Shown here: positions 1 to 64,000 of the stretch, piece by piece | Position numbering within the stretch: the stretch's first letter is position 1 | How the letters are laid out: each line of letters opens with the position of its first letter | Notes under the pieces: model-generated | Database searches by the model: none | What the model was told of the DNA's origin: nothing | The model's input: only the letters and a program-made list of their open reading frames with translations | Source of the DNA: Psammoneis japonica | Taxonomy: Eukaryota | Length of the DNA stretch: 64,000 nucleotides | Reading direction: 5' to 3' | Assembly: GCA_008632985.1 (NCBI GenBank) | Contig: QPGO01000180.1 | Span: 35,332-99,331 of the forward strand | Translations under genes and position numbers: made by a program

Positions 1-1
1 G

Positions 2-415
2 GTGCCGTGGCGATACGTCGACGGGAAAGAATTGCAAAACTTTCTCCTACAAAAGGTGGAAGATGGCTTCACATTCCCAATGAATATCAAATGGGTGCTT
101 TGCGACGAAGGATGGAAATCAGTGTACGACAAGCTCATGAGTAGCGACATGCCAGGTGTTAGGGATTCAATGGACGTCTGGTTTCCTAACAATGGTCTCC
201 GAGAAAGAATAGAACAAATCCATGCACGACATCCTAATGGCTTCGAAAGCAGTGATCTTACGGAAACCGAAATGAGTGGAAGTGAAGCGATGGATTTGGC
301 TGAGATGGAATTGAAGTACTATCGCACATGGCAACGTGCAAAATTGAAGCTTCGCGTTATTCTTCTTTTAATGAAGCTGTCCTCGAAAAGAGCCGATGAA
401 GCGAGCATCGATTGA
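2..415 (+). CDS. 3' part of a hypothetical protein (5' end outside the window)
   Basis: Frame open from the window edge to TGA at 413-415; ordinary composition; no recognisable domain. Confidence 0.45.
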   Translation: MPWRYVDGKELQNFLLQKVEDGFTFPMNIKWVLCDEGWKSVYDKLMSSDMPGVRDSMDVWFPNNGLRERIEQIHARHPNGFESSDLTETEMSGSEAMDLAEMELKYYRTWQRAKLKLRVILLLMKLSSKRADEASID

Positions 416-735
416 GAACACAGGAAGACAAGCTTGATGGCGTTAGGTTGGTGAAACAGGTGTTAGGGATTCAATGGACGTCTGGTTTCCTAACAATGGT
501 CTCCGAGAAAGAATAGAACAAATCCATGCACGACATCCTAATGGCTTCGAAGACAGTGATTATACAGAAACCGAAATGAGCGGAAGTGAAGCGATGGATT
601 CGGCCGAGATGGAATTGAAGTACTATCGCGTTATTCTTCTTTTGATGAAGCTGTCCTCGAAAAGAGCCGATGAAGCGACCATCGATTGAGAACAACAGGA
701 AGACTAGCTCGACGGCGTTAGGTTGATGAAAACAG
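153..735 (+). repeat. Imperfect tandem duplication, ~300-bp unit (153-456 and 457-~735)
   Basis: Both units start CAGGTGTTAGGGATTCAATGGACG. The second lacks 30 bp (TWQRAKLKLR) between short TCGC repeats. Confidence 0.95.
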
Positions 736-825
736 TATGCAACCTCTAGCGTGACAGATTCATTAGCGACGAAACACATCCTATGTACGAATGCCAACGA
801 ATGCGCAGTGTACGGTAGCAGCAAT

Positions 826-2675
826 TCAAACTATTTCTTTTTCGCACAAGGCATAAGAATGCTCTCGCGCTGTCTTTGTATTTCTCCCAAAGCTCCTCAA
901 GAACTTCGTGTAAAGTTTGTCCATCTTGTCATGAATGTCAAAATCCTTCTTGTTATTCCATATCTCCTTCACCTTGGATTCAGGGTGCGGGTTATGGACG
1001 ATAAATCCAAGTGGTAGTATTCTAAAGCCATATCCCATCATCCGCAAGTGTGATATGAGCTCAATTTTGTTCTTTCCGTAGCCATGGAAACGCTCATCGT
1101 AGTAGGGAGCGACCGGTCGCGGGTTGGACTGTGCCGCCGCCGCTACTGGACACCACCGCAGCACCACATACGGCTCATATCGTAGCGAATCAAAGCACTT
1201 GACTGACTTGATAGTCCGTTTCTCATTTTGTTTGTTGTCTGTCTTTTTCCCATCGTAGAAATCCCCCTTTAACCAAGATTCAGAGTGTGTCGAAAAGTGC
1301 CCCTCCCAATTCAAACTCTGTTGAAAGACCGAGCAGCTCTTTTCCGCGACACAAGTCTTGAGTCATCAAATGTATGAGGAATGAAGGACTGTTTTGTTTC
1401 AGAAAGGCTGCACAGTCCTCTGGTGTCTCACAAGGCGTTGGAGGTATGCGCTCGAACGCTGGCACAACCAAGGATGTTGTGTTCATGTCATTCGGGGATT
1501 GAGCCTGCAAGTCTTGCAGTGTACCACGAATAGTCTCTTGCAAGTCTACCGACGGTACAAAGTCAATGTCAGCCACAAGCACATGGCTGCTGGCCACCGT
1601 GTCGAGGCCAATGTTACGAAGGACATTGACTGGGGTATTCCCACTTTTCCTCTCCAGCAGGAGCCTGGTGAGTTATTATTTTCAAATGAGGAAACTTTGC
1701 TTGATACTCCTTCAACTCGTTGCTTAGACCTGGGTTGGCATCCTTGGCTCTGAGATACACCACTGCCACGACAGGGTCCTTCCATCTCGTACACGTTTCT
1801 CTAAGTATCCAGAGCCGATCAATGCTACTCTGAACAATCAAGGTTGTCTTGACATCCGTTGGAGACAGATTAGTTGGACAAGAGGATGTTGTTTCCAGCG
1901 TGTCTGTATTTTGAAGCGTTCGAAGGACACGGTTTGCCTTGGGTCCGTCCTCCTTCTGGTCGTGAGAACTGGCTTTGTCCGGTTTGAGTAGCGGTTTCGG
2001 TTGTTGATGTTTGATCTCCAAAGGCGCCTCTTCTTTGCCTATTACGTCATTCCCTGTATTTTCTTCTATCCCCATATCATTGCCATTCATTTCATAAGCC
2101 CGAAACCAGTCTGGCACGATCATTTGGTAGAGCTTCTTTCTCTTTTCCGCAAGATGCATACTCCCAAAAAGTATCTTTTCTCGTTCTTTTCGAATGAGTT
2201 CCACCGGCTTCTTTTGTTCTTGTGTAGGTCTCATATTTCCCAAATCTGCCGATGATTCTTCCTCCATTGAGAAATCGTCAAGCGGCGCTTGACCAGATAG
2301 CACTCGTCCATAATCCATCAAAATGCTGGTTGCGGGAACCAACACATGCCACAGCAAAACATAACTCGCAACGATCGTGCTACAAATGATACGAGACGGC
2401 GAGGAACAGAACCATCTATGCCAAAAGGTCCTTCGACGCAAATGTCGACGTTTCTTGTCCTTTCCCGGATAGTAGTGACCACCCAATAAGAAGTTGTTGC
2501 ACGTGTTGTTTGTGGGTGCGTGATAATGAGTCGGTAGTTGCGGAGACGTGCTACTGGAAGTACTCGAGCGTGTTCTCGATCGGCGGCGCCCATCGACATC
2601 ACCACCAGCACCAACAGTTTCCTTCGGTGGCGATGGCGAAGACTTTCGATGCCGTCTTCGTCCCGATGAGAACAT
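826..2675 (-). CDS. LARGE/B4GAT1-like glycosyltransferase (GT49), type II membrane protein; three apparent 1-nt frameshifts
   Basis: N-terminal TM; motifs YP(V)NVLRN, HVLVADIDFVPS, LVVPAFE, YEPYVV, YDERFHGYGKNK, FIVHNPHP split across ORFs 1614-2675, 1280-1597 and 826-1314. Frame is restored by single indels near 1633, 1388 and 1361. Confidence 0.85.
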
Positions 2676-3195
2676 GGTGATCTATTTCAATGTTTGTATT
2701 CAATTCTCATGTGTCTCTGACGCTGACATTCACTATCCCAAAATCAAAGTTTCAACGCCACCACTCTCAACTCTCTCGATAGGCCCTCTAGTAGAGACCC
2801 TAGACTCAATGACACGACGATTCTCTAAATAAGACACGATTATCGGCGATGAATGTCTTTCTTATTGATACTTTGTACAGTGTAAACACTCGTCACACGA
2901 CCCGGTCTCACTCTTGCGTGACATGGTGGGGTGCGTTGAGAGGCGTTGAATCGTTTGAGTTTATCGCCAATGGGCTGTTGTGTTTGGCGGATGCTCGACG
3001 AAATCAGACATACGGACAGACGCTGCTAAGGGAATTCGCAAAAAGTATATACATATACAACACCTCAATTAAATATTCAAATGTCTGTCGTTTCATTCCG
3101 GGTCCTCTTTTTTTGGCGCGTGGCGACACTTCAACCTCTTCAACAGTCACGACGGCACACGCACCTCTGGCACCAGTCATTCGAAAGAACCAACC

Positions 3196-4459
3196 ATGGC
3201 GACGAAAAAAGTACGCAAAAGCATCAAGAAACTATTCAAAAGCGGCAGCCGCAAGGAGCGTAAGGCTCGAAAAGCGGCTGAACAGGCAGTAAAGGAGAGA
3301 CCCGATTCCAGCAATGCTGTTGTTGTTCCTCAAGAATTGGCGACGGCTGGAGAAGCGCATGTCGATGACATTCTGGAGGTTGCCCCCTTGCCCATGACGA
3401 TTGACGACTCGTCCAAGCAAATGTTGGGCAGCTCACCGACGCATGAAAGTGCTGATGAAGTTTCGTTTCTGAACGAGAGCAAAAGCGGATCGTATATTCA
3501 GATTGTGTTGGTACTTATGGATCCCACAACTCGCCGATTTGAATTGCTACAGCTAGAATTCGATTCTTCCAAGGCGATTGTCGCTGACGTCTTGGCTCAG
3601 GTGAAGACAAGTGTAACGGAAGCGACGCTTCGGGAACAGACTTATACCGGAATTTGTACTCATGATGGTGTAGAAATGATTAACAATCTCAGTCTATCGC
3701 AGTTCTGCGCCGACAGCGATGTGGTGTTGGCGATTCCTGAAGGAACCAATAGCAAAGACTGCGCTAGACTTGCGCAGCCTATCCTAGGTGATCGTAAGGT
3801 TATGAGAATGGTAAGTGCATATTGAGAAAGAGATTGTGGGTTGTGTTATGTTTTCCTATGTTAATGTTCGTTTCTTGTTCTTTCGCACCGTTCATCTTTT
3901 GCTCCAGCTAAGAGCAAGCGGAATCGAATGCCCGGAAAATAAATTCGCAAACAAGGATATTCGCAGTTCCAAAAAGTCCGGTACCGCCCTATTTAAGCTA
4001 CTAAAGGTTGTGCTTGTGGCTGTGTTTGCCGTGGCTGCCCATTATGCGCATGATTTCATTTCAACACCGCTGGCTCCCGGAGATGTTCTCCTTCCTGGAC
4101 AGTGGCGCATCAGTTGCGGCTTGCTTTCCTTTTTGCCTTCACAGGAAACTTGGACCAAGTTGCATCTTCCCGAGTCTGTATCCAAGCCGATATCGTGTGA
4201 GCGGGCCATTTTGAAAATGCAAGCCGACGGAGTCTTGACGCTTTCGGGTAGTGCTGGTTGGAAAACGAGAAAAAGCGTCTGTGACATCGACCACCCGTCG
4301 TGTCAAAACGGACTCAAGGTCAATGACAATGGAAGTTTGACAATCGGGGGCAAGCAAATCAGTATCGTCAAGGCCTTAAATGGCGATGCAATGTTGACTC
4401 CATGGCCGTTTACAAAAGAGCCGAATGTTCAAGTCATCAAGGCAGCCAAGTACTGGTAG
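3196..4459 (+). CDS. Two-exon hypothetical membrane protein (possible ubiquitin-like fold, TM, possible bulb-lectin-like C-terminus)
   Basis: Intron 3811-3907 (GTAAGT...CCAG) joins ORFs 3196-3825 and 3815-4459 in frame; hydrophobic segment VVLVAVFAVAA; LKMQADGVLTL and LKVNDNGSLTI resemble B-lectin repeats. Confidence 0.7.
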
Positions 4460-4655
4460 GGGGGGTCGTGTTTGAAATATTATTACGTCTGTACATTTCA
4501 ATTCATGTATCTTGTGGAAAACGTGTTGATTTTGGAATGCATTGAATGACAGTCGCACTGAAAGCTGCAAACCGACAATCCTAGCCCTTTTTGAATCAGT
4601 GTACTGTACAATAAGTCGTTTCTTGGTAGTAAGTAGTAAACAAACCTATGGGAAC

Positions 4656-4775
4656 TCTTTCTAATGCGGCGTAGCTTGTTTTCTTTCTATATGTTGGTGC
4701 TCTAGCTAGATCGGGAATTTTTTCTTTCTAATGTGGCGTAGCTTGGTTTCTTTCTATCTGTTAGTGCTCTAGCTA
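4656..4775. repeat. Two 53-bp direct repeats (4656-4708, 4723-4775) between convergent genes
   Basis: TCTTTCTAATG(C/T)GGCGTAGCTTG...GTGCTCTAGCTA occurs twice. Confidence 0.9.
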
Positions 4776-4815
4776 TATGGAGTGTGTAACCCTTTTAATT
4801 GATATTTCGTTTCAA

Positions 4816-5973
4816 TCAGGCCCATGCGGTAGGAGTGAGGCCACTCGTTCCGAGCTCTTCAAGCTTCTGGAACGCTTTGGTGAAGTCCTTTTCGAACTTT
4901 GCACGGTCCTTGGCGTAAGCCTTCACATATTTCAGAAACTTCTTGTCCTCAAGCAAAACCAAGTCGGTTGGCAACATCATTAGGTTCCCGGCCGGTGCAT
5001 TCACATACTGATACGGGCCATCCCAATCCTTTTTCTCCCACTTTAGAGACTGCAAAATGGTAAAGTAGGCATTGTTGAACGTTGTCGGAGTCGGCGTCCA
5101 GGGGCCGTCATATCCGGACGCGGTCGTGTGGCAACGTCCGAGGGCATGAGCTCCACTGAGGCAAACAATTTCTTGGTCGTTAAAGCCCATGCGATAGAAA
5201 ATATCTCTCAAGTGTTGGGCGTCTTGCTCATCGGCTCCTTTTGGACCACTGTCGGCGTTGGGAAGGCGACCATCGGGCGTCACAGCAGAAGGATCCAACG
5301 CGTCGACACGTCCGCTACTCCAGGGAATCGTCGGTCCACCCATCTGCTTGATTGCGGCCACTGAATAGAGAGAAGTACAGCAGAAACAAAGTTGAGGATA
5401 AATGACAATCAAGATCCGACGATACTGTGCAGAAACTCAAAGAAAAGGTCAATCACAGGGGGAACAAAGCTTACCTCCAGCGAGAGTGTACAAATCAGCA
5501 TAGCTAAGGCCATCACCGGAATATTTCTTGTAAAGAGGTTCCATCCAAGTAACAGCCGTATCGCCTAGACCGGCGTTGCCGCCGTGTGCAAGCTCTTCTT
5601 TGAATCGGATCGTTCCTTCACCAGAACCTCCCGTCTTGGTCATTTTGTCGTAAGTTCCGGACGAATGCCAAGCCAAGCGGACTAGAGTTGGCCCCTTGTC
5701 CGCATCTTTTGCAACCAAATCAGCAATATCACTCGCAACAGCCTTGTAATCAACGCCGCCATCCGCAATTGCTGGAAGTGGGAGGGTCGTTGCGAGGCTG
5801 ACTCCGACTCCAGAAATCAGAAAAGCTCGACGATCAAAGTCATTCAGAACACTGCTTGAAAGAGAAACTCCGCTACGAGCAGTTCTCTTGGTGGTAGTCA
5901 TGGAACCAACAGAGAAGGCACTGACGCCTCCAGTAATGAGGGTGAGGCCGGTCCAGAGAGAAGAAAACTTCAT
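4816..5973 (-). CDS. Class I heme peroxidase (ascorbate/cytochrome c peroxidase family), predicted plastid/thylakoid lumen
   Basis: RLAWHSSGTYDK (distal His), LSGAHALG (proximal His), GRLPNAD, GPWT, MMLPTD; intron 5361-5474; signal peptide + VSA-F, then DRRAFL...AIA Tat-like segment. Confidence 0.9.
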
Positions 5974-6281
5974 GGTCAAACGCAGTCCGATCATGTCAAG
6001 AAAAGTGATGGTCAGGATCGCAGATCAACATCAAGGATCACAAAGTCGTTTGAATCCCTAGTACTGAAAGTGCCGTAGATCCTACGTAGGCCATAATTCG
6101 CGTATCTTTGATCTACGTAGGATTCTACGGAGATTCACTACCACATCTTGTTCAAGATCGCGCGAGGTCGAACGGAGTTCGAAAAAAGTTGTGACTCACT
6201 CATGCACTGCATCATCGCTTTCATTTTTTCACAGTATTTTCATCATTCGCAACAACAGCCGAGTGAGGCCTGTTTTTGACC

Positions 6282-7782
6282 ATGGTTCTCTCCAGCAAGC
6301 CATGTCACTTTGGTAATGCTTCCCAAAAATACATGACTGCAATAGTCCTGTTTTGCTGCTTTCTCTTGTCAAATGTTAGCGCATGGTCAATCAGTGCTAC
6401 CAAGCCATCAAATCCTGCTTTGAGTCGCCGACAAACGCTTGCTTCCATCCTTTCTTTTGGAACTGTTGCATTAGTACCCGGAAGGATCGTCCACGCCGAG
6501 GAAGAAGCATCCACATTGCAAGAGGCTGTACAGAGTGTTCAAGTGGTTGCCACCGGAGACGCCAAGAAGGTATGTTCATCGATCTCGAAAAGGGTTGCTG
6601 CATTGCTACTGGTACTGGGTACTGAAACACTTCTTTTTTGTGTTTCCGCTTGTTTTTTGTTATAGCTTTTTAACGAAGGAAGAGCTTTAGAAATGCAGGG
6701 TAACATGGCTGCAGCACAGCGGCTATATGCCAAGGTTACGAAGGTTGCTCCAAGAGTGAGTGCTTGAGCTGTTGATATGTTTTTTTACTGTCTCGCCCGC
6801 ATAATGCATCATCGTGATTTTGCTTTCCACAGTTTATCTACGGATGGAGCAATCTAGGAAATACTGAAGGTAGGAGAGTCTCTAAGTTTTTCGTGTCTTG
6901 TCAATAACCGTCAACCTTTTGCTAAACTATGTTTTCGTGGGCGTTGATCGCAAATCGCAACAGTTGCCTTGGGTTCGCTTAGCGGTGCCGAGGAATCATA
7001 CTCAAAAGCTATTACCCTATGCAGCGAGAACCTGAAAGCCGAGCAGCAATTTGGAGTGCCGCGATGCGATGACTTGTATGTTCTACTGCTGAACCGAGGT
7101 GCTCTTCGACTAAACAATGGATCACCAAATGTGCGTGTATAGACAAAGTATGTATGCAGCTACGTGTGATGGCATTGGTCGTGAAAATCTCACACATGAA
7201 CTTGTTTCGGATTGTACGGAAAGGAGGCATTGAAGGATTTGCAACGAGCCAATTCTCTCCGCGGAAAGCCAGATGCTATTGTTCTTGAGAATTTGGCACG
7301 AGCCAAGGTGAGGGAAGTAGTGGTTTCCGCGTCGGACTACAGTATGAATATTTCAGCGTGTTTTCTCACTGTGCTTGAATGCTCGTTGGTGGCCAAAGGA
7401 AATAAATGGCTTGTACTCACAAGCCGATCGTGACTATACATTGGCAATATCCATGACATCGAATGAAGTGAGTCCCTTTTGGCTGAGGTCGGCTCTCGTC
7501 AAGTATCAACTGGGTGATGTGAAAGGAGGTTACGATTTGTTGAGGCGTGTAGAAAACAGATTTCCCGAGGCTCCGGAAGTGCGAGCTGCGTACGCTGTGT
7601 TTCTAGCCGCCACGGGGGACCAGGTTGCGGCCCAAAGGAAATATTTGGAAATACCAGATAAGCAAAGACTGAGATACGTGAATAATGATTACCTGACAAA
7701 GACACTCTCCTGGCCACCAGCAATGATCGAGACTCTCTCCAAGGTCACAACAGCCGTGGGTGATGCTAAGAGTGACGCCTAG
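6282..7782 (+). CDS. Multi-exon TPR-repeat protein, predicted plastid/thylakoid lumen
   Basis: About six exons with GT-AG introns; TPR-like segments (WSNLGN, LLNRG, ADRDYTLAI, PEAPEVRAAYA); signal peptide, SA-W, SRRQTL...VHA. Start is ATG 6282 or 6333; some splice sites are uncertain. Confidence 0.75.
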
Positions 7783-8147
7783 GTAGCCCATAGTATCCTT
7801 TCTCCTCTCTACTACACTACTTACCAGCTACTCTCTACTGCTAGAGAGAGTACCGTACAGAAGGGCCTCTCTAGAGAGCTGAGCTAGCTCTAGCTAGCTA
7901 GAGCCTTTAGCCTGAGAGTACCGGCTTTTTCGCTCTTTTTCTGCCTTTTTCTGAATTTCTGTAAAATATTTGAAAAACGAGTCGCTTTCATACAAAATCA
8001 CCAACGATACGTTCAGTACACTTTCTACGCATTTTTGATTTTCAAACGCAGGAAGCGTAAGGCGCTTCGTTCAGAGTTTCAAGTTATTTCGACGATGAGC
8101 TGTTGTCGCAGACCGCTTGAGGCAGATTGAGCATAATAAAAGCCAAG

Positions 8148-9340
8148 ATGAGTGACCATCAAACAGAAGCTACTTCTAAGCCTGCAGCTCGCACGGTTGT
8201 GAATCCTTACGCTCAAAAGAAGAAAACTAGTCCGCCAAAACAGAATTCTGCTGTCTCAACGAACGGTGGGGCATTATTTGTTGCTCCCGCCGCCGCCGAA
8301 GTCCCACCCGTGTCATTCAGCCAGGCGTTTAGCTCCGTAGAGGAAACGCAATACTATCAAAATGAAATGGCCAACTGGATGTCAGACAATAATAGGCCTC
8401 AAGTGGATGAGACGGAAGCGGCTGAACGCGCCCAGCAACGCGCTTTCGATGCTAATCTCGCGTCTGAAGTCGGCGCGACAACCCCAGCAGCTTCTCAAGA
8501 GAACGTATCCGCTCGAGATCAACATGCCATGCTACAACCACATATACTACACGTATCTACCAAACAGCGCGGCAATGGCGTGTTGAAATTCATTCGAAAC
8601 GTGGCCTTTAGCTACAGCAACATGGTGCCGGATTACATTATGAGTTCCAGTCGGTGTGCGCTCTTTTTGTCCCTTAAATATCACAGCTTGTATCCGCATT
8701 ACATCCAGAAGCGAATCGCAGAACTCAAGAAGGACTTTGTGCTGCGTGTGCTGCTGGTTTTGGTAGATGTGGAAGATAATGACAAGGTGAGTCTACTTGG
8801 CAAATGCATGTCGTGCTACCGAAGGTGCCCGTTTACGATTATCAGAATTGTTTCCGACCCCCCTAAAGCTGATTTATTCTCTCTTGTTCTCTTGTTTGCA
8901 AGGCTTTGCTTTTCCTGAATAAGCTGGCCGTAATGAGCAACATGACGTTGATATTGGCATGGAGTGAAGAGGAGGCGGCTCGTTATTTGGAAACGATACA
9001 GGCGTACGATGGAAAGGATGCGAGCTCGATTCAGCGACGGGAACAAACAAACTTTTGTGATCAAGTAGCTGACGTGCTGGGGGCTGTGCGGAGTGTCAAC
9101 AAGACAGATTCTGCGCAACTCTTGGAAGAGTTTTCCTGTCTCAAATCGATTGTTGCAGCGTCAGTCGATGAATTAGTGACTGTCCATGGAATGGGCGACA
9201 AGAAAGTACAACGCCTCCACGATGCATTCCACAAACCGTTTTCAAGTCGAAAGGCAAGAAAACGAAAGGAAGCCAGCACCGTTGTTTCGAATGATATTGA
9301 TGGAAAGAAGCCAGCATCGATGGCCAATGACGAAGTTTAG
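8148..9340 (+). CDS. ERCC1: DNA excision repair protein ERCC1/Rad10
   Basis: VSTKQRGNGVLKFIRNV, PDYIM, ALFLSLKYH, RVLLVLVDVED, LILAWSEEEAARYLE and C-terminal HhH (SVNKTD...GMGDKKVQRL); one intron ~8788-8902. Confidence 0.93.
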
Positions 9341-9373
9341 AACGAAGTAAAATTTAGAACATTCGGCGTTCCC

Positions 9374-11843
9374 TTACATATCATAAACCCGGACAGACTC
9401 CTGCTTTGCTTTCATGAAACAATAAGACGAAGTGACTGGGTGTCCTTCGTCTGAAGACAAAGAAAATTCACTCAGCATATCCTCATTACTAGGTCCACTC
9501 TGCCGTGACGATTCCGCAGAGGCCTGCGATACATTGGAAGACGAGTGGACGAGTCGACGCTGCCTCACCTCCGACAAACGTTCTTTGTGACGACGAACAC
9601 TTTCTTCGTCCCACATTTCCAGGAACTCGTCGTAAGAAATTCGATGGTCGTGCTCCAAGTCTGCCTCCTCAATGATCTGGTCAAGATACTCTGGCGGAAC
9701 ACTGTCTCCCAAGAAATCCTTTAGATTGTCAGTGGTGATGTAGCCCGAGTCGTCGGAATCCAGCCTGTCAAAGCTTTCAGCGAGCCGCTCTTCGGTGATG
9801 GCACCATGGGCTTCAATGGTTGCAGCAAGAAACTCTGTATAGTGAACAACACCCGTTCCATCGAGATCCTGTTTTGAATAATCCAACAGCTGCAAATAAG
9901 CTACACCTGAAAAGGAAGCAGCGTCGACGCGAAACAACTTACCATTCCTTTAAACATCTTTTCGAGTTCCTCTTCCGTATACCCGTATGGTGCCAAAATT
10001 TCCTGGAACTCTTCGAGACTGATGGTCCCATTCTTGTCTGCATCATACTTTGAAAAAGTCTTGCGCAAGAATCCAATCTCCTCGGTGGTGGACTTGTGCG
10101 CCACTACCATCAACGCCAGCTTTTTTAGCGTTCCGTATTCAGCAAAGTTCTGCAAGGTGGCCTGCACAGCATCCATTAGTTTAATATCCTGGACGTCATC
10201 TCCAAATTCGGTATGCATACTCAACCACGTGTGCTTTGATGCTTCCAATGCTGTTGGTCTGAGGTCTGGATTAACCTGTAATAGCGACCATACAAAGTGC
10301 TTCGCCTCGGGAGCAACGTGCTTCCACACGCGACCTTTGAAGGAGTACGAGCCGTTTAATATCTTCTTGATCACATGAGACCTGGGTTGAAAGAAAAAAG
10401 GACAAGCATTTGAGAAGAATCTTGAAAAGCCAGCTACGACCAGAGCGAGATCAGCGCGCATACCTTTTCTTCCCATAAAAGGGCATTGTACTGGACAGCA
10501 GCATAAAGGAAATCACTCCAATGCTAAACAGGTCGCACTTGTTGGTATAATCCCTTTTTATCACTTCCGGAGCCATCGTATACACTGTGCCTGTTACAAA
10601 CAAGTCATTAAAATTATGTGAAAACAAAGCGCAATTGGGAAACTATCATGTTGCAGATTTAACGAAGACTTACCTACAGTGTCGTGCATCAGTTGCTGGT
10701 CAAACATCTTGCTCAATCCAAAGTCAATGATCTTTACTTCGGCATCACGAGCTTTGCTGGTAAACTATGTTGCAAATGATAGAGAAGGAGCAAATGTTAG
10801 AACGAGTCGTTGCTTTCGAAAGAGCGGCAATGTTACAAATAAATCTCGAAGCAGTATTCAGAGGAACGCATTGTGAACGTACAACGCAGTTTTCATATTT
10901 CAAGTCCCTGTGAGTGATGTTGTGATCATGCATATAAGCAACAGCGCTGAGAATAGACCGAATAATCCGTGCTGCCTCGGCCTGGGAATAGGGGTCGCGG
11001 GTGTATAAATCTCCGCCGGAGCATAATTCCATCAAAATGTACATTTGTTTCCGATGCTCAAAGGTTTCAATGGGACGGACGATGTTTGGATGATCGAGAC
11101 CTCTCAATATTTCCACTTCATTTCTCAACTCCGTAATGTACGTTTCGTCTTTCACGCAGTCCAAATTGATGGATTTCAGGGCGTAGTAAATGTCTCCGTG
11201 GATGTAAGTTATGAATGTTGATTGCTTGCGCTTATAGCTGCCCCGTCTCGATTCCAAATCTGAAGTGCTTGCTTTTTCAAAGAGATTCTTTTTCTTTTTC
11301 TCTTGAAGGATTCCTGCACAAATCTGGAAGAAAGATCCAATCAATGGCACGTGGAAACACACTTCCAATTTCGAATGTTCGCTGTCTACGTATTCTGATC
11401 GAGCTGACCCTCCGACAGCCCCGTCTTTCTTTCTAACTTTGGAAACGGATCCCATCGATCCCACGCCCAAAACTTCAACCACGTCAAAGTAGCTGCAGTT
11501 ACCAGAATGCGTACAATGAGAATAATCCGATGCGAGACAGCTGATTCAGTGTTATCACGTTGGTCATTACTTACTCATGGGGGTTACGTTGCTTGCGACT
11601 CCTCATTAGATGATCAAGCAACCCTGGATTGCTATGCTTCGACAGGCTGATGTTTGACCTAATGGAAGACATCGGCGTGGACTGCAAGGAAGAGCTGGGA
11701 TTGGTCCGTGTCGACAACGTTGACAACCCATGTTCGTCCTTCCAGCGGACGGATGAGCGGGTTGAACCTCTGTTAGAATCGTTTTCTTTCACCGCCATCT
11801 CCATAGATTCATTGTCAACAGAATTTTTTAGGGAAGATGTCAT
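9374..11843 (-). CDS. Calcium-dependent protein kinase (CDPK-like, kinase + EF-hands), multi-exon
   Basis: LGVGSMG, YALKSI, LDHPNIV, HRDLKYEN, DFGLS, YTMAPE; junction LKKLAL; EF-hands DADKNGTIS, DLDGTG, DSDDSGYIT. Confidence 0.92.
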
Positions 11844-12330
11844 GTTTTTTTGCTTTAGCGAAAGGAACGACTGAGGGCATTCGTCGCCAAAAGCATTGCT
11901 TCTACATCACAGTATCTCGCTGTGGATGAAGAGATGTTGAAGGGAGTTACAAGATTGAGGAGCTTTCCAAATTCCCCGCCAACTCGGAAGAAAAGCAATC
12001 GTTCATCAACTTCCGTTGAGAATATACCATATATATTCATTATCGAATTAAAAACAACCAACGGACACATGCTGACGTCACCAACGCAAACTCAACGGCC
12101 GGCCGGTCACGTACAGTACAGTACGTACGTACGTGGGGCCCCATGTATGGTATCAAGTCACAGAGACACAGCGCGACAGAACAGAAAGCAAGATAGATGA
12201 CTCCATTTTTTCTCAACGCATCTTCATCTCATCTCAATCTGTAAACGCTGAACGCACCGCAACAACTCTGCCACACCTGCTCCTGTTGTTATTGTGTCTG
12301 CCAATTTTGTAGAAAAAGAAAGCTTTCAAG

Positions 12331-13051
12331 ATGATACAAAAGGCCTTCCTCTTGACTGTTGTGTTGCTGCTCGTTGCTGCGACGTTTGGTGCCACGAGAC
12401 AGCACGAAGGCAGACGAGCCCGTGACTTTGATAGCTACCACGGACGTGATCGTGACAGTCCCGTGACCGTGAGTTCAACATCAAAAATTTTGATAATAGT
12501 GCTATTTAGTCTTGAGAAAATTTTCGCTCACGAGATTTTGCAAATAATTGATTTCTTGACGCCTCGTAGGAGGAACGTATTCTGGAAAACGCACGAAAGC
12601 GCAAGCGGCAGCTTGAAATTATGATTGAGGGCAGCGAGAAGAAGATCCAGGCTCATTATTCGGGTACCAACGTTATGGAGGCGAAGGTAAGAGCAATAAT
12701 AAAAAAGGGGTTTTTCAATGAAAGCTGTTTGACTTCCAACAGAACCAGAAATCGATGTTTTCGTAACTCACGCATCTCTTTTGCTGGCTGACAAAACGAC
12801 ACGCCATGAACAGGAGTTGGAATCATTGGAAAAGAGGGTAAAGCTCATCAAAAATAAACTTGACAATTGGGCTGAACCTGGCCCTGGTGTAAGTGAGACC
12901 TGCGAGGTTTAGTTGAGCCGTCAATCTATGTACTTCTAGAAAGTCCCTAACCTCGTTTGACATGTTGAATGTTTCTTAGGAAATCGAGATGATGATGAAC
13001 CGGGAGGAACGGCGGACCCAAAGGAGGCGAAGTCGCGCTCGAGAGTTTTAG
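12331..13051 (+). CDS. Small four-exon secreted/ER coiled-coil protein
   Basis: Signal peptide MIQKAFLLTVVLLLVAATFG; three GT-AG introns give a continuous frame (EERILENARKRK...; ELESLEKRVK...; EIEMMMNREE...REF*), stop at 13049-13051. Confidence 0.7.
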
Positions 13052-13403
13052 ATGGATTGAATTTTAGAATACACGTTGTGTTGCTAGGCCTCTAAATCGT
13101 GTCTGATGCTAAATGCAAGGGTTGCTCACAAAAGCATGCATGGATTCTCGTCGATCGTGATGCATGCTGGTACTCATTGATAGGCGTCTTCCATAGCAAC
13201 TTTTAAGAGGATATTCTTTAGGATATACAAAGGGAAGTTCTCCAAAAAATATTCAAACTCATCCTTTGCCAATTCTCAAAATTGTCACGAGTAGAATTAG
13301 TTGAGGTTGACCCAGATATTGAATATGCGCCGACTGAAGATCTTTTCGACAAAATCTACTCCCGTACGAGTGCGCCATGATTGACTCGTTCAGTCTCCGT
13401 GAG

Positions 13404-13844
13404 TCACTTCTTTAGTCCTGTCAATCTTGGCCGATATCTCCTCCAGAATGTGACGGGGTTTACTACAATGCTGTCCACATCGTTGCGAGCCAAAACTTGC
13501 TTTCGCAATTCGCGATCTGCCGTAACTACATGGATCTTTTGCTTTTTCGATACATAATGGCCCATCGTATCAAGAATATAATCATCTGCAGAGACGTCCT
13601 GGTCAGTAACAACGGTGCAAAATGTTTTGGAATCATTCCAATCTTCGTTGGATGTCTTGTCGTCGCGGCCAGCATCAAACACAAGAATCACAGTGGATCG
13701 CTTGATGTTTTGTAGCTTGTCAAAGACTGCTTCTCGAGTCGGAGGTACTCCCCGCGACGCCATTAGATTATTCCCATCAATGAACCAAACATTATGTCGG
13801 GCCGCAAGAAGTGCTGATAAAGCAAACGCAAGAATCGGCACCAT
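13404..13844 (-). CDS. NYN/YacP-like PIN-fold nuclease domain protein
   Basis: WFIDGNN, LVFD, SADDYI, VVTADREL acidic motifs; start uncertain (ATG 13844 or 13883). Confidence 0.75.
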   Translation of the reverse strand: MVPILAFALSALLAARHNVWFIDGNNLMASRGVPPTREAVFDKLQNIKRSTVILVFDAGRDDKTSNEDWNDSKTFCTVVTDQDVSADDYILDTMGHYVSKKQKIHVVTADRELRKQVLARNDVDSIVVNPVTFWRRYRPRLTGLKK

Positions 13845-13999
13845 GGTCGATTGCGATCGCCATCGCGGGATGATGTCGAGCATCGCAGGATCGCGGATCG
13901 CGCACTTTTCCGGCCGTCCCGGCTTTCGCGCGCGTCCGTCGGCCATCCGGCACCGTGCCGTACCGGACAATGAGACGTGGTGTGTTTCCGCTTAGCTTC

Positions 14000-15545
14000 C
14001 CGACAGAATTCAAAACTTCTGTTCCAGTTTTGCTTGGCTCGGTCTCAAGTTGTTGCAGCAGGCTCATTCTCAAAGCCAAAATTCCCCCCACCACACCGCG
14101 ACACGACTGTGCACCCTCTCTTGTGCCCCTTCTTCTTCTTTGCACCACTCCCCCTCCTTCTCCTTCATCATTTTTTGCCAGCCACCAGTTTCCAATGACG
14201 ACACACGCCATGGCTTGATGATGATGATGAGGTGATCTCTTCTTCACTTGCTGGCTCTGTTGCATGTCATGCCTGAAATGCACCTCCACAAAGACTGCCA
14301 GCCAATGTGCAAAGACAGAAAACCACAGAGCAAGCTGGGGGGGTCTTGCTCCTTGAAAGCTTGCTCGAAAGATGCGTGCTGCAGCCACAACACTCTGCCA
14401 CACCATTGTGTAAAGGGTGCCATCTCCTTCTTGCTCCTTTGTGCTTGTTGCCAGCCTGAGAAGCTTCTTCCAAGCTTGTGTGTTGCCAGAGTGATGGCGG
14501 CAAAATGGGTTGCTTGCTGTTGCACCAACTTGCCCAAAGTCAGCGCAAATGCGAGGGTGACCATGGGCACAGCACAAACAAGAGAGAGCAAAGAAAAAGA
14601 GAAAGAGGAGTGGGAAAAGCAAGGAAAGGAGCCCCCTCTCTTGTTTGTGGGTGAAAAAAGTGTTTTTGCATTGTGAGCATTGTGCACTGCTGCAGTTGCA
14701 CGTTTGTCCTGGTCATCCAATGAAGTGCTGGTCATTGATGACTTTTTGTCTGGTGCTGTCCCAGCCAATGATGTGCATGACAGGGTGCTGTCATGTGCCA
14801 AAACAAGCTTTTGCAGCAAAACCCACCACTCTGCCTGCACGCACAAATGAACAAAAGATTTGTGCCACATTTTGTGGCAAACTTGGCAAGGCTTGGGAGC
14901 ATGTGTGGGGCTGCATCACTGCTCTGAAGTTGACCAGAAGCATTGTGCTGACAGTGCAGGTGGTCTTGCCTGCAAGACAAAAGATGCAAGCAGCATTGAT
15001 TCCTGTGTGGATGACTGTTGCTCACCAGAATGTGAAAACGCTAAAGACTCTGTCGGTCTTGTGAACAAGCCATGGAACAGGAGTGCATTGTCATCAAGAG
15101 CACAACTTCACTGCACCATGGTTGGACAATCTTTGCTCCACAGTGCCCAGCTTGCTTCAATCAAACTGCACCACTGTGGTTCTGCACCAAAGTTTGTTGA
15201 GACAGGCAAGTTCAACCTGCTTGGCAAATGTCAGTGTGCTGTGTCAGACTGCTCTTGATCTGAATCCCTTCAGAATGGGTCTGATTTGTGTCTCTGATCA
15301 GATGGTTGAGACAGTCAATGCACAGCCATGCTGACTGCTGTGTGGCCTGTTGTTGTTTTGACTGCAGGAAATTGGCAATTGTGTGCTGCACTGTGTGGCA
15401 TTGAGTTTCACAGCTGAAGGAATGCAACGCACAACAGCTGCAGCAGAATGCAGCTGGTGGCACCATACAACAAATTAAGCCTTCAAAAGATTTCAACCCA
15501 TGTTGTAACGACTGCAGCATGTGTTGTCCTCCGACACGCACCACT
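14000..15545. mobile_element. Degenerate ~1.5-kb insertion of unknown class, TpA- and CpG-depleted
   Basis: Abrupt switch to TG/CA-rich, TA/CG-poor sequence between two normal genes, same signature as recognisable TE remnants; no protein motif recognised. Confidence 0.55.
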
Positions 15546-15855
15546 GGGCGAGCGAATTCTGAATTACTCGACATAGATGGAGGAAAGGAGAATGATGAAT
15601 CTCGATTTCCTTCCTTGCTTTTCAATTCGAAGTAACTATTTGGTCTAGGCATCAAATAATACAGCATGCTTTTTTTCTATTCGTAGCAGATTAATTAGTT
15701 ACATTGCCCTAAAGTCGCGCTTTGAACATATAAACGGTTGATCAGTCGATACCGAAGTCCAGTCTCGTTTTAGGTAGCTTCATGAGAAGACAGCGCTCCT
15801 CATGTTGCAGCCATGTGGGGACGATTACACAGAAAAGCAATTCAACGTTTCCAAA

Positions 15856-16752
15856 TCATTTCTCCCAACGAAACTTGGTCTTCCATTTCTCGGCTTTGGC
15901 CGGATACAACGGCTCTTTCTTTCCCGTTTCAGGATCGGGATTGATTTGCCACGTTCGTGTCTCCAATGCGGCGGCGGCAGTCAGCCAAGACAGTGTCGAC
16001 GCCAACCATTTACCCGCTAGATGATCCACTTGGAAGAATCGCCATGCGGCATAGGCTTTGGATAGCCACAGCCCGTAAATGACAATCACGGACGTGCCAA
16101 GACGTCTCTCCACATTGTTAATGGTGTTCCACAGATTTGCAATGCATAGGTGAAACATGAGTGCCATGACGGCGGAATTTGCGTAAATGCCTTCCTTTGC
16201 AACTATTGTCGCCGCCGTAGCGGCACGAGTCCCAAAGACAAACAAAGGCCACATAATTGCAAAGACATATCCCGGTGGCGTCCAAGACGGTATATTCCGT
16301 CGCTGATATTCCCAATCTCGTTGCTTCGAAACCTTCTCTTTCACCTGAGGAAGTATGCTGAACATTGAAGTCTTTAAGTTGAAGAAGTAGAAGAACAAAA
16401 CGTTCGCATAAAACGGAATCTTGAGAGAAAACTTGGATACGAGTTTGTCGATTCCTGTAAGCGCACCGAAAATCAACGACATTTGCACCGTCAGACCAAG
16501 TGCATGCTTCCCGATAGCAGCAATATCGACTGGTGGGCGCCTCTTGGTGATCTCACCACCATTGATGCTTGCTGCAGAACTATGTAGAGAGGTTCCTCCC
16601 ATGCCTCCAGCACGAGGTACCACGCTGAACAATGATTGCGTCGGCGTAAACGACGGTCGCCGAACCTGGCTGGATGATGAAAAACCATTCGACGAAACAA
16701 ATGTCGCCAACAACACTGCTGTTACAAGTCTCATTACTTTTGTCTTTATCAT
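15856..16752 (-). CDS. TspO/MBR family protein, predicted plastid-targeted
   Basis: PSWTPPGYVFAIMWP motif, several TM segments, signal peptide followed by NG-F and a Ser-rich transit peptide. Confidence 0.85.
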   Translation of the reverse strand: MIKTKVMRLVTAVLLATFVSSNGFSSSSQVRRPSFTPTQSLFSVVPRAGGMGGTSLHSSAASINGGEITKRRPPVDIAAIGKHALGLTVQMSLIFGALTGIDKLVSKFSLKIPFYANVLFFYFFNLKTSMFSILPQVKEKVSKQRDWEYQRRNIPSWTPPGYVFAIMWPLFVFGTRAATAATIVAKEGIYANSAVMALMFHLCIANLWNTINNVERRLGTSVIVIYGLWLSKAYAAWRFFQVDHLAGKWLASTLSWLTAAAALETRTWQINPDPETGKKEPLYPAKAEKWKTKFRWEK

Positions 16753-17116
16753 GAGGTAAAACGATACTTTTCAAATAAAATGGGCTTTGTATGACAGAGA
16801 TCTGTCAGAAAGTAGTGTCAGTGATGGAACGTCGAAGATCGATTTCGTTTCTCGATGTGGACGATTCATTTTTGATAGGTCGATGTCGACCTTCCCGGCT
16901 TTTTCTCAACGTAGTTTTTACGTGATTTCAATACGAGATGATGACATCACATGCGAACTCCCTCCAACGATGCACGTCTGACTGACGCTTTCCCGCGCAA
17001 ATAGATCGCGGCATTATGTGACTGACTCAGCACTCAGCACTCAGCACACATCACCCACTTCAACTGATGGCCATGACGCAACTTCCGAAGCAATGCACAC
17101 TAAGAAAGGCAAAGCA

Positions 17117-17905
17117 ATGAGGTTGTTCATGGTGGTTTCCCTTCTAGCATCGGCAGCTGCACTTCAGACGACCTTTGTCCGGCGCAACGGAGCTAGAACA
17201 GCTCGATGTCTTGCAGCATCCGCCTCGTCGTCAGAGAATGCATTCTGGTCGTCAAGAACGAAATGCTGGAGACCCACCGTGAATGACGTTGAACGAATTA
17301 GTTGGGGCAAGCCAGCCAAGAAGAAAGGAACCGGAAGTAGGGGAGTTCCTCATCGATTGAATCAAGAGGAACGAGAGGCCTTTGATCGAGCCCGCCGACG
17401 GGGCTTTCTTGAAGTAGCGGGATCAGCCTGGAGAGCCCAACGTCGTGGTGCACCGCTGCTTAATTCCTATCGCAGTCTATGTGATGCTCGAGGACAACCT
17501 TGTATTGTGTTGCATAAAGGTGTTGAGTTTGACAGTCTTGTTCTTGACCTGTCGCCGCTGCGTCTTCCAGAAAGTTTTGCGGATGTTGCAGCCTCGTGTG
17601 CAGAGAATTTGGAAATTCAGCCAAACGAGGTGATTGCAGAAATGAGTGCTGATGTAGAGAGCATTACAGAGAGCCAGATTGATGTTCATACCGACGATGG
17701 CTTTGATCCTTGGGAGACACAACCGATTTACCACTTGTCCCCCTACTACGTTTCGTGGGAGCTTCCAAGGCCAGAAGCAAAGACTGCAGGAAAGATGCTT
17801 TCCAAAATGTTTGACACGAGTGAGCCCAAAGCAGCAAAGGCGAGAAAACCAGTCGGTGTAAGGCCTGGAAAGAGTCGAAGACATGGTGGATATGGGATTG
17901 GCTGA
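17117..17905 (+). CDS. Hypothetical protein, predicted organelle-targeted
   Basis: Intronless ORF; signal-like MRLFMVVSLLASAAA; conserved-looking core GSRGVPHRLNQEE...YRSLCDA. Confidence 0.7.
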   Translation: MRLFMVVSLLASAAALQTTFVRRNGARTARCLAASASSSENAFWSSRTKCWRPTVNDVERISWGKPAKKKGTGSRGVPHRLNQEEREAFDRARRRGFLEVAGSAWRAQRRGAPLLNSYRSLCDARGQPCIVLHKGVEFDSLVLDLSPLRLPESFADVAASCAENLEIQPNEVIAEMSADVESITESQIDVHTDDGFDPWETQPIYHLSPYYVSWELPRPEAKTAGKMLSKMFDTSEPKAAKARKPVGVRPGKSRRHGGYGIG

Positions 17906-18261
17906 AGATAATGAATCCTTATTCACCAACATGGGTCGAGCTAGCTTCAAGCTGAAGGACAAGCAAGATGTCTTCAAAGGCGGGACCACCGGTGCTCCGC
18001 TATAGAAAGGGCGCTATCTTCGCTCTTGGTGAAACAACATGACACACCAACTGAATGTTAGAGCAAGGACCGTCTCATGGGAACCATGTTACAGTGTTTT
18101 CGTTTGGCGCTGCTGCCTAAGAATAACCAGTGCCAGTTGCTCTTTTCGAAACGTAATAGACTGTATCTTAACCACACATAGTTATGGATAGGTGACGACT
18201 CCGATACTTAAATAGGAGTGCCTTTATGCGATATGGGTAGGAAATCCGTTCTGGTCCGCAA

Positions 18262-19170
18262 TTACGACCTCTGGGATATAAAATCGTCCCCGGATTCCTC
18301 ATCAAAATTGGAAGTACCATCAGTTGAATTTGATGGAGGTGATGAATATCCTCGAAAACTGGCTCTGCTCCCTCTTACTGCGTTTTCTACCCAGAGCTGG
18401 TCTCCTTTTCCATTGCGGTACTCCAGCATGCGTCTTTCATCCGCATCAATAGGTTCACCTCCTCTTGTAGACTGGTCCGACTTCAGATTTAGCTTAATTC
18501 CGCTTCCTTTTGCAGTGCTTTCAAGCCACAGTTCCTCTTTGCGCTTCTCTGCAGCCATTCTCCGTTTTTCGTCCTCTGCTCTCTCAAACGCATTAGTAGT
18601 CGTTTTGAGAGTATTCTTCGCCCATTTCTGCGCCATTTTTTGACGCCTTGCCTCATTTTCTGCCATTTCTGCCAGTCGCTTCTCTTCAACTTTTCGTGCA
18701 ACCTCCCGCGCTTCTGATAGACGACGATTTACCCACGCCATTTCTTCGACTGAGGGAGGTTCATCAATTTCCAAATCATTATTCACATCAGACGACCTTG
18801 GCCTTGACAAGCGCCGCAGTAGCTTTAAAAACGCCCATGTACTAACTACCGTGGTGGAAACCACCCGAACAGCATTATCGGTAGCCCCAAATTTCCAGAG
18901 CGCTCCAATCGTGGCGCCAGCAACAATCAGAAAATTTGTTCCCGCGCCACCTCTTCGCTTCGGTGGCCTCTGACTGTTGCGGATCACAGAAAAGTTTTGC
19001 TTGCGTGCTTGGGTTCGAAATTCCGATACCTTTTGTTGTATTCTAGACGTAGAGGGACGACATATGGGACTTGGTGAAACAAAAGAATCCACGTTGTGGA
19101 CGACACCGACCAGGAAAACGAGAAACATCAATACCACCGGTAATCGGCATGCTTTCATCATTCTTGTCAT
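18262..19170 (-). CDS. Hypothetical plastid-targeted membrane/coiled-coil protein
   Basis: 302-aa ORF; signal peptide + DS-FV; two hydrophobic segments; E/K/R-rich coiled coil. Confidence 0.7.
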   Translation of the reverse strand: MTRMMKACRLPVVLMFLVFLVGVVHNVDSFVSPSPICRPSTSRIQQKVSEFRTQARKQNFSVIRNSQRPPKRRGGAGTNFLIVAGATIGALWKFGATDNAVRVVSTTVVSTWAFLKLLRRLSRPRSSDVNNDLEIDEPPSVEEMAWVNRRLSEAREVARKVEEKRLAEMAENEARRQKMAQKWAKNTLKTTTNAFERAEDEKRRMAAEKRKEELWLESTAKGSGIKLNLKSDQSTRGGEPIDADERRMLEYRNGKGDQLWVENAVRGSRASFRGYSSPPSNSTDGTSNFDEESGDDFISQRS

Positions 19171-19619
19171 GAGCTATTCGTACTTCTTTTTTTGTGTTCC
19201 AAATCGTACCCGAGAATTTCCTCGATTGTATTCAGTTGTCATGAGCAATACTCAAAAACTTCTCGCGATTGTTGTTCGTCAGACTTTCACGGGAGCGTTA
19301 GTCCATTCTCATCGTTGAATGGCGCTTCCACGCATCACGCAGTCACAATTTTTCAATTTTGGCGATGAGGCGACAAAATTTTTTGGCGATGCTGACGACG
19401 AATCCAGTCGCGCGAATCATCGCGCGTCGAAAGCGTACTGTAGTCTGTCCTGGTGCGCTTTGGGTTATTTCGACGCGTGGCAATCAGCGGTTCACGACTC
19501 ACATGCATGACTGCGGTGCGTGACTGATGGATGAGTCGGGCGATCCGCCACACGAAGATTTCATGTCATTTCATCACCCAGTGTCCAGAATCATCGCCTT
19601 CTTTCAGTACTTGCAAAAG

Positions 19620-20624
19620 ATGACGATTATCGCTCTGTTCCTGTATTCGCTGATTGCCAAGTTCACCTCGTCCCCCACTGACTCTTTCTGTGAGGGGTGC
19701 GTAGTGGTTGCCGACAAGAAGAAAGAGACATCCGCTTTGGCTCGAGCCCGTGCACTTGATGCACCGCCTCCCAAATCATCTCTTGACGGAGAATACGAGG
19801 ACTACGATTGGTGGGAAGAGCACCAGGACCTACTTACTGAAGCTCGAAAGGAATGGGGTCATCTTCATGACGATTTGTACAACGTGGATTCGCAAGAGTT
19901 TGAAGAACGCTTCATCCACCAAGAAATCCGAAACGCAATCCACAATGCTAGAGTAAATCCATCGCCAGAAAGTGAGGCAGCTGTTCGTTCTTTGTGTATC
20001 AAGACAAATGCACCGGGAGTCTACGCTTTTCGTCTCTTTACGCAAGAATTCATCGACATGCTTCTCGAGGAACTAGAATTTCAAGAGGCGTCTGGCATTC
20101 CCGTGCGTCGACCAAACGGAATGAATCGATATGGAGCCATTCTCGCAGAGCTTCAAATGGGTTCTATATTGGACCATCTTATCGAACGTTACTTTCGTCA
20201 CTTGGGAACGCTCTTGTTTCCTCGTTCTGTTGGTCCTCATGATGCACAAGAGAATTATTCGTTTGTTGTGAGATACAAACAGGGCCAGGACGTGGCACTT
20301 GCCGAACATGCGGATGCGTCAACCATTACGGTAAATGTTTGTCTCGGAAAGGATGGATTTCAGGGAGGCTCACTGTATTTTAAAGGCGTTCGCTTTTCGG
20401 AAACGGCGGACCAGAAGGAACGAAATGAGATTGAAATGCAGCCAGGCATGGGTGTTATTCATTTAGGCGGTCATTTGCATGGCGCGTTGCCTTTGACGGG
20501 AGGTGAACGCATCAACATGATTGTGTGGATGTTTGGAGAGGATGGCTTTGTTCGAACAGCACCTTATTCGGAAAAGGAAGTTGACGAGTTTGCAGAAAGA
20601 CGATGGCTCCACAACGAGCTGTAA
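19620..20624 (+). CDS. 2-oxoglutarate/Fe(II) oxygenase (OGFOD2/PLOD-like), probably ER-resident
   Basis: RPNGMNRYG, FVVRY, HxD (EHADAS), distal His (HLHGAL), GGERIN; C-terminal HNEL. Confidence 0.88.
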   Translation: MTIIALFLYSLIAKFTSSPTDSFCEGCVVVADKKKETSALARARALDAPPPKSSLDGEYEDYDWWEEHQDLLTEARKEWGHLHDDLYNVDSQEFEERFIHQEIRNAIHNARVNPSPESEAAVRSLCIKTNAPGVYAFRLFTQEFIDMLLEELEFQEASGIPVRRPNGMNRYGAILAELQMGSILDHLIERYFRHLGTLLFPRSVGPHDAQENYSFVVRYKQGQDVALAEHADASTITVNVCLGKDGFQGGSLYFKGVRFSETADQKERNEIEMQPGMGVIHLGGHLHGALPLTGGERINMIVWMFGEDGFVRTAPYSEKEVDEFAERRWLHNEL

Positions 20625-20699
20625 TCATATTTCCTCTCAATGACTGCAATTAAAATGAATAGCTCTGCTTTTAGTGACATTCTATCCATATCTGAGTTA

Positions 20700-21872
20700 C
20701 TATTCCTCAGAGCAAATAATCTGAACTTTCATTGTAGACTTTTCTTCCGCGCACCGTACGGCTTCGTCAGCCTGAGACAACGAAAACGTCTTGGTAATGT
20801 ATTTCTGCACACGTAGCGGTTGCTGGCCGTTGTTATCTTCTCTGTCCTCGGTGTCTGGCAGATTCAGCAATTCCAGCGCTCTGTTAATTGGACCGCATCT
20901 AGATCCCACAACCTTTAGTTCGTCAATGACAAATGGCGCAGCATTAAATTGCTCTCCAGCCGCGCACGTGCTTTTTAGCACAAGGGTTCCCATAGGTCGA
21001 CAAAGTCCGGACGCCAAGGACAAACCAGCAGGACTACCGGTCGCTTCTACCACGACATCATACTTGGCAGCATGTTCTATAGATACCCCGTTAAATGCAC
21101 TGGCATCCTGACATTCTGATACTAGCTTTCCTTCCACTCCGCTGTCCTTGACTAGATCCAGCTTGTGTTGGTGTTTTCCAAATAGCACCGGTTTCGGGTG
21201 AGTCGAAGAGCGACCAAATCGAGACAGGTGCTCTCTTCCCAGCACTTCAGCAATCATGAGTCCGAGTTTGCCATCGCCAAGTATCGCAACCCGATCTGGA
21301 TGCTTCTCGTCATAACGAACAAGACCCTGTTCCACAATACGGCACGCCGCGGCGAGGGGTTCTGAAAACACTGCAATTTCGTTCGGCATTTCATCGGGTA
21401 CAACATGAAGATTGCGAATGGGTAGCGTCAGATATTCTGCCATGGTTCCGTTTCGGTTCAGGATACCCAACACGGATCGGTTGGGACAGTGATTGCGAGA
21501 CATTTTTGGGCACCGTTGATCCAGCCCAATCGAATTGCTGCAAACAGAGCAGTCGTTACAGCCCACGTTAATGTCACCACAGACACGTTTTCCAATCCAG
21601 TCTCGATCCTCTGGGTTGGTTTCCTCCACAATACCGACAAACTCGTGTCCCAACACGCCGTGAAATCCCATGTACCCTTTCAGAATTTCCAAGTCCGTGT
21701 TGCATACACCTGCACGCAGAACTCGGATCAAAGCAAAGCCAGGACCATCGAGTGTGGGCTTTGGAAGTTTCATAACTTTCCCAAAAGTGTCACCAGCGTT
21801 TGGGATAGCAAACGCAAGCATTGTTGCCTGCTCTGTGGAGGAGTTAGCATCATCGGAATCATCGGTGGCCAT
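20700..21872 (-). CDS. Zn-dependent medium-chain dehydrogenase/reductase (alcohol/polyol dehydrogenase-like)
   Basis: GVCNTD, GHEFVG, structural-Zn cysteines (CNDCSVC...C), EPLAA, GDGKLG, VGSRCG; intronless. Confidence 0.9.
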   Translation of the reverse strand: MATDDSDDANSSTEQATMLAFAIPNAGDTFGKVMKLPKPTLDGPGFALIRVLRAGVCNTDLEILKGYMGFHGVLGHEFVGIVEETNPEDRDWIGKRVCGDINVGCNDCSVCSNSIGLDQRCPKMSRNHCPNRSVLGILNRNGTMAEYLTLPIRNLHVVPDEMPNEIAVFSEPLAAACRIVEQGLVRYDEKHPDRVAILGDGKLGLMIAEVLGREHLSRFGRSSTHPKPVLFGKHQHKLDLVKDSGVEGKLVSECQDASAFNGVSIEHAAKYDVVVEATGSPAGLSLASGLCRPMGTLVLKSTCAAGEQFNAAPFVIDELKVVGSRCGPINRALELLNLPDTEDREDNNGQQPLRVQKYITKTFSLSQADEAVRCAEEKSTMKVQIICSEE

Positions 21873-22084
21873 GGTTGGTTTCTCTCTTTTCTTTGTTTTT
21901 TGTGGGGGTTGGTCTGAGGTCCGTCGGTCTGCTATTACAGTCACGAGTCAGTCACGAACTAGGTCTACAGTAAAGGACAAAGTCCAAGATAAAAGGCGAA
22001 AACGTTCAGACAGAGGGGCAACAACCCAAGAACCACTACGCGATTTGACCCCGATCGCCAGTGCGATCCCTCTAGGGCCCTAGG

Positions 22085-25000
22085 TCACTTTTTAATCGCT
22101 AGATTCCTAAGTGATTGCATAGCTTCCTCAAATGTGCCGCTAGCGAGAATCCTCTTGGGATCGTGTTCATTGGTTTCCACGCAGATATCCAATACTGCGG
22201 AAGCTAAATCAGATTTGTCTCCGTTTGTAGAAAGTAGCCGTGCACTGGTATTCCAGATCAACTCAAGAATATCCTGTGGTATGCCCTCCAGCCGTCTTTT
22301 GGAAGCTTGCGTGCTGACCGACGTGTCAATGGCAGTGATAGCCAAACTCCGAGCAAGCATGGCCGCGGCCAATAGGAAGAAGAAACTTGTTGCCGATCCT
22401 CGAACCGCAGATTCATCGGATCCAATATCAACTAAAACGGAAGCAAACATATCTAGCAGTTGTGGAGCATCGCGAGAAGAGCCGTCTTTGCGGGGCAAAC
22501 CACCGGTAAGGTTTGCTTGAAGGGCCTTGGCCATGGCTGAGCGGTCCGTCACTTCCGATGGCAGAGTCAGGAGACGAAGTACTTGTCGGAGTCTGCGAAT
22601 CGTCTCGCATCGAATCTTGACCGGGAAACCTGGCCGCAAGAAGAACCGGACGCATTCGGTAAATGCGTCGTACTGAGCGCCATATTCCAAGTAAGCATTG
22701 CACAGGTCACCAACAAAGTTCTCTAGCGCTGTCATCTCTTTTCCGGACAGAGTTTCATTCTCGTTACCAAATAGGCTTTCCACGACTTGTTCGTCCTCGG
22801 GGCTTGTCCTTTCGGCAGATTTCTCTCTTTTCTTTGCGGCTGGTGAGTGATTTACGCAAGCTTTGATAAAATCTTGTTCAAGAACCACCCTTCCAGGATT
22901 TTGAGTATACAGAGCAAACAAAAGGCTGGTGCAATCTCTGATTCTTTCATCTCGGATTACCGCCTCCGCGTACAAGCACACGTTGAACAAGTGGTAAAGC
23001 TTTGCGCCGTTTGGGATTTGTCTCGAATATAAATTCTGGTTTTGCTCCATTTCCGCCAATAGTTCCAGACTAGAAATAAGAATGGGAGTCACATCATCAC
23101 TATCATCGTGTGGTGCTGCTGTCTCAGATGGAAGAGCATCAGAAAAAACTGAAAGGACTTGCCACAGCCACAAGTTCCCTATTGGAAGAAGCAGCTCCGA
23201 TGAAGCGAGGGGACGCTTTGATTTTTGGCTATCAGCCGTACTTAACAGAGTGTCCACGTCAAAGTAAGGGATGTTGAGACTGTCACCCAAGCGATTCGCT
23301 GCAAGCTGGTAGCTATGACTGGTCTGGATTCTGGATTGCTCCGACGCATACATTTCCCGGAGAAAAATTGTTGGTAGAGGCGATTGGAGTTCTACTTCAG
23401 ATTCTTTTGACAACGTCTGAAAGAGAAACAGATTTCGAAAGACAAAGTCAGCAGTGGCCTCCTCCCCGTGCTGCAATCTAGCCAAGAGGGTAAACGCGAC
23501 CGAACGAATCACTGGAACACATGTATTGGCTTCCGAGTCAAGGCGAGTTTCGACGAGAAATCGACAAAGAGCCAGATGTGCGTTATTGAGCCACCCGATG
23601 CGTGCCCTAGAGACATGCCTGGAAGTTGACAATTCTAGAGAGACTGTTTTGACCTCGTATGAAGATATTATGTCGAGCAGCCATGTCCGACACTCGGTGA
23701 CTAATTCTTCGTCTGTGTCCAAAGCGATCGCATCTAACCTCAACAAGAACTGTAGAAAGGTTTCCAAGAGGCGGCACGACAAAGCTTCGTACAACACAGA
23801 TGACGCATCAGGACAGTCGATAGCCAACAATCTTATGGCAGCTGACTCTAAACAAGATTTCACGTCGACATTTTCCCACATGGCGCGGCCAACCTCGCAA
23901 TATCGTTTCGCTTCCAGAGGTGCCTTCTTCACTCCCCTTTCTAGCAGCAATGACGATGAAACAAGACGAAGACACGCGGCAAGCATTTTGAAACCGTCTA
24001 GGTCGACGTCATTTGCCGACTCCAGCCGAGGAGATGCCCGTGACTTTAGGTAGTCAATGCATTGGTTCGCCAATGAAGCCAGCCAATCGGTATTCAATAT
24101 GGCGTCGCTTGAAAACCGTCCGTTTGACATATTCGGATCAGACCGAGCCATTGTTGCGCAGTCACAGGTAAGAGCAAAGGCAGATAGATATTCCGCCGCG
24201 ACGCTGTAGCACTCTGGCCGCTCCGAGTCGTTGCACAGCAAAGCTTTCGAGATATGTGGCACAGCGAGAGTGACAAATGTTTGCACATGGTTAAGGGCTA
24301 GCCCATAGCGCACCATTGTTCGCCACCACATGGCTGTGTGTCTTTGGACTTTGTACTCGATCTCTGATGCGGCTGTCTGACCCAGGATTGGAGGTGCAAC
24401 GAGATCAAAAGGCAGTGATGTTGCAACAACTCGAGATTGGCGTGTTAATGTATTGAACAAAATCAGCAACGGGACTGACAAATAATCTGAATTTGAGTCG
24501 CCACTGTTGTTGACATCTGGATTGTTGTAACTTGTTGACGGGACCAAATCAAGTCGCTGCAAAAGACGTGGTATGATCTCGGCATGCTGTGCGATTGCTG
24601 AGGCAGCACCGGGGGATCGCACAGCCAGCATTGCTAAAATTCCGCACACGGCTTCAATTGCTTCATCTGGTAGGTTGTACTGCAGAAGCTTTGCCAGACG
24701 TGGTAAAATCCGCATACGGGAAAGAAGAGTCCAGCTAGGGTCCTTGTGAAAGGCTTCTCCGTCTGCTTGGGCAGAGCTTGTAGAGGAAAGTGTCGAATAC
24801 GCCACTGTATCCTTACCCATTTTGAGTGGTTCTCCGATGCTAACGTCACTATAGCATTCATACAAAGGGGGAGTCAATATACAGTCGTCCATAAAGTACT
24901 CTTGATAAATCTGAGCGGCATTTGCAATCGTGTCTGTTTTGGAGTGCTTAGTCACATCGACAACGTGATCCGGAGGGGCTCTCAAACACATCAAGGCGTA

Positions 25001-26083
25001 GAGTGACTGTAGCGCATAGGTGTGAAGCAGTAGAACACCTCCACCAGGAACTTCATCCAAAAGACATCGCAGCGACACAGGGAGCAGAGTCGGAGTCTCA
25101 AAAACAGATGAGCCGTCTGTGCCACCGACGGCTTTACCCTGCCGGCATTCTACAAGTGTGTGGCTCACAGTCCGAGCCGCCCATAATACTTGTTGCGGAG
25201 AAGTAGACCGCAAAAGAACGCAGGCCTGGTGAAACTCATCGTCGTCCATGTTAACATTCATTGGGATATCAGGCAAGGATGCGTTTGCGTATCGATCGTC
25301 TTCGTCTATGCGTTGTTGCGTTGACTCCTTTGAGATGCTTTTTTGTGGTAGCGCTTTATTTTCCCTCTTTACTGTTGTTAGACTTTGTTGTTGCTTTTCT
25401 ATTGGTTTGTATTTGGCCGAAGGCCTGTCTGTGCCTGTATCACCCTTCTTAATAGACTTTTGTGAGCGTTTTCGGTTCTTCAAAAAATCTATTGTTTCAG
25501 GCGAGAGAGCAGCACGCAGCTCGGATACGTTTTCCAGTATTTCTTCCTTGGACATTTGCGCCAACATGGCATCCGCATCTCGTCGACTACTCTCTTGCAA
25601 AAGCTTGGCACTGTCGTTCTCCGACTTGTGCTTTGTTTCAGGCTCTGCCACATGCTTTTCTTTCTTCTTTCCTTGCTTCGGCTTGACAAAAGTCCCCAGC
25701 GGAACGGTGACCGACGGTGATCCCAGCGGAGACACAACGAGGGGCGAAAGTCGTCGTTGCTGTCCTTGTTGATGGAAAGGCCGTTCCACGATGGATCCTA
25801 CCACAGTAGGCGCAGCTGGAGATTCAGGGGGCTTTGGTATCTTTTCTTTTATTGTGGCCGCCACAGGAGGTTCCCTCTTGTTGTCGTTTCGTCGATTACT
25901 CGGTCTCGTCACGGTGGCAGCGGGTCGTTCACCGGGATCATCATAAATCATTGCCATTCTCTTTTCTAAGGCCGACTTTTTAAACGCCGACGGTGCTCTT
26001 TTTGTTTTTGGGACTGTTTGCTCACGACTCAGAGAAAGCAGGGAGGTCATGTCTTCGTCACGTATGCCCTCGGTGTTTGCCAT
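22085..26083 (-). CDS. RPAP1: RNA polymerase II-associated protein 1 (RPAP1/Rba50/IYO-like)
   Basis: MSKEEILENVSELRAALSPETIDFLKNR (RPAP1_N-like) and LLRSTSPQQ (RPAP1_C-like) followed by ARM-like helices. Likely start is MANTEG at 26083; the upstream ORF extension runs into TE sequence. Confidence 0.8.
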   Translation of the reverse strand: MANTEGIRDEDMTSLLSLSREQTVPKTKRAPSAFKKSALEKRMAMIYDDPGERPAATVTRPSNRRNDNKREPPVAATIKEKIPKPPESPAAPTVVGSIVERPFHQQGQQRRLSPLVVSPLGSPSVTVPLGTFVKPKQGKKKEKHVAEPETKHKSENDSAKLLQESSRRDADAMLAQMSKEEILENVSELRAALSPETIDFLKNRKRSQKSIKKGDTGTDRPSAKYKPIEKQQQSLTTVKRENKALPQKSISKESTQQRIDEDDRYANASLPDIPMNVNMDDDEFHQACVLLRSTSPQQVLWAARTVSHTLVECRQGKAVGGTDGSSVFETPTLLPVSLRCLLDEVPGGGVLLLHTYALQSLYALMCLRAPPDHVVDVTKHSKTDTIANAAQIYQEYFMDDCILTPPLYECYSDVSIGEPLKMGKDTVAYSTLSSTSSAQADGEAFHKDPSWTLLSRMRILPRLAKLLQYNLPDEAIEAVCGILAMLAVRSPGAASAIAQHAEIIPRLLQRLDLVPSTSYNNPDVNNSGDSNSDYLSVPLLILFNTLTRQSRVVATSLPFDLVAPPILGQTAASEIEYKVQRHTAMWWRTMVRYGLALNHVQTFVTLAVPHISKALLCNDSERPECYSVAAEYLSAFALTCDCATMARSDPNMSNGRFSSDAILNTDWLASLANQCIDYLKSRASPRLESANDVDLDGFKMLAACLRLVSSSLLLERGVKKAPLEAKRYCEVGRAMWENVDVKSCLESAAIRLLAIDCPDASSVLYEALSCRLLETFLQFLLRLDAIALDTDEELVTECRTWLLDIISSYEVKTVSLELSTSRHVSRARIGWLNNAHLALCRFLVETRLDSEANTCVPVIRSVAFTLLARLQHGEEATADFVFRNLFLFQTLSKESEVELQSPLPTIFLREMYASEQSRIQTSHSYQLAANRLGDSLNIPYFDVDTLLSTADSQKSKRPLASSELLLPIGNLWLWQVLSVFSDALPSETAAPHDDSDDVTPILISSLELLAEMEQNQNLYSRQIPNGAKLYHLFNVCLYAEAVIRDERIRDCTSLLFALYTQNPGRVVLEQDFIKACVNHSPAAKKREKSAERTSPEDEQVVESLFGNENETLSGKEMTALENFVGDLCNAYLEYGAQYDAFTECVRFFLRPGFPVKIRCETIRRLRQVLRLLTLPSEVTDRSAMAKALQANLTGGLPRKDGSSRDAPQLLDMFASVLVDIGSDESAVRGSATSFFFLLAAAMLARSLAITAIDTSVSTQASKRRLEGIPQDILELIWNTSARLLSTNGDKSDLASAVLDICVETNEHDPKRILASGTFEEAMQSLRNLAIKK

Positions 26084-26279
26084 AATTAACTTTTGCTTTT
26101 CAATTCCTTCAAGAAACAGACTGCCGCATCGGAGTACTACCATATGAATGGATGCGCTCTGTTTGTCCAAAAGTTTTTGTGGTTTCGTCTTTATCTTTCG
26201 TCTTCTGACCGGCCGTCTGTCAGAGGTCGTGTCAAGGTGGCGCTTGATTGCGAGAGCATTCTTGGAGAGTGGAAATCTG

Positions 26280-27190
26280 TTGGTGAGCCATGGAACCAAG
26301 TCCCGGAAAAGATGGGCAAAGACACAGCTGAGTGCAGAAGCACAAAAGAATTGACAAAGGAGTGGGTGCATGATGCAGTTGCCAAGTCATGATGACAGGC
26401 AGATGAGCACATGGAAACCACAAAAAAGATTGGCGCACATGTGGGAAGAATGTTTGGGCTGGAGATGATGAAGCACTGGTGTCTCTGAGGCAGGAGAGAG
26501 AATGCCAGAAGAGCCAGATTGTCCATCAGGAGACACCGCATCAGAAAAGGACAAGCCAATCTGGGGCAAGAAGCACAGTCAATGTGTGAAGCAGAGTGCA
26601 GTCTGCAAGATGCGGAAGGCACAAAGGTGTTTGCTGCAATCATGGGGCAATGCACGAAGGCAACTCATCACAAGCTTGAAGGAGTTGTGCAATTTGCAAG
26701 AATCACAGAGGAGTGGGACATGACAGCACTGCTAAGTGTTCTCTCAAGTTGATCTTGTTTGATGCAAATGAGGAGACAAACCCGCACATCCAGGTGGTGG
26801 TCAAGGCTTGGAGGCAATTGGCGCTGTTGGCACTCATTTGTCAAGATGAAAAGGAGGTGCTTCAAGGCTGTTTCAATCATTGGTTCATGAGCATGGTTGA
26901 GATGGCAAAAACATCCTGTGGCAGGATTGTCCCAGAAAAAATTGCCAAAAAAGAAAATGGGTTTGGCAAGGATGCTGATGGCATCTGGTGGAGCAAAGAG
27001 AGGAACAAGTCATCAGCAGTGATGCACCCCAATTCAGCTGAGGAGGCACCATCACAGGTGTTGGAGGACACATGTGGGGCACCCGCAAAAGCCTGAGGAA
27101 GGCATGAGTTTTGCACAGAGTGACAAGAAAAAGGTCACATGCTGGAAGTGTGGCAAAGTTGGACACATGAGGAGAGATTGTCCTGACAGT
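26280..27190 (+). mobile_element. Degenerate LTR-retrotransposon gag remnant
   Basis: KVFAAIMGQCTKATHHKLEG (diatom Copia-gag-like) and zinc knuckle CWKCGKVGHMRRDCP at ~27140-27185; frameshifted. Confidence 0.75.
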
Positions 27191-27199
27191 GATCATTTG

Positions 27200-30100
27200 T
27201 TGGTGGAGTCACACAATGTGGACCATGGGAGTTGACAGAAAGGTCAACATCGTGTTGGGTGGCATGATTTCCAAGTGTCATCCTCTCATGCTTGATGCAC
27301 ACAAAGTCAATCAATTGACAACTTGTGTGAGGGAGTGTGTTGAAACATTGGGGCTGGGGGGTGGCTTTCATTGTGCGGATGGGAGACAGAGTTGCAGTGT
27401 GAGATGTGGCAACAATTGTGGACAACGTGGCAAGCTTTTGCACTTGTAACTTGGATTCAGTTGTGGGTCTTGTTCTCACTTTTTAGCTTCTGCAACTGAG
27501 TGGCATGCTGATGACAGTTGACAACATCAGCAGTTGATGTGTTTGCAAGCCATGTGGCGGTGAGCAGGGAGACAGTGAGACCAAACACGTGCCAGCTGGG
27601 AAACTTCAAAGCTCCAATGTGACATGTTTCTTTTCTCACTTGATGACAATGACTTTCTTGGTCCATTTGTAAGTCCATGTTGACAACAGCACACCACTCT
27701 CTGGCAAGAATGTGCTCTGGCTCCTCTGATGACTTTTTTGTGTGCTTCAAAGCACTCCTGCTGGCAACATGTGGCACAGCTGCAAGATTGAACAAAAAAT
27801 GACTCACCAAGTCACTTTGACAGGTTGAACAACACAAATGAGCAACAAACAATTCAAGTTTGGTGGCAGAACAACTTGCAAATGCTGCGCACAAATTGTT
27901 TTGTTGTCAGCCATGCCCACATTGTGCCAGCCACAAAAAAAAGCAACAGCTCCGCACACTGAGAGAATTCACTGTGCTTCTCCATGGTTGATTGAAAAAG
28001 CTGGCTCTTCTTGCCCATCTTTGTTTGTGTGTGCTTGACTGGTTTGTTGCCATGCTGCAACACTTGTGTTGCTTCTGTGAACTGGGTCTGGCGACAGTTT
28101 GTCACACTGGGGTTTTGGTTTTGATTGACAAGTGAGGCAAACAAGCCACAGATTTTTTGCTGCAAGGCTCAAACTGCTTTGCAGCTAAAAAAAAAATTGC
28201 AGCTTTTTAGAGCCACCATGAGGCAGGCCCTGGTCTGAGATGAATCAAACTCCGCATCATCAACTCACATGGAGGCAGAGCAAATTTTTGTCAAGGATCT
28301 GTGCTCTTGAGAACTTGTCAAACTTCGGATGCCACAGCTCTGAGATGCCACATTTGCCGAACACTCTTCCTGATGCTGTGTCTGCACCTTGTTGTTGGTT
28401 CTGCCATGACTGTGGCATGTAGAAAGAATGACAGCCACCCCTCAGCATGCAAACCTCTCCCAGGGACAGCTCCAGAAACCCTGCAGCACAAAAAAGGGGC
28501 AATGTTGAAACACAAAGCACAGCATGCAAAGAAAGTTGAGAGGACACAAAAAATGTGCAAAACCTGGACCCCCCCCCCTTTTTGAATTTTTGCCACAATC
28601 TTCCTGCATGAAGCCAAGTGTTCTCAAGATCATCTTGCCTCCCCCCCCCATGCTGTGTGATGCACCAAATTCTTCCACTGAGAACATTTGTGGTCTGTGT
28701 GTTCTTTTGACCATCAATTTGAGCCATGAGCCAGAAGAAAAAAATCACACCAACATTGTTCCACAAGGAACAAGATGTGCTGAATTTGCATGGACTTGGG
28801 TTGCACTGGGCCACATGGAAAGGTAGAAGAGCCAGCCAAAAATGTTGGAGCACCTGCCTGGGGCATTCCCAAGCACCAAGCCCAGCAGATCTGCCTCAAA
28901 AGACCCAGACATTGTGTCCCGCAAGGCTGGCATCTGTGCTGACTCTCAGTGCAGCACATTTGCACTTTGCCGCCAGCTTCTTGGTGCTCATCCAGCCAAT
29001 TTTGTGCCCCAATTTGTTCCATCATCTTTCATTGGCTTGCAAAAGGTCTTCTGCTGCTTGTGCTTGCCACATGTGTTGCAGTGGACTGCAGCTGTGAAAA
29101 CATCAAGCTCCCATGTGCAGCATCTTTCAACTTTTTTGCAATGAATGCACAAAGTGCATGACGCCATGATGCCAGCGTCAGGGCATTTCCTGCATTCTCC
29201 AAGGCACCAAGCAGACCAGCCTGTCTGTCCATTGATCCCCACAGGCTCCATCAGCTCTTGTTGGTGCTTTGGCATGACTGCTCTGGTCTGGGTGCAAAGC
29301 TCTGTGCCTTCACCCCAATTGCAAGATTGCAAGATTGCACCACATGAAAAACATCAGCACTTCACAGTTGGTTGGCTTTCTGCACAAAAAAAAAAGACAA
29401 TTTGACTGGCTGTCACACTGCTCACCAAGCTGTCACTGTCGGTGTCACCAGAGTTTTGGCAAAGAAGATGGACAACAAATTTGGAACATGTCTTGACACC
29501 CAGAAATTTGCAAGTCAGTGGCAGTCCCTGGCAAATTGCAGCTGGCAGTTTCTTTTCTGATCTTTGTGTTTTGCCAATGCAGGGAGATGTTTTGGCAACA
29601 AGATGAGTTGACTTGACAACTTGCATTTTCTTGTGGGGGTGTGGGGGTCGGTTGAGTGAACTCTGGTGGTCCAACTCTCTGCATTGGGTCTGATCCACTG
29701 ACTCATTCTTTGATTTCTCTTTGTGACAGCTGGCTTTCCTCACAATTTTGGCTGTGGCAAGAGAAGAGCAACTGGTGCTTTTGATGCCATTTGAGGCTCT
29801 GTTCATCTTGGGACAAGGTGAGGCAAGCAAAGCTGTTTGCTGGGTGGGTCGCTGTTGCTCTCAATGATGCTCCAGGCTTCTTTTGGTTTGGGACAAGGTG
29901 AGACCAGCAGTGTTTGCTCAGTGGCCCTTTGTTTGCTGGCACTGCTCTGTTTTGATCACCAGTTGTGGGTGTGGGTGATGTCGACAATTCTGCTCTCTGT
30001 CTGGGTTTGTTGTGTGCTTTTCTTTGTTGCTGCTCTTGTTGTGATCATGAGTTGATTCAACCAACAACACAGCAATTTCTGGTTGATGCCAGTGCCCCTC

Positions 30101-31780
30101 ATTGGCTTTTGGCTGGCTGAGGCACAAAGCTCCAGACAGAGATCATCATGTGTGCCAAACCTGTGCCCAAAAGAGGGGAAACACAGGAGAAGTTCAGCTC
30201 ATCTTGCTCTGCCTGGTCAAGGAGCAATGCCGCACACACCTTGGTTTTTGCATGGCTGACAGGCCCTGGTGCAGATTGCTCTGCACAGCTGCAAGTGGTG
30301 GCTGCCCATTTTCCACTCTTCTTGAACAGGTCATCACACCTGAGAAGATTTCATTGAAGCCCAGCTTGGGGCAGTGTTCAGAGCATGCCTTCTCTTTGCA
30401 GTTTGCACTGTCCCTTTGTTTTTGAAAATTGCAACAACTCTGGAGGAAGGTCCTGTGCTGCTGTGGGGCCAAAAGTCATCTGGTCCATGGTGCCTCTGGA
30501 AATGGTGTGTCAGACAAAGCTGCCAAGTTCCTCTGGTTGTTGCTCAATGACTCTTTTGCCAATGTGTGGTGTTGCTGCAATGTTTTTGTGTGCTGTGGAG
30601 GGTACAGCAAGAAGTTGTTAGATTTGTCATCACAGCCAGTTTGTGCCTGAATGCCTGGGTTTTGCTGTCCATTTGCAGTGCTTGTCTTGAAGTTTCCCCC
30701 CTTTCTTTTGCCACACACACTTTGAGGAGGATCTCCCATCTGACCATGTGCCAAGACTTCATTGTCTGCTTGGCAAGAGGGCTTGAAAGTGCACTTTTCT
30801 CACTGGCAAGTTGTGGTGGCTTTCCCAGGCTTGCAGATGCTCTTCTTGGGTTGTGCTTGCAATGCTGCAGGTTGTGCTGTTCTTGTCAATCTTTGCCTGG
30901 CACATTTGTGCTGAAGTTTGTCCCATCTTTCTGTCACATCTTTTCAGGCTGGAACGTGCTTTTTATTTTCTTCCTGTTCTTTGCAGTGGGCACTGCAATT
31001 TTGTTGCTTCCATTTTTGCAGCCACTTGCTTGTCCCACACACATGAGAGAGATGCAGGCACTGATGTCAGAAAAACAAACCAGAAGAGCCAGAGTGTTCA
31101 TCAGCCAGGCAACGCCACATTGGAGAAGGACAAGGCAATCTGGGAGAAGCAATGCAACAATCACCACATGAAACACAGGGCATGATCTAGAAGACACAGA
31201 AGGCAAGGGCATTTGGCACAATTGTGGGACAGTGCACAAAAGCCATCTGCCACAAGGTTGAAAGAGTGATGGAGCTTGAGTGGGCTGCAAAGAGAGAGAT
31301 TGGGCAGCACTGTTGGAAATTCACAACATTGGGAATGACTTGAGTGATGCAAAGGGAGCACTGGCTCTGACTGAGGGTGGGCGACTGCAGGCTTTTTAGC
31401 CTTGACAGTGTTCCTGGGCATTGTGGAATCTTCTAGATTGTCCTTTTTCTTTCATCATGGCAGCTGCAGCATCAGTGTTGTCAAAGAATTTTTGGATGCC
31501 TTGCTGTTCTTCCAGATTGGTTGCTTTGTGAGGGGAGTTTATCTCGGCTTGAGCTGCTGCCTTCTTGTGGGAGGACGGCACACCCTTGCATCTGGTGCCA
31601 CACAAGTCTCAGGTGCCATGGTGATGTTTTGATGCTTTTTCTACATTGGAACCAATGCTGCTCTTCACAGTGCTGTCGACGACTTTTTCTCAATGTGATG
31701 CACCCCAGGTTGCAGACAATGCAGGGCTGGCATGAATTGTTTGCAATGCTTGCAAGCCACTCATTGCAGTGGTTTGCACT
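27200..31780. mobile_element. Mosaic of heavily decayed repeat-derived sequence, families not identifiable
   Basis: Near absence of TpA and CpG; flanked by recognisable TE remnants; no motif I can assign. Confidence 0.5.
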
Positions 31781-31782
31781 TG

Positions 31783-32175
31783 TCTCTGGAGATGTCATGG
31801 ACATTCTGATTTGAACAGGTTGCAATCCTCCTTGCTGCAACAATGGGAAAAAGCATGCCTCAACTGTTCTTTGTGCCCCTGCCAGCATTCTTTTCATCTG
31901 CAAGCAGCAGTGCATGCAATGTCTGTCATGTCACAATGACAAAGTCACCTTAAATCCTCACCATTCGGCTGTGCAATTTGGCAGCACCTTCCTCAATTTC
32001 CCATAAAAACCAGTGGCATGCAACATTCAGGTGGGCATTCATCACCAACAAACTTTCCGTCACAGCAGGCAGGCTTTTCACTGGTGCAACGGGCCGGCCA
32101 AGACAGCCAGCTGGCCACCCTCAGGGTCTCCCATCCTCCCATCACACAGATGTGGGTTGCCCTCTGTCATTGTCC
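31783..32175 (-). pseudogene. Mutated paralogous copy of the 3' end and downstream region of the gene at 35569-36564
   Basis: Aligns with 35344-35740; encodes PACCDGKFVGDECPPECCMPLVF versus intact PGYCDGMFVGDECPPECCMPVVF. Confidence 0.85.
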
Positions 32176-32559
32176 ATGTGCCCATGCACCTGTGGCTGTG
32201 TTGCTGACACATCAAACCAGGTCAACGATTTTGGTGCATCTCCTTGGCTCAATCATTGGCTTTGGCGCTGTCCCTTTGCAAGAGGACGGTCAATTGTGGT
32301 GTGATCTTCTTGGTGCAACTGGTCACAAATTGGATCCTTCCACTTTGTTGAGTGGATGTTCACAGAGGATGGTGAGCCACGTCTGTGTGCCTGCAAGGGT
32401 GAGCTTGACATCAAGATGTGCACAGCTGACTGCACCACCAAACAGTCCAGCACACAGCTTTCTGCACATTCACCACACAAGACCCTTGGCCACTGCAAGG
32501 CTCCAGTGGGTGCTCAAAAGGATCAGTTTAAATCTCTCAAGAAAAAGAGCAATGGCACA

Positions 32560-35290
32560 GCTCTGTTTCCATGCTCATGCCCATTGGACCACAACAAGGC
32601 ATGGACCCCCACTGTTTTGCTTGCCACCTGTCTTCAGCTGCACATGTTCTTCCAAGTGCTCATTTTTGACTGATGAACTTTTGGAGGTGCAGTGGAAGGT
32701 GTTGCGTGCTGCAACCACAAAGTGCAGATGCAACTGCAATGCCAAAAGAGATGTTGTGCATGGCCCATGATCTTTGGACAGTGGCAGTTTGAGATGATTG
32801 GACATGGAGCAGGGTGTTGCTCTCAGGTGTTGCAGTTTCTCCAATGGCTGCTGGCACAGCACAGGACAAATGCAACTTCTGTCACACATTGCAGTTGCAC
32901 AGATGGAGCTTTGTTTGGGCACCAGAGCCAGCTTCCTGAACAATGTGCATTCCAAGCTGCTGCACTTGGAGTCAAAATGGCCCATGTCTCTTCATTCCTT
33001 TCTTGCTTGCATCAGCGCCTGTGCCAAATTTGATGAGACTGTGAAGCTCTTCCACTGCAGCAATGCAATGGTCAGCACACCATGGATGCAGTCTTGGATT
33101 CTCTGGTGTCTTCTCTGACCACAAAGTCCACTGGGTGAGCTTCTGCCACCTGCACCTCTGAGCACTCTCTGCACCTGACATTGCACTTCTGAACAGATGC
33201 CACATTGACAGTGTGAAGCTGCAAAGTTGCCATTCTCTCATCTGGCAGCACCCACACATTGAGCCTGATCAAACAAGCTTGCCATCTGCTCATGCTTGGA
33301 AGCCATGGCATCACACCACATGCTCTCTGTTTTTTTGTGAGGGTGACCTCTTGGTGTCACAACACCCACTGAGGCAGTGGCAAGCTCTGGCTCCAGACAT
33401 GCACATGTCCTTTTCTGCATGCCACAAACCATTGAAGCAACTCTCACACATTTGTTCATCCAAAGGTTTTGATGTGTTCTCCATCATGATTGACAGCATT
33501 GTAGATTCTGTGGTGCAGCTTGAGTTGGCTCTGGAAGTTTTTCTTTTTGCATCTCCCTCCTGTCATGGCCAATGCCATTTGAGATGGCCAGTGGCACACA
33601 TGAAAGCTCAACTCTCTTGTGCCCCCACTTCCTGCCATCCCAGCCCCTGGTGGTGGCTTTCATGATGTGTTGTGTTTGTTGCCCAGGTGGGAAGCTGCGT
33701 TGTTCAAAGAGCTGACTTTGCACACACCAGCACTTGACAAGCTTGCAGATCTTCTTCTGTCTTCCAAAGCTGTGGTTGGGAGCAACAGCCCAGTCATCTG
33801 GTTTGGCATTGTCAAACACTTGCAGTCAATGGTGGTCCTTTGGTGGATTGTGTTGGCTCTGTTTTTGGCTTTGGGCCTTCCTCTTGCCATGCAGAAGCAA
33901 GCAGATTGCCACCTTTCCTTGCATTCCTTTTGTGAGTGAAGGGCTGCTTTCAGACAGTGCTCTTGCTTGGAGTGGATCTGCACTGTGACAACTCCTTGCC
34001 AATTCAAAACATTTCCAACTTTCACTTTGCACTTCCTTTGTCTGACAAAGAAGAGTCCTTCTTCGATGCACTTTGGCTCCACAGTGGGGTGCACTCATGA
34101 GGAAATTTTTTGCTCCTTTTGACAAATGGCGGCTTTCTCCATTGCAGGCAAATCCAGCACTTTTGTGTCAGCTCATTGGGTCAAAGGTCATGAGGACAAC
34201 ACTGTGCCTTGCAAGTTTCTGTCCCTTTCTGCCAAATTAAATGTTGAAGCTGATGGGCTGGCTGGCAGATGCACAGGAGCACACAATGGTGACACACCTT
34301 GCTGACACCTCACATGCAATGCTGCTTGGCAAGTTTGGTTTTGCGAGAGTCCTCCATCATGTCCAAATGCAAACCTGTCCTCTGGCATGAAGCTTGCAGC
34401 TTGGCACTGATTGAATGCATGACAAAGAAGTGTGCTGGCTGGCCAAGGAGGCATTTCCTTCCATCAACCGGAATGTGCACTCCAAACTCATGTCCTGCAA
34501 TGTTCACAGAAAGGTCAGCATGGTCAAGCTGGCTCAAGAGTTGCTGTCTGCAAACAAGGTTGTTCATTGATGCAATCTTGCTTGTCTGGATTGCTGCATC
34601 CACTGCCAGCATCCGATGGAGAACAGCGATCACAGAATGTTCCTTCAAGGCCTTCAAAAGAAATGTGATGACATTGACACTTTCCTGCCATTGAATGATT
34701 TGCTGTTGACAGCTCTCAAGTCTTGGCTTTGGGAGGAAATGTCATGCCCCAACAATGCACACACCACAGCATCTTTCCAGTTTTTGATTCTCAGGATGGC
34801 ACTGGCTGAAGACACATTTTCAGTGGCATTTTTGCACTTCTTGGAATGAGACTCAAACTGCACATCCAGTGGCCAGTGGCTGACACCAGACCCAGTTGTC
34901 CAATGACAAACAGTTAGATTGGGCTGTCACCACTGGAAGTTTTGTGTGGTCAAAGTGGTGGGACATCTGGGATTCCCACAACGATTCCATTCACAGTCAT
35001 GACTCTGAAACTCGGAAATCTTCTCAACGACGCAATGCGGAGGCTGAAGTCAAGACTTTTCATTCTTGTGCTGACTGTCACTTGGCAAGGGATGGAGCAC
35101 ACTTGTTAGATTCTGTGGAGGAGCACCTCACTCACTCCACGCATCGGTTGCGTAATTGGTTGGCTGTGGTGAAACCCATGTTCAAGTCGAGCATTCGTGA
35201 CGCTCGACGCTTCGCTGCTAGAGGCACTCGAACCATCGCTAGTTATTTCGGCGCGGCATCACCCGTGGGTGATGCCGATCCTGGCTACTG
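32560..35290 (+). mobile_element. 3' portion of a decayed non-LTR retrotransposon carrying RNase H
   Basis: RDVVHGP...LDMEQG (post-RT motif); RNase H C-terminus HWVKGHEDN...LNVEADGLAG at ~34174-34266; WDIWDSHN and terminal TIASYF...DPG. Confidence 0.75.
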
Positions 35291-35568
35291 TAATTGCTAT
35301 ATGCTCCTGCCGCACATTCGTGTGCTGGAGGTGTGGGTTAGAATCTCTAGAGATGTCATTGACATTCTGATTTGAGTAGGTCGCAATCTACCTTGCTACA
35401 ACAACAGGAAAAGGCATTGCCTATAAGTTACAAAAGCGCATCTTCATGCCCCCACCAGTGTTCTTCTCCTATACAAGCAGCACATGCAATGCCAGTCCTG
35501 CTGTACTAACAATGTCCCTTTAAATCTTCACCATTTGGCTGTGCAATTTGGCAGTACCTCCCTCAACT

Positions 35569-36564
35569 TCAAGGAATAAATACTACAGGCATGCAACATT
35601 CAGGCGGGCATTCATCACCTACAAACATTCCATCACAGTAGCCTGGCTGGTCACCGATGTAACCGCCCAAGACAATTATCGGGCATTCAGGGCCTCCCAT
35701 TGGCCCATCACAAGGATATGGGCCGTCTATTCCTATTGTTCCGCCAGGAGCAACCAGGAAGCGGTGTGTCTTAAAGTGGGGTTCCGAAAGCGCCGAGAGA
35801 AAGCGGTGGCGACGAAGCCTACTCGAGCCGTCGCCATCGCTGCCATCGTCCCCTCCATTACAGCGATTATCTTCCAGTAGAAAACAGGCCCTTCCATTTC
35901 CAATTCTCTTGACGCACACATGAGTCGCGTTGACCGTCACACCATCTCCAGAGAAGACATAATGTCCAAGCACGCTCCCTTGGCTATCAGGAGAGTTGAT
36001 GAGAGGAACAGTCATTGAGGAAGTGGTTCCGGAGAGCAAGGCGTTGTAGAATGTTCCTGCTGTCGATGCAAGCATGCACTGGTAGTCAGGAAACGACTGT
36101 TTAACCTCGATCGTCACAGTGTGACCAACTCCTTCTACCTTGACAATCTCGCCTGAGCTGGTTGTAACTAGATGAGCTTGAGAGTCGGTCTCCGTGTCCT
36201 TTTGAAGCTTCACCGCCAAATAGGCTGTCCCGATGCTTGCCGCGGCGAGCATGACTGTTAAAACGGCGAAGAAAATCATGAGCTTCTTGTATTCAGATAG
36301 CTTTCTCTCAACTGCAAGCTTGTCCTCGACGATCTTGGCAACCTTTTCCTCCGTGAGAAAGCCTCGTTGCGATGTGTCATACCTGCGCATTTCAGATTCT
36401 GTGCGGTCCAGGTAGCCCTTATTGTCACGATCATAGCGCTGAGACGTAACAGACAAGCGATCCGAAGTTCCACGACTTTCCACATCACCAACGCTCGGGA
36501 GAGGCTTAACAACATCATCAACCTCCTCCTCGTCTTTAGTATCTTCTTTGGGATCGTAGTCCAT
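35569..36564 (-). CDS. Hypothetical single-TM protein with EF-hand-like N-terminal repeats and a Cys-rich C-terminus
   Basis: Intact 331-aa ORF with normal Tyr/TpA content; YDRDNKGYLD and YDTSQRGFLT; TM LMIFFAVLTVMLAAASIGTAYLAV. Confidence 0.8.
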   Translation of the reverse strand: MDYDPKEDTKDEEEVDDVVKPLPSVGDVESRGTSDRLSVTSQRYDRDNKGYLDRTESEMRRYDTSQRGFLTEEKVAKIVEDKLAVERKLSEYKKLMIFFAVLTVMLAAASIGTAYLAVKLQKDTETDSQAHLVTTSSGEIVKVEGVGHTVTIEVKQSFPDYQCMLASTAGTFYNALLSGTTSSMTVPLINSPDSQGSVLGHYVFSGDGVTVNATHVCVKRIGNGRACFLLEDNRCNGGDDGSDGDGSSRLRRHRFLSALSEPHFKTHRFLVAPGGTIGIDGPYPCDGPMGGPECPIIVLGGYIGDQPGYCDGMFVGDECPPECCMPVVFIP

Positions 36565-36922
36565 CTCACGGTAGGGCGTTCTCCAATTTCAAGACGAAAC
36601 CTGTGAAATATGGTGACAGGTGAACCCAAAAGCCAAAAGGTGAGCTTGGCTTGAGGATACTTCGCGTGAGTATGGTATCTTGAAGATCGCAACTTCAGGG
36701 ATCTTCTCGGAATTTTCTTGGCATTGGCATCCAGCCATCTGGCATGCATCGGTCATCGGTCATATTGCTGTTTGAGGTAAAAATGTCACAGGGTTCGAGA
36801 GAGAGAGGTGTTTCTCTTTTTTTTTTTTTTTTTCTTCGACAACAATCTTCCGGGTTCCTCTCAATAGTCACGTAGAATCGTACACAAAATAAGTGCTAGA
36901 ATTTACAATCGAGGATCAAAAC

Positions 36923-39200
36923 ATGCCGCTGTCAACCATGGCGAAGAACCGCCGCTCCGCTGCCAAGCGGCCCGCAACCAACCAACCAGAACACAATAGT
37001 CGTGCTTCAGTCGAGGTACAAAGCGTTCTGCCTCCAAATTGGACTTTTCTGATCCTGAAGAGGACTCACAAAGCCCACGAGAAGCCGAGGAGCCACAGCC
37101 TCAGAAACTTGTCATTCACTTCGACAAAACCGTGTTTGTTCCAAGCAAAAAGGGATCATCCAAAGAACCAAAACCAAAACTCTCCGAATTCAAGTTTGAA
37201 ACTTTGAAGCCGAATCGTCAGTTTGACACAACTGCATCATTCACCGAGGAAATGGTGCCTTTCATCACTGCGCAAATTGAAGCCGATGGTTGCTCCGCTT
37301 ACGACGAGCTTCCCGGCGGTGCGTTCATATTCACGAGACGTACCGGGAGGAAGACTAATTCCAACCGAGCAACGATGAAGGTAGAGGTTGTTGATTCAGA
37401 TGCAAAGTGGTTTGAGAAAATCCATTTGGCAGCTCAAGAGTGTCAAGAGGAGCTGGACGGACCGCTGCATTGCGAAATCGACATTGTTGCTGTGGCAGTG
37501 GAGGCCATTGTAGCTGAGGGTTCCAATGCATCTGGCTTGTCTGTGGATTCTAATCTGTTGGAAGTTCCAAATGCACCAGAGACACCGCTGAAACTTTTGA
37601 CATCTTTCTTGGAGCCTGCTCAGAAAGACCCGAACGACTCTGCTCGTGTCACCTCAAAGACAACTCCGATTTGCGACGTAGAGTACGATCTTTCGCGTTT
37701 CAAGCCAAACGGATCGGTGAGTACAAACCAAGATCTCTCTATGTTCGAACTGCTTTATCTGAACAATCATGCCTGCCACCCATTCTCTTTTGTCATGCAG
37801 AGAAGTGAGGAGGACATGTCTCAGCTCTCGCACTCGGACCGCGATGACGACGACGACGACGAAACGGAGACTTTCACGTTGACAAGGTTTTTTCGTGATG
37901 TGGTCAAGCTTGCTGCATCAAATCCTAAACTGCAGAAGCACTGTGGGTGGGACAAGAGTGCGGTTGGGGAAGACTCTAAGTTGTGGTTCGCAAAGAACCA
38001 CAGCTCGTCCGACCTGCAACTGTTCAACAATGGGGGGGAGGTCATGGAGCACTTTCGTTCAGAAGCAGGTGTCAAAAAACGAATCAAGGTAGTCAAGAAA
38101 GAGAAATGCCTCAAGATCCGTCTCGCGATTGGTCTCATGAACGAACAAGACATCCCTCTCGAGCACGACAAGTTCCACGTGGATCCTCCATCATGCTCAC
38201 AACCTGAATCGCAAGATGGCGAACCCTGTCCAACTTTTTCGCCCAGAACGAAAATTGCACCACAAAGGGAATCGCAGCAGTTGAAAGATGGGCCGGTTGT
38301 CATTTCCACCTTCATTGAAAGTCCACAAGGAGACGCCGAGAGTCCGGTTCAACACGGAATGCTGAAGGAGCATGGGGACATGTTGTTTGCCCATTTTGCA
38401 CATCCTTCACGGTTTAAAGAAGTTGAATCTGCAAAGTTGGAAGATCATCCAGCTGACAAACTCAACAGAATTGTTCTTGGAGACAGGCACAGCATCAAGA
38501 ATTGTGGTGGTGTTCCAATCGAGAAGGGCAAATTCAAGAAGCGACGTGGAAAGTTTGTCACGCTGGCGGAACACAAACATGAGAACCCGGATGAGACGGA
38601 CACAAGAGGAGTGGCAGGAGGAGAGACAGGAGGATTGACAGGAGATGTGGCTGCACTGTCCATTCTTGGTCAATTCTTGTCTAATCAACAATTGTTGCAG
38701 CTGGGCAGAGCGAATGTTCCAGTTGCACCTGCTCCTCAAGCTTCTGCTCCAGCTGCACCGGGACGCCCAACTGAGTTGGTTGTCAAGCTCAAGCAAATGA
38801 AGCACCACAATCGGCAAGACTTTGTTGTTCTCAATGAGGAACAGGCGAACACTGTGATGATCAACGATTTGCTTTCCATGCTTGAAGAAGAGAGCGAACC
38901 ATTTGAGTTAGACCAGCACATTGAAGGCGAAGCGTGTTCAAAATTCTTTCTTCAAGTTGAAGGTGACGATGAACCTGTTTTGATTGGGAAAGACAAAACA
39001 AATTCTTGGTCCATCTCGAAACTCCGGCGAGTTTTCAAATTGAAGGAATCATTTGATTTGTTGGTGGAGTTTGACTCGGCACCAACGAAAGACAAGCCAT
39101 GCTTCCGCTTCAATCGCAAGACACTTTTAGAAGAACAGACATTGGGGACTCATCTTTCACCGGCACAGTGGCGAAATTACTGCTCTAGATGCTGCTCGAG
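36923..39200 (+). CDS. Accessory ORF of unknown function inside the TIR transposon (probably mutated)
   Basis: Long ORF 37039-39333 with a probable in-frame 84-nt intron 37717-37800 (GTGAGT...GCAG); likely ATG 36923 in another frame; true stop uncertain. Confidence 0.6.
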
Positions 39201-39433
39201 ACTGGATGTTTGCCAATCAAGTTGTTGCCACTCAAAACTGGCTAGAGCGTGCCACTCGATGCGATGCGATGACACAAGCAGAGACCACACTAGACTTGAC
39301 TACCCAACAGACCACACGACACAACTGAGCTAGAGACTGGCTAGACTGTGCTGCTCGACACGACACCACTAGAGACTGGACTGTGCTGCAGGAGATGACA
39401 GCACTCGAGATTGGACATTTGCTTCTTGGGCAA

Positions 39434-40579
39434 TCAACCTTGAATGCTCCAATTCTCCATCCCCGGCACCCCGCATTTTCGAAAGTGCTTCGCTGCTATG
39501 TCGGGAGTTGCTGAAAGCAACGCCCCACAGTGCAAGTCTTGCCAATCTGCCTGATGACCCTCAAGTTGTCCATGGCGACGGAGGCATGCTTCGCACACTG
39601 AAAACATTTTTTCAATTGGATTGAGGTCGGGACTGCAGGGTGCAGTGTACAGCAACCTCGCGTTCTTCTTTTTCTCTGTCAATCGTTTGATGCGACGGTC
39701 AAAGTGCGTCGATGCGTCATCCATCACTGCCACCGAATTTTTCTCTCCTTTTTCACAGTCACCCAGCTGTGGTGCCAAATGTGTTTCTGCCCATTCATAA
39801 AATCGGTCTGAGTCCACAGTTCCTGCTGCTCCCCTGACGGTGTCACAAGCTTCAACAACAAACCCATCAATGTTGCAAGCTGCAAGGCATGTGCAGCGCA
39901 CTGCATCCTGGAACCATTTCTTCAAAACAAGGTCTTCGTTGCGCACCCCCCAAGCCCGACGGCGTCTGGCAGCATTCTTGTCTTTGTGTGTCTTGTCGCA
40001 AAAGATCACTTGACATGGGTCGAAAACAAAAAGTGCCAAAGCCACCTTGCACTCATGTCGGAGTCGCTCGTTTCTCTCCCTTGCAACGGCAGCGTGTGTC
40101 TTTAGAGAGCATCCCAATTTGTCATGAAGGGCTCTCCAGACAGTGGACGGATGAAACAGAGTTCCAGTTTCAATGCACAGATCGTGGACAAACTCATCAA
40201 GATCATGCTCAGGATTGCGCTCAAGAATCTTTCGAAGGGCTTCGACGTGCCTTGGACGAAAGTGCCGTCCTCCTTGCCAAGCCCCAGCAGACCGTCTCAA
40301 AAGTCTTTTCCACTCTCGTGACGTGTCGAATGGTGGTTCTCCATAAAAGAGATGGTGCTTGCACCAACGCCGGAGTTGACGTTCGCCAGTGCGAAATGTC
40401 CTTGCGCCCTGCCTCAGCACGGCGGCGAGGCTTGCCGTGCCTGCCATCAGTTGGACCTGATCAACAATGTGTGCAATGGCATCTCTTTGAGTCGTTCGGG
40501 ATGCCTTTCCAAAAGCAAGCCCTGCTGGAGAGAGCAATGTGATGAAAAACGCGAACAAACGGACCAGCTTCATTGCCAT
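39434..40579 (-). pseudogene. IS630/Tc1-like DDE transposase with mutated motifs
   Basis: HTH region (FHPSTVWRAL); IFCDKTH (cf. DET), VMDDASTH (cf. DNA), APCSPDLNPIEKMF (cf. PYSPDLNPIE). Confidence 0.88.
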
Positions 40580-40749
40580 TGTTTCTGATCTTGTGGTGGC
40601 TGTTTCTCAAAATCTAGTGCTCATTTTGTGTGCGATTCTACGTGACTATTGAGAGGAACCCGGAAGGTTGTTGTCGAAGAAAAAAAAAAAAAAAAGAGAA
40701 ACACCTCTCTCTCTCGAACCCTGTGACATTTTTCCCTCAGACAGCAATA

Positions 40750-41950
40750 GAGGACAAATGCTGTGTTTTGGCTCAAGACAGAAAAGTGTTGAAATCTTGT
40801 TCCTGAGACATGTGAACGCTTCGCACATGAAGATGATTGTTGCCAAAATGAGCAACCAAAGGCAAAGCACCACAAGCCAAAAGAGAGGTGCTCCAATGCC
40901 TTGTGTTAAAAAGCAGGCCCTTCGAAGAATTGCAAAGTCGTCAAACGCCACCAGTGCCATTGCTCCCGACCATCCCATGACTGCTCCAAACATGAGGAGG
41001 ATGCTCCCAAGCCGACGGTTGCGATTGACACACGCAAACCAAAATGAGTCCAAGAGGGTTTCAAGTTCCATCCCTTTGTTGTGGGATGCTTTGTGCGTGA
41101 TGGGGATTGTTGCCAAAACAAGCACAAAAGGCAAAGTGCTGCAAGCCAAAAGAGAGGTGCTCCAATGCTTCATGATGAAAAGCAGGCCCTTCGAAGAACT
41201 GCAAAGTCATCAAACACCACTGGCGCCATTGTTCCCAACCATCCCATGGCTGCTCCAAATGTGAGGATGCTCCCAAGCCAATGGCTGTGATTGACGTGCA
41301 CAAACCAAAACGAGTCAGAGAGGGTTTCAAGTTCCATCCCTTCATCACGGGACGCTTGGCACGTGACGAGGATCATCACCAAAATGAGCAACCAAAGGCA
41401 AAGCACTGCAAGCCAAAAGAGAGGTGCTCCAGCAATGCCTCGCAACAAAAAGCAGGCCCTTCGCCAAATTGCAAAATCATCAAACACTGCCAGTGTCATT
41501 GTTCCCGACCACCCCATGACTGCTCCAAACATGAGGATGCTCAAGAACCCCAGCGTGTGCACAAGGGCACGTCCAGCTGCAGTGTTTGGCGTGAAATTTC
41601 CATGACCAACAGTGGTCACAATTGCAAAACAAAAATGTGCCCCAGCTGCAAGATGCACTTCACAAGGCTCGCTGCCAATGCCACTTTGTGTGAGCCTCGA
41701 GGAACGTCATGTTGTCACCACAAAGAGCAACCAATCGAAAGCAATCATGCATCCAAGCATCAAATGCACCATGATGGTGGACTGCAATCATTGTGCAAAA
41801 GTCATTCCATGTGACTTTGTTGAGTTCCATGCAGAGCTGTGATGAACAATTGTCTCGACGCGGTTCTGGCACACCCCCGACCACAACAAGGATGAGACGC
41901 TAGATTGAACACGTCTCACACCCCAACTGCAAGCACAAACAAACAAACGA
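40750..41950 (-). pseudogene. Two-pore-domain K+ channel pseudogene with an internal ~268-bp tandem triplication
   Basis: HFCFAIVTTVGHGNFTPNTAAGRAL (P1, cf. TTVGYG) and SIATVGLG/SITAIGLG (P2); repeat units recur at ~40845, ~41114 and ~41381; frameshifts. Confidence 0.85.
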
Positions 41951-42792
41951 CTCAAATTCACAATCCATGACAGTCCACAATTGTCATGTGTGAGCCATTT
42001 CAGGTGATTGTGTTGAGTCCAAAGTCGAGCTGCTAGCATCATGCACCATCAACGTGCAGTGTGCGGTTCCCACTTCCCGCTGCGTGGTTGCTGAGGACAA
42101 CCCACAATCCACAACTCAATCCACATCACTCACAAAAGCTTCAACGCTTCAAATGATGGAGTGTCAATGCCTTGCTCTGCAACATGACATGACACAAATG
42201 ACTGTGAGCAAGACAAGGGCAGGCATCACCCCCAAAAACATGAAAACACAACATTGCACCACATGGTGCAAGAACACTGCTGAGCACAATGAATTTTCTC
42301 ACCTCAACATCACAATGTGCACATGTCAGTCATGGGATGGGGGTTGTTGGCAGTGTGGAGCCTGTTGTTTTTGAAATGAGCATTGCAGAGACGAGCGCCA
42401 TTTTTGCCGTTGGTGATTTTTGAATTTGTGCTCTTGCATCGTTGGAAAAACAGGGCATGGTCTGACATGCGCAGGGAGAGTTGCAACAAGAAATTCTGCC
42501 CAATTTCCACTTGGCGTGCAGTCTGTCCACACCCAGGCAAAAATCTTGAAATGAAGAAAGGTCCATTGTCCTGCCGGCACTGCACCAAGAAAGATGCAGC
42601 ACAAGTGCATGGGCAGGTGTCCACACATCCACAGTCCACACCACAGTGACTCTGCTGGCCTCATTGCAGAGATCCCCCCCCCTCTTTTGACACAGGCTCA
42701 GTTTTTGACACCCAGTGCCTGTCGTTTGTGACACATGTCACACAGGCAGGCAGGAGGCTTTTTTTTGTCAGGTTGCAAGACCCTTCTTGTGC

Positions 42793-42932
42793 GTGCCACA
42801 TCTCTCATCTCTGCACCATCTGCAAGGTGCTTTTTGCACTGTGAAAACCCTGCTGGGCACTGCCAGTGCTGCCACACCAAAGGGTGTGCCACATCTCTCA
42901 TCTCTGCCCTGTCTGCAAAGTGCTTTTTGCAC
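42793..42932. repeat. Direct repeat pair (~47 bp, period ~93)
   Basis: GTGCCACATCTCTCATCTCTGC...TCTGCAA.GTGCTTTTTGCAC occurs twice. Confidence 0.85.
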
Positions 42933-42937
42933 AGTTG

Positions 42938-44007
42938 AGGTGGTGCAGGCAAAAAGTGGGCCAGATTCCATGCATGCAGAACTTGGCACATTTCTGCACA
43001 AATCACCAAAGTCACCTTGCCAGCCAACTTGAGACATGTTCCAGTGGCACGCCAACCAAAACGTGCACTTCACGAGATTTTTGTGAGGTCTCTGACTGGG
43101 TTTGAACAAGCTTTCCCCACCAAAAGTGTAGATTTGCGCAAATGCAAATGTTTTGCAACACTGACAAGATTCGTGTCAGTGTTGCAATGTCATTGTTTTG
43201 GCACAATCGATGTTTTTTCATTGTTGCGACAAACGAGTTGCAACACAACAAATGATTTTTGCCAAAAATTTTTGAAGATTCATGTGCTGTTGCTGTTTGA
43301 AGGCCAACACAAAATGTTTGTGCACGCATTGTGTGCCACTGGTCTGCTCACACAAAAATTTGTGCAGCACAACTGCTGCTGACATGCAATCGGTGTTGTT
43401 TCCACACAAATGACATGTGCATCGCGGAGACTTGAACGCTGATGAAAAAAATTGTTTGAATGTTCGCACTCTTGCTGAATGTAAAACCCAGAGTGCACAA
43501 GAGTTTTTGTGAACAGCCTTGATGCATGAAGCTCACGCAAATCATGTTCAAAACGGATTGTGTTGTTTTGTCAGGTGTGTCACCTGGGGCTGGAACACGT
43601 CTTGAGCCCTTTCCCGGATGATCACAACTTGGACATTTCACATGACAAAGTGCGCAGACTGCTTGGTTGAACACTGCCCTTCACTTGTTCATTCAGAGAA
43701 GCTGCAAGTTTTCATGCGTTTTTGAAGACACACACTGAGTCCAATCAGAAAGATGCAAAAATCACGACGTTCAAGTTATTTTGCAGAACTGCAGCAAATG
43801 ACTGGCACATGAAAACATGCAGCTTCTCTCAATTTGCAAGTCAAGGGGAGTGCAACCAAACAGTCTGGACACTTTGTCAAGCAAAATGTTCAAATTGCCA
43901 TCATCCATGAGAGGGTTTAAGTTGGTGAGGTGACTTTGGCAATTTGTGCAAAAAATGTGCTGAGTTCTGTGTGCGCAGAATCTGGCCCACTTTTGCACCT
44001 GCCACCT
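42938..44007. mobile_element. Non-autonomous TIR element (MITE-like), ~1.07 kb, ~90-bp degenerate TIRs
   Basis: 42938-43030 (AGGTGG...AAAAGTGGGCCAGATTC...CCAAAGTCACC) is the inverse of 43919-44007; no coding motif inside. Confidence 0.75.
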
Positions 44008-44604
44008 GAAAATCCCGCAGTCAAGGCATCGAGGCCGCAGCAACAAAGTCTCTCACATCACTTGGAACATGTGTTGCAACAACAACTGATGGCATTTGTG
44101 AGCAGAAAAAGTGCACAGCAGCTGCAACAACCGCACTGCTCGAACAAAAAACACATGTCTTCCACTCTTCTTGACTCTTGGAAGTGACACAACAGCATTG
44201 TCATCAAACACCTTTTGGGCATTTGTGCCACTGTCGCCAGTTTCAAAACTGTTGCTTGCGCTCTTTCTTCAAGCCGTTTTTGCGCTGTGTTTGCCAAGAT
44301 GGGCGCCCTGCTCTTCTTCTTTGCTTTGCCAAATGCAGGGTTGTTGCAAGAAGAGCACCCACACTTTGAAAGCAGCATTTTGCCACTGACTGCATCTGCA
44401 AGCTTGGCTCACAGTTTTTAATTGAAGATGCGGCTGCACTGACATCCTCTTTCCCTCCATTTCCATGCTGTGAACAGGAGCCTGTGGCATGAATGGGCAC
44501 CCGTTAAAAACGTTATATCCTCTAAGTGTTGAATTCCGTTCAGATTCCAGCAGATCCAAGATTCCGGGGCAAAAAATCACGTGCAAAGGCCTTTTATTTC
44601 CACC

Positions 44605-46669
44605 ATGGGCAACTGTCTCGACGGCGAAAGCGGCAGCTCCAAACAAAAGAGTGAACAGCTCCGTCGTAGGGAGAGCTTACGTAAGAATGTGATTCGATTC
44701 CAGGACAAGGATCCTTTGCAAAAGTACGAAATCGTCAAGGTGATCGGCGAAGGTTCAATCGGGGCTGTATCTTGTGTTCGAGTCAAAGATGGTGCCGTGG
44801 GCGGAAGCGCGTATAAGAACACAAACGACGGGTGCTTTGGCTTTCTGTTTGGAAAGAAAGATAATAAAATGAACAAGTCAGAGCACGCAAACAAAACTTT
44901 ATACGCAATGAAATCGATTCAGCTTCGGCGTGTGACGGAACAGTTCATCGACGAGCTGAGAAACGAGATTGAACTATTGAGGCACATGGATCACGCGAAC
45001 ATTGTAAAGGCGTATGAAGTTTACGAGCATAGGGGACAAGTTTATGTAATCATGCAATACTGCTCAGGGGGAGACCTGTACGCGAGGAAGCCGTATTCTG
45101 AGAAAGAAGTTGCAAAAATCATTGGCAAGCTGTTATCGGCCATCAAGTACATGCACGACAACGGTATTACCCACCGGGATTTAAAAATTGAGAACGTCAC
45201 GTTCGAAAGCAAACATCCAGAAGCTGAAATACGATTGATTGATTTCGGCTTATCGTGAGTTAGTATGAAAGAAAAGGCGATACTCGATGGAGGAATAGAA
45301 AACTAACAGTGTGTATTGCTTAACTTTCAACTTGAATGCAGAACAAAGTTCCAGCCCGGTCAAAAGCTAACTGAAGGTGTTGGAACAATCTATACAATGT
45401 CGGTGAGTTAACTCAAGCGCGATATCTTTGGCATGGTGTGTGTGCGCACTGACACTCCTATTAAATTTCAAACAGCCGCAAGTGCTTCAAGGAGTATACA
45501 CTTCACAGGCTGATTTGTGGGCGATTGGTGTGATTACCTACATTCTCCTGTCAGGACAGAAACCCTTCTATCACAAGAGAAGGAGGCGTATGATTGATAA
45601 AATCATGAGGTGCAGATATGATTTCGCGAATCCTGTGTGGGATACCATATCGGCTGAGGCCAAGGACTTTGTGTCGTCCTTGATCGAAATTGATCCTCGC
45701 AAGCGACTCAACGCCACACAAGCTCTCGAACACGTATGGCTCAGCAAAGAGTTTAACCTCTCTGACAGGAAGCCGTCGTCGTCGGTAATGAAGAACGTAG
45801 AAAACAACATTTTTACATTCGGTCAAACGAACGAATTGAAGAAACTTGCCCTCTTGGTGAGTCTTCCGTTGCTTACCCATGTTTGACAACTGATTTCATC
45901 TTTCCTCACTCTTGAATGTCGTGCTGTTATTTTGTAGCTTGTGGCTCACAAATCAAGCAATGAGGAAATCATGCAGTTGCGCAGTGCCTTTGATCAGTAT
46001 GATAAGAACAATGACGTAAGTAGGTGGGCTTGGCATTGAACTGAGCATTTTGCGTCGTCATGGATTCTCACTGTCGGTTCGTTGTTCTTTTCCGTAGGGA
46101 GTTGTTACGGAAGAAGAGTTTAAGGAGATCTTAAAGCAGACTGATATGTACAGTGATGATGAGCTGGAAAAAGCTTTTAAAGGCCTTGACACCGATGGCG
46201 ATGGAGTCGTCCTGTACACCGAGTTTATCGCTGCCACGCTCGAAGTTCAAGGACACATTGAGGAAGAACGGATTGCCGACGCTTTCGATCGAATCGACGC
46301 TGACGATTCTGGTTTCATAACTAGACAAAATCTGAAGGACTTATTTGGTACCACGATCGCTCCCGAAAGGATTGACCAAATCATCAGAGAAGCGGATACG
46401 AATCGTGATGGAAAGAGTAAGGGAGAGCTGCGTGTGCGGTCCATCCTTTTTAGAATTCCTGTGATCTCTAACCATGTCTGTTTTCTGATTGCACGTTATT
46501 ACGCACAGTTTCTTTTGAAGAATTTCTTGATGCCTGTCGCAGGGACAACCGAAAGCGTCTTTCAAACATAGACCTAATGGGAGCGTCAGACCATGCGAGC
46601 GAGGCAGAGTTGGTGGACGTGAATGATATAGTAATCCCAGGTGGCAGGCACGAGAATTTAAAGTCGTGA
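44605..46669 (+). CDS. Calcium-dependent protein kinase, multi-exon, MGNC acylation signal
   Basis: IGEGSIG, YAMKSI, MDHANIV, HRDLKIEN, DFGLS; LKKLAL; EF-hands DKNNDG, DTDGDG, DADDSGFIT, DTNRDG; TGA at 46667-69. Confidence 0.92.
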
Positions 46670-46790
46670 AGGAGCTGGCCGGTTATTGCGCTCTCTACTA
46701 TAGTTTTATACCCTAAAAGATTCCCTTTTTTAATCGTTGTGGCAACTCGGTCTAAACAATAACAGTGGGAGTCAGCGCGAACGCGACACT

Positions 46791-49018
<2,228 letters not shown>

Positions 49019-49734
49019 CTTTACAAGGTATATCTCCTACTTCTTGGAAGGCGCTGCAATAACTCTTCCTGAAAATCAAACGCCTCACCATAAAACTCCA
49101 AAACCAGCCGCGGATAGTAGCTTCATGATGCGATGTGTGTCGGGCGGTGAGTCCGCAAAGAGTTTTTCGTAGCCAAGACTCTAAGCCAAGCACGGAGAGG
49201 ACCTCCTTGACTGGACCGAGAGTCACCGCGCGAATGTAGTAGCGAAATGGGTTGAAGGACGGACGACGGACGAGACGAGCGGAAACGTGGCCAGCCCAAG
49301 GGATCCCTCATTGTCTGGCAGGATGGGAGACACCATGGTACTGTCGAGGCGTCTCCAAGGAGATGCCAACGATGAAAATTGAAAGGTGTCTTTCTCCTCC
49401 CTGTCAGTCAATAGAAAATCCCTTGCGCGGTCTGCACTCGCGCAGTCGGGAGTGTCTCGTGCATTGGCGCTGTTGTTGCCACGCCATTTCGGCACTGTCC
49501 TGTGGATGCACCTCCCACCTTTCCCATTAATGTTGACTAAGGTCACACCATTTCGGTGCCATGTCATGTGGGCATTGCTCTAAATCCCGATTGGGTCCGC
49601 TCGCAGCGGGGGCCGCTTCGGCGGCCGAGGATTGCCTCACACTCTGGCCTGTTTTGCCACACCTCTCAATGGTGCCTTTCTCACAAGGAGCACATCCTCA
49701 TACACACGGTCTAAGTGCCATTAAAGTCCCACAT

Positions 49735-49929
49735 GGTTGACGTCTGTCAATCCACCTGTCGACTGCACGCAATCGTGCGCTTCAATTTTCAAATTCCGCC
49801 ATCAAAACTCTGCTCGACATTGCAGTCATAATTTTCAGTCAACGACTTTTGCAACAACAACAGCCACTAGTTTACAACCTTGAGCATCAGCTCTTTCGAC
49901 ATCTGCAGTTGCACATTGGTGTGGCAAGT
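49735..49929 (+). repeat. 5' LTR
   Basis: Ungapped match to 56970-57164 with 14 mismatches by manual alignment. Confidence 0.95.
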
Positions 49930-50430
49930 GGTCATCGAGCCCAAACGCAGTGTGCAGAGTCTTCACCAGAGCTGCACCGATCCACCGCGTTCTCGTCGAA
50001 CGCGACAGTCATCTCAAGCCGTCGATCGTCCGTTTCAAACGGAATCGCCGTTCATCGATTCGACAGACCTCTCCAGTCTATTGACGTCAACACTGTGTGC
50101 AGCTGAGCCTCCCTCCTTCATTGATGGGCTCGCACGCATTTTCCCGCCACCAGAGCCAATCCACGGAGCCGGAATCATCATCGTCAAGCGTCGTCATTTT
50201 GGCCGTTGCGATGCCAAACCCGGATTGAGTCGTTTCGAACTCTCCAAGTCTGTGCCAAGTCAAGACCTGCCTCTCACGCTATTCGACAACGATGCTCTTG
50301 TCACCGATTGATTGTTGAGCTTCTGCGGCAGTCTCCCAATGATGCGGCGTCAAGAACTTCATTTTGCCGTTTGTGCTTCAAACTCTACGTAGCTTCAGCA
50401 CCAAGTTCTACGCATTGATTCAAATCCACC

Positions 50431-53400
50431 ATGGCCGGAACGCCGTCAAAGACTCCTTCCAAGACCCCCAAGGGCACCAAGACTCCGCAACAGAGGAGTC
50501 AGACTCCTCAACCTTCTCGAACCGGCAATGGGACACCTGCCACTCCCGCTGGTGAGAACAGCAGTTCCACCACAGGAGCTAATCAACCTCCGCCTCCTCC
50601 AAGGCGTGGAGGGATCCATCCAGAGTGTGTGCAACACATGGGCGGTTCTCCGTTGGATGATGACTGCAAGCCCAAGCTGCCTCGTTCCCACTGCTCAACT
50701 GACCAGTCTCGCGACAAGAAGATTCTACCGCACATCGAACACACTCTTCGCGAAGCTCGAGACAGAACACTCGTCGTCAAGTTTGACGGAAACCTCGAGC
50801 TCACTGACACGACCTCCAACAAGCTCGACCAATCCCACTTCGTTCAAGCTGTCCGCACCCTTGTCAAGGAGCATGGCTTGGAGAACTTCTTCACTGTGAA
50901 GCTTGAGAAGAAGGTTGTGTCGCCATTCGACCATCTCCACTCTTTTACGGTCGACGAGGTGATTGCCGAGCACCTTCATCGCGCCAACGTCGCCAAGGAC
51001 TTCACTGCATGTGACGACTACGAGCACAACGACATCACCCTCTCCCGATTGGTTGTTGAGTCTAGAATCTCACACCGATTCCGCGAGAAGATCGAGGTCC
51101 AATTCGGACATGACGATCTCTTTGAGTGCTGCCCGGTCAAGTCTGTTTGATGATGGCTTTGGATGCTTGCAATGCATCTGCCGCACATGACGTTGCCCAA
51201 GCCGCTGAGGACCTCGATGCTCCATCGCTTGCATCCCACCCGGGTGAGGACATGACTGAGTTCGCTGCCAAAGCTCTCCGTCTCACCAAGCTGCTCCAAG
51301 CCGGGTGTGCGTCACCTGTCGACCTTGGGTCAAGCATTCTCAACAAGTGCCAAAAGACCTCATGTGAGGCATTCAATCGCAAGATTTACACCAAGTTGGA
51401 CAAGGTGTCGACCATGGAACACAAGTGTCGCCTTGGCGATCCCAAGGCGATTGCCGCGGACTCCGACTGTGATGAACTCGGGCCTGCAGCATGCACTTCC
51501 TTTTTGCAGAAGGAGCATCGCTTCTGCGTTGCCGATGAGGATTGGCCCGGACTTTCCACCAAGCTCCCTCAGAGCAACAATGCTTCCAAGACCGGAAAAG
51601 GGGCCTGCAATGCATGTGGTGCTCCGGACCACTGGGCCAACGATCCCAAGTGTCCCAAGTGTGCCGAACGTCAGAAGCGCAAGAAAGAGAAACGTGAGCA
51701 GCGTTGACAGAACAGTCGCAAGGACAACCCGACGGTGCCACCCACCACTGCACCGCCTCCTGCGTCTTCCGTTACGGTTGACACTGTCCCTGCTGACAAA
51801 CAAGCCAAACTCAAGGAGTTGCTCACCAACGAGCCCCATCGTTACACCCGTCCGGCGGACCTGTCCAAACCTGTCGTGAACAAGCATGGTTCGACCACGT
51901 GTTTTTGTGGAAAGTGCACTTGCAAGCACACCGGCATTCAGGGGATGCACACGAATCACAAGGAGTCAGATCATGTTCGCAAACCACCGAAACAAGAACC
52001 ACCTGCGGCTGATCTTACCTCCATTGACGACCCAGATTCGGGCGTCCCACCTGGGCCACCCGCTCAGACTGCTCCAGACCCAACCAATGCGCCCGAGCCC
52101 TCTCCTGATGAGGACGAGCTTGTTTGGACTGGAATCCATTGTTGTGTGATCGAGGACTTGTCTCCTCCCACCCCGTCTGTTGTGCGAGTCTCCTGCAAAC
52201 CTGCTTCCGCATCTCAGAGGGAGCGCCTGCCGGTTGTGGTCGAGACCGTCGAACCTGAAGATGCTGACGACTTCAGCGATTGCTTCAATGCACATGACAA
52301 CCTGTCTTGGGACGATTCCATTGTTGTGTTTCCGCCCACGACTGCTCCTTCATCCAGTGTCCCCACTTCGGGTGCTCCGGCTCCTGCGGCAGAGTTCTTC
52401 TTCGATGCCGAGTCCGGACCCGAGCCCGCGCCGGATCCACCGGTTCCCCAAGCTCACCATCTGTTGCCATGGGATCTCCTCAAGCTCCCGCTCTTTTGGA
52501 TCTCTGCAATGCTTTGGGAAGGTCTCCTGTGGCTCGTCTGCTCCCAGGATGATCCCCCCCCCTCCTCCCTGCCATGAACTTTGCCTCAAGCACCACCCTG
52601 CGCTGCATCGCTGCCCCTGTCGTTGGGGCATGATTGCGTGCGCGATTGCGCTTTGGCATTTTGTGTGCAGCAGCGCTGTCCCTCCCCACCCCTTTCAATC
52701 ATTGGACCGCCTCTCTTCTCAAACATGCGAAGTTGTCTCTGCTCTCGATGAGCGCGTCGATCCATTGCCCGGTGCATTCGTCCAGTGCCATGCTGTCAAG
52801 GTCAGTCAATTCAAATGTGAGTTGGCGTGCTCAGAGGGAGACAAGCAAGACACCGCCACTCTACCTTTCAAACTTTCCAAGTTGATTGACAGGAGTGACG
52901 ACGACGATTTCTTTGATGCGCACACGGAGCTCCCCGTCCATGCGGAATGCTTCTTTGATGCTGATGCCTTCCACGAGTCTGACTGCTCGAGCCCGGAAGT
53001 CTTCAGCATTGCTGACTTGTGTCACGCCCGCTGCTTCATCGACTGCACCAATGCTCCGGAGCTCGCTGCAGAGGATCCATTGGCTTCACCAGCTGTGCGG
53101 ACCTCTGCTGCACTTCGTGCTGTTTCCGGGGAGACCCAACTTTTGCGTCTCGCCGCTGATCCCCAGGCCCTCTTCCACATCGGACCAAGTGATCTCCAGG
53201 TTGTTTTTGACACTGGTGCCTCGCAGGCCATCACTCCTGACAAGAAAGATTTTGATGGTCCGATTGGGCACTGCCGGACCCCGCTCCGCCTTGGCAGCAT
53301 GGCTGAAGGCATGTGCATCACTGGTGAGGGCACCGTCACGTGGACCTTTCAAGCCAGAGAGGGTCACAAAATTGCTGTCCAGCTCCGCGCCTTTCTCGTC

Positions 53401-56400
53401 CCGTCCTCCAAGGTTCGCCCACTTTCTCCACAATGTCTCTTCCATGCAGACGGCATCAAAGGACATTTTTGGGGTGACAGTGAGATTTTCAAGGTTTGTT
53501 TCGTAGACACGCCGGAGTTGACGCTCGAGTGCGACGAGCGCTCCCACTTGCCGGTTGGCTGCGCGACTCTCGGTTCCATCCATGCACCACAAGTCAATTT
53601 GAGCGCCATTGGCAACCCAGACAACCTCAATCTGTCTGCTGGACAGAAGCTTCTCAATGAATGGCATGCGCGCTTTGGGCACTTAAATTTTCCCAAGATC
53701 CAAGCTCTGCTCCGCGGCCATCCATTCGAGGCCATGAAATTCAAGGCAGCATCCAAATGCGACATTCCAAAATGCGACACATGCGAATGTGCCAAGGCTC
53801 ATTGCCGTTCTTTGAAGTCTGCCATTCACAAATCCGACCCCAAGCGCGATGGAGTGTTGAAGGCTGACCATCTCAATCCCGGCCAGTCCATCAGCGTTGA
53901 CCATTTCGAATCGCGTCTCAAGGGCCGCACCTGTGATTCACACGGCAAACCGTCCTCCCAGCAGCATGTTGGCGGCTGTGTCTTTGTCGACCACTCCTCT
54001 GGTTACATCCACGTTGAACACCAAGTCGGTTTCTCCGCTGTCGAGACTGTTCGAGCGAAACAGGCACATGAGACCATGGCAATGGGACACGGCGTGATTG
54101 TCCAAACTCACCTCACTGACGGTGGCGCTTTCAAGGCCAACCAGTTCGTTTCCCACATCCACAACTCCCAGCAACACATGCACTTTTGTGGTGCCAACGC
54201 TCATCATCAAAATGGTGTTGCGGAACGCTCCATTTGGTCCATGTCCAACATGGCTTGCGCCATGATCCTCCATGCTTCGATTCACTGGCGTGGCGGCATC
54301 GACAGCTCTCTGTGGCCCATGGCAGTGCACTGTGCTGCCCACATCTGTGATGCCACTCCCGGCGCCCATGGTCTGTGTCCCGCCAACATCTTTGCTGGCT
54401 CCACCGTCCCACGCCACCGCCTCCGCGATCTCCATGTTTGGGGTTGTCCTGTCTGCGTCTTGGATCCCAAATTACAGGAAGGCAAGAAACTTCCCCGTTG
54501 GCAGCCGCATTCTCGGCGTGGTGTCTTTCTTGGACTCAGCAATGTTCACATCAGTGAGGTGCCATTGGTCCTCAATCTCAACACTGGCTCCATTGCTCCC
54601 CAGCACCACGTCGTGTTTGACAATCTCTTCACCACGGTTGCTTCGATCGCGAGGGAGAGCGAATCGCCGGATCACTGGGAAGAATTGTGGTTGGAGAATG
54701 CCACTCAAATTCCCTTGGACTCGTCCGATGGACCGTTGTTCCTTCAAGACGACTGGCTCACTCCTGCTGAACTTGAACAGAAACAACAACATGAGACCAG
54801 GGAACGCAATGTTTGCACTGCACTTCAACAGCAGCAGAGCTTGCCGAAACCCACTGAGAAACCAAAACCTGCAGCAGATCCTTTGCCATCTCCAAATCCA
54901 CCGCCATCCACACCATCGATGCCAACAACTGCAGTTGATCCATCACCGACACCACCGCCACAAACACCGTCGCTTCAAAACCCATCATTGCCGACACCTC
55001 CAGTTGACGATCCTCCACCTTCAGTCGTGTGTCCGCCGTCTGCTGCTGGCAATGGTCCGGCACGTCAGTCCCATCCATGACTGCTCCAGTCCCACCTGAA
55101 CCCTCAACCACGACTGAGACACCAGGGGTGCGCTGATCCCAACGGTCGAACAAGGGCACGCACACAACTGCTTGTTTCGCTGATGAAGCACATCTGGCTT
55201 CTGTCATCCCTGACGATGTTGGAGACAACAGGCTCAGCTTGCCCATTTGGCTGAGATCCAGACTGACTGTGATTCGGGTGTTTTGGATGTTCAGGACCCG
55301 CGGATCTACGCCGCTGAGGTCAAACGCGATGCGGATGATCCAAACATTCGCGAGGCTCTCTCGGGTGATTTTGCCAAGCAATGCATTGAAGCCATGAAGA
55401 CGGAGGCATCTGCTCTTGTCCATCGTAAAACGTGGCAATTTGTGAAATGGGAGAAGTCAATGAATTTGCTCAAGTCCACATGGGCATTCAAGTTGAAATG
55501 ATTGCCGGATGGCACGCCGCTTGAGTTCAAAGTGCGATTTTGTGTCCAAGGAGATCTGCAAAAAGAGGGAGTTGACTGCTTTGAGACCTGCACTCCAGTG
55601 GTCCAATGGTCGACTGTCCGTCTTGCATTGAGCACTGTCCCCACAAGAAGGATGGACCACCCGTCAGGTTGATTGCACCAACGCTTTTGCGCAGGCCGAG
55701 ATGATGGAAGACGTTTGTGTCGAACCACCCAAGTGTTTCGCTCCCAGCTCGGGATCCAATGTTGTCTTGAAGCTGCTCAAGAGTCTCTGCGGTCTCAAGC
55801 AAGCTCCCAAGTGCTTCTTTGACAAGCTGCATGAAGGATTGTTGGAACGAGGATGGACCCAGTCGCAAGTCGACCCGTGCCCATTTTTCAAGGACGGTGT
55901 GATTTGTGCAGTCTGTGTTGATGACACTGTCCTCGCTGGCAAGAATGGAGCCGCTCTAGAAAGTGAGATCAAGGCTCCAGGCATCCAAGACGACGAACAA
56001 CGCCATGCATTCGAGTTGCGAAATGAGGGAGAAGTTGGTGACTTCCTCGGTGTCAAGATTCGCAAAACCGGACCCAAGGAATTCTTCCTTGCCCAGCCTG
56101 GACTCATTGATGAGGCCCTCAAGACAGCTGGTGTGGAAGATTGCCGCTCTTCTCCCACTCCCAGTGCTGCCTCTCCATGTCATGCGGATAAAGAGGGAGC
56201 CGAATTCGACGAGAACTGGGACTGCCGTTCCGTCATCGGCATGTTGATGCATCTGTCATCCAACTCCCGACCAGATGTCTGCTGCGCCACGCATCAAGCC
56301 GCCCGCTTCTCATGTGCTCCCAAGCATTCTCATGCGATTGCGGTGAAGCATGTTCTGCGACACTCACAAGGTGCCAAGGACAAGGGACTCTATCCATGCC

Positions 56401-56962
56401 CTGGCGACAACGAATGTGTTGGTTGTTTCGTTGACGCCGACTTCGCCGGCCTCTGCGGTCACGAAGACACTCAAGATCCGGTCAGCGTCAAGTCCCGCAC
56501 CGGACATGTCATCTTGCACTGCGATTGTCCTGTTTTGTGGGTTTCTAAGCTACAGACGCAAACAGCACTCTCCACTGTGGAGGCCGAGTGCCTTGCTCTG
56601 TCGGCTGCGATGCGCGACCTGATTCCGATTCGTGAAATTTTGAAGGAATTCAAGTGTCATGTTTTCGGTCTCACGGATTACAAGACCCCTGCCACCACCA
56701 AGTCCAAGGCCTTTTCAGATGTAAAGGATGGTGCGATCCCTTCTTCAGCCTCAAGTTTGCGAAAATGGCCAAGTTGTCTCCACGCACCAAACACATTGGC
56801 ACGCCCTGTCATTGGCTCCGCACCAAGGTCGAGGCTCTTGAGATCCGGATTGAGCCTGCAGGAACTGATTCCCAGTTAGCTGATCAATTTACGAAGGGAC
56901 TCATTGCTGACAAGTTTGAATCTGGTCGGCCAAGTCTCTCAGGCTGGCAGCTCTGTGGTTGA
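50431..56962 (+). pseudogene. Copia gag-pol with stops and frameshifts
   Basis: Zn knuckle CNACGAPDHW, protease VVFDTGAS, WHARFGH...CDTC, integrase SVDHF/HQNGVAERSI, RT STWAFK/KVRFCVQGDLQ/CVDD, RNase H FVDADFAG/LSTVEAE/QLADQFTK. Confidence 0.93.
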
Positions 56963-56969
56963 GAGGGAG

Positions 56970-57164
56970 AGTTGACGTCTGTCAATCCACCTGTCAACTG
57001 TGCGCAATCGCGTGCTTCAATTTTCAAATTCCGCCATCAAAACTCTGCTCGACATTGCAGTCATAATTTTCAGTCAACGACTTTTGCAACAACAACAGCT
57101 GCCAGTTTGCAACCTTGAGCATCAGCTCTTTTGACATCTGCAGTTGTACATCGGTGTGACAAGT
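56970..57164 (+). repeat. 3' LTR
   Basis: Follows the PPT directly; followed by TSD CACAT. Confidence 0.95.
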
Positions 57165-57743
57165 CACATGGGCAATGTCAGCATGGTTTTTCAATCCATT
57201 TGCTGCTCTTTTTCATGGGTGCCCATTTTGGCCCCTCTTTTTTTGCCGCTTTTCGGCCATGGTCATCGCCTTTCCTCTCGGCGTGTCAAATTTTTTCCTC
57301 CTCTCACCGAGATGTGCCATGTGCAGATGTGCATGTTCACATGCTGTGTTGCATTGGATGCACCACAGTTGTTTGGCCGATGCTGATTGTGTGCACACAC
57401 ATTCATTCTCGGGAGGGTTCAGTCAAAACGAAAATTGTCACCACGTTTTTCGGAGTTTTCTCGTTTTCCCGCAAAATGCGTGCAATCACGATGATGAATG
57501 GTGATGGAAACCGACCCGTCACATGGGACCAAATGTTCGATTCATCCTTGTCTTCATGCATTGGACAAGCGTGGGAATCGGGTGGGGTTGCGTTCGTCGG
57601 AACCGACACAATGTTGGTCAACGCTTGTCCTTCCTGAGCAATTTCACATGCTGGTCGCTTTCACTTTCCAGCGTGTTTGTTCTCACTTTTCCTTTTTTCA
57701 AGATTGGACGAGCCTTTGTTTTCCGACATTCTGTTGTTCCACC

Positions 57744-59948
57744 ATGAGCCAAGCCCATGTTGCTGCCATCAACCATGGCAAGCTGTCTGCCCTCCTCATG
57801 GGCATGCTCGAGTTTGTCTCGATGACGGACCGTGACACCCAGAAGGAGCTTCGTGACCATGTCTTTGCGACTTTGGACCTTTTCTGCATGGTCCACAATC
57901 GCAAGATCACGGTTGTGGTGAAACCTTGCCCCAGGCAGCACACTGATGGGAACTTGAGGTGGATTGGGAGCCTCTCGGATGCGATCGGTGAGGTCATTCT
58001 GATGTCCGGCCGTTGGACTTGTTTCCAAGGCCACGTCACCACTTTAGTTCCCCAAGGCGCCGTGGATGCTTGCCACCTGCCCAAGTGTGAACTAAGCCCT
58101 GACGAAATTGACGGTCCTGTTGGCAACGACGGGACTGGTGACCCTGCGTCGATGGGTCGTCTCCATTTTGGGAATCCTGCTGGACCGGCCGAGCGCCCTG
58201 CCATTGTTGCGCTCCCGCTTTTCCCACCATTCCCTGTGGGCATTGCTCTTCCCATTGACTTCGACCCGGCAAATCCCCCAGCATCCCTTGCTGCTAACTT
58301 TCTGCTTGGAGCGGCATGGGCTGAGGGTGTCGACTGGTTGCTGCAGCACAACACTTCTGTCTCCGTCATGGAAGGTGGCCCTGTGTTTGAGCAGACTGGC
58401 TTTGCTGTCATTGATGAATTCTCTGGTCTAGAGGTCTACAATCTCGATGACAACGATGTGCAGATGCTCCAGCCTCTAACGGATTGGTGTGCTCTAGTCA
58501 AGAGCACGATGGATGCCTTTGCGAATGAGACTTGGAGGCAGCTCGGTGGTGACGAGCCTGCGCATGCACAAGCTCCTGCCGCTCCAGCTCAGGGCACCAA
58601 CGGTCTGGTCCCAAACTGTGCCATCAACATCCCTCGCCAGGATTCGAAGAAGGAGTTGGATCAGAAGTTGAGGGCACGTGATGTTGGTTGCCGCTGGTCT
58701 CCATGTGCGTTCCGAGCGACTGCTGGCACTGGTCCGGAAGACCTGCCCATGATCATTGTCGGCGAGCTTGCGGACAATGCAGTCAAGATCCTACAAGACA
58801 CCTCGGCAGCTGATGCCAACCGAGACCTTGCGGACCTTGTTAAGATGGCTGTTGTGGCTTCGGCTTGTGGTGACAGTGGTCTTGATGCTGGAGTCGACTG
58901 CAAGCACACCATTGTCAACAAAGCCCACGCGGATTGTTTCCGCGGCTTTGACGTGGTTGCGGAGCCTCCGCAGTGTGGCCAGGCTTCTTGCCACATGAAG
59001 TTGTCAATCCTCCCCTTCCTTCTGCCCCAGACTGCATCATCTTCCTTTGCCAGCCTTGAGGAGGAAGGAAGGACGCTCCATCGGGTGCTTGCTGATGGAT
59101 CGGACTGCAAGATCCCCGACGACGTGAAGGCAAGCGACCTTTACATCCAAGGGAGGATGGATGCCACCAGCGATCTGTGGTCGGCACTGTGCAACTTTCG
59201 TTGTGTCTTCGGCTGTTGGATCAAAGACTTTGATGATGCCGAGTCATGGCAATCATTGGATGCATGTGCGAAGGTCCTTTGGTCGCATCCTGGCCACACG
59301 TGGCTCAAAAACCTTGAGGACCCGAAACCAGTCGTTGCCAGCATCCTGGATGATTTCCAGACCATTGTCAAGGTTTATTTCGAGATTGGGGACTCCCCAT
59401 TGTGCCGCCAGGTGGTTGAAACCGAGCGCCCACTGAGCCATCAGATTGCGAAGGACGCTCATGCTTCAGTTGAGTCCCTCATCGCGGATCTCAACACGGC
59501 CATCACACGGGGCAAGCCTCTCACCTTTGCTGAAGCGTCTACATTGGCCCTTGTCCCTCTGGGCAGTTCCATGTTGCCCCTTGCTGGAGACAAACAGGAC
59601 AAAAAGACCAAGTCCGGTCAACCTCCTAAGAAGAAGCCGCGCACGGAGGACACGACCGACAGTGCGGCCGAGCTCTGCAAGGCAATGGGCATGCTTGCTT
59701 TTTCGGGAACGAGGTGCCCTCCTGCCTGTCCAGTCTTTTATAAGAAGAATGGATCAGACCAGGAGGAACGTGTTTGCATGCATTTTTGTGCTGAAGGATG
59801 CTGCTGCAAGTTCCCTGACTGCCCGAAGCCACACCCATCACCGGTGTCCAAGATTCCGGAGGCAAAGCGAGACGCCTTTTGCCAATTTGTCCGGGACACC
59901 CAGGGACTCGAATTCGTCCCAGGAAAGGGCCCAGATGGTGCGTCATAA
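57744..59948 (+). pseudogene. gag-like ORF1 of the YR retrotransposon with a C-terminal CCCH-like finger
   Basis: Long ORF, likely start MSQAHV; ends CMHFCAEGCCCKFPDCPKPH; lies directly upstream of RT. Confidence 0.7.
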
Positions 59949-60070
59949 ACACATTTGAAGCTCACAGTTTCTGCACTGCCCCTGTTGCTAATTCAGTGTT
60001 GTTTTAATCTGTGCTGTCAATCTTTTGACCAGTCTGTGTTATCCCGGATGGGTCAGTTTGTCTCATTGCA

Positions 60071-62932
60071 ATGGACACAGACGACGACAGCAAACCGGAG
60101 CATGAAGTGGTAGATGCAGAGTCAGAGGAGGCCGGAATGAGCATTGAGGATGCTGTTCCAGCCACAGATGCTGCGCTTGCCACGTCTGTGACGGAACCAC
60201 ATCCGAGCCTACGTCGGCTTGCGGTTGCGCCGACGGCACCCCTCGAAGAGAGAGAGTTGGTGGAGCCATTCCCGACTTTTTCGTTGGTTCATAAGAAGAA
60301 GGGTGCGGATTTGATCCCAACCATCAACAATGGTTTCAACAAGGCAGCTCATGAGCACTTTGCCAATGCGCAACTGTCTCCAGGGGTTCGCGCCAAGTTG
60401 GACCAAAAATTCGGCAAGGAAAATTTGAACCAATGTTTTGTGTCCAAAGCCTGTCTGCGTCATGTGCTGTTGCCACTCTGGAAGTCGGGACACCTGTCAC
60501 CACCAATCAAATGCATGAATCCTGCGTCTGCCAGCATCCATTTTGGTGAGGATTGGTTGAATTTTGGCGCCGCTGTCCCGGAAGTGGCTGAGTTCATGGG
60601 TCCAGTCCAGGAGTGCGGCGATGTTGACTTCAACCCGTTGCGTGGCTGTCCCAAAGGGTGGCAAATGGAGGCTAAAGTCAACACTGACCAAGCAGCAATG
60701 ACAAGTGCAGCACTGTTGCACTTCGACGGAGACCCGGCGAATCTGGTCCGCTGGGTTGGCGGACCACATGTTGGCGAACACCGCGACACAGACAGAATCC
60801 TCCGTTTCACACAAGGCCGAGTCCCCAACGAAACAACAGCACATGTCCGCCGCATCTTCCAAGACGGGGCGCCAGCGAAATGCAGTGCTGCTTTCTCGGA
60901 AGCCAACTTTCAAGCAGCCTTGCGCCATGGCAACCACAAGACTGTCGACGCAGATCCTGCAAAGACATCGTCAGCAGTTGTCAAGGACAATCGCAAGGGG
61001 TTCACATTGCCATTTGACCAGCGGCTCGTGCCGCACTTGCTGAATTGCCATCTAACTCCACAAGGAATGGTGGATTTGGACAAGAAGCACAAAAGCCCGC
61101 ATCCAATCTTTGACAGCACGATGCGCCCGACACCGGGCGGCATGGCAATCAACGACACGCTAGATCTGGAGAATGAACCTCCAATCACATTCCCATCAGC
61201 TGAAATGGATTTCATGGTGTGGATGTGGAACATGAGGATCTCATGCCCACATGAGGAGATTTGCCTGGGGACGATGACGTGAGTGGTGCGTTCCGTAACA
61301 TGAAGCATCACCCGAACCTCGTCGGCATGCACACCAGCGTCCAATGCGGACCAGGCATCCTGCAAATGGGTTGCACCTTCGGGGACAAGACAAACCCGCT
61401 TGACTGGGATGCCATTGCAAATGCAAGGCAATCCCCAGCTCAACATTTTTGGCGTGTTCCCAATGTCGTCGAGCCAGCTCATCAGTGCCTGCCGACCATG
61501 TCGTTTGCAAAGCAGCCCACTGCCAAGGAGATTGCATCCTTTTCTCCCGCGGAAGCCGATGCTGTTAACCCTGGAGTCTTCCTTGATGACCATCGTCTCC
61601 CGCCAACCTGTGAGCACCATGTCGACGACAACTTCTGCGGCGACATGCGCGACTTCATGGAGCGGACCGTCGCGGCGAGTGCTTTGGCGGTCTGTGTCCC
61701 ACTGAGTTTCCCTCGGAACGAGACACCTGATTTCCTCAGCAAAGAAAAATTGGATGCGCTCCATTCACATTTGCGAAGAGCCTTGGGCCGGCATTTCAAC
61801 TCAAGAAAGATGTCGGTGGGCATGTCACCGCACAAACGGGAACAGTTCCTTGAAACACTCCATGAGTGGCTCGGCAGACAGCGATGCACACTGCTGGATG
61901 CAGCAAACCTGCATGGTCAATTTGAATCCCATGCAAGGCATTGCCCATGGGCTCGACCCCATTTTTTTGCACTCCAGAACTCCATGGGTTGAGCGATGGT
62001 CATCCAGTGCACCATTGTGAAGCGCATCCTCGAGCGCCAAAATTTGAAATCAAATTTTGAAACTCAACTGCCGAGCCAACTGCGGAATGGGCTGCCGAGC
62101 TTGCTCATGCATGCCCAAGCCCAGCTCCTCTACAAGTTGAAAATTGAGACCCCGATGACCTCCGATGCATTGGACATGATCAAGGAAGTGACATCATACA
62201 TCCAATCAACTCCAGACCCATGGTCGGGCACCGACAGGATGCGTTGTCCCTCGGGTGCCCCACTGCCAAGCAATTGGAGACACCAGCAACGTCGGCGGAG
62301 GTGCCTGTTGCTGCAAGCTCAAATTTTGGTTCGCTTTTCTTTGGGGACCAAAAATCGCAAAGGGTCTCAGGCTGCGGAAGTCAACGGATCTGGACTGTGT
62401 CCATGTCAATGCAGTGGAGTTCATTGTCATCATGCTCAAGTTGGCAGCCATTGTCGTTTGCATGGAGAATGTGACTCCAGAACGGGCGCATGAGTTCTTC
62501 CGGGACGGCATCGTCCCACTGCATCTGGTCATCAGAAGTTGCTCAGATGACATGGCATCAGTCAACCGGACAAACAAAGCCACTTCGAAGTCGCCACAAG
62601 GGCAGCGATTCATGTGGGTTTTTTGTGAATTGCTGCATCATGCGCGTGCAAACCCAAATGGCGATCACATCTTTGGCAACGAGAATTTTGTCACAGATGA
62701 CATCTCACGACCTTCTGTTTTTGCCCTGATCTCGAATCGTCACCATTCTGAACAGCTGTTTCGGAAGCATCCCTTTCTGAAGACCTGGGACTGTTTCCAG
62801 CCGAGTCAAGAGCTCTTGCAGCTCCTCTCCTCACAGCTGTCTGCCAAGCACAGAACGGCACCCCAGATCCCAAGCAACTTGGGACAGCTTGTTCCCACCA
62901 AATCCATTTCCTCCACTTTTACAAGAGTGTGA
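60071..62932 (+). pseudogene. RT-RNase H of the YR retrotransposon, frameshifted
   Basis: PIFDST, DDVSGAFR, TFGDKTNP, HHVDDN; RNase H IGDTSNVGGGA, HVNAVEF, SDDMAS, DHIFGNENFVTDDISR over four ORFs. Confidence 0.88.
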
Positions 62933-64000
62933 GGTGGGATCTAGAAGATCCGGAAATGACTGTGGTTGGCAAGGACCTGAAACATTGCCAATTGGTGCCA
63001 GCTGTGCATGCATCACATCTGGCAACCGGGGCCACCCTGCACTGTAAAAATGTTTCTACAGGTGCCATCAAGGAACACATCCACAACGTCTCCACGTTCG
63101 TGTCTCTGTTTGGTTCCAACTGTTGGGACGTCCGCAAGGACAACAGTGTGGACACCAAAATGGGATGGATCCTCAGGGGAGCATTTGATGAACTCCAACG
63201 GCACGACAAGGTCCCGGACCGACGTGAGTCGTGTGCATTGCTTGTGCAACAACATGCAACTTCAACAGCAGCAGACATGCGAGAAACCGACCCCGACGCA
63301 ATTGAGGTGGTCCTCGCTGACTGGTTTGAGATCGGCCCAATGGCAGGCCTGTGCAGTGTTGAGTGGGCACAGTCCAATGACCACTCAGACCTGGAGAATC
63401 CCAGGCTCAACATCTTCAAGGAGACATGCGCGTTCTGCCTCGATGATGTGCGCATTGAGACCAAGGACAAGCACCAACACTCTGGGGCTGATTGCCTCAC
63501 CCCCAAGCAAGATGACATCGAGAGCATGTTTGTCACATTTCGAGACCAGAAGAACCAGCAACATGGCGAGGAGTGCCAGCTCGCCTTGAACCTCACGGGC
63601 ACTCACGACTTGGTCAAGCCAATGCTTTGCGTGATCCAATGCTTTGCACGGGTCCGTGGTGAAGATGACAAAACCTGCCCCCTGGCACTCTGTTTTGATC
63701 CCAAGGAGAACAAGTGCCGCCTTGTGACATCCAAGAAAATTGAGGCCCGCGTGCGCCAAATTGCAGCAGAGGTGTGCCACCTTGACCAGGTCAAGGATAA
63801 AAAGGCTGTCAGCAAATGGTCAGCACATTCCCTCCATGTTGGAGCCTGCAACATCCTCCATGAGATGAATTTTAGTGCTGAGCAGATTAATCAGCTGCCA
63901 AGATGGCGATCCGACGCCTTTGTGGCGCACCTCCGTAACTGCTTGGGTCTCTCTCAGGCCCATTGCCGAGCCCTCGATAAAGCGGCACCTGTGCCGTTCT
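62930..64000 (+). pseudogene. Tyrosine recombinase with mutated catalytic residues, open to the window edge
   Basis: Manual translation: AGLCSVEW (cf. GLR.SE), SAHSLHVGA (cf. HSLRVGA), RWRSDAFVAHLRN (cf. ..YLR). Missing from the ORF track because there is no stop. Confidence 0.9.

Follow-up and report, generated by a model that had tools for sequence, protein, structure and literature searches.

In Neurospora and other fungi, RIP permanently inactivates transposons by chromosomal transitions at a single dinucleotide on both strands and leaves the dinucleotide composition strongly skewed, with abrupt borders; it converts C:G to T:A at CpA, so that TpA is created, and it mutates all copies of a duplication. 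ADAR hyperediting and AID/APOBEC in animals likewise subject selfish nucleic acids to transition hypermutation of a deaminase type that depends on context; they act strand-specifically, ahead of integration, on RNA or on single-stranded cDNA, with G>A as the outcome for APOBEC. Closest among the described systems is that of Bigelowiella natans, a chlorarachniophyte whose integrated NCLDV and virophage DNA undergoes TpA hypermutation (Mettrop et al., bioRxiv 10.64898/2026.01.13.699255). As far as the main text of that preprint goes, 230 of 231 viral-region SNMs in mutation accumulation were A>G or T>C, all on TpA and yielding TpG/CpA; foreign or mobile DNA alone was affected, host sequence mutating at the normal rate, and the lasting footprint is a decrease in TpA with an increase in CpA+TpG, TpA-poor coding sequences being enriched in DDE and RT domains. 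ADAT2 was proposed as the enzyme (10.64898/2026.01.13.699255).

Here we analyze a single 64-kb stretch of DNA (the window) from the diatom Psammoneis japonica. Its TE-derived or silenced DNA has very probably been subject to a very rapid A:T to G:C change that is nearly confined to TpA, acts on either strand after insertion and runs to near saturation. In all likelihood this is the signature seen in B. natans, although the latter is a rhizarian and the host studied here a stramenopile. De novo events were seen in B. natans, whereas the diatom process is known from its fossil footprint alone. Depletion is near saturation (O/E 0.00-0.15) in all TE-derived blocks of the window, compared with a Rho of 0.45 given in the preprint for the NCLDV region and a virophage region that is not depleted. 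A preference for TAY over TAR and an accompanying CpG decay are described here; the main text of the preprint contains neither the word 'context' nor the word 'trinucleotide'. No diatom report of a TpA-erasing signature was found in the literature. The signature has previously been reported only once, in 2026 and in an unrelated alga, and is of a very young kind; that publication lowers the novelty of our finding.

Results

The initial annotation of the window had described TE-derived blocks that are almost free of TpA, rich in TG and CA and altered on both strands, with normal genes between them, and counting bore this out. Compared with the density of the genes lying between the blocks (genic TpA frequency 0.0399), 2 TpA were observed versus 58.7 expected in block B1 (13994-15466), 22 versus 355.4 in B2 (26193-35107), 31 versus 263.9 in B3 (~37800-44419) and 66 versus 542.3 in B4 (~50400-64000), strand not being applicable to blocks; the binomial log10 P values are -22.7, -122, -75 and -151, respectively. 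In a per-kilobase scan of the window, 0-12 TpA per kb (O/E 0.00-0.20) were counted inside blocks versus 24-57 (O/E 0.40-0.81) in fully genic kilobases, and the adjacent host genes are spared. Low-TA runs extend over 14001-15400 (2 TpA), 26201-35200 (24, matching the two dozen counted earlier by eye in 26.4-35.0 kb), 37801-39000 (6), 39401-40600 (5), 40801-44400 (7), 50401-58400 (31), 58601-59600 (5) and 60201-63800 (14), and the longest TA-free gap in the window measures 1779 bp. TpA depletion is confirmed as real and extreme. Block borders are abrupt at 13993/15466, 26192 and 35107. The two youngest elements show a gradient at their left ends instead, and they are less depleted at the edge facing active genes.

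Inside the blocks, the O/E of TG and CA climbs to about 2 and the mass balance closes, lost TA plus lost CG equalling the gain in TG+CA (dTA + dCG + d(TG+CA) = 0.6-8.7 per 1000 dinucleotides in five sub-blocks). A TG/CA ratio of 0.89-1.25 and a runs test for the two products (z -1.4 to +1.6) identify both DNA strands as targets. The older blocks have lost much of their CpG as well (O/E 0.03-0.15 in 26-35 kb), a feature missed in the initial annotation.

Sequence context was computed from residual block sites versus the genic baseline, rather than from a family consensus. Block/genic tetranucleotide counts reveal strong losses of ATAT (0/101), ATAC (1/181), ATAG (4/142) and GTAC (3/87) and better retention of CTAG (17/62), CTAA (26/111) and TTAA (11/60). 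TAT and TAC are nearly wiped out, the survival of TAA and TAG being 5-10 times greater; TGA/TCA are hardly increased in the blocks and CAA/TTG are increased. The target is best described as 5'-TAY-3' (equal to 5'-RTA-3' on the other strand), with TAY apparently hit harder than TAR.

The same sequence was recovered from X1, a sequencing run whose platform is not on record and which is possibly the assembly's own data. Of sampled 31-mers of the window, 97% were found in X1, and its contigs over 27256-31144 and 31218-35183 (word depth 66.6-67.9; flanking gene 61.9) represent the TA-free sequence with 4 differing letters over 3889 bp and 1 over 3966 bp. Read confirmation is thereby obtained in part: the contigs agree, and their support is not fully independent because X1 may be the source of the assembly.

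B1 (1.47 kb) is an unclassified repeat or TE relic that is low in CpG too, and B2 (8.9 kb) is old degenerate repeat DNA, now mostly single-copy; no Pfam matches were found among the ORFs of either block. B2 contains a pseudogene fragment (31783-32156, plus strand) copied from the neighbouring host-gene segment 35344-35722 (plus strand, 74.5% identity), which overlaps a minus-strand ORF (35569-36564), has normal TpA density and served as unmutated reference. A clean functional host-gene copy could also reflect purifying selection. The 21 TA of the parent gene appear in the aligned pseudogene as CA (7), TG (5) or retained TA (2), such that TA is replaced by TG/CA at 12 of 21 sites. Of the duplicated segment, only the copy within the block is mutated, which speaks against duplication itself as the trigger.

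B3 (6.6 kb) takes in the right part of a DDE_3 element together with tandem repeats and a repeat of high copy number. The element is a multi-copy DNA transposon (36763-40749, minus strand) with 142-bp terminal inverted repeats and a TA flank on both sides, encoding a DDE_3 transposase (39437-40606, minus strand; Pfam E 6.7e-14). It has lost TpA in part and along a gradient (density 21.2/kb in 36763-37800, 8.1/kb in 37801-40749). In X1, its summed depth is 208-409 (667-bp bins) and that of single variant contigs 128-196, versus about 62, and loose contig ends lie at its edge at 36763. Compared with the window, other genomic copies of the family show 109 transitions and 7 transversions, and the 40 difference rows listed include at least 8 pairs of neighbouring sites with TG<->CA exchange; positions 40050-40051 occur in three states, the window reading CA, an X1 contig TG and an X2 contig TA. 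Three tandem units of ~269 bp (40835-41642, strand not applicable) contain an ion-channel gene fragment (Ion_trans_2 ORF, 41173-41706, minus strand; Pfam E 8.6e-08) and differ mainly at TA- or CG-derived sites. Units 1 and 2 are distinguished by 10 TG<->CA doubles, 13 CG-type, 1 TA-type and 7 other transitions and 4 transversions, compared with 0 TG<->CA doubles in a genic tandem repeat.

A Copia LTR retrotransposon (49736-57164, plus strand; LTRs 49736-49929 and 56971-57164, 93% identical) carries ORFs for gag-pre-integrase and SH3 (52150-55077) and RVT_2 (55632-56876). Its interior holds 30 TpA in 7041 bp and the 966-aa Copia ORF exactly one Tyr, as first noted. At 25 conserved-Tyr columns of 33 Copia homologues the window copy has Cys 12, His 6, Phe 3, Leu 2, Ala 1 and Tyr 1, i.e. 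Cys/His at 18 of 25, with His mostly where TAY is also read on the opposite strand. Other conserved residues are kept (Cys 14/15, His 21/25, Trp 12/13, Gly 47/53), and conserved Arg has become Cys, His, Trp or Gln, attributed to CpG decay. These columns and the parent/pseudogene pair, which supply polarised comparisons, give TA to TG/CA as the direction of change. The 13 differences between the LTRs are all transitions (5 CG-type, 3 TA-type, 2 TG<->CA doubles, 1 other). The LTRs contain 3 and 2 TpA (194 bp each) versus 3.4/kb in the interior 51401-56970, so that part of the interior loss may predate insertion. About 90% of TpA is gone from the element at a CpG O/E of still ~0.75-0.8, and CpG appears to decay to TpG/CpA in parallel to TpA loss, only more slowly. 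Relatives are not equally TpA-poor: 80 related Copia loci elsewhere have a TpA O/E of 0.46-0.89, with CpG O/E down to 0.25, and TpA O/E falls below 0.3 in 1 of their 1102 1-kb windows versus 127 of 253 in this window. TpA poverty therefore does not seem to be inherited from the Copia lineage.

The remainder of B4 (57165-64000, strand not applicable) consists of unclassified element(s) extending past the window end. An 816-aa ORF (57498-59945) with 4 Tyr matches 258 library proteins at E <= 0.001 (best 1.4e-61), the only Pfam domain of the homologues being zf-CCCH in 2 of 6; its Tyr content is 0.49% versus 0.53-2.93% in 32 homologues. The list of affected classes drawn up initially stands for Copia, the TA-flanked DDE_3 transposon and two host-gene-derived fragments and is unconfirmed for a YR retroelement and a LINE, as no YR or LINE domains occur among the Pfam matches, obtained for 4 of 132 stop-to-stop ORFs (>=100 aa) in the blocks.

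Discussion

LTRs, tandem units and family copies diverge almost solely at TA- or CG-derived sites, which indicates that the process acts in chromosomal DNA after insertion. With a DNA transposon and fragments of host genes among the targets, no RNA intermediate is needed. The polarised comparisons, the post-insertion divergence, the TG/CA symmetry, the normal TpA of related Copia elements elsewhere and the agreement of the X1 contigs support the host process postulated at the outset, by which A:T would be converted to G:C at TpA in TE-derived DNA. Judging from a single gene/pseudogene pair and the edge gradients of two elements, targeting looks domain- or chromatin-based rather than dependent on pairing of duplicates.

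Deamination of adenine in DNA is tentatively favoured as the most likely route. Adenine would be deaminated enzymatically to hypoxanthine, which would then be copied as G; a TadA/ADAT2-like or other CDA-superfamily deaminase is a candidate enzyme, and the natural U-A-C anticodon-loop context of TadA/ADAT2-like deaminases resembles TAY. In agreement with the initial annotation, no deaminase, methyltransferase or TET/JBP gene was found within the 64-kb window.

The same process could proceed by attack on the T of TpA, a TET/JBP-type dioxygenase oxidizing T in RTA to 5-hydroxymethyl- or 5-formyl-uracil that mispairs with G, so that T is changed to C (TA>CA, and TA>TG from the other strand). The double-stranded signature would be identical, the sequence fits A or T as target and the context is writable equally as RTA; moreover, dinoflagellate 5hmU and kinetoplastid base J occur preferentially at T before A. 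We nevertheless consider this route improbable. The sole 2OG oxygenase of the window (19527-20624) matches OGFOD2-like proteins rather than TET/JBP, no report of 5-hydroxymethyluracil in diatom DNA was among the matches listed in a full-text literature search on diatoms and transposable elements, and 5hmU normally pairs with A, for which reason near-complete conversion would require a strongly miscoding derivative.

Error-prone repair confined to heterochromatin, in which a Pol eta-like polymerase puts G opposite T at WA motifs, would affect both strands as observed; TA is the classic hotspot of A>G errors by Pol eta, and WA-motif misinsertion during patch repair constitutes phase 2 of antibody somatic hypermutation. 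It is very unlikely here, because the specificity is much tighter than WA, AA being without consistent depletion (per 1000, 79.5 in genes and 80.8, 70.6, 95.5, 55.0 and 59.5 in blocks) against a 7- to 28-fold drop in TA, and because saturation of >90% of sites and an LTR pair almost without other substitutions are hard to reconcile with patch synthesis.

Editing before integration, in which retroelement RNA would undergo ADAR/ADAT-type A-to-I conversion or cDNA would be deaminated and reverse transcription would fix the change, is highly improbable, in keeping with the initial rejection of reverse transcriptase error and RNA editing. The targets include retroelements, and known RNA adenosine deaminases prefer U 5' of the edited A, according to the preprint on B. 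natans (10.64898/2026.01.13.699255). However, the changes are just as evident in a TIR DNA transposon, in fragments of host genes and in tandem repeats formed in situ, the LTR pair of a single Copia insertion has come to differ at TA sites since it inserted, and the sense strand carries both TG and CA products (Cys 12, His 6; TG/CA 0.92). In addition, TAG, the favoured triplet of ADAR, which prefers a 3' G, is among the least depleted triplets. A sequencing or assembly artefact (a miscalled modified base), TA-poor donor DNA or selection against TA hardly comes into consideration: the assembly may have been built from X1 itself and its technology is not on record, but X1 contigs whose depth resembles that of the flanking gene show the TA-free sequence too, a per-strand miscall would be expected to yield a 50:50 TG/CA mix instead of a single clean contig, the pattern is common to unrelated element classes and a resident host-gene copy, conserved Tyr to Cys/His changes disable the Copia proteins, and copies within the genome diverge at exactly these sites.

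Deamination of 5-methylcytosine is active in these blocks too (CpG O/E 0.03-0.15 in B2), as it is in the related Copia loci, and feeds TG/CA, but it cannot remove TpA and is slower than TpA loss in the Copia element. Unlike ADAR and AID/APOBEC activity, the diatom process appears to be post-insertional and strand-symmetric, extends to DNA transposons and leaves TAG less affected than TAY. The initial term 'RIP-like' holds by analogy only, as the mutation type is the opposite, A:T to G:C with destruction of TpA, and the host-gene copy outside the block is untouched. The loss of Tyr codons and of TAA/TAG stops would leave long spurious ORFs, and the replacement of conserved Tyr by Cys/His would disable the copies permanently, a RIP-like outcome reached via opposite chemistry.

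Results

The window falls into two compositional states. Genic kilobases contain 24-57 TpA (observed/expected frequency, O/E, 0.40-0.81) with normal CpG and O/E values near 1.0-1.3 for TG and CA, whereas the flagged transposon-derived blocks contain 0-12 TpA per kb (O/E 0.00-0.20) and reach O/E values of up to about 2 for TG and CA. On 200-bp bins, low-TpA runs extend over 14001-15400 (2 TpA), 26201-35200 (24), 37801-39000 (6), 39401-40600 (5), 40801-44400 (7), 50401-58400 (31), 58601-59600 (5) and 60201-63800 (14), and the longest gap in the window without any TA measures 1779 bp. Given the genic TpA frequency of 0.0399, block B1 (13994-15466) has 2 TpA where 58.7 are expected (log10 P -22.7), B2 (26193-35107) 22 instead of 355.4 (log10 P -122), B3 (37800-44419) 31 instead of 263.9 (log10 P -75) and B4 (50400-64000) 66 instead of 542.3 (log10 P -151). 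The initial annotation was accurate as to this depletion, according to the per-kilobase table, bin runs and block statistics alike, and the 966-aa Copia ORF does contain exactly one tyrosine. The older blocks are also nearly devoid of CpG (O/E 0.03-0.15 in 26-35 kb), a loss absent from that first description, and GC content rises to 0.51-0.58 across most of 50-64 kb. The TA-free zone begins at 26193; other repeat copies, as represented by their contigs, part from the window near 26297, and a unique gene contig reaches 26341. A spill-over of the process into some 100 bp of flanking unique DNA (26193-26297) is possible, the probability of a chance occurrence being about 0.015 by our own estimate from genic TpA density.

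Pfam analysis of the 132 stop-to-stop ORFs of at least 100 aa in the blocks yielded only Copia domains, DDE_3 and an ion-channel fragment (Ion_trans_2, 41173-41706). The Copia element carries gag-pre-integrase and SH3 domains (52150-55077) and RVT_2 (55632-56876) between LTRs of 194 bp each that are 93% identical (49736-49929 and 56971-57164). The DDE_3 transposase (39437-40606, minus strand) belongs to a DNA transposon with 142-bp terminal inverted repeats (36763-36904 and 40609-40749), and contigs from other copies of this element end exactly at 36763. It has a TA flank at each end, the Tc1/mariner-type target duplication. A 374-bp copy of a host gene inside B2 (31783-32156) is 74.5% identical to the neighbouring gene segment 35344-35722. 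Affected DNA therefore includes, as first proposed, a Copia element, a DNA transposon and host-gene-derived fragments; the YR retroelement and LINE named alongside them were left unconfirmed, because Pfam detected neither type of domain in the 132 ORFs. A PDB sequence search with ORFs 60029-61279 and 62752-63996 returned no meaningful match.

The 816-aa ORF 57498-59945 (plus strand) has relatives in a family of proteins of about 750-800 aa (about 770 aa), 258 of which were found at E <= 0.001 in a 50%-clustered library. These homologues contain no Pfam domain except a C-terminal zf-CCCH in two of six, and the family may represent an undescribed transposon protein family of microalgae. At five tyrosine columns the window ORF has W, F, Y, C and A, a comparison for which homologues only about 26-30% identical are too distant. 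Judged from assembled contigs of the public sequencing run X1, a large part of B2 now occurs only once at the 90% likeness level. A very high-copy repeat lies at 42677-43343 within a TA-free block (summed contig word depth 3581.7 versus about 62 for single-copy DNA), and a nearby 321-bp segment (43601-43921) matches its own reverse complement with 69% identity.

DNA free of TA is almost without TAA and TAG and thus gives rise to long false ORFs. In B2, 8 TAA and 10 TAG trinucleotides stand against 218 TGA. A 777-aa frame at 37000-39330 (plus strand) had no homologue among 5699 candidates. Gene callers would accordingly over-predict proteins in such blocks, in the form of long spurious ORFs and tyrosine-free pseudo-proteins.

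A possible assembly artefact was checked against the public run X1. This run, from 2019, may be the source of the assembly itself and is then not fully independent of it. It contains 97% of the 31-mers sampled from 24001-34000, and its contigs 27256-31144 and 31218-35183 differ from the window by 4 and 1 letters at word depths of 66.6 and 67.9, the flanking gene contig having a depth of 61.9. The X1 contigs thus support the TA-free sequence at single-copy depth, with the reservation that the run is possibly the assembly's own. Such depth on exact 31-mers suggests that the X1 reads are accurate, and a base misread on each strand would be expected to yield a mixture of TG and CA rather than one clean contig. 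In the single-copy part, the few differences between X1 and the window themselves involve CpG or TpA. At 30603-30604, for example, the window has TA and the X1 contig TG, a lone hint of de novo change. Contigs of the two other runs, X2 and X3, provide little or no cover over the blocks. X2, presumed to be DNA by guess only, covers the locus very unevenly, since one 1134-bp contig over the host gene 35340-36673 (ORF 35569-36564, minus strand) has a depth of 1534.7 and neighbouring genic contigs have about 4.

Three polarised comparisons, involving Copia homologues, a gene/pseudogene pair and relatives elsewhere, show that TA is the ancestral state. The first rests on an alignment of both Copia ORFs with 33 homologues of more than 1100 aa each, drawn from the best 50 hits, which are 45-61% identical and contain 1.7-3.75% tyrosine. 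At the 25 columns with tyrosine in at least 60% of these homologues, the window element has Cys 12 times, His 6, Phe 3, Leu 2, Ala 1 and Tyr 1, with TGY and CAY codons, while Cys, His, Trp, Gly and Pro columns are retained at 84-93%. Further replacements (Ile to Val 9/33, Leu to Pro 6/71, Arg to Cys, His, Trp or Gln 9/40, Asp to Asn 6/38) are consistent with TA across codon borders or with CpG decay. The 21 TA of the parent gene segment correspond in the pseudogene to CA in seven cases, TG in five and TA in two, that is 12/21 have become TG or CA. Eighty metagenomic loci with related Copia elements show TpA O/E values of 0.46-0.89; a value below 0.3 occurs in 1 of their 1102 1-kb windows as opposed to 127 of 253 here, and the median of the 33 closest loci is 50.7 TpA per kb versus 4.3 in the interior of the window Copia. 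No TA-depleted relative was present among the 80 loci, which were retrieved with patterns that held a Tyr/Phe position and favoured intact copies. Many of them (L061, L028, L023, L060, L068 and others) combine a CpG O/E of 0.25-0.35 and an excess of TG/CA with normal TpA, so that CpG decay is widespread there and TpA loss is not. In every block, the losses of TA and CG relative to the genic parts equal the gain in TG plus CA, with a residual of 0.6-8.7 per 1000 dinucleotides. The proposed A:T to G:C change at TpA is hence borne out by mass balance, conserved tyrosine columns and the gene/pseudogene pair, and also by LTRs, tandem units and family copies.

The changes postdate the copying and arise in the chromosome itself. 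The Copia LTRs differ at 13 positions in 194 bp, all by transitions: five at CG-derived and three at TA-derived sites, two adjacent TG/CA double exchanges and one other. Two 269-bp tandem units (1 versus 2) show 10 TG/CA doubles, 13 CG-type, 1 TA-type and 7 other transitions and 4 transversions. TG/CA doubles are absent from the genic tandem repeat that served as a control (153-731), a duplication of about 300 bp (153-456 versus 457-731, 85% identical). Contigs of other genomic copies over 24001-44000 differ from the window at 116 positions, 109 of them transitions, and 8 adjacent TG/CA pairs occur among 40 listed differences. All three states are seen at 40050-40051, where the window has CA, an X1 contig TG and an X2 contig TA. 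A double exchange of TG and CA arises when copies of a palindromic TA (or CG) each undergo one transition, independently and on either strand.

With a TG/CA ratio of 0.89-1.25 in the blocks, the strands are about equally affected; together with the occurrence of both Cys and His at tyrosine sites this substantiates the earlier claim that both strands are hit. Strand-coordinated runs were not detected in the blocks (z between -1.4 and +1.6), although saturation could hide them. Since a DNA transposon, host-gene fragments and tandem repeats in situ are affected, neither reverse transcription error nor RNA editing can be the general cause, just as the initial annotation had argued.

Survival of TpA depends on the neighbouring bases. 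When TA-centred tetranucleotides are counted in blocks and in genic parts of almost equal length, ATAT (0 versus 101), ATAC (1 versus 181), ATAG (4 versus 142) and GTAC (3 versus 87) have nearly vanished, with higher numbers for ATAA (16 versus 160), CTAC (22 versus 175), GTAA (21 versus 151), TTAA (11 versus 60), CTAA (26 versus 111) and CTAG (17 versus 62). Read on a single strand, TAT and TAC are hit far more readily than TAA and TAG. In agreement with a preference for TAY (TA followed by a pyrimidine), TGA and TCA are hardly increased in the blocks and CAA and TTG are, and tyrosine (TAY) has mostly become Cys, with His chiefly at sites that are TAY on the opposite strand too. TadA-type deaminases act in a U-A-C context, which the TAY context resembles. 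ADAR prefers a 3' G, and the TAY context argues against an enzyme with such a preference.

Three stages can be distinguished. In B1 and B2 both TpA and CpG are exhausted; in the Copia element and 57-64 kb about 90% of TpA is lost at a CpG O/E of about 0.6-0.8; and the multi-copy DDE_3 element still has 21.2 TpA per kb in 36763-37800 and 8.1 per kb in 37801-40749. TpA is therefore lost more quickly than CpG decays. Of the 13 positions at which the LTRs differ, 12 lie at target sites (TA or CG) and one elsewhere, which suggests, as a rough estimate, that mutation runs at about 100 times the background rate or faster. TpA is relatively better preserved in the LTRs than in the Copia interior, so that part of the interior loss may predate this insertion.

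Both young elements, Copia and DDE_3, are least depleted at the edge facing active genes; at the Copia edge (49930-51400) 7.5 TpA per kb remain versus 3.4 per kb further in. Of the gene pair, segment 35344-35722 has 21 TA and its copy 31783-32156 inside B2 only two. These edge gradients and the restriction of mutation to the copy inside B2 favour targeting of silenced domains over pairing of duplicates. Alternatively, the functional gene copy may be clean through selection and not through targeting.

Discussion

The observation of TpA loss is confirmed and its interpretation as a process acting on DNA is supported. We have shown a post-insertion, transposon-restricted A:T to G:C transition at TA(Y). 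As the enzymatic step we tentatively propose deamination of adenine to hypoxanthine in DNA, to which we would give slightly less than an even chance. That the same transition arises because the thymine of RTA is oxidized to a miscoding product is unlikely. Repair synthesis of the Pol eta type, with A>G at both TA and AA (WA mutagenesis), is very improbable: AA shows no consistent depletion, against a 7- to 28-fold fall in TA.

As stated at the outset, no responsible gene is visible: a deaminase, methyltransferase or TET/JBP gene is lacking within the 64-kb window. Its recognizable host genes encode RPAP1-like, ADH-like, OGFOD2-like dioxygenase, TspO and ERCC1/Rad10 proteins and two kinases. 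The alcohol-dehydrogenase-like gene (20700-21944) marks the host as a diatom: its best matches are diatom proteins (Cyclophora, Synedra, Nitzschia, Seminavis), with no more than 75% identity and 89-92% of the query covered. The ERCC1/Rad10-domain DNA-repair protein (8127-8918, plus strand, E 6.6e-29) and the OGFOD2-like 2OG-Fe(II) oxygenase (19527-20624, plus strand, E 7.3e-23) are not known DNA base-modifying enzymes, and no link to hypermutation was seen for either.

The closest precedent comes from the chlorarachniophyte Bigelowiella natans, where, according to a preprint, mutation accumulation placed 231 of 302 nuclear single-nucleotide mutations in two integrated viral regions, 230 of these 231 being A>G or T>C, all on TpA and at about 1000 times background (Mettrop et al., bioRxiv 10.64898/2026.01.13.699255). 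The preprint also describes an enrichment of DDE and RT domains in TpA-poor coding sequences and puts forward ADAT2 as a candidate enzyme; a TAY-type context goes unmentioned in its main text (Mettrop et al., bioRxiv 10.64898/2026.01.13.699255). Common to both cases are A>G/T>C changes on TpA that yield TpG/CpA and the limitation to integrated foreign or mobile DNA (here the Copia element, the DDE_3 transposon and relics of repeats), with normal host genes (here TpA O/E 0.40-0.81). Bearing the same signature, the diatom locus is a member of that kind.

The likeness to fungal RIP drawn in the initial annotation holds by analogy only. RIP converts C:G to T:A at CpA and thereby creates TpA, whereas in the diatom blocks TpA is destroyed and GC rises. 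RIP further depends on DNA methyltransferases of the RID/DIM-2 type and takes place before meiosis. RIP is triggered by duplication and mutates all copies, whereas here only the gene copy inside B2 is mutated, with the caveat of selection on its partner; this pair and the single-copy state of much of B2 leave a duplication trigger unsupported, and we reject RIP. RNA hyperediting by ADAR/ADAT would be strand-specific A>G in elements with an RNA intermediate. The blocks show neither restriction, and it is rejected on the TG/CA ratio of 0.89-1.25, the presence of both Cys and His at tyrosine sites, the involvement of the DNA transposon, pseudogenes and tandem repeats, and the divergence of the LTRs in situ. 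Deamination of 5-methylcytosine (CpG to TpG/CpA) is present in the blocks as a second, separate process, and CpG decay alone is rejected since it cannot account for TpA loss. AID/APOBEC enzymes convert C to U on single-stranded DNA in strand-coordinated C>T/G>A clusters and are dismissed because the excess change is A:T>G:C, such runs were not detected and C>T is confined to CpG.

TpA loss in diatom transposons was not reported in the full-text literature searched, which included two diatom papers and is of limited coverage, nor did a broader full-text search without restriction to diatoms return a report of the same process. The sole report so far of a TpA-removing mutational defence is the 2026 preprint on one chlorarachniophyte. 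The diatom locus is a new lineage for this signature described once and adds saturation-level footprints across transposon classes, the TAY context and co-occurring CpG decay. Given its saturation and the involvement of every transposon class in view, the signature is peculiar neither to one alga nor to giant-virus insertions. It is possible, if doubtful, that diatoms or at least this lineage harbour a DNA adenine deaminase system, directed at chromatin or at foreign DNA, by which 5'-TAY-3' is erased from silenced DNA, that this would be the same ancient system as in Bigelowiella, and that it would constitute an SAR-wide or older eukaryotic genome defence mirroring fungal RIP and a natural A-to-G editor of double-stranded DNA. 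TpA is normal in the related metagenome Copia loci, a set biased towards intact copies by the search patterns; if diatom genomes split likewise, their comparison would be a direct route to the responsible gene. Should the product of that gene indeed deaminate adenine in DNA, it would represent a naturally occurring A-to-G editor of DNA whose context, TAY, is defined.

Follow-up and report, generated by a model that had tools for sequence, protein, structure and literature searches.

Flanking bases influence the loss of TpA from mobile DNA in the diatom Psammoneis japonica

The only organism in which hypermutation of foreign DNA from TpA to TpG or CpA is known to have been described is a chlorarachniophyte, Bigelowiella natans (2026 preprint by Mettrop et al., bioRxiv 10.64898/2026.01.13.699255). 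In mutation-accumulation lines of that alga two viral inserts were reported to have acquired 231 de novo mutations, of which 230 were A-to-G or T-to-C, all of them at TpA, and TpA-poor coding sequences were enriched in DDE and RT Pfam families (bioRxiv 10.64898/2026.01.13.699255). We analysed a window of 64,000 nucleotides from the diatom P. japonica (contig QPGO01000180.1, positions 35,332 to 99,331), which shares with that description the targeting of TpA alone, the products TpG and CpA (hence both strands), the locally bounded restriction to foreign or mobile DNA, a long-term signature of TpA loss with gain of CpA+TpG, and a bias toward GC, opposite to ordinary mutation. The hosts differ, a diatom (Stramenopila) here and a chlorarachniophyte (Rhizaria) there, as do the affected sequences: giant-virus and virophage inserts in the preprint, but in the diatom a Copia element, a DDE_3 transposon and unclassified repeats. 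Depletion is near-complete here (rho 0.03-0.14), compared with a Rho of 0.45 for their NCLDV insert, and the process is known here from standing sequence alone, whereas de novo events were recorded there. While the main text of the preprint gives no flank beyond TpA (its Table S2 may hold some), loss in the diatom depends on the bases at +1 and +2, a preference that, compared with that main text, is newly defined here.

With fungal RIP the depletion has in common a transition hypermutation of repeated or mobile DNA at one dinucleotide, reaching both strands, stopping sharply where repeats end and leaving the elements inactivated. RIP converts CpA to TpA and creates stop codons. The direction here is the opposite, TpA becoming CpA or TpG, so that TAA and TAG stops are erased and long meaningless ORFs are left; RIP is a C-to-T process of duplicated DNA (PMC3318451), and one repeated stretch of the window escapes depletion (see below). 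CpG decay linked to methylation (5mC deamination) also feeds CpA and TpG, and acts alongside TA loss in 13944-15415, 26286-35090 and 40750-44366 (CG rho 0.11-0.41), but it is a separate process, since the Copia element and the next one lost TA (rho 0.09) yet kept CG (0.69-0.80). Eukaryotic ApT N6-methyladenine occurs in a VATB context, and like the present case involves a two-base A/T palindrome from which certain flanks are excluded. The echo of it perceived in a sequence-only reading of this DNA is not supported, however: depletion here strikes TpA, with little change in ApT (rho 0.69-1.03 in depleted DNA vs 0.92-0.99 in background), and its flanks matter through R/Y at +1 together with A at +2, not through V/B. 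In fungi, mRNA editing by ADAT (TAD2/TAD3) is A-to-I with U before the edited A, and tolerates or prefers 3' purines; the 3' preference here is for pyrimidine. ADAR hyper-editing is likewise A-to-G with U/T before the edited A, as the preprint notes (bioRxiv 10.64898/2026.01.13.699255), but the targets of both systems are RNA, whereas the changes seen here lie in DNA, on both strands and also in a DNA transposon, and arose after insertion.

TpA fell to an observed/expected ratio of 0.04-0.09 in four sharp-edged mobile or repeated blocks (Table 1), in which CpA and TpG rose to 1.4-2.0, while TA rho in the host DNA of the window is 0.56. The edges coincide with element ends, and adjoining host genes are untouched. 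Depletion had been read from the sequence as extending over 26400-64000; it is real, but 35091-37047 and 44367-49872 are normal, and the block at 13944-15415 lies outside that range. The depleted families are multi-copy (depth 260-4650 vs 62). The repeated stretch 48707-49735 is not TA-depleted. Among dinucleotides TA alone is down and CA/TG alone up, with CG also down in some blocks; AC, AG, GA and GC are at background level, and AA/TT is unchanged (rho 1.15-1.31 vs 1.07-1.17 in background), which bears out the earlier remark that poly-A runs persist and that there is no general WA signature.

Table 1. Depleted blocks, elements and selected sites (positions in the window; depth is given against 62)
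Feature	Position	Strand	Details
Block 1	13944-15415		4 TA; TA O/E 0.043, CG O/E 0.24, CA 1.69, TG 1.96; unclassified, TA- and CpG-depleted; TAs at 13818, then 13961/13993, then 15466; no Pfam match among 5 ORFs
Block 2	26286-35090		22 TA; TA O/E 0.038, CG 0.11, CA 1.94, TG 1.77; 8.8 kb, TA- and CpG-depleted, unclassified repeat or mobile DNA; TA at 26192 then 26733, 34915 then 35107; no Pfam match among 15 ORFs
Mutated repeat copy	31783-32156	+	depleted; 74.6% identity to 35344-35722 over 389 columns
Non-depleted repeat copy	35344-35722	+	partner of 31783-32156
DNA transposon	36763-40749		142-bp terminal inverted repeats 36763-36904 / 40609-40749, 93.7% identical; 764-aa ORF (+); interior 37048-40608 TA-depleted (TA rho 0.14), ends not depleted, dense TAs at 36763-37017 (left end); multi-copy, depth 262-519
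DDE_3 transposase	39434-40579	-	E 6.4e-14; within the DNA transposon
Block 3	37048-44366		43 TA; TA O/E 0.089
TA-depleted, partly CpG-depleted block	40750-44366		TA rho 0.03, CG 0.41, CA/TG 1.84; internal repeats 40816-41542; depth up to 4658
Ion-channel-like fragment	41173-41706	-	Ion_trans_2, E 8.6e-8; within 40750-44366
Block 4	49873-63786		66 TA; TA O/E 0.090
Copia LTR retrotransposon	49736-57164	+	194-bp LTRs 49736-49929 / 56971-57164, 93.3% identical; CACATG on both flanks; gag_pre-integrs, SH3_retrovirus, RVT_2; TA rho 0.09, CG about normal (0.80)
TA-depleted unclassified element	57165-63786	+	816-aa ORF; TA rho 0.09, CA/TG 1.51
Doubly protected survivors (12)	TA at 28208, 31188, 31434, 32529, 38415, 39128, 39186, 40103, 51063, 55957, 58429, 62942		TARA half-site on each strand

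The direction of change follows from comparing the non-depleted repeat copy with its depleted partner: the 20 TAs of the former appear in the latter as CA (8), TG (5), TA (2, in TTTAAA and AATAAA) or something else (5), and none of its CA or TG appears there as TA. In the 966-aa Copia ORF tyrosine is reduced to a single residue (0.1%, vs 1.7-3.7% in 51 homologs), with His at 6.0% and Cys at 4.7%; nine Tyr columns conserved in 28 homologs hold one Tyr, four Cys (TGY), two His (CAY) and two other residues. Since TG/CA on the Copia coding strand is 1.00, both products being raised, and the DNA transposon is affected as well, the process acts on both strands and at the DNA level. It also acts in situ, as indicated by the two LTRs of this one insertion, which differ at 13 of 194 sites, all by transitions and 12 of them at YR dinucleotides, including TA/CA, TA/TG and CA/TG pairs.

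The entire context analysis is based on 134-135 surviving TAs. Some of these may be new TAs derived from CA or TG rather than old ones that were spared. All survivors singled out beforehand are present, namely GCTAAG (TA at 26733), TTTTAG (27484), CTTAAA (31951) and ATTAAA (34238), and the Tyr codons had been listed correctly: GGT TAC is the sole one of the 966-aa Copia ORF, CTT TAC, GTT TAT, TTT TAT and GTC TAC are the only four of the 816-aa ORF, and GAT TAC and CTC TAT the only two of the RT ORF. By contrast, the label "YR-element gag" for the 816-aa ORF could not be confirmed, as Pfam at E up to 5 returned only a chance-level Torus; its one homolog (28% identity) is itself without Pfam. 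The impression that survivors are mostly TTA/TAA or TCTA/TAGA was accurate (114/135, 84%, vs 636/1262, 50%, of background TAs), with TTA or TAA at 75/135 (56%) vs 499/1262 (40%) and TCTA or TAGA at 51/135 (38%) vs 173/1262 (14%).

Ancestral TA frequencies were approximated by one of two proxies, the host DNA of the window or 78 loci of distantly related Copia elements, with normalisation across the four YR dinucleotides for each flank. Equal loss over the 10 strand-symmetric NTAN classes, which would have spoken against any target preference, was rejected under both (host DNA: chi2 65.3, df 9, p 1.3e-10; Copia loci: chi2 82.3, df 9, p 5.6e-14), and block 4 (p 1.5e-4) and blocks 1-3 (p 9e-12), taken separately, each show the heterogeneity. 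Flanks differ from background at the position adjacent to TA (p 1.4e-6) and one further out (p 9.7e-7), and at none of those beyond (all p > 0.2). Survival rises with the number of TARA half-sites, from 48/1122 (0.043) with none through 74/332 (0.22) with one to 12/20 (0.59) with two, an example of the last being TCTAGA at 31186-31191; with about 20-22 doubly protected sites expected ancestrally, their survival is 0.54-0.59. Block-bootstrap estimates are 0.021 (0.006-0.044) for Y+Y and 0.59 (0.26-0.96) for RA+RA, and survival of the TARA class hardly differs between block 4 (0.268) and blocks 1-3 (0.275). Among tetranucleotides TAGA survives at 0.34 and TAAA at 0.21-0.24, compared with 0.013-0.05 for TACT, TATC, TATG and TATT. 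Relative to uniform loss, dAIC is -95 to -112 for an RA/RB/Y rule at +1 and +2, -55 to -62 for a purine/pyrimidine rule at +1 and -11 to -14 for V-TA-B, values that assume independent sites and so overstate certainty. The half-site rule fits far better than V-TA-B, and each of two independent data halves bears it out.

The products of lost sites, counted without using survivors, mostly agree with this rule. Lost TA-Y sites became mostly TG-Y (share 0.51-0.75) and lost TA-R-A sites mostly CA-R-A, with a this-strand share of at most 0.22 in five of six analyses, the exception being block 4 with the host-DNA proxy (0.63). In the product model beta at +1 is 0.44-0.54 for A and 1.5-2.7 for T, and the +1 effect beats that at -2 (dAIC -153 vs -11, and -96 vs -26), except again in block 4 with the host-DNA proxy, where it does no better (-17.8 vs -22.6). 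At sites preceded by C, the blocks disagree on the TG:CA split (0.28-0.80).

We think it fairly probable that the pattern as a whole reflects a TpA-specific mutation of diatom mobile DNA, acting on DNA after insertion and with a +1/+2 flank rule. Mobile or repeated DNA, once inserted, is mutated at TpA only, giving TpG or CpA, that is, A-to-G on either strand. On the strand of the changing A, T-A-pyrimidine is lost fastest (with TAT no slower than TAC), T-A-purine more slowly, and T-A-purine-A (TAGA and TAAA, or TCTA and TTTA on the opposite strand) roughly 6-15 times slower; TA is kept mainly where one strand, and especially where both, bear a poor flank, with TCTAGA, TTTAGA and TTTAAA the best survivors and R-TA-Y (ATAT, GTAC) almost extinct. 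The chemistry may be enzymatic deamination, in which adenine in 5'-TA-3' would be converted to inosine and read as G, by analogy with the B. natans proposal. The flank rule may represent the enzyme's own substrate preference, and the process may serve genome defence. Survival is rather high (0.16-0.20) at TACG, the natural context of TadA, which does not favour a plain TadA-like specificity.

Since TpA is palindromic, all counts are equally compatible with chemistry on the T and chemistry on the A. Process and flank rule could then be the same but operate through the T of 5'-TA-3', modified so that it mispairs with G and gives T-to-C, for example in silenced DNA by a TET/JBP-type enzyme that oxidises it to 5-hydroxymethyluracil, and the rule would read R-T-A hot and T-Y-T-A cold. 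In dinoflagellate DNA 5hmU is enriched at TpA and in repeats, which counts in favour of this possibility. Nevertheless, we regard it as unlikely, the sole experimental precedent, the B. natans preprint, proposing adenine deamination.

One may also consider that nearly all ancestral TAs are gone and that those now present arose recently from CA or TG by C-to-T or G-to-A change, favoured in T-Y-C-A / T-G-R-A, so that the pattern reflects creation of TA and not sparing. With about 6360 CA and TG sites in the blocks, ordinary transitions must create some TAs, and the TG-R-A class in blocks 1-3 shows no gain, or a small deficit. However, the product shares give the same flank rule with survivors left aside, TARA survival is equal in CpG-intact block 4 and CpG-decayed blocks 1-3, the repeat pair contains no CA or TG turned into TA, the sole retained Copia Tyr lies at a column with Tyr in 64% of homologs, and the fit of a steady-state model in which TAs are created uniformly is poorer (nll 170 vs 153-156). 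This explanation is therefore quite improbable.

The sequence-only reading had summarised the survivors as a palindromic V-TA-B preference of an enzyme acting on dsDNA, TAs with a 5' T or 3' A being protected. Its premise of context-dependent loss stands, and the product model ranks 3' A (equivalent to 5' T) lowest among single neighbours. VTAB is under-represented among survivors (60/134 vs 763/1267 in background; OR 0.54, p 6e-4), and survival goes from 0.066 in VTAB to 0.128 with one T/A flank and 0.141 in TTAA, although bootstrap intervals of the last two overlap and the protection is only about 2-fold. As an overall summary the rule is poor: 45% of survivors are VTAB, within which survival runs from 0.005-0.012 (ATAC/GTAT, ATAT) to 0.23-0.28 (CTAG); CTAG and CTAC/GTAG (0.11-0.13) match TTAA (0.14-0.17) in survival; the +2 position, as significant as +1, is ignored; and TCTA/TAGA, the strongest signal, had been seen and yet left out. 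Its gain in AIC is small beside that of the +1/+2 rule, of which V-TA-B is a partial view and a weak approximation. Symmetry around a palindromic dinucleotide is equally expected from an enzyme striking either strand singly, and the product shares mostly indicate a strand-specific effect; a dsDNA enzyme with V-TA-B as its recognition site we consider very unlikely. For survival, multiplicative half-sites are slightly preferred over additive ones (nll 152.6 vs 154.7, and 152.7 vs 156.5; dAIC about 4-8), contrary to the prediction of strictly independent strand events and as expected of a duplex-reading enzyme. A duplex-level component may thus be in play.

ADAR prefers a 3' G, and G at +1 is not favoured in the product model. 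ADAR-like or ADAT-like A-to-I editing of element transcripts, fixed by reverse transcription, would suit the U preferred before the edited A, an ADAR resemblance raised in the preprint's discussion (bioRxiv 10.64898/2026.01.13.699255), and the two elements that may be retroelements, but it is contradicted by the DNA transposon and unclassified blocks, which are equally affected, by the both-strand change in the Copia element (TG/CA ratio, Cys and His at Tyr columns) and by the divergence of its LTRs at TA after integration, and is hardly credible.

In these mobile elements few TAs have escaped change to TG or CA, and those that remain, mostly before purine-A, hint at the sequence preference of a putative DNA-editing defence.

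TpA is close to absent from four blocks of the window (blocks 1 to 4, in order of position), where it stands at 0.04-0.09 of expectation, whereas the host DNA that separates them has 0.56. Taken by block or element, the ratio of observed to expected (rho) is 0.03-0.14 for TA and raised to about 1.4-1.9 for CpA/TpG, and the other dinucleotides lie within about 0.1-0.3 of the references, with the exception of CG in some blocks. The loss is confined to foreign or mobile DNA (the Copia element, the DDE_3 transposon and multi-copy DNA), with block edges sharp to about 100-500 bp, and the adjoining host genes are spared, having a TA rho of 0.56 and a normal tyrosine content. The sequence-only reading had placed its observations in one continuous range, 26400-64000; three depleted blocks do lie inside it, but 35091-37047 and 44367-49872 are normal, and the block at 13944-15415 had been missed. 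CpG rho is 0.11-0.41 in 13944-15415, 26286-35090 and 40750-44366 and 0.69-0.80 in 49736-63786 (Copia and the next element). Since CpG was lost in some TpA-erased blocks and kept in others, TpA erasure and CpG decay are two separable layers, perhaps differing in age.

TpA-depleted blocks and mobile elements recognised in the window
Feature	Position	Basis
TpA-depleted block	13944-15415	dinucleotide content
TpA-depleted block	26286-35090	dinucleotide content
TpA-depleted block	37048-44366	dinucleotide content
TpA-depleted block	49873-63786	dinucleotide content
Copia LTR retrotransposon	49736-57164	194-bp LTRs; CACATG both flanks; gag-pre-integrase, SH3, RVT_2 domains
DNA transposon	36763-40749	142-bp inverted ends; DDE_3 transposase

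The closest named relatives of the Copia element come from Fragilaria and Nitzschia, and a protein search for near-identical paralogs found none, the best match being 63% identical across 21% of the query. No family was assigned by Pfam to the remaining blocks. For 57165-64000, which may be a YR element as previously read, Pfam gave nothing relevant (46 ORFs at E-values up to 0.01, 7 ORFs up to 5), and a homolog search returned a single unannotated match. In the source sample the depleted families have contig depths of 260-4650 as against 62 for unique DNA, which marks them as multi-copy and suggests some 5-75 copies per family (the data are Logan contigs of one sample, in which parts uncovered in contig run X2 carry no information). 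The stretch at 48707-49735, which directly precedes the 5' LTR of Copia, is also multi-copy (depth 727-851 vs 62) yet has normal TpA (22 and 14 TA per 500 bp), so repetition is insufficient for TpA erasure.

Several further features of the region were recorded. The ends of the DDE_3 transposon (36763-37047 and 40609-40749) retain numerous TAs, with 11 within 36763-37017 and four in the right end, compared with an interior rho of 0.14; they were either spared by the process or retained through selection for transposition. An Ion_trans_2 fragment at 41173-41706 on the minus strand (E-value 8.6e-8), with an RNA-like contig over 41301-41761, sits within a block that is TA-depleted and internally repeated, and may be a piece of a host gene captured or duplicated by the repeat. 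At 42704-43370 the depth is 4658 vs 62, marking a very high-copy short repeat within a depleted block, and many loose contig ends and internal joints are found around 43111-43601. Two convergent, intron-rich host genes occupy 45254-48465, with 15 listed joints of 72-112 bases having GT..AG (or CT..AC) ends; these spliced joints show that run X2, filed as "DNA?", behaves as RNA, and short GT..AG introns spliced out in RNA-like contigs of the same sample mark the window as eukaryotic. Among named sequences, those closest to an alcohol-dehydrogenase-like host gene at 20700-21944 are from diatoms (Cyclophora, Synedra, Nitzschia, Seminavis; 70-75% identity). An atlas query likewise pointed to Bacillariophyta, while a second one, with an OGFOD2-like gene, returned no taxon signal; the host is accordingly taken to be a diatom and is not Bigelowiella.

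The direction of the change can be read from three comparisons. In a copy pair of about 380 bp (31783-32156, depleted, vs 35344-35722, normal), the 20 TAs of the normal copy became CA in eight cases and TG in five, were kept in two and otherwise altered in five, and none of the CA/TG of the normal copy reads TA in the depleted one. The 966-aa Copia ORF contains a single tyrosine (0.1%, vs 1.7-3.7% in 51 homologs), with histidine and cysteine in excess; at nine tyrosine columns conserved across 28 homologs it has one Tyr, four Cys (TGY), two His (CAY) and two other residues. Finally, the two Copia LTRs, which we take to have started out identical, show 13 differences over 194 sites; every one is a transition, 12 fall at YR dinucleotides, and they include three TA vs CA/TG and two CA vs TG sites. 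Together the three comparisons indicate change from TA to TG/CA on both strands, at the DNA level and at least partly after insertion. Across the blocks the TG/CA ratio ranges over 0.87-1.29, and on the coding strand of Copia it equals 1.00. When 36701-56700 was compared with diverged copies in the sample, A>G was counted 250 times, T>C 251, C>T 303 and G>A 325, with transversions at 32-45 each; among the 40 of 1473 variable places listed, 25 transitions were inspected, of which, anecdotally, nine had CA/TG in the window and CG elsewhere and two had TG in the window and TA elsewhere (CTAGAG and CTAATC).

All the sites and tyrosine codons cited in the sequence-only reading are present in the window, and its description of the surviving TAs as mostly TTA/TAA or TCTA/TAGA holds: 114 of 135 survivors fall in either class, vs 636 of 1262 background TAs (TTA or TAA, 75/135 vs 499/1262; TCTA or TAGA, 51/135 vs 173/1262). 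Because transitions keep a YR dinucleotide YR, the ancestral count for each xTAy was obtained by multiplying the number of all xYRy now present in the blocks by the TA share among xYRy in a reference, either the host DNA of the window (host proxy) or 78 related, unmutated metagenomic Copia loci totalling 399 kb (Copia proxy). Equal loss over the NTAN contexts, the outcome against which the sequence-only reading had set its claim of a target preference, was rejected with both (chi2 65.3, p 1.3e-10, host proxy; chi2 82.3, p 5.6e-14, Copia proxy; 9 df), and the same held when block 4 (p 1.5e-4) and blocks 1-3 (p 8.6e-12) were taken on their own. The NTAN survival ranking was identical in all analyses. 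Survival was lowest for ATAC/GTAT and ATAT (0.005-0.012), about 0.05 for ATAG/CTAT and GTAC, 0.08-0.14 for ATAA/TTAT, CTAC/GTAG and GTAA/TTAC, 0.14-0.17 for TTAA and highest for CTAG and CTAA/TTAG (0.23-0.28), all of these values being based on proxies for ancestral frequency and, like the whole context analysis, on about 135 survivors.

The rule that had been built on these survivors, a palindromic target V-TA-B (no 5' T, no 3' A), stands only in part. Context dependence is real, and such flanks do protect weakly, survival being 0.066-0.078 for VTAB, 0.13-0.16 with one T/A flank and 0.14-0.19 for TTAA when compared by flank class; however, 60 of 134 survivors are themselves VTAB, and survival within VTAB spans 0.005-0.28. 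Both survivor classes had been seen, but only one was used in the rule. A position scan found that two positions per side matter, the base adjoining TA (p 1.4e-6) and the next one (p 9.7e-7), and no effect at positions beyond +2/-3 (p above 0.2). A at +2 is found in 49% of survivors vs 28% of the background, and by 3' dinucleotide survival is 0.34 for TAGA and 0.21-0.24 for TAAA, vs 0.013-0.045 for TACT, TATC, TATG and TATT. Each TA has one flank per strand, and with zero, one or two T-A-purine-A (TARA) half-sites survival is 0.043, 0.22 and 0.59 (Copia proxy) or 0.052, 0.25 and 0.54 (host proxy). At least one TARA half-site is present in 87 of 135 survivors vs 27% of background TAs, and R-TA-Y on both sides in nine of 135 vs 30%; twelve survivors are protected on both strands, with TCTAGA occurring seven times, TTTAGA three times and TTTAAA twice. 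In a clustering check, isolated and other survivors had a TARA half-site in 41/56 and 46/79 cases (p 0.10).

As half-site models set against uniform loss, the split of the sequence-only reading gave a dAIC of -12 to -14, a purine/pyrimidine split -54 to -63, and three classes (Y; R then not A, RB; R then A, RA) -95 to -112. Under this three-class rule survival rises from 0.021 for Y+Y to 0.59 for RA+RA, with block-bootstrap intervals that do not overlap. V-TA-B taken as a target of uniform loss reached only about -11 to -14 and was rejected in favour of the three-class rule, and uniform loss itself was rejected against the flank-dependent models. V-TA-B is a weak proxy for a rule in which T-A-Y is hot and T-A-R-A cold; the observation behind it is confirmed, its interpretation partly supported.

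The products of the lost sites tell on which strand the flank acts. At lost TA-Y sites the usual product is TG-Y (share 0.51-0.75), and at lost TA-R-A sites it is CA-R-A, with a share of at most 0.22 altered on the flank's own strand in five of six analyses; TTA to TTG is far commoner than TTA to TCA in all six regions examined. A competing-risk model using survivors and products favoured the 3' neighbour of the changed A over the 5' neighbour of T as the base that matters (dAIC -153 vs -11, Copia proxy; -96 vs -26, host proxy), with the order T, C, G, A at +1; a -2 effect on the edited strand was rejected as the main factor. Against a strand-specific reading, block 4 with the host proxy leaves the +1 and -2 models unseparated (dAIC -17.8 vs -22.6) and gives a TA-R-A product share of 0.63, and the TG:CA split for 5' C is inconsistent. 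On survival alone, multiplicative half-sites fit slightly better than additive ones, which makes a duplex-level component possible. The earlier proposal of an enzyme acting on double-stranded DNA is therefore slightly favoured by survival, but the product shares, being mostly strand-specific, speak against it.

What has acted on these elements is a transition process specific to TpA, affecting two strands at the DNA level, limited to the elements and dependent on the +1/+2 flank. We infer that the adenine in 5'-TA-3' may be enzymatically deaminated, T-A-Y being a good and T-A-R-A a poor substrate. Since TpA is palindromic, the counts are matched equally well by a chemistry at thymine, under a mirror-image rule in which R-T-A is good and T-Y-T-A poor. 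For an adenine deaminase, a TadA-like preference for UACG, which we take to be the TadA motif, is not suggested by the survival of TACG half-sites at 0.16-0.20 (18 half-sites, vs 0.013-0.097 for other TA-C-N contexts), although CpG methylation could interfere at TACG; this better survival might reflect such interference or an artefact of normalisation.

Some of the survivors are surely newly made TAs. As the main cause of the pattern, new TAs are opposed by the product shares, which show the flank rule without using survivors, by TARA survival that is equal in CpG-intact (0.268) and CpG-decayed blocks (0.275), and by the copy pair, with its zero reverse changes; a steady state of uniform TA creation and loss also fitted worse and was rejected. 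ADAR-type RNA editing fixed by retrotransposition is excluded as the main cause, since both strands are altered, the DNA transposon is affected as well as the retroelement, and the LTRs diverged at TA after insertion. A polymerase eta WA signature, in which AA would be hit as well as TA, was rejected, as the earlier reading had argued, AA/TT rho being 1.15-1.31 in the blocks vs 1.07-1.17 in the references; the echo of ApT 6mA (VATB) that it had noted found no support, the affected step being TpA and not ApT (AT rho 0.69-1.03 in the blocks) and the flank rule being different. Fungal RIP (C-to-T at CpA, with TpA excess and CpA/TpG loss) has the opposite sign, TpA being lost and CpA/TpG gained here, and CpG decay is distinct from TpA erasure, which it overlies in the older blocks.

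The closest known case is that of Bigelowiella natans, for which the preprint of Mettrop et al. reports 231 mutations in two integrated viral regions of mutation-accumulation lines, 230 of them A-to-G or T-to-C changes, which all fell at TpA and only in some lines, and finds DDE and RT domains enriched in TpA-poor, CpA+TpG-rich clusters and coding sequences (bioRxiv 10.64898/2026.01.13.699255). All four sequence-level features of that phenomenon are found in the diatom: loss restricted to TpA with matching TpG and CpA gain; change from TA to TG/CA by transitions only (13/20 copy-pair TAs, 13/13 LTR differences, Tyr to Cys/His); both strands hit; and confinement to integrated foreign or mobile DNA, with host neighbours spared. 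Unlike in B. natans, the host is a diatom, the targets are transposons and the erasure is near-complete. The main text of the preprint gives no flank beyond TpA; adenine deamination is the hypothesis there as well, with an ADAT2-like deaminase as the candidate enzyme, both unproven (bioRxiv 10.64898/2026.01.13.699255).

A full-text literature search found no report of TpA-specific hypermutation in diatoms. A metagenome search with a single Copia protein found no relative, nor did a search of viral contigs, whereas an alignment of Copia relatives recovered 79 metagenomic loci, 78 of which look unmutated and served as the reference. The exception is an environmental contig (L069:1-2158) whose Copia relative is 37% identical; its TA rho is 0.01, its CA/TG 1.65 and its CG 0.36, and a single TA remains in its 2158 bp, so at least one further sampled genome or population shows the same erasure. 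With one of 79 loci erased and no Tyr-poor protein among 51 Copia homologs, the trait seems uncommon or lineage-restricted.

Erasure also affects annotation. Because TAA and TAG are erased and only TGA stops are left, dead elements acquire very long ORFs in several frames simultaneously (the blocks are overlapped by 78 stop-free stretches of at least 130 codons), so that ORF length in the blocks is no sign of function; near-total tyrosine loss in element proteins blinds profile searches, and erased elements can lengthen adjoining host ORFs. An RPAP1-like host ORF on the minus strand (22085-26371) has a 5' extension into 26200-26371, probably due to this erasure.

Hypermutation that hits foreign DNA specifically at TpA and runs toward GC has been described only once to date, in 2026, for one chlorarachniophyte (bioRxiv 10.64898/2026.01.13.699255). 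The near-complete signature in diatom transposons suggests that the system is older or wider than one lineage; it would also be at work in a group that ranks among the main primary producers of the ocean. The flank preference is newly defined here for this very recently described kind of hypermutation. It predicts which oligonucleotides should be preferred or avoided by a candidate enzyme, be it a deaminase or a thymine modifier, and which sites mobile elements could keep. We consider it possible, though rather doubtful, that diatoms share with chlorarachniophytes a "reverse RIP", in which a DNA-editing defence erases TpA from invading mobile DNA by a four-base code, T-A-Y hot and T-A-R-A cold. 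If so, TCTAGA and TTTAAA-type sites would be natural escape sites. Should the same code be found in the de novo mutations of B. natans, one enzyme family would lie behind a defence spread through the SAR supergroup; its enzyme might be a naturally occurring DNA adenine deaminase, to our knowledge undescribed as a cellular system, and the code would provide a direct assay for identifying it.

Follow-up and report, generated by a model that had tools for sequence, protein, structure and literature searches.

The pattern described here has its closest precedent in Bigelowiella natans, for which the accessible part of a 2026 preprint (Mettrop et al., bioRxiv 10.64898/2026.01.13.699255) reports an A:T>G:C hypermutation, restricted to TpA, in integrated DNA of NCLDVs and virophages. 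In mutation-accumulation lines of that alga the spectrum is TpA-only, 230 of 231 changes being A:T>G:C and all of those lying at TpA, and the de novo rate is raised ~1000-fold, in some lines only; the same part of the text describes retroelement domains as enriched among TpA-poor sequences, extends the claim of hypermutation beyond viral DNA to transposon-type domains, and proposes ADAT2 as the candidate enzyme (bioRxiv 10.64898/2026.01.13.699255). In Neurospora crassa, duplicates of >65% identity and 100 bp predict the sites of RIP, according to the portion of that work available to us (PMC7296669), and the accessible account of Phaeodactylum tricornutum describes DNMT5-dependent CG methylation of transposons, in blocks marked by H3K9me/H3K27me3 (PMC9998398). 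In the literature searched, most subscription papers being outside our reach, we found no report of TpA hypermutation in a diatom.

Here we describe a window of 64,000 nucleotides from the diatom Psammoneis japonica (contig QPGO01000180.1), in which almost every TA step along ~9 kb of dead mobile DNA has become TG or CA. The original prediction had seen in this DNA an intact and a mutated copy of the same host sequence, 3.5 kb apart. The pair, its contrast in TpA content and the substitutions themselves stand, but the description as intact and mutated copies of one sequence is not confirmed, and a retrotransposon that fills the gap had been overlooked.

Results

Layout of the window

The following features are given in coordinates of the window.

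22085..26143, minus strand: intact RPAP1-like gene (PF08621, E 2.8e-8), left neighbour of the zone
26193..35190, no strand: TpA-erased, CpG-poor zone (TA observed/expected 0.04 and CG 0.12, versus 0.57 and 1.01 in the control within the 64-kb window)
26505..27232, plus strand: decayed remnant with a zinc knuckle (PF00098, E 3.1e-8), which we take to be gag-like from its motif likeness
31783..32175, minus strand: copy A, dead, and related to the gene at 35569..36564 over its 3' coding end and the stretch downstream; 2 TpA
about 32187..35341, plus strand: non-LTR retrotransposon fragment filling the gap between A and B; 45 genome matches
35150..35341, plus strand: spared retrotransposon tip; 9 TpA and 16 CpG in 192 bp
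35344..35740, minus strand: copy B, the last ~57 codons (35569-35740) of the gene and 225 bp downstream; 23 TpA, non-coding part CpG-poor
35569..36564, minus strand: intact gene (331 codons) belonging to a large, unnamed family, right neighbour of the zone

The left end of the zone follows a final TpA at 26192, TpA loss starting ~50 bp upstream of the presumed start of the RPAP1-like gene, and the right edge, located to ~100 bp, falls at ~35150-35215, within the dead retrotransposon and short of the working gene. The depletion zones of TpA and CpG are almost coincident. The zone is repeat-rich and contains retroelement remnants; its identified targets are the non-LTR element, the zinc-knuckle remnant (of which a self-BLAST of the window finds a 69%-identical piece at 31080-31267) and gene remnant A. 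When 12 short ORFs of the zone and element tip were compared with Pfam, 11 had no match at the curated cut-off.

Short-read contigs of run X1, possibly the source sample, cross both the junction of A with the element and that of the element with B, and rule out an assembly artefact at these points. Between 30000 and 35183 the assembly and the X1 contigs differ at 4 positions, among them one TA>TG and one CG>TG; these differences carry no direction and may be alleles or assembly errors, and TA/CG-type sites make up only 49 dinucleotides of the 5184 bp.

The gene to the right of the zone is an uninterrupted ORF. A word-index protein search with its 331-aa product passed none of 2806 candidates, and an HMMER search afterwards gave 357 homologues; the product has a weak EF-hand-like match and a hydrophobic stretch, and there are 7 more matches in the genome, copy A among them. 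None of the best 150 of the 357 homologues aligns beyond residue 275, and the Atlas has no usable match to residues 262-331. A single, deep and gap-free contig of run X2 (labelled 'DNA?') spans 35419-36551 and looks like a transcript; that X2 does not cover the zone is evidence neither way. Run X3 contributes one 168-bp contig, of depth 3.

Copies A and B

The alignment of 35344-35740 with 31783-32175 is borne out, the self-BLAST of the window joining 35344-35722 to 31783-32156 at 74.6% identity (E 2e-65), and B is indeed the 3' end and downstream part of an intact gene. The TpA counts are likewise as originally given, with 2 in A (in CTTAAA and CATAAA) and 23 in B, and all eight listed substitutions are found between the two. 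At the 20 aligned TpAs of B, A reads TG or CA in 13, keeps 2 and is otherwise changed in 5, while no TpA in A is absent from B (sign test 13:0, p=2.4e-4). Both directions are represented among the 13 sites (8 CA, 5 TG), and A>G/T>C differences in A relative to B affect 15 of 41 TpA bases versus 17 of 161 bases elsewhere (p=1.8e-4).

These figures do not make A a mutated version of an intact B. Outside TpA/CpG columns the copies differ at 56 of 323 positions, 32 of their 84 differences are transversions, and against the outgroup locus L003 (115 columns) 11 lineage changes fall in B and 12 in A. The pair is old and by itself polarises weakly, with a B that is not pristine, and as such it is no proof of the earlier claim that only one copy was hit. 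The outgroups L003, L004 and L005 are short and disagree with each other on polarity, and a search with L003 brought no additional members. They reach three of the eight changes that had been presented as polarised: GTCGCA has an ancestral CG (L003, L004), GCTACA is split, with TA in L004 and TG in L003 and L005, and CTCTAG lies at the alignment edge, where the outgroups give no decision. The proposed outgroup check for ancestral TG/CA has a divided outcome, in that four of the eight covered TpAs of B (35389, 35397, 35429 and 35472) are common to L003 or L004 and at least two B TpAs look gained.

In the 225 bp of non-coding B there are 13 TpA, at or above control level (control median 9), and 2 CpG, below all 1093 overlapping control windows. 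Of the 36 TpAs within the gene, 21 could have gone to TG/CA silently and are nevertheless still present. Coding constraint across the whole of B is ruled out by the absence of codon-position bias (12/15/16 and 13/15/13). Searched against the genome, B's read-through frame recovers B itself, A and a single further locus, a weak one; among the best 150 of the 357 homologues it has no match (best E 0.42). In a 24-codon core of copy A, a region picked after inspection, there are 5 synonymous and 5 non-synonymous codon changes, and third positions carry 7 of the 11 differences.

It could be supposed that A and B are the target-site duplication made by the retrotransposon insertion, and the geometry fits, as A ends no more than ~30 bp from the element start and B begins 3 bp past its end. 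The element in the window, however, lacks its tail, the A/B divergence is 17% versus 34-38% between the element and the 8 copies tested, and A, B and L003 are mutually equidistant (26/115, 27/115 and 28/127).

The retrotransposon across the edge

On its 5' side the element is cut near a reverse-transcriptase YxDD-like motif, its 5' start at 32187-32193 recurring in 4 of 10 longer loci; at the other end the last ~70 bp are missing, including the GTTTT-type tail whose pattern is present in 22 of 24 other copies. The family ORF matches PF03372 (APE-type endonuclease) in two longer copies (E 1.3e-10 and 2.1e-8), a domain absent from the truncated copy in the window. None of 4 ORF pieces gave a Pfam RT match; by eye, the motif is GYVDD in the TA-richer copy L046 and GCVDD, GHVDD or GCVAD in others.

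In an alignment with 24 other copies (20 of the 45 genome matches were supplied as loci), the body of the element keeps 1 of 20 TpA-type family columns and its last 190 bp keep 4 of 7 (p=0.009, the tip test comprising those 7 columns); for CpG columns the figures are 2 of 26 and 10 of 12 (p=8e-6). The TpA and CpG of the tip occupy family-conserved columns, and its 9 TpA compare with 0-4 in the other copies, one of which has 7. The direction of change is settled within the family, both by single columns that contain TA, TG and CA across copies and by the motif variants given above. Relative to L046, the window copy has A>G at 36 of 49 TpA bases, versus 6 of 198 at CpA and 21 of 168 at GpA; at ApA the change is also raised (54/171), with the reverse change equally common, and C>T at CpA is seen at 3 of 180. 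Across 23 copies (L031, with its short flank, left out), the Spearman correlation of edge protection with flank TpA density was not significant (tail p=0.055; last 190 bp p=0.12).

Discussion

The TpA spectrum, its action on both strands, its sharp edges, and the survival of unconstrained TpA outside the zone are direct observations. We consider their likely explanation to be a region-targeted, DNA-level mutator of TpA to TG/CA in silenced blocks, accompanied by CpG decay, in which position decides the targets. Such a mutator would work on genomic DNA within these blocks, the TpG and CpA outcomes being a single event, A>G after T, seen from either strand, and CpG would decay in the same blocks as 5-methylcytosine deamination would predict. 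All DNA between the two live genes, gene remnant A included, would have been rewritten. The zone, presumably heterochromatin, stops ~150-190 bp inside the dead retrotransposon, ahead of B, at an edge that transcription or open chromatin may set. Of the chromatin-domain targeting first proposed, then, the domain is supported and the chromatin is what we infer.

Since the same dead element is kept at its tip and erased in its body, the zone ends inside a non-coding repeat and B lies outside it; B would retain its TpA because of this placement, in and behind a working gene. With the tip and the non-coding TpAs of B spared, neither selection nor RIP-like pairing is needed, and what is hit seems to depend on position and not on selection or repetition. 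The model offers no account of the distal 225 bp of B being CpG-poor yet TpA-normal.

As to the chemistry, we lean toward adenine-to-inosine deamination by a host enzyme of the TadA/ADAT family. The genome's deaminase set looks ordinary (9 PF00383 and 4 PF02137 matches), and an expansion of deaminases is not seen among these matches. TadA/ADAT2-like ORFs occur at L058 and L061, as judged by motif, such genes being near universal, and ADAR/ADAT1-like genes at L065 and L066; there are 27 PF00145 (methyltransferase) matches.

The strongest competing account, which we nevertheless regard as unlikely, accepts the same positional targeting and makes TpA loss a by-product of error-prone repair, neither deaminase nor defence, with Pol eta or another Y-family polymerase filling in where methylated DNA has been opened for the repair of T:G mismatches or of methyl damage. 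Pol eta favours A after T or A, and the ApA>ApG fraction of 0.32 in the window copy would suit it, as would the near coincidence of the TpA and CpG zones. Furthermore, the element body is over-diverged outside TpA/CpG columns (0.41 and 0.33 versus 0.30 and 0.26 among other copies, transversions included) and the tip is not (0.18 versus 0.19; L051, L053 and L048 were left out of these distances). However, ApA in the zone is not depleted (observed/expected 1.21 versus 1.17 in the control), A has no surplus of other changes over B, and many copies, L047, L049 and L052 among them, have lost TpA and retained most CpG, which argues that TpA loss is independent of prior CpG decay. The TpA-only spectrum of B. 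natans, in the part of the preprint available, also speaks against such repair (bioRxiv 10.64898/2026.01.13.699255).

It is improbable that the polarity is partly reversed, such that the ancestor of A and B was already TpA- and CpG-poor and B regained TpA through C>T and G>A at the gene's 3' end. The CpG-poor non-coding part of B agrees with this, as do position 35377, which is CA in A and all three outgroups, position 35470, where A equals L003 and B differs, and the presence in L003 of just 2 of the 8 covered B TpAs. Against it stand the four TpAs that B has in common with L003 or L004 and a TpA density in B at or above control; a spared element tip with family-conserved TpA and CpG would be left unexplained, and some gains are expected at such divergence under either model.

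We give still less credence to a RIP-like process guided by pairing of repeats. RIP is premeiotic and depends on RID. The zone is full of repeats, and A and B lie within the range of identity and length given for Neurospora duplicates in the accessible text (PMC7296669), but B, the best partner of A and 3.5 kb away, resembles the control in its TpA level and its mix of contexts, the 45-match family matches best in just the part that is spared, the tip, and the transition runs from A:T to G:C where RIP would give C>T. The contrast with RIP drawn in the original prediction therefore holds, on the opposite change and the spared repeat.

Selection as a shield for the functional copy, also invoked originally, is superfluous, and a mutator hitting both copies with purifying selection clearing its changes from B is very improbable and largely refuted. 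Six of the 10 TpAs in the coding part of B have no silent route to TG/CA, as it would have them; however, the 13 non-coding TpAs and those with an open silent route survive, the non-coding part of B has drifted like A (11 versus 12 changes) and is thus not conserved, and the element whose tip is spared is itself truncated and dead. Last, the idea that RNA or cDNA of retroelements was edited ahead of insertion, which the retroelement remnants in the zone might suggest, is contradicted by the mixture of TG and CA outcomes on one strand, the hit on gene remnant A and the halt of the change inside one element, on its gene-facing side.

If a region-targeted TpA mutator is indeed at work, then a process so far described for a single alga, in a single preprint, is also at work on the genome of a diatom, where it comes close to saturation and is guided by position instead of homology. 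As a single dead element straddles the edge, the targeting rule is testable here: ~200 bp suffice for a comparison of chromatin marks, transcript ends and new mutations in which selection does not confound. TA-poor repeats would also lose tyrosine and stop codons, mimic long ORFs and give misleading element ages. More speculatively, this may be a diatom defence by chromatin-guided editing of DNA adenine. Such a defence, RIP in mirror image, would take its cue from a silencing mark and not from repetition, respect active-gene edges to within about a nucleosome, destroy everything in the zone, copies of host genes included, and be active to this day. As a rhizarian alga would have it too, the system might be ancient and SAR-wide, with a natural DNA adenine deaminase at its core that works in chromatin.

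Relation to known systems

CG methylation as in P. tricornutum would readily account for the decay of CpG where transposons abound, methylation at this locus being presumed, and TpA goes unmentioned in the accessible text of that work (PMC9998398). With RIP, as covered by the source consulted, the locus shares heavy, dinucleotide-biased transitions in repeat-rich DNA that likely inactivate mobile elements; RIP, in contrast, creates TpA through C>T where TpA is here removed, and it tracks duplicates and spills into flanks, whereas here a duplicate, B, and the tip of a repeat escape through their position (PMC7296669). The likeness is greatest to B. natans, in which the available part of the preprint describes the same TpA>TpG/CpA change in genomic DNA, affecting either strand and limited to certain regions, and a long-term TpA depletion with gain of CpA/TpG. 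Unlike that case, the host here is a diatom, with 24 silicon-transporter matches in its genome, erasure is near saturation (0.04 versus 0.45 in the NCLDV region), the identified targets are a retrotransposon, a zinc-knuckle remnant and a host-gene remnant in place of giant-virus or virophage DNA, CpG decays as well (the word CpG is absent from the accessible B. natans text), and the edge is mapped to ~100 bp (bioRxiv 10.64898/2026.01.13.699255).

Results

Twenty-four silicon-transporter matches in the genome (best E 2e-208) identify the organism as a diatom; a 1511-codon open frame with three silicon-transporter domains lies at G000:C38:226311-230342. The window contains blocks nearly without TpA, and in that at 26.2-35.15 kb the observed/expected ratios are 0.04 for TpA and 0.12 for CpG, whereas gene-rich control stretches in the same window give 0.57 and 1.01. 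The features concerned are:

Left neighbour of the zone, minus strand: intact RPAP1-like gene (PF08621)
26193-35190: TpA-erased, CpG-poor zone
31783-32175, minus strand: copy A
32187-35341, plus strand: element copy, starting at ~32187-32193 where it adjoins the end of A, and stopping at 35341, ~70 bp before its tail and 3 bp before B
35344-35740, minus strand: copy B, the 3' end and downstream part of the right-hand gene
35569-36564, minus strand: right neighbour, intact 331-codon gene with 357 homologues

The left edge of TpA loss is at 26193, ~50 bp upstream of the presumed start of the RPAP1-like gene, and CpG thins out from ~100 bp deeper into the zone; at both edges (26193-26304 and 34980-35190) the TpA-erased zone seems 100-200 bp wider outward than the CpG-poor zone. 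Contigs of the short-read run X1, possibly the source sample, span 31218-35183 (one difference) and 35159-36792 (none), and thus both A/element/B junctions are present in short reads.

A single element fragment occupies the gap between A and B. Its repeat family, matched 45 times in the genome, is assigned to the non-LTR retrotransposons because longer copies carry an APE-type endonuclease and a GTTTT-type tail ends 22 of 24 copies. The final 720 bp of the window copy were aligned with 24 other copies, the starting state TA being fixed by columns in which the family has TA, TG and CA. The window copy keeps 1/20 TpA-type columns in 34620-35150 versus 4/7 in the tip, 35150-35341 (p=0.009), and 2/26 versus 10/12 CpG columns (p=8e-6); both decays therefore end within a dead repeated element, on its gene-facing side. 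The tip holds nine TpA, against 0-4 in other copies and seven in one. On the other hand, a trend across 23 other copies towards more TpA at ends with a TpA-rich flank did not reach significance (p=0.055 and 0.12). The element body (34640-35149) is further from the family than other copies are from one another, even without TpA/CpG columns and with transversions included; the tip has no such additional divergence.

A useful family reference is L046 (G000:C356:17500-26500), a long copy with ~3x the TpA of most others in a TpA-richer setting. Compared with it, the window copy has A>G at 36/49 TpA, 54/171 ApA, 21/168 GpA and 6/198 CpA bases, and C>T at 45/78 CpG, in alignments that reach only ~60% identity and are saturated in part. 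ApA is not depleted in the zone. Surviving TpA are enriched in TAA/TTA (63/95 versus 462/1190, p=2e-7), in agreement with the TAA context already noted for the two survivors in A, while ATAT, ATAC/GTAT, ATAG/CTAT and GTAC are almost gone (retention 0-0.03 versus 0.10-0.22). The assembly and the X1 reads differ at four positions in 30000-35183, one TA>TG and one CG>TG, where sites of these types make up ~2% of positions; there are hints here of recent mutator activity, with alleles or errors as possible alternatives.

The original prediction took A for a mutated copy of an intact B. The match itself is real (74.6% identity, E 2e-65), as are the contrast in TpA (two in A, both TAAA, against 23 in B) and all eight substitutions listed. 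Twenty B TpAs can be aligned, of which 13 read TG or CA in A, two are kept and five are otherwise changed; no TpA is private to A. Between A and B, A>G/T>C differences affect 15/41 TpA bases versus 17/161 elsewhere (p=1.8e-4). As proof, however, the pair is weaker than was claimed. It is old, with 56/323 columns differing outside TpA/CpG and transversions making up 32/84 of the differences. Three short relatives elsewhere in the genome (L003, L004 and L005) reach at most 35348-35490, and over 115 columns compared with L003, 12 changes fall to A, 11 to B and 12 to L003 privately. Among eight B TpAs in 35363-35489, four are common to L003 or L004 and two (35377, 35470) seem to be gains in B. Of the listed sites, GTCGCA alone is clearly upheld; on GCTACA the outgroups divide one against two, and five sites have no outgroup. 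Nor is B a pristine template, since its 225 non-coding bp contain two CpG, below every one of 1093 overlapping control windows. In 35344-35600 CpG is lost (two sites) and TpA normal or high, the opposite of most zones, which may record an earlier methylated state. Judged by sequence, A is probably the remnant of a paralogue's 3' end. In a 24-codon core, picked after looking, 7/11 A/B differences are at third positions; no codon bias was seen over the whole A/B stretch, and among the best 150 of the 357 homologues none matches the B tail.

Elsewhere in the window, 142-bp inverted repeats (36763-36904 and 40609-40749, 93.7%) surround an open frame of 777 codons (37000-39333) that matched nothing in Pfam; loose ends occur at 36763, and read depth is several-fold up. 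The interval 36763-40749, TpA-poor with CpG mostly retained, is probably a multi-copy DNA transposon of unassigned family. Direct repeats of 194 bp (49736-49929 and 56971-57164, 93.3%) are likely an LTR pair, and the surrounding 50-64 kb block is TpA-erased with CpG mostly kept. Further TpA-erased islands lie at 14000-15200 and 41000-43900, the latter with tandem and inverted repeats (40835-41542, 43601-43921).

Discussion

These data show TpA-directed A:T>G:C change on both strands of a sharp-edged zone, irrespective of coding role or copy number. A check suggested at the outset speaks against selection shielding the functional copy, one of two explanations initially offered: 13 non-coding B TpAs survive, as do 21/36 gene TpAs despite a silent route. 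Homology is not sufficient either, given that B, the nearest relative of A, is spared, as is the tip, the family's best-matching part. The other initial explanation, targeting of a chromatin domain, was right in being positional, on a basis not then recognized: the decay stops within a dead element.

Among possible chemistries, deamination of adenine to inosine is the likeliest. Judged by motif, the TadA/ADAT-like and ADAR/ADAT1-like genes of this diatom make up an ordinary complement, and no expansion of deaminase genes was seen. A TadA-like deaminase ORF (L058, G000:C38:7368-7679) lies 3.5 kb from the outgroup match L003, probably by chance. A tandem dCMP-deaminase-like gene occurs with equal score on two contigs, C41 and C317 (L056, L057, L059, L062), where both haplotypes may be in the assembly. 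The main rival to deamination is error-prone repair, in favor of which stands the element body's divergence beyond the TpA/CpG motifs. As for the domain, the zone would be silenced, CG-methylated chromatin, by likeness to transposons of Phaeodactylum, described as such in PMC9998398. The genome has 27 methyltransferase matches; clustered, partly broken DNA-methyltransferase domains on C297 and C10 (L075, L076, L079, L080) may be cargo of mobile elements.

Our literature search found no diatom report of TpA hypermutation. The zone departs from repeat-induced point mutation (PMC7296669) on two defining tests. TpA-only hypermutation has been measured in Bigelowiella natans (bioRxiv 10.64898/2026.01.13.699255), in an account whose accessible portion mentions neither diatoms nor CpG. 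In spectrum, action on both strands and regional confinement, the diatom process resembles that system; unlike there, the targets identified in the diatom zone are not viral.

Follow-up and report, generated by a model that had tools for sequence, protein, structure and literature searches.

Literature searches for a genome defence that erases the dinucleotide TpA turned up only a 2026 preprint on an unrelated alga, Bigelowiella natans. Of the 231 mutations recorded for two regions of integrated viral DNA in mutation-accumulation lines of this organism, 230 were A>G or T>C (Mettrop et al., bioRxiv 10.64898/2026.01.13.699255, 2026), and all of these are stated to lie at TpA and to have arisen at ~1000-fold the background rate. 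Coding sequences of B. natans that are poor in TpA are described as enriched for DDE endonuclease and reverse transcriptase (RT) domains, and adenine deamination with an ADAT2-like candidate is suggested (same preprint). No report of TpA-erasing hypermutation in diatoms was found in the literature searched; for Phaeodactylum tricornutum, the part of the mutation-accumulation study considered here gives a GC>AT bias and reports no TpA hypermutation (PMC6604790).

The window analysed here, i.e. the whole 64-kb stretch of DNA, belongs to an apparently diatom genome (for one host protein and two element families, the closest relatives are diatoms), in which TA → TG/CA changes in transposon islands erase tyrosine codons and thereby kill the element enzymes, which suggests a genome defence. 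The process is read as the type newly described in another alga, B. natans (bioRxiv 10.64898/2026.01.13.699255), here in a diatom-like host. A post-insertion, context-specific hypermutation of 5′-TA-3′ to TG/CA, acting at the DNA level in presumably silenced islands, is favoured with a probability of roughly 85%.

Borders and composition of the islands

Four islands, bordered sharply to within 100–250 bp, make up 31.9 kb and thus half of the window, the DNA between them consisting of genes. TA was counted 139 times in 31,863 island bases versus 1257 times in 32,137 gene bases, corresponding to observed/expected ratios (o/e) for TpA of 0.02–0.10 in the islands and 0.53–0.59 between them. About 90–98% of all island TpA is lost, and the loss is not limited to protein motifs. 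CpA and TpG are over-represented in the islands (o/e 1.4–2.0) and ApT has an o/e of 0.70–0.99, which indicates that A and T outside the TpA context were not mutated. Among the TpA that remain, the context ATAY is almost never found. The islands contain a Copia element, a DDE_3 transposon, a tyrosine-recombinase element, unclassified repeats and a fragment of a host gene.

The island at 13994..15466, located between two genes, is poor in TpA and CpG (o/e 0.02 and 0.19; 2 TA in 1473 bp) and matched no protein family. At 26193..34915, TpA and CpG are nearly gone (TpA 0.04, CpG 0.11, CpA 1.94, TpG 1.77; 21 TA in 8723 bp), making this the oldest-looking of the four islands; a Pfam search of its long frames gave no match. 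The domain at 37017..44419 (TpA 0.09, CpG 0.60) extends over the greater part of the DDE_3 transposon and a further 3.7 kb past it, with its left border ~250 bp inside the left terminal inverted repeat (TIR) and its right border ~110 bp ahead of the next gene's frame. The domain at 49737..64000 (TpA 0.10, CpG 0.75, ApT 0.99, GC 0.54) holds the Copia and recombinase elements and continues past the window end; it begins with the Copia 5′ LTR, and the preceding 300 bp have 6 TA. A sequence-only reading had reported destroyed tyrosine motifs for 39434–64000. This observation is confirmed and was understated, as whole islands and not motifs alone are affected: further islands lie outside that interval (13994–15466, 26193–34915 and from 37017), and the genes at 44420–49736 are unaffected although they lie within it.

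CpG is depleted to varying degrees in the islands (o/e 0.11–0.75), where conserved columns show Arg>Cys/His/Gln changes. The younger islands have lost ~90% of TpA and ~25% of CpG, so that the two losses are separable. Across the window, CpG was normal to reduced in all TpA-poor bins and no CpG-poor bin without TpA depletion was found; this co-occurrence was counted in favour of a link to silencing.

Conserved tyrosine columns and stop codons

Columns were considered conserved if 70% or more of the homologue stretches aligned there agreed, with a minimum of 40 aligned stretches per column for the Copia and recombinase elements and 20 for the transposase. With the three element families pooled, 25 of 28 conserved Tyr columns read Cys or His (16 Cys, 9 His), the others being 1 Phe, 1 Asp and a single retained Tyr; non-Tyr conserved columns were kept in 512 of 589 cases (Fisher exact p = 1.4e-21). 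The balance of Cys 16 to His 9 (p 0.23) suggests that both strands were mutated about equally.

The Copia pol region (integrase, RT, RNase H) was located by tblastn at 52807..56947 (+) in four frame pieces (52807–54864, frame 1; 55226–55660, frame 2; 55587–56765, frame 3; 56750–56947, frame 2), with Pfam matches to RVT_2 (4.7e-19), gag_pre-integrs and SH3_retrovirus. Read against 120 homologues, its 17 Tyr columns (excluding 55658, a wrong-frame duplicate of 55674) contained 10 Cys, 6 His, 1 Phe and no Tyr. On the plus strand, YVDD of the RT has become CVDD (55914..55916, TGT; Tyr in 116/122 aligned stretches), LYGLKQ has become LCGLKQ (codon 55788, TGC; 121/122), and YRS..GML.YL reads CRSVIGMLMHL, with both of its tyrosines exchanged (codon 56223, TGC, 120/122; codon 56250, CAT, 109/122). 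EAEY and GCPVYV are changed to EAEC (codon 56589, TGC; 116/119) and GCPVCV (codon 54454, TGC; 89/105), respectively. Relatives mostly lack such residues: at the Tyr columns, neither Cys nor His occurs in 88 of 120 Copia homologues, and only 2 of 120 have three or more, counts for which 18 columns including the duplicate were used.

The IS630/Tc1-mariner-type transposase frame, inactivated, lies at 39434..40606 (−) (Pfam DDE_3, E 6.7e-14; 61 relatives found). Its 7 Tyr columns read 5 Cys, 1 Asp and the one retained Tyr, and PYSPDLNPIE has become PCSPDLNPIE (39593..39595, TGC, minus strand; Tyr in 48/48 aligned relatives).

The recombinase element encodes a long, frameshifted polyprotein at 59127..63957 (+), colinear with the 1915-aa protein P0247, which it matches in five pieces (frames 3, 2, 1, 2, 1); at 29 aligned Tyr of P0247, Cys and His occur 7 times each in the window, Phe 3 times and Tyr once. 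The frame of the recombinase domain, 62752..63999 (+), is open at the window end and yielded 2134 relatives in a profile search, and the predicted structure of one relative (P0187, pLDDT 89) resembles Cre (Foldseek E 6.4e-6). Columns were read against 155 homologues, and the 4 Tyr columns contained 3 His and 1 Cys. The nucleophile Tyr, aligned with that of Cre's YIRNL, is His on the plus strand (63928..63930, CAC; Tyr in 136/139). Likewise on the plus strand, the Arg of HxxR is His (63835..63837, CAT; Arg in 138/144) and the first catalytic Arg is Cys (63352..63354, TGC; Arg in 144/146), both CpG-type changes as the sequence-only reading had proposed.

All ten motif changes listed by that reading are thus present at the positions given, with Tyr or Arg in the relatives, and its view that a TA-directed process inactivated RT, transposase and recombinase agrees with the column count, which it had suggested as a check. 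Naturally occurring Cys or His in active relatives, which it had named as the opposing case, is not what the Copia homologues show. It had also held that no stop codons were added. Counted over both strands and all frames, TAA and TAG together are six-fold rarer in the islands (187 versus 1124 in genes), TGA shows no such deficit (1376 versus 1233), and each of the 4 in-frame stops within the element reading frames is TGA. The lack of new stops follows from the exchange itself, since neither A>G nor T>C at TpA can create a stop codon.

Timing, targeting and alternative explanations

The Copia LTRs (5′, 49737..49929 (+), 93.3% identical to 56971–57164; 3′, 56972..57164 (+), defined by the same pair match) are flanked at both element ends by the heptamer CACATGG (49730–49736 and 57165–57171). 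They differ at 13 positions, all transitions and 12 of them in YpR dinucleotides: 3 TA/(TG or CA) singles, 5 CG/(TG or CA) singles, 2 CA<->TG doubles and 1 non-YpR change. LTRs are identical at insertion, so their differences at TpA indicate that mutation followed insertion. The TIRs of the DDE_3 transposon (left, 36763..36904 (+); right, 40609..40749 (−); inverted match of 93.7% over 142 bp) differ by TA/TG, TA/CA and one CA/TG double, among others; TpA is near normal over the leftmost 250 bp of the transposon, its TIR included, while the corresponding TIR on the right has mutated further. In a 269-bp tandem repeat of 2.6 copies at 40843..41542 (+) (TRF), the three copy pairs show 10, 3 and 6 CA<->TG doubles. 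Over the LTR, TIR, tandem and paralogue pairs this is the commonest adjacent double (26; other types at most 5 each). Contigs of DNA run X1 differ from the window's Copia copy at 480 places, 433 of them transitions, and among 40 listed differences 16 make up 8 CA<->TG doubles. CA<->TG doubles may also come from CpG, and hence not all count for TpA. At the sequence level, these comparisons show mutation after insertion, independently in each copy and on both strands.

A paralogous DNA pair gives the direction. Its island member (31783–32156) shows TA>TG/CA and CG>TG relative to the member outside (35344–35722), which retains TA also in the non-coding flank, so TA is ancestral. The sequence-only reading had taken TA as ancestral from family motifs; the Tyr of relatives and the ordinary TpA of related loci bear this out along with the paralogue. 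The mutated stretch includes a 3′-end fragment (32002..32151, minus strand; tblastn 46%/50 residues, E 4.9e-9) of the host gene at 35569–36588 (−), in which one Tyr of the gene reads as Cys. With this paralogue unmutated outside the island and a border inside the left end of the transposon, targeting appears to follow the island rather than homology. Since the mutated sequences include a DNA transposon as well as non-coding repeats and a fragment of a host gene, the process acts on DNA and not on RNA.

A trigger by repetition as in fungal RIP in place of a chromatin domain, with duplicates recognised by homology and both mutated, is accordingly quite unlikely. Classifiable island sequences are indeed multicopy, with summed contig depths in DNA run X1 of ~420–650 over most of Copia and 80–350 for the recombinase element versus 62 on unique DNA (word depth being no copy-number measure for already mutated DNA), and a tandem repeat is also present. 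The paralogue pair is mutated in its island copy only, however, the two transposon ends are unequally affected, and the main B. natans target is single-copy (bioRxiv 10.64898/2026.01.13.699255). ADAR-like editing (A>I) of RNA transcribed from the elements, with the changes fixed via reverse transcription, would fit the preference of ADARs for U 5′ of the edited A (same preprint, Discussion), and two affected elements might be retroelements. It is very improbable, given that the DDE_3 transposon, non-coding tandem repeats and the host-gene fragment are equally affected, that LTR divergence at TpA arose after integration and that the strands are about equally mutated; the LTR comparison and the mutated DNA transposon rule it out as sole cause. 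TpA is scarce in most genomes, the host genes here included, and the element families might natively be TpA-poor through donor composition, codon usage or selection against TpA. Related metagenome loci have a TpA o/e of at least 0.36 in 79 of 80 cases (median 0.68), however, relatives have Tyr where the window has Cys or His, three unrelated enzymes lose catalytic residues, and CA<->TG doubles occur between copies of one repeat. This explanation has next to no probability, the Tyr columns and within-element comparisons ruling it out.

Miscalling of modified bases in silent DNA that is in reality still TA is scarcely credible. It would suit an effect limited to islands, which are probably modified, and X1, the only DNA run found, whose library type is not recorded, may be the assembly's own source. 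A separate assembly of X1 (Logan contigs) nevertheless agrees at every base with TpA-free stretches covered at single-copy depth, with 0 other letters in contig records 4, 5, 6 and 8 (the same caveat on the source run applying). Each copy has consistently TG or CA at a site, never a mixture, and the B. natans signature was called from Illumina data (bioRxiv 10.64898/2026.01.13.699255). Frameshifts, Arg losses of the CpG type and TGA stops show that the elements have decayed in ordinary ways too. A different chemistry with the same targeting is unlikely: a thymine lesion at TpA (a mark of the 5-hydroxymethyluracil/base-J type) mispairing with G and giving T>C, or deamination of a methylated adenine. 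T>C on one strand of the self-complementary TpA equals A>G on the other, and the islands concerned also undergo CpG decay, itself a consequence of base modification. Dinoflagellate DNA carries 5-hydroxymethyluracil preferentially at TpA, which would favour a thymine mark. The window gives no sign of one, and the B. natans preprint proposes, in itself putatively, adenine deamination by an ADAT2-like candidate.

In the favoured hypermutation of TA, an A following a T is changed to G on either strand, one site at a time and in each copy independently, the two strands being affected to about the same extent. TAY thereby becomes TGY (Cys) or CAY (His), Tyr loss being the protein-level footprint; the active sites of RT, integrase, transposase and recombinase are destroyed, with no stops made and TAA/TAG removed. 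YTAR contexts are spared relative to ATAY. The change may run several times faster than CpG>TpG/CpA decay in the same islands and about a hundred times faster than non-YpR substitutions, ratios that were calculated from one pair of LTRs and have a single change outside YpR as denominator. The islands would represent a silenced, 5mC-marked chromatin state, and the chemistry, by analogy with the B. natans proposal, would be enzymatic deamination of adenine to inosine in DNA. By sequence, a primary A>G is not separable from T>C on the opposite strand, TpA being self-complementary.

Comparison with known systems

Common to B. natans and this locus are exchanges of A>G/T>C type only, only at TpA, giving TpG/CpA in foreign or mobile DNA with ordinary neighbours, and clusters poor in TpA and rich in CpA and TpG. 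The hosts differ, B. natans being a chlorarachniophyte (Rhizaria) and the relatives here diatom-like. Giant-virus and virophage insertions are the live targets there and are only mildly depleted (Rho TpA 0.45, giant-virus region), whereas LTR, DDE and recombinase elements near saturation (0.02–0.10) are the targets here; the rate was measured in B. natans and is inferred here. The main text of the preprint has nothing on CpG decay in the same regions, on a Tyr>Cys/His footprint or on the ATAY-versus-YTAR context, and it contains none of the words tyrosine, trinucleotide and diatom (bioRxiv 10.64898/2026.01.13.699255).

RIP of ascomycete fungi is likewise a host process that acts on mobile DNA with one transition type in one dinucleotide context on both strands, leaving a dinucleotide-skewed island behind. 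It turns CpA into TpA, with more TpA, lower GC and new stops, whereas the present islands have lost TpA and stops and gained in GC; RIP mutates both duplicates, here only the island copy. Methylation-driven CpG decay of silenced transposons occurs in the same islands and leaves the same products, TpG and CpA, but is unable to remove TpA. Animal deaminase editing (APOBEC, C>U on cDNA; ADAR, A>I on RNA) also restricts mobile elements by base deamination, ADAR sharing the preference for a 5′ U/T. The substrates of these enzymes are RNA or replication intermediates, changed for the most part on one strand, whereas here integrated DNA of all element classes, as well as non-element DNA, is mutated on both strands and after integration.

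Conserved tyrosines in three mobile elements

Relatives of a Copia element (49737–57164, +), of the transposase frame of a DDE_3 transposon (39434–40606, −) and of the polyprotein of a recombinase element (59127–63957, +) were placed on the window by tblastn (120 Copia, 55 of 61 transposase and 155 recombinase sequences), and a column was considered conserved where one residue was common to at least 70% of the aligned stretches. The 17 conserved Tyr columns of Copia read Cys at 10, His at 6 and Phe at 1, with none kept; the transposase has 7 such columns (5 Cys, 1 Asp, 1 kept) and the recombinase 4 (3 His, 1 Cys, none kept). Tyr was thus kept in 1/28 columns vs. 512/589 for the other conserved residues (Fisher exact p = 1.4 × 10−21), and at 25 of the 27 changed columns a single transition has produced Cys or His. 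The sequence-only reading had claimed that conserved Tyr residues of the element motifs were turned into Cys or His by a change of ancestral TA; all 10 motif changes that it named were found, and the column count over the homologue alignments confirms its observation, at a level far above chance, and bears out its interpretation. Cys or His is not natural to the relatives at these positions, as 88 of the 120 Copia relatives carry neither and 2 carry at least three (scored over 18 columns, one of which was later dropped as a wrong-frame duplicate).

Further recurrent changes were Ile>Val, Leu>Pro, Val>Ala, Met>Val and Arg>Cys/His/Gln, as expected from TA>TG/CA together with CG>TG/CA. Over all element frames, Tyr amounts to 0.34% (host frames 2.37%), Cys to 4.19% (1.93%) and His to 4.64% (2.20%). 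No strand bias of the outcomes was shown (Cys 16 vs. His 9, p = 0.23), and same-strand outcomes along Copia formed 7 runs vs. 8.5 expected, i.e. no processive tracts at a spacing of a few hundred bp. The loss of Tyr is a symptom of a change at the DNA level.

The Copia element was classified as a Ty1/Copia LTR retrotransposon by Pfam matches above cut-off to RVT_2 (E = 4.7 × 10−19), gag_pre-integrs (4.5 × 10−7) and SH3_retrovirus (2.9 × 10−6), RVT_2 and the integrase-side domains standing in the order gag-PR-IN-RT; no Pfam match to the core integrase domain (rve) came up at E up to 0.01. Its LTRs measure 193 bp, with the heptamer CACATGG at both outer ends of the element as target-site duplication. 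The pol region is broken into four frame pieces, and with its frameshifts and the lost Tyr of YVDD this copy is dead, judged from its sequence. One contig of X1, the run whose Logan contigs cover window DNA, joins 49669 to 57497 and skips 7827 bp, which correspond to Copia plus 67 bp on the left and 332 bp on the right (depth 68.8, shorter side 30 letters); it may represent an insertion-free form on the other haplotype or another copy. One-base differences from other X1 copies lie at 55223, 55639, 61266 and 62226, where tblastn shows frame changes, so that these frameshifts are private to some copies.

The DDE_3 transposon is of the IS630/Tc1-mariner type (Pfam DDE_3, E = 6.7 × 10−14, 52.4 bits vs. 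a cut-off of 28.6) and carries 142-bp TIRs. A 777-aa open frame inside it (37000–39333, +), opposite to the transposase strand and without match in Pfam or NCBIfam, could be a second gene of the element or a mere artefact of stop loss.

For the recombinase element (57172–64000), profile searches remained below threshold: the window frame gave no match to Pfam PF00589 (Phage_integrase), and the relatives P0122, P0123 and P0298 reached E = 0.0037, 0.016 and 0.0029 at 15–18 bits, below the cut-off of 27.1. A structure model of the relative P0187 (65-sequence alignment; pLDDT 89, pTM 0.80) matched Cre and Tre in Foldseek (E = 6.4 × 10−6, probability 1.00, TM 0.43–0.53), as well as Tn1549 integrase, XerH, lambda integrase and Flp. 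The family profile met the Cre chains at E = 0.1 with HxxR..W..Y paired residue for residue, and within the family the catalytic residues R..HxxR..Y are Arg in 144/146, Arg in 138/144 and Tyr in 136/139 sequences; the window copy has Cys, His and His at these places. Despite the sub-threshold profiles, the model thus identifies the protein as a tyrosine recombinase of Cre-like fold, and the assignment of the nucleophile Tyr and two Arg made in the sequence-only reading withstood both the Cre alignment and the model. The family counts 2134 representatives at E up to 1 × 10−3, mostly stand-alone proteins of about 350 aa without Pfam assignment. In the relative P0247 from Nitzschia inconspicua (1915 aa) the element encodes a polyprotein of about 1900 aa, and upstream of its C-terminal recombinase domain this protein showed no RT, RNase H or other known family in Pfam, NCBIfam or PDB sequence searches. 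CryptonS elements have been recorded in Phaeodactylum, according to the accessible text of PMC3212892, and the present element may be Crypton-like or DIRS-like.

TpA-poor islands and the genes between them

Dinucleotide ratios (observed/expected, o/e) separate four TpA-poor islands (13994–15466, 26193–34915, 37017–44419 and 49737 to the window end) from genes with ordinary TpA. The islands sum to 31,863 bp with 139 TA vs. 1257 TA in the remaining 32,137 bp; TpA o/e is 0.02–0.10 in islands and 0.53–0.59 in the genes between them, a 6- to 25-fold depletion. CpA and TpG reach 1.43–2.00 in islands (genes about 1.1–1.3), ApT lies at 0.70–0.99 (genes about 0.9), AA/TT is ordinary, and the GC content of 49737–64000 is 0.54 vs. 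0.47 in the flanking genes. The island borders are sharp to 100–250 bp. One of them cuts into the DDE_3 transposon, some 250 bp in from the left end, a position better explained by a spreading chromatin state than by the recognition of homology or element ends. CpG is reduced in exactly the same islands, and CpG-poor bins are always TpA-poor too. The island with the Copia and recombinase elements has lost about 85–90% of its TpA and about 25% of its CpG, and the two islands that look oldest have almost none of either left. The far greater loss of TpA in the younger island indicates that the TpA process runs several-fold faster per site than CpG decay.

Counted on both strands in all frames, TAA and TAG together occur 187 times in islands vs. 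1124 times in genes, and TGA 1376 vs. 1233 times. The claim that the process adds no stops holds in the element frames, where all four in-frame stops are TGA. With TAA and TAG so rare, long open reading frames abound in each of the six frames: 39434–64000 (24.6 kb, mostly island) overlaps 94 with a length of 100 aa or more. Besides the three elements, the islands contain a 269-bp tandem repeat, unclassifiable sequence and a fragment of a neighbouring host gene; the unclassified frames (13.8–15 kb, 28–33 kb, 37000–39333, 41–43 kb and 57498–61992) gave no match in Pfam, NCBIfam or PDB sequence searches. Between two islands, 2.1 kb with ordinary TpA (34916–37016) hold a host gene with a weak EF-hand match (35569–36588, −) together with the leftmost 250 bp of the transposon, TIR included.

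The window is eukaryotic, with long exons, short GT..AG introns (72–112 bp, visible as skips in a single contig that looks spliced) and a gene GC content of 0.47–0.48. The host is probably a diatom, as judged from protein affinities: a host dehydrogenase falls nearest to an atlas cluster of eukaryotes only, most of them Bacillariophyta (score 0.99); among named sequences, the closest to the Copia element comes from Fragilaria crotonensis, and the sole relative of the long protein of the recombinase element from Nitzschia inconspicua. The atlas look-up of the host peroxidase led to plant clusters and was uninformative on taxonomy, and three host frames had no exact counterpart in the protein collection searched. 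Three paralogous calcium-dependent-kinase-like genes (10871–11488, −; 44533–46571, +; 47154–48856, −) are 39–43% identical in the kinase part; the spliced-looking contig, the single one of a second run (X2), covers only 44653–49125, spans the two convergent ones and skips 12 introns; the absence of X2 cover on the islands carries no weight as to their expression.

Direction, timing and site preference of the change

The two Copia LTRs differ at 13 positions, all transitions, comprising 3 of TA/(TG or CA), 5 of CG/(TG or CA), 2 CA<->TG doubles and 1 change outside YpR. As LTRs are identical at insertion, the TA/(TG or CA) differences arose after it. Two copies come to differ by a CA<->TG double when the same ancestral TA (or CG) is resolved on one strand in the first and on the other strand in the second, and in six pairwise comparisons from four repeat sets (LTR, TIR, a paralogous pair and three tandem copies) 26 such doubles were counted, the next commonest adjacent double occurring 5 times. 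The paralogous pair has one member outside an island with ordinary TpA (35344–35722) and one inside (31783–32156), which carries TG or CA at the corresponding sites. Among 80 related metagenome loci, 79 showed ordinary TpA (median 0.68); since the scan used peptide patterns with Tyr or Phe and is biased against mutated copies, 1/80 depleted is no frequency.

X1 contigs reach a summed depth of about 420–650 over most of Copia vs. 62 on unique DNA, which suggests several further Copia copies in this run. Compared with the window copy, they show transitions at 433 of 480 differing places. Within the 40 best-supported of these places, which are no random sample, 16 form 8 CA<->TG doubles and the single changes are mostly CpG-type (CA/TG in the window vs. 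CG in other copies), so that the TpA process is not measured thereby. The differences among LTRs, repeats and X1 copies indicate that each copy was mutated independently and in place. TA is ancestral and the mutation followed insertion; conserved columns, relatives, LTRs, CA<->TG doubles and paralogue comparisons concur in this and corroborate the proposal that a TA-directed change inactivated the elements.

The process acts site by site, is strand-symmetric and is confined to islands. About 8 ancestral TpA per LTR can be reconstructed, of which 3 and 2 are left, beside the 1 change outside YpR in 194 bp; from this one LTR pair the rate of the TpA process is put, very roughly, in the order of 100 times the background. 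Among the 139 surviving TpA, ATAC/GTAT and ATAT occur once each, where the composition of 79 unmutated relatives predicts about 18 and 14, and CTAG is three-fold over-represented. A precedes TA in 10% of the survivor half-sites vs. 30% expected (chi-square p = 6 × 10−14), a result unchanged with host genes as baseline. Its preferred target is therefore ATA(Y), and YTAR is spared.

The signature also occurs in public sequences outside the window. The one depleted metagenome locus, L048 (1789 bp), has TpA 0.04, CpG 0.20 and Cys/His at 4/12 Tyr columns; two of the 155 recombinase representatives (P0236, P0213) contain <0.8% Tyr and 4.6–5.7% Cys, two of the 120 Copia relatives (P0082, P0089) <0.8% Tyr vs. 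a median of about 2.9%, and the relative protein P0120 0.87% Tyr with Cys/His at 6/16 Tyr columns. These searches were biased to intact copies, and the counts are no frequencies.

Interpretation and comparison with known systems

Fungal RIP converts CpA to TpA, enriches TpA and lowers GC, whereas here TpA is depleted and GC raised; it was rejected for this opposite direction and because the copy outside the island was spared. RNA editing fixed by reverse transcription was likewise discarded, since the mutated sequences include a gene fragment and non-coding repeats as well as a DNA transposon, divergence of the LTRs postdates integration, and changes fall on both strands. A native composition of the elements is contradicted by relatives that keep Tyr and ordinary TpA, and GC-biased conversion by the restriction of the effect, among A/T contexts, to TpA. 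A base-calling artefact is probably not the cause: the independent assembly of X1, a run that may be the source of the genome assembly itself, reproduces the TpA-free stretches exactly and at single-copy depth, and the elements bear the usual marks of decay besides, namely frameshifts, TGA stops and losses of Arg of the CpG type.

As a mechanism, the islands would be silenced, 5mC-marked chromatin in which adenine in 5′-TA-3′ is deaminated to inosine; a thymine-directed modification mispairing with G may produce the same sequence pattern. On the adenine route, a further-reaching reading, to which a probability of roughly one in three (0.35) was given, is a ‘reverse RIP’: a chromatin-guided DNA adenine-editing defence of diatoms that would recognise silenced islands, not repeats, with the preference ATA > GTA > YTA. 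Together with 5mC decay it would turn TpA and CpG, the two self-complementary YpR steps, into CpA/TpG, and it would disable mobile DNA by erasing tyrosines along with stop codons, leaving long, misleading open frames. If a stramenopile and a rhizarian both have it, the system would be old and widespread among eukaryotes.

For annotation, islands without TAA/TAG give long open frames in six frames, and Tyr-poor, Cys/His-rich element proteins weaken profile matches; both can seed false gene models. The sharp island borders, the co-located CpG decay and the ATAY preference offer handles for a search for the machinery, and a natural DNA adenine deaminase, if real, would be of interest to the base-editing field.

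Natural A:T to G:C editing of double-stranded genomic DNA at a defined dinucleotide is so far represented by one alga in one 2026 preprint, the only paper found; no report of a TpA signature in diatoms was found in the literature covered, from which subscription journals were largely absent. The signature goes unmentioned in the accessible text of a Phaeodactylum mutation-accumulation study, which reports a GC>AT bias (PMC6604790), of a diatom retrotransposon survey (PMC2806351) and of a diatom chromatin study (PMC4504042). In mutation-accumulation lines of Bigelowiella natans, 230 of 231 mutations in an integrated giant-virus region and a virophage region were A>G or T>C, all on TpA by the authors' statement, at a rate about 1000 times background; 124 clusters of TpA-poor windows were described, TpA-poor coding sequences were enriched for DDE endonuclease and RT domains, and an ADAT2-like deaminase was proposed (Mettrop et al., bioRxiv 10.64898/2026.01.13.699255). 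The words diatom, tyrosine and trinucleotide are absent from its main text.

Both cases share A>G/T>C transitions restricted to TpA and confined to mobile or foreign DNA, with ordinary neighbouring genes, CpG being reduced here as well, separably. They differ in the host, Chlorarachniophyta there and diatom-like here, and in the rate, which was measured in lines there, whereas the present figure is an estimate from one LTR pair. Three features go beyond the main text of that paper, namely CpG decay in the same islands, borders that coincide with islands rather than with repeats, and the ATAY preference. The targets here are ordinary transposons of three mechanistic classes, and the saturated footprint in a diatom-like genome suggests that the system is widespread among major phytoplankton lineages. 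The phenomenon is a TpA-erasing hypermutation of presumably silenced islands, a DNA-level process that follows insertion; it belongs to the B. natans kind, here saturated and on ordinary transposons of a diatom-like genome.

Follow-up and report, generated by a model that had tools for sequence, protein, structure and literature searches.

A record of context-specific mutation in the LTRs and interior of a Psammoneis japonica copia element

The long terminal repeats (LTRs) of a retrotransposon are identical when the element integrates. At a locus in the Psammoneis japonica contig QPGO01000180.1, examined here within a stretch of 64,000 nucleotides ('the window'; positions 35,332 to 99,331 of the contig), the two LTRs of one insertion are no longer identical, and the question is what kind of mutation process has separated them, in which direction it runs, and whether it struck before or after the element entered the chromosome. 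The evidence laid out below suggests, with a probability that we put at roughly 0.85, that in this genome silenced mobile DNA is subject, after integration, to two chromosomal processes: a fast A:T to G:C change at TpA, and a slower decay of CpG.

A copia element with two diverged LTRs

Judged from its sequence, the segment 49735-57164 is a dead copy of a Ty1/copia retrotransposon. It is framed by direct LTRs of 195 bp on the forward strand, at 49735-49929 (three TpA and nine CpG dinucleotides) and 56970-57164 (two and eight), and the same five base pairs, CACAT, lie immediately outside them at 49730-49734 and 57165-57169; target duplications of 5 bp are typical of Ty1/copia elements. A repeat search paired 49736-49929 with 56971-57164 as a direct repeat (one pair; 194 nt, 93%), and no further copy of the element or of its LTR was found within the 64-kb window. 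Because base 57170 is also a G, an alternative parse, with a 6-bp duplication, 194-bp LTRs and 13 differences between them, is equally allowed. For the same reason the first LTR base, at which the initial annotation had proposed that the final T of the target duplication created a new TpA in the 5' copy, is an ambiguous example, although it is consistent with the process described here. The LTR termini differ from the usual TG...CA.

Between the LTRs, and on the same strand, lie an open reading frame (ORF) in the Gag position (50431-51150; 239 amino acids, 0.4% tyrosine, with no Pfam family match), the protease-integrase part of pol (52150-55080, open to a TGA at 55078, with Pfam matches to gag_pre-integrs and SH3_retrovirus) and the reverse transcriptase-RNase H part (55632-56879, ending in a TAG at 56877), which the frame map places in a different frame from the integrase part. 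The reverse transcriptase is of the RVT_2 type (PF07727, E = 6.7e-13, matched from profile position 94), with 411 homologs of which the best is 59% identical; beyond approximately residue 374 its C-terminal region no longer matches them. Homologs of the protease-integrase part reach 58-59% identity, and its residue content is 0.1% tyrosine, 6.0% histidine and 4.7% cysteine. The order of domains is that of copia elements, with gag_pre-integrs and the SH3-like integrase domain (52180-55080) upstream of RVT_2 (55701-56879), and a purine run at 56961-56969 on the forward strand, abutting the 3' LTR, is by its position a putative polypurine tract.

Alignment and position-by-position comparison of the LTRs (with the first base, 49735 G and 56970 A, included) gave 14 differences in 195 positions, all of them transitions and none an indel, of which 13 fall within pyrimidine-purine (YpR) steps. 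This recount reproduces the figures of the initial annotation, whose three quoted examples were also found as written (differences 3-4, 7-10 and 12). The one exception, at 49924/57159, fits neither loss of TpA nor decay of CpG. YpR steps span 106 of the 195 positions, and the binomial probability that at least 13 of 14 differences would lie there is 0.0025; that all 14 would be transitions has P = 0.0034 at a transition to transversion ratio of 2:1, and P = 0.044 at 4:1, the ratio found among family copies in the contigs of run X1.

The paired dinucleotide states comprise CG/CG at six steps, CG/TG at four, CA/CG at one, TA/TA at one, CA/TA at two, TA/TG at one and CA/TG at two, so that five of the 14 differences belong to the plain CpG decay type (CG/TG or CG/CA pairs). 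A two-process fit gave per-copy losses of 0.29 for CpG and 0.60 for TpA, with 1.64 CA/TG doublets expected against the two seen; of that expectation 1.12 would come from TA and 0.52 from CG. The TA ancestor that had been implied at the two doublets is likely on these figures, although a CG ancestor would also serve. As a stand-alone proof of polarity the doublets were dropped, because 14 differences scattered at random over 195 bp would include about 0.9 adjacent pairs (our own estimate). The LTR pair taken alone would look the same had CA changed to TA or to CG, and its 14 sites are not polarised singly.

The timing, on the other hand, can be read from the pair itself. Since both LTRs belong to a single insertion and yet disagree at sites of the TA/CA and TA/TG type, the changes were made after integration; the target duplication is preserved, under the inferred polarity the changes are shared about equally between the two LTRs, and the earlier proposal that they arose in chromosomal DNA, independently in each copy, is upheld. 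The pair acts as an internal clock, recording post-integration action in which both copies were struck independently, a feature that mutation-accumulation data do not offer. Part of the loss of TpA from the interior could be older than the insertion, had the element been a defective copy that moved with proteins supplied in trans.

Such a process distorts the apparent age of the insertion. The Kimura two-parameter (K2P) distance between the LTRs is 0.078 over all sites and 0.011 outside YpR steps, an inflation of approximately sevenfold, which bears out the warning that LTR dating would overestimate the age; in genomes of this kind such dates will be several-fold too old unless YpR sites are masked. 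The per-copy loss of TpA, 0.60 in the LTRs, reaches about 0.95 at 21 conserved tyrosine columns of the copia proteins. Measured against a baseline that consists of a single difference in 89 non-YpR positions, TpA loss is roughly 100-fold faster, an indirect estimate with a wide error; the TpA process would thus outpace ordinary substitution by about two orders of magnitude, and CpG decay would do so by about one.

Direction of change in proteins, paralogous DNA and family copies

The polarity that the LTRs leave ambiguous is supplied by conserved protein columns. Three transposon proteins were compared with their relatives (for the reverse transcriptase and the integrase, in each case the first 60 of 120 listed homologs; for the transposase, the first 37 of 61), and among 118 mismatches at conserved columns, 47 correspond to TpA changing to CpA or TpG, 15 to CpG changing to TpG or CpA, and none to CpA or TpG changing to TpA; of the remainder, 12 are transitions of other kinds, 21 are transversions, and 23 require two or more changes. 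In this classification the context is given by the present-day neighbouring bases, and the TpA or CpG label takes precedence where several single steps are possible, a situation that was flagged nowhere in the reverse transcriptase and integrase sets. TpA sites account for 47 of the 52 single-step A:T to G:C changes. The CpG component is visible as well in arginine columns, of which, among 18, four now read cysteine, two histidine and one glutamine.

The effect on tyrosine codons is severe. At 29 conserved tyrosine columns the elements now encode cysteine (16), histidine (5), tyrosine (2) or other residues (6), and the homologs have a normal tyrosine content (median 3.3%). The ten columns of the integrase part read Cys 4, His 2, Phe 2, Leu 1 and Tyr 1; the 11 of the reverse transcriptase part read Cys 6, His 3, Phe 1 and Ala 1, and include the tyrosine before VDD, which is now cysteine; the eight of a DDE_3 transposase read Cys 6, Asp 1 and Tyr 1. 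The initial annotation had named CG ancestry at the CA/TG sites, with TA as the derived state, as one outcome that would overturn it; when that question was put to coding sequence, in place of an LTR consensus, tyrosine codons had turned into cysteine and histidine codons and the 47 losses of TpA faced no gain, and TA is ancestral. Both strands are affected (TpA to TpG at 31 sense-strand sites and TpA to CpA at 16), and the excess of the former arises because a preference for TA followed by a pyrimidine (TAY) acts on tyrosine codons; the ratio of TAY to TAR is 0.49 in TpA-depleted islands of the window, compared with 1.24 in normal DNA. A further ORF of 816 amino acids, with 258 distant relatives, offers five tyrosine columns (Trp 2, Tyr 1, Cys 1, Ala 1), too few for polarity and with no clear signal; ten of the 258 relatives were scanned against Pfam, and two of these carry only a CCCH zinc finger.

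Comparisons at the level of DNA agree in direction. A paralogous segment is present both within an island (31783-32156, forward strand) and in normal DNA (35344-35722), and the island copy retains two TpA dinucleotides compared with 21 in its counterpart; where the normal copy reads TA, the island copy reads TG five times, CA seven times, TA twice and something else four times, and the reverse case does not occur. Units of a 270-bp tandem repeat in another island differ from one another by 57 YpR transitions, 12 other transitions and seven transversions, with 19 CA/TG doublets. The copia family itself has many copies of diverse sequence: 1,071 contigs of run X1 align to the stretch, many of them 80-95% alike, with transitions at 874 places and transversions at 219. 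The 40 of 1,101 variant rows listed comprise 34 events, none inside an LTR; at 15 of them every other contig reads CG and this copy reads CA or TG, and six are CA/TG doublets. Runs X2 and X3, of the same sample, contain next to nothing of the stretch, which is not evidence of absence.

Depletion of TpA and CpG in bounded domains

Within the 64 kb, TpA is depleted in four sharp-edged islands that hold the copia and DDE_3 elements. The islands contain 139 TpA dinucleotides in 31,861 bp and the rest of the window contains 1,263 in 32,139 bp; the observed to expected ratio is 0.08 in the interior of the element and approximately 0.55 in genic DNA. The corresponding values for CpG are 0.81 and approximately 1.0, and the GC content is 0.54 in the element and 0.48 in its flank.

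The domain that includes the element extends from the 5' LTR to the end of the window (49735-64000), with TpA observed to expected ratios of 0.03-0.20 per kilobase. Its left edge is abrupt, in that TpA persists at 49701, 49712 and 49722, just outside the LTR, and from 57148 to 58044 there is no TpA at all. A second island, at 26193-34914, appears to be older and has lost both dinucleotides (per kilobase, TpA 0.00-0.12 and CpG 0.03-0.39); it includes the longest TpA-free stretch (28825-30602; 1,779 bp), and none of three ORFs tested in it had a Pfam match. The third, at 37018-44418, carries the DDE_3 transposase gene (39437-40606, reverse strand) together with the 270-bp tandem repeats (40835-41542), and the fourth is a short island at 13994-15465, with two TpA dinucleotides in 1.47 kb and a CpG ratio of 0.22. 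When 24 long island ORFs were scanned against Pfam, the DDE_3 transposase and part of an ion-channel domain were the sole matches.

Candidate mechanisms and known systems

These observations are best explained by an element that integrated with identical LTRs and has since been changed, within the chromosome, by two mutation processes, each with its own sequence context. The data show the direction and the dinucleotide context of both processes, their effect on both strands, their timing after integration and their restriction to sharply bounded, transposon-bearing domains. The faster converts the A:T pair of TpA to G:C, giving TpG or CpA according to the strand struck, acts more on TA followed by a pyrimidine than on TA followed by a purine, and has by now removed some 85-95% of the element's TpA; the slower converts CpG to TpG or CpA, with a loss of some 20-30% of its CpG. 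Independent damage to each LTR then leaves the 13 YpR transitions, and the two CA/TG doublets would be palindromic steps lost in both copies, on different strands. The fast process would most likely be the work of a TadA/ADAT-like deaminase that turns adenine in DNA into inosine, and the slow one the deamination of 5-methylcytosine; what directs them is probably a mark set by chromatin or small RNAs and not sequence homology.

The chemistry of the fast process is the part of this scheme for which a different answer retains an appreciable, if minor, chance: with the same pattern and timing, a modified thymine (for example, of the hydroxymethyl-uracil type) or a methylated adenine might mispair at TpA, or repair there might be error-prone. 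Nothing in the window identifies an enzyme, T to C and A to G at TpA are one event viewed from two strands, and the loss of both palindromic steps from the same domains would fit a symmetric base modification. Against this, the strict requirement for a 5' T is reminiscent of the tRNA adenosine deaminases, which act on A34, a base that comes after U33. Deamination is also favoured, as a hypothesis, by the authors of a preprint on Bigelowiella natans (bioRxiv 10.64898/2026.01.13.699255). An artefact of sequencing or assembly, in which modified bases at TpA and CpG were miscalled as CA or TG, is very unlikely. It draws on the 15 of 34 listed events at which this copy alone has CA or TG in place of CG; yet variants that are rare within a multi-copy family are lost from contigs, which accounts for the absence of private CpG losses there, and TA occurs in contigs where the assembly has TG at only one of the 34 listed events, when an artefact would predict hundreds. 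Moreover 243 of the 1,071 contigs match the stretch at 99% or better and a fraction of 0.49 of sampled 31-mers is present in run X1, a run that is possibly the source sample and thus not fully independent of the assembly. There is scant probability that the LTRs derive from different copies, by recombination or gene conversion, with their differences being divergence between copies: the diversity of the family would allow it, but unequal recombination between elements normally breaks the target duplication, which is intact on both sides here, and 195 bp without an indel or a transversion, with counts that fit independent decay at the interior rates, point the other way.

Editing before integration, of the retrotransposon RNA in the manner of ADAR or of its cDNA in the manner of APOBEC, resembles the present case in producing deaminase-type transitions with a neighbour preference (PMC4866542), and ADAR enzymes favour a 5' U (bioRxiv 10.64898/2026.01.13.699255), in keeping with the 31 to 16 excess of sense-strand A to G. 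That excess is accounted for by the TAY preference on tyrosine codons, however, and such editing affects one strand and is copied into both LTRs; it therefore cannot make them differ and is excluded as the source of their differences, and with both strands hit, and the same signature in tandem repeats that do not code for protein as well as in a DNA transposon, the reading as a whole is highly improbable. Neutral decay combined with CpG methylation, in a family that was never rich in TpA and with TA-involving LTR differences due to chance, could appeal to the five plain CpG-type pairs and to the family-wide 4:1 dominance of transitions. Diatom transposons are methylated, and loss of CpG to TpG or CpA is confined to the transposon domains (15 polarised events and five LTR differences), but methylated-CpG decay covers the CpG part only and can neither remove TpA nor raise GC. 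The polarity results already contradict this reading, which has next to no chance of being correct: 21 of the 29 conserved tyrosine columns have become cysteine or histidine, the catalytic-loop tyrosine among them, in proteins whose homologs have a normal tyrosine content, TpA takes 47 of 52 single-step A:T to G:C changes, and stretches of up to 1,779 bp lack TpA altogether. Fungal repeat-induced point mutation (RIP), or another C to T process at CpA, shares with the present case the hypermutation of chromosomal transposons by transitions in a dinucleotide context, with their inactivation and inflated LTR divergence, and the LTR differences, all transitions at YpR steps in repeated DNA, have its general appearance. 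RIP converts CpA to TpA, lowers GC and mutates both homologous copies; here TpA is destroyed, down to 0.08, GC is above that of the surroundings, one paralogue is mutated and the other spared, and none of the 118 polarised changes runs from CpA or TpG to TpA. Direction and dinucleotide balance refute RIP, and its probability is negligible.

The closest known system is that of the chlorarachniophyte Bigelowiella natans, the integrated viruses of which are so far the only setting, in a single 2026 preprint, for which a TpA-directed process has been described; a literature search found no other published account of transposons, in diatoms or elsewhere, that lose TpA. In mutation-accumulation lines, two integrated viral regions acquired 231 new mutations, of which 230 were A to G or T to C, and the GC-biased changes all lay at TpA in integrated NCLDV and virophage DNA (bioRxiv 10.64898/2026.01.13.699255). 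The likenesses include A:T to G:C change confined to TpA and yielding TpG or CpA, bounded regions of foreign or mobile chromosomal DNA as targets, a GC-biased direction opposite to that of normal mutation, and an enrichment of TpA-depleted coding sequences in DDE endonuclease and reverse transcriptase domains, elements of which kind are affected here also. On sequence grounds the host here is probably a different one, Atlas and copia relatives giving a lead towards diatoms. Unlike those viral regions, however, the targets here are ordinary transposons in which TpA loss is near saturation (0.02-0.1, as compared with a Rho of 0.45 in the viral region), the same domains lose CpG as well, a 3' pyrimidine preference is seen, and the rate is an indirect estimate from sequence rather than an experimental measure. 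A term search of the available text of the preprint returned no mention of CpG, LTRs or trinucleotide context, and a similar search of a paper on diatom copia elements (PMC2806351, available text) returned no discussion of dinucleotides or mutation spectra.

If confirmed genome-wide, the fast process would represent a second lineage with TpA-directed A to G hypermutation of mobile elements at the level of DNA, and the preference for TA followed by a pyrimidine would offer a testable enzyme fingerprint. It is rather doubtful that the losses of TpA and CpG reflect one targeted genome-defence system, in a diatom-like lineage far from the chlorarachniophytes; the candidates would be a chromatin-guided deaminase module with dual activity on A and C, or a single mark that recruits both activities. 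Were this so, an 'inverse RIP' by which invading DNA is stripped of TA and CG would be old, and widespread in SAR algae. There are also practical consequences for annotation, in that gene finders will report long false ORFs in TA-free DNA and homology searches will miss transposon proteins depleted of tyrosine. The genes of the window are compact and apparently intron-free, with six back-to-back ORFs, one of them of 1,428 amino acids, unlike those of B. natans, which are intron-rich.

An LTR pair as a record of mutation after insertion

The interval 49735-57164 is occupied by one LTR retrotransposon of the Ty1/copia kind, as judged from its LTRs and its Pfam domains. A repeat search of the window found a single long direct repeat (49736-49929 and 56971-57164), corresponding to 195-bp LTRs at 49735-49929 (5') and 56970-57164 (3'), and the open reading frames between them contain gag_pre-integrs and retroviral SH3-like integrase domains (52180-55080) and, downstream, an RVT_2 domain (55701-56879), an order that is that of copia elements. 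The 5-bp sequence CACAT is present on either side of the element, and a purine run lies immediately upstream of the 3' LTR. The pol frame is interrupted between 55078 and 55632 and its final ~40 residues match none of the homologs, so that this copy is dead; neither the element nor its LTR occurs elsewhere in the window. The LTR ends (49735-49741 and 57158-57164) differ from the usual TG...CA, starting with AG (GG in the 5' LTR) and ending with GT, and their terminal inverted repeat is imperfect.

The two LTRs differ at 14 of 195 positions, entirely by transitions and with no indels, which is the count claimed in the initial annotation, and the three sequence examples quoted there are exact. 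Pyrimidine-purine (YpR) steps make up 106 of the 195 positions and contain 13 of these differences (binomial P = 0.0025); the exclusive occurrence of transitions has a probability of 0.0034 at a transition:transversion ratio of 2:1, and of 0.044 at 4:1 (the ratio among family copies in the contigs of X1, a public sequencing run). The paired dinucleotides comprise CG/CG (6), CG/TG (4), CA/CG (1), TA/TA (1), CA/TA (2), TA/TG (1) and CA/TG (2), the last being ‘doublets’ in which both copies have lost the same palindromic step on different strands. With the polarity derived below from coding sequence, the 5' LTR has lost TpA at two sites and CpG at two, the 3' LTR has lost TpA at two and CpG at three, each has lost one strand of the two doublets, and a single difference is unexplained. 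A fit with per-copy losses of 0.29 (CpG) and 0.60 (TpA) predicts 1.64 doublets, as compared with the two seen, and these fitted losses are similar to the depletion in the element interior; the element is consistent with having been unmutated at the time of insertion.

Because the two LTRs of a retrotransposon are copies of one template at integration, any difference between them must be post-integration and chromosomal. Each LTR carries its own losses of TpA and of CpG, which bears out the proposal that the changes took place in chromosomal DNA, independently in each copy. An additional argument, that the first LTR base is A in the 3' LTR and G in the 5' LTR, where the final T of the target site duplication would have created a new TpA, is suggestive only: position 57170 is G, as is 49735, and a 6-bp duplication flanking 194-bp LTRs with 13 differences is therefore an equally valid parse. 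The K2P divergence of the pair is 0.078 overall, rising to 0.141 within YpR positions and falling to 0.011 outside them, so that LTR dating, as had been anticipated, overestimates the age of the insertion, approximately sevenfold by this measure and against a baseline that consists of a single difference.

Direction, extent and context of the changes

The observed/expected ratio of TpA is 0.08 in the element interior versus ~0.55 in genic parts of the window (35 TpA in the 7,430 bp of the element), CpA and TpG are enriched (1.4-2.1), and CpG is slightly lowered in the element (0.81). The element has a higher GC content than its flank, the reverse of fungal repeat-induced point mutation (RIP). 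Comparable TpA-depleted ‘islands’ occupy 13994-15465, 26193-34914 and 37018-44418, and a further depleted domain extends from a sharp edge at the start of the 5' LTR (49735) to the window end; all islands together hold 139 TpA in 31,861 bp, versus 1,263 in the remaining 32,139 bp. In the 8.7-kb island at 26193-34914, which includes the longest stretch devoid of TpA (1,779 bp), almost no TpA and almost no CpG is left (CpG 0.03-0.15 in most kilobase windows); none of the three long ORFs tested there has a Pfam match, and the island may derive from an old transposon or an integrated virus. TpA density is ~3.5-fold below normal in the 460 bp to the left of the element (49240-49700), although the 35 bp next to the LTR start contain three TpA steps. 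The process may have spread into this DNA, or another old element may end in it. Since TAA and TAG are impossible in TA-free DNA, TGA is the sole remaining stop and long ORFs open in six frames. In the 9 kb from 49000 to 58000 there are 48 ORFs of at least 80 aa, and gene finders would over-call genes there and in all islands.

Tyrosine cannot be encoded by a frame that lacks TA, so that tyrosine content can be used to test the direction directly. Tyr makes up 0.1-0.5% of residues in the copia ORFs, with His and Cys raised, as compared with a median of 3.3% Tyr among the 120 RT homologs listed. For alignment, the first 60 entries were taken from each of two lists of 120 homologs (RT and integrase), together with the first 37 of the 61 homologs of a DDE_3 transposase that lies in another island. 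Tyr is found in at least 70% of aligned homologs at 29 columns, and in these the window proteins carry Cys at 16, His at 5, Tyr at 2 and other residues at 6; the Tyr that precedes the catalytic VDD (motif YVDD) is replaced by Cys. The 118 mismatches at conserved columns comprise 47 single-step TpA>CpA/TpG changes, 15 CpG>TpG/CpA changes, 12 other transitions, 21 transversions and 23 that need at least two changes, with no instance of CpA/TpG>TpA among them, and TpA is the site of 47 of the 52 single-step A:T>G:C changes. TA and CG are thus ancestral and CA/TG their products in coding sequence, with no gains of TpA; the opposite polarity, CG ancestral and TA derived at CA/TG sites, had been named as the pattern that would contradict the original proposal.

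Two further sets of repeats in the window, independent of the LTRs, agree with this. A 374-bp segment of the second island (31783-32156) has a paralogue, 75% identical and only 3 kb away, in normal DNA (35344-35722), which retains 21 TpA versus two in the island copy. The TA sites of the normal copy read TG (5), CA (7), TA (2) or other (4) in the island copy, and the reverse, TA arising in the island copy, does not occur between them. That one paralogue is hypermutated and the other, so close by, is untouched indicates that homology alone is no trigger and that targeting follows domain borders. Among tandem 270-bp units at 40835-41542, there are 57 YpR transitions, 12 other transitions and seven transversions, with 19 CA/TG doublets versus the 10.7 expected under a CpG-only model.

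Survival of TpA in islands relative to normal DNA is lowest in ATAT (0.01) and ATAC/GTAT (0.006) and highest in CTAG (0.29) and CTAA/TTAG (0.23), a comparison that is tentative in that it presumes host-like starting tetranucleotide use by the transposons. The TAY:TAR ratio is 0.49 in islands versus 1.24 outside, and the products TGY and RCA are enriched; the TAY preference explains why Tyr->Cys (16) is commoner than Tyr->His (5). CpG survival in islands versus the rest is also flank-dependent, being lowest in ACGA/TCGT (0.48) and ACGT (0.52) and highest in CCGG (1.12) and GCGC (0.79).

Cause of the changes and comparison with other copies

Editing of retrotransposon RNA or cDNA was rejected as the cause, because both strands are altered and the same signature is found in a DNA transposon and in non-coding repeats. 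A base-calling artefact, in which modified TpA was miscalled in the assembly, would give hundreds of sites with TA in the contigs of X1. Run X1 contains 0.49 of the stretch's sampled words, and 1,071 of its contigs align to the stretch (243 at ≥99% likeness), with transitions at 874 places versus transversions at 219. Among 34 events classified from the 40 rows listed of 1,101, 15 show CA or TG in this copy against CG in all contigs and six are CA/TG doublets; of the remainder, eight are transversions, two are other transitions, and one each has TA in the contigs, TA in this copy or CG in this copy. That only one of those events has TA in the contigs argues against miscalling; a small residual probability is kept for it, since X1, whose library type is unrecorded, may itself be the source sample. 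Hypermutation of chromosomal DNA after insertion is supported as the interpretation, and the chemistry and targeting of the process we infer.

In one X1 contig (depth 33.5) the element is absent and 49674 is connected to 57164 through 26 other letters; changes of the CA/TG type and TA/TG changes separate this contig from the left flank. It represents either an allele that lacks the element, in which case the insertion is polymorphic, or a paralogue of a flank that is repeated. Depth is 227 in the right-flank bin, and this flank may therefore be repetitive.

Relation to known systems and neighboring mobile DNA

The literature search found a single relevant earlier report of TpA hypermutation, a preprint on Bigelowiella natans (bioRxiv 10.64898/2026.01.13.699255). 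In two integrated viral regions, mutation-accumulation lines of that organism acquired 231 mutations, of which 230 were A>G or T>C; all such GC-biased changes were at TpA, and rates in these regions were ~1000-fold over baseline; TpA-depleted coding sequences were enriched in DDE endonuclease and reverse transcriptase domains, and its authors propose, without proof, adenine deamination by an ADAT2-like enzyme (bioRxiv 10.64898/2026.01.13.699255). A term search of the available text of that preprint found neither CpG nor LTR nor trinucleotide context. The host genes of the present window lie close together and apparently lack introns (six ORFs side by side, one of them 1,428 aa long), and B. 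natans is probably not the host. As leads, the Atlas cluster nearest to a host dehydrogenase is mostly from diatoms, and among the relatives listed for the copia protein the sole eukaryotic one with a named organism belongs to Fragilaria crotonensis; one other relative carries a bacterial metagenome label. The present case is a further example, probably from a new lineage, of a kind of hypermutation described once. What it adds is that ordinary transposons are saturated, that CpG decays alongside the loss of TpA, that there is a flank preference, and that an LTR pair proves the action to be post-integration.

The DDE_3 transposase gene (39437-40606, minus strand) belongs to a 4-kb element at 36763-40749, which is bounded by 142-bp inverted repeats of 94% identity and also contains a 693-aa ORF that has no family match; the interior of this element is TpA-depleted and its left inverted repeat keeps eight TpA. 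A frame across the 270-bp repeats (41173-41706, minus strand) gives a partial match to the Pfam potassium-channel domain Ion_trans_2 (E = 8.6e-8) and may be what is left of a channel gene, perhaps a viral one. In the TpA-depleted right flank, an 816-aa ORF (57498-59945, plus strand) belongs to an unnamed family with 258 representatives at E <= 0.001, whose full-length matches are 25-30% identical and whose proteins are of ~750-800 aa; two of ten scanned relatives carry a C-terminal CCCH zinc finger, and the ORF may encode an unclassified mobile-element protein.
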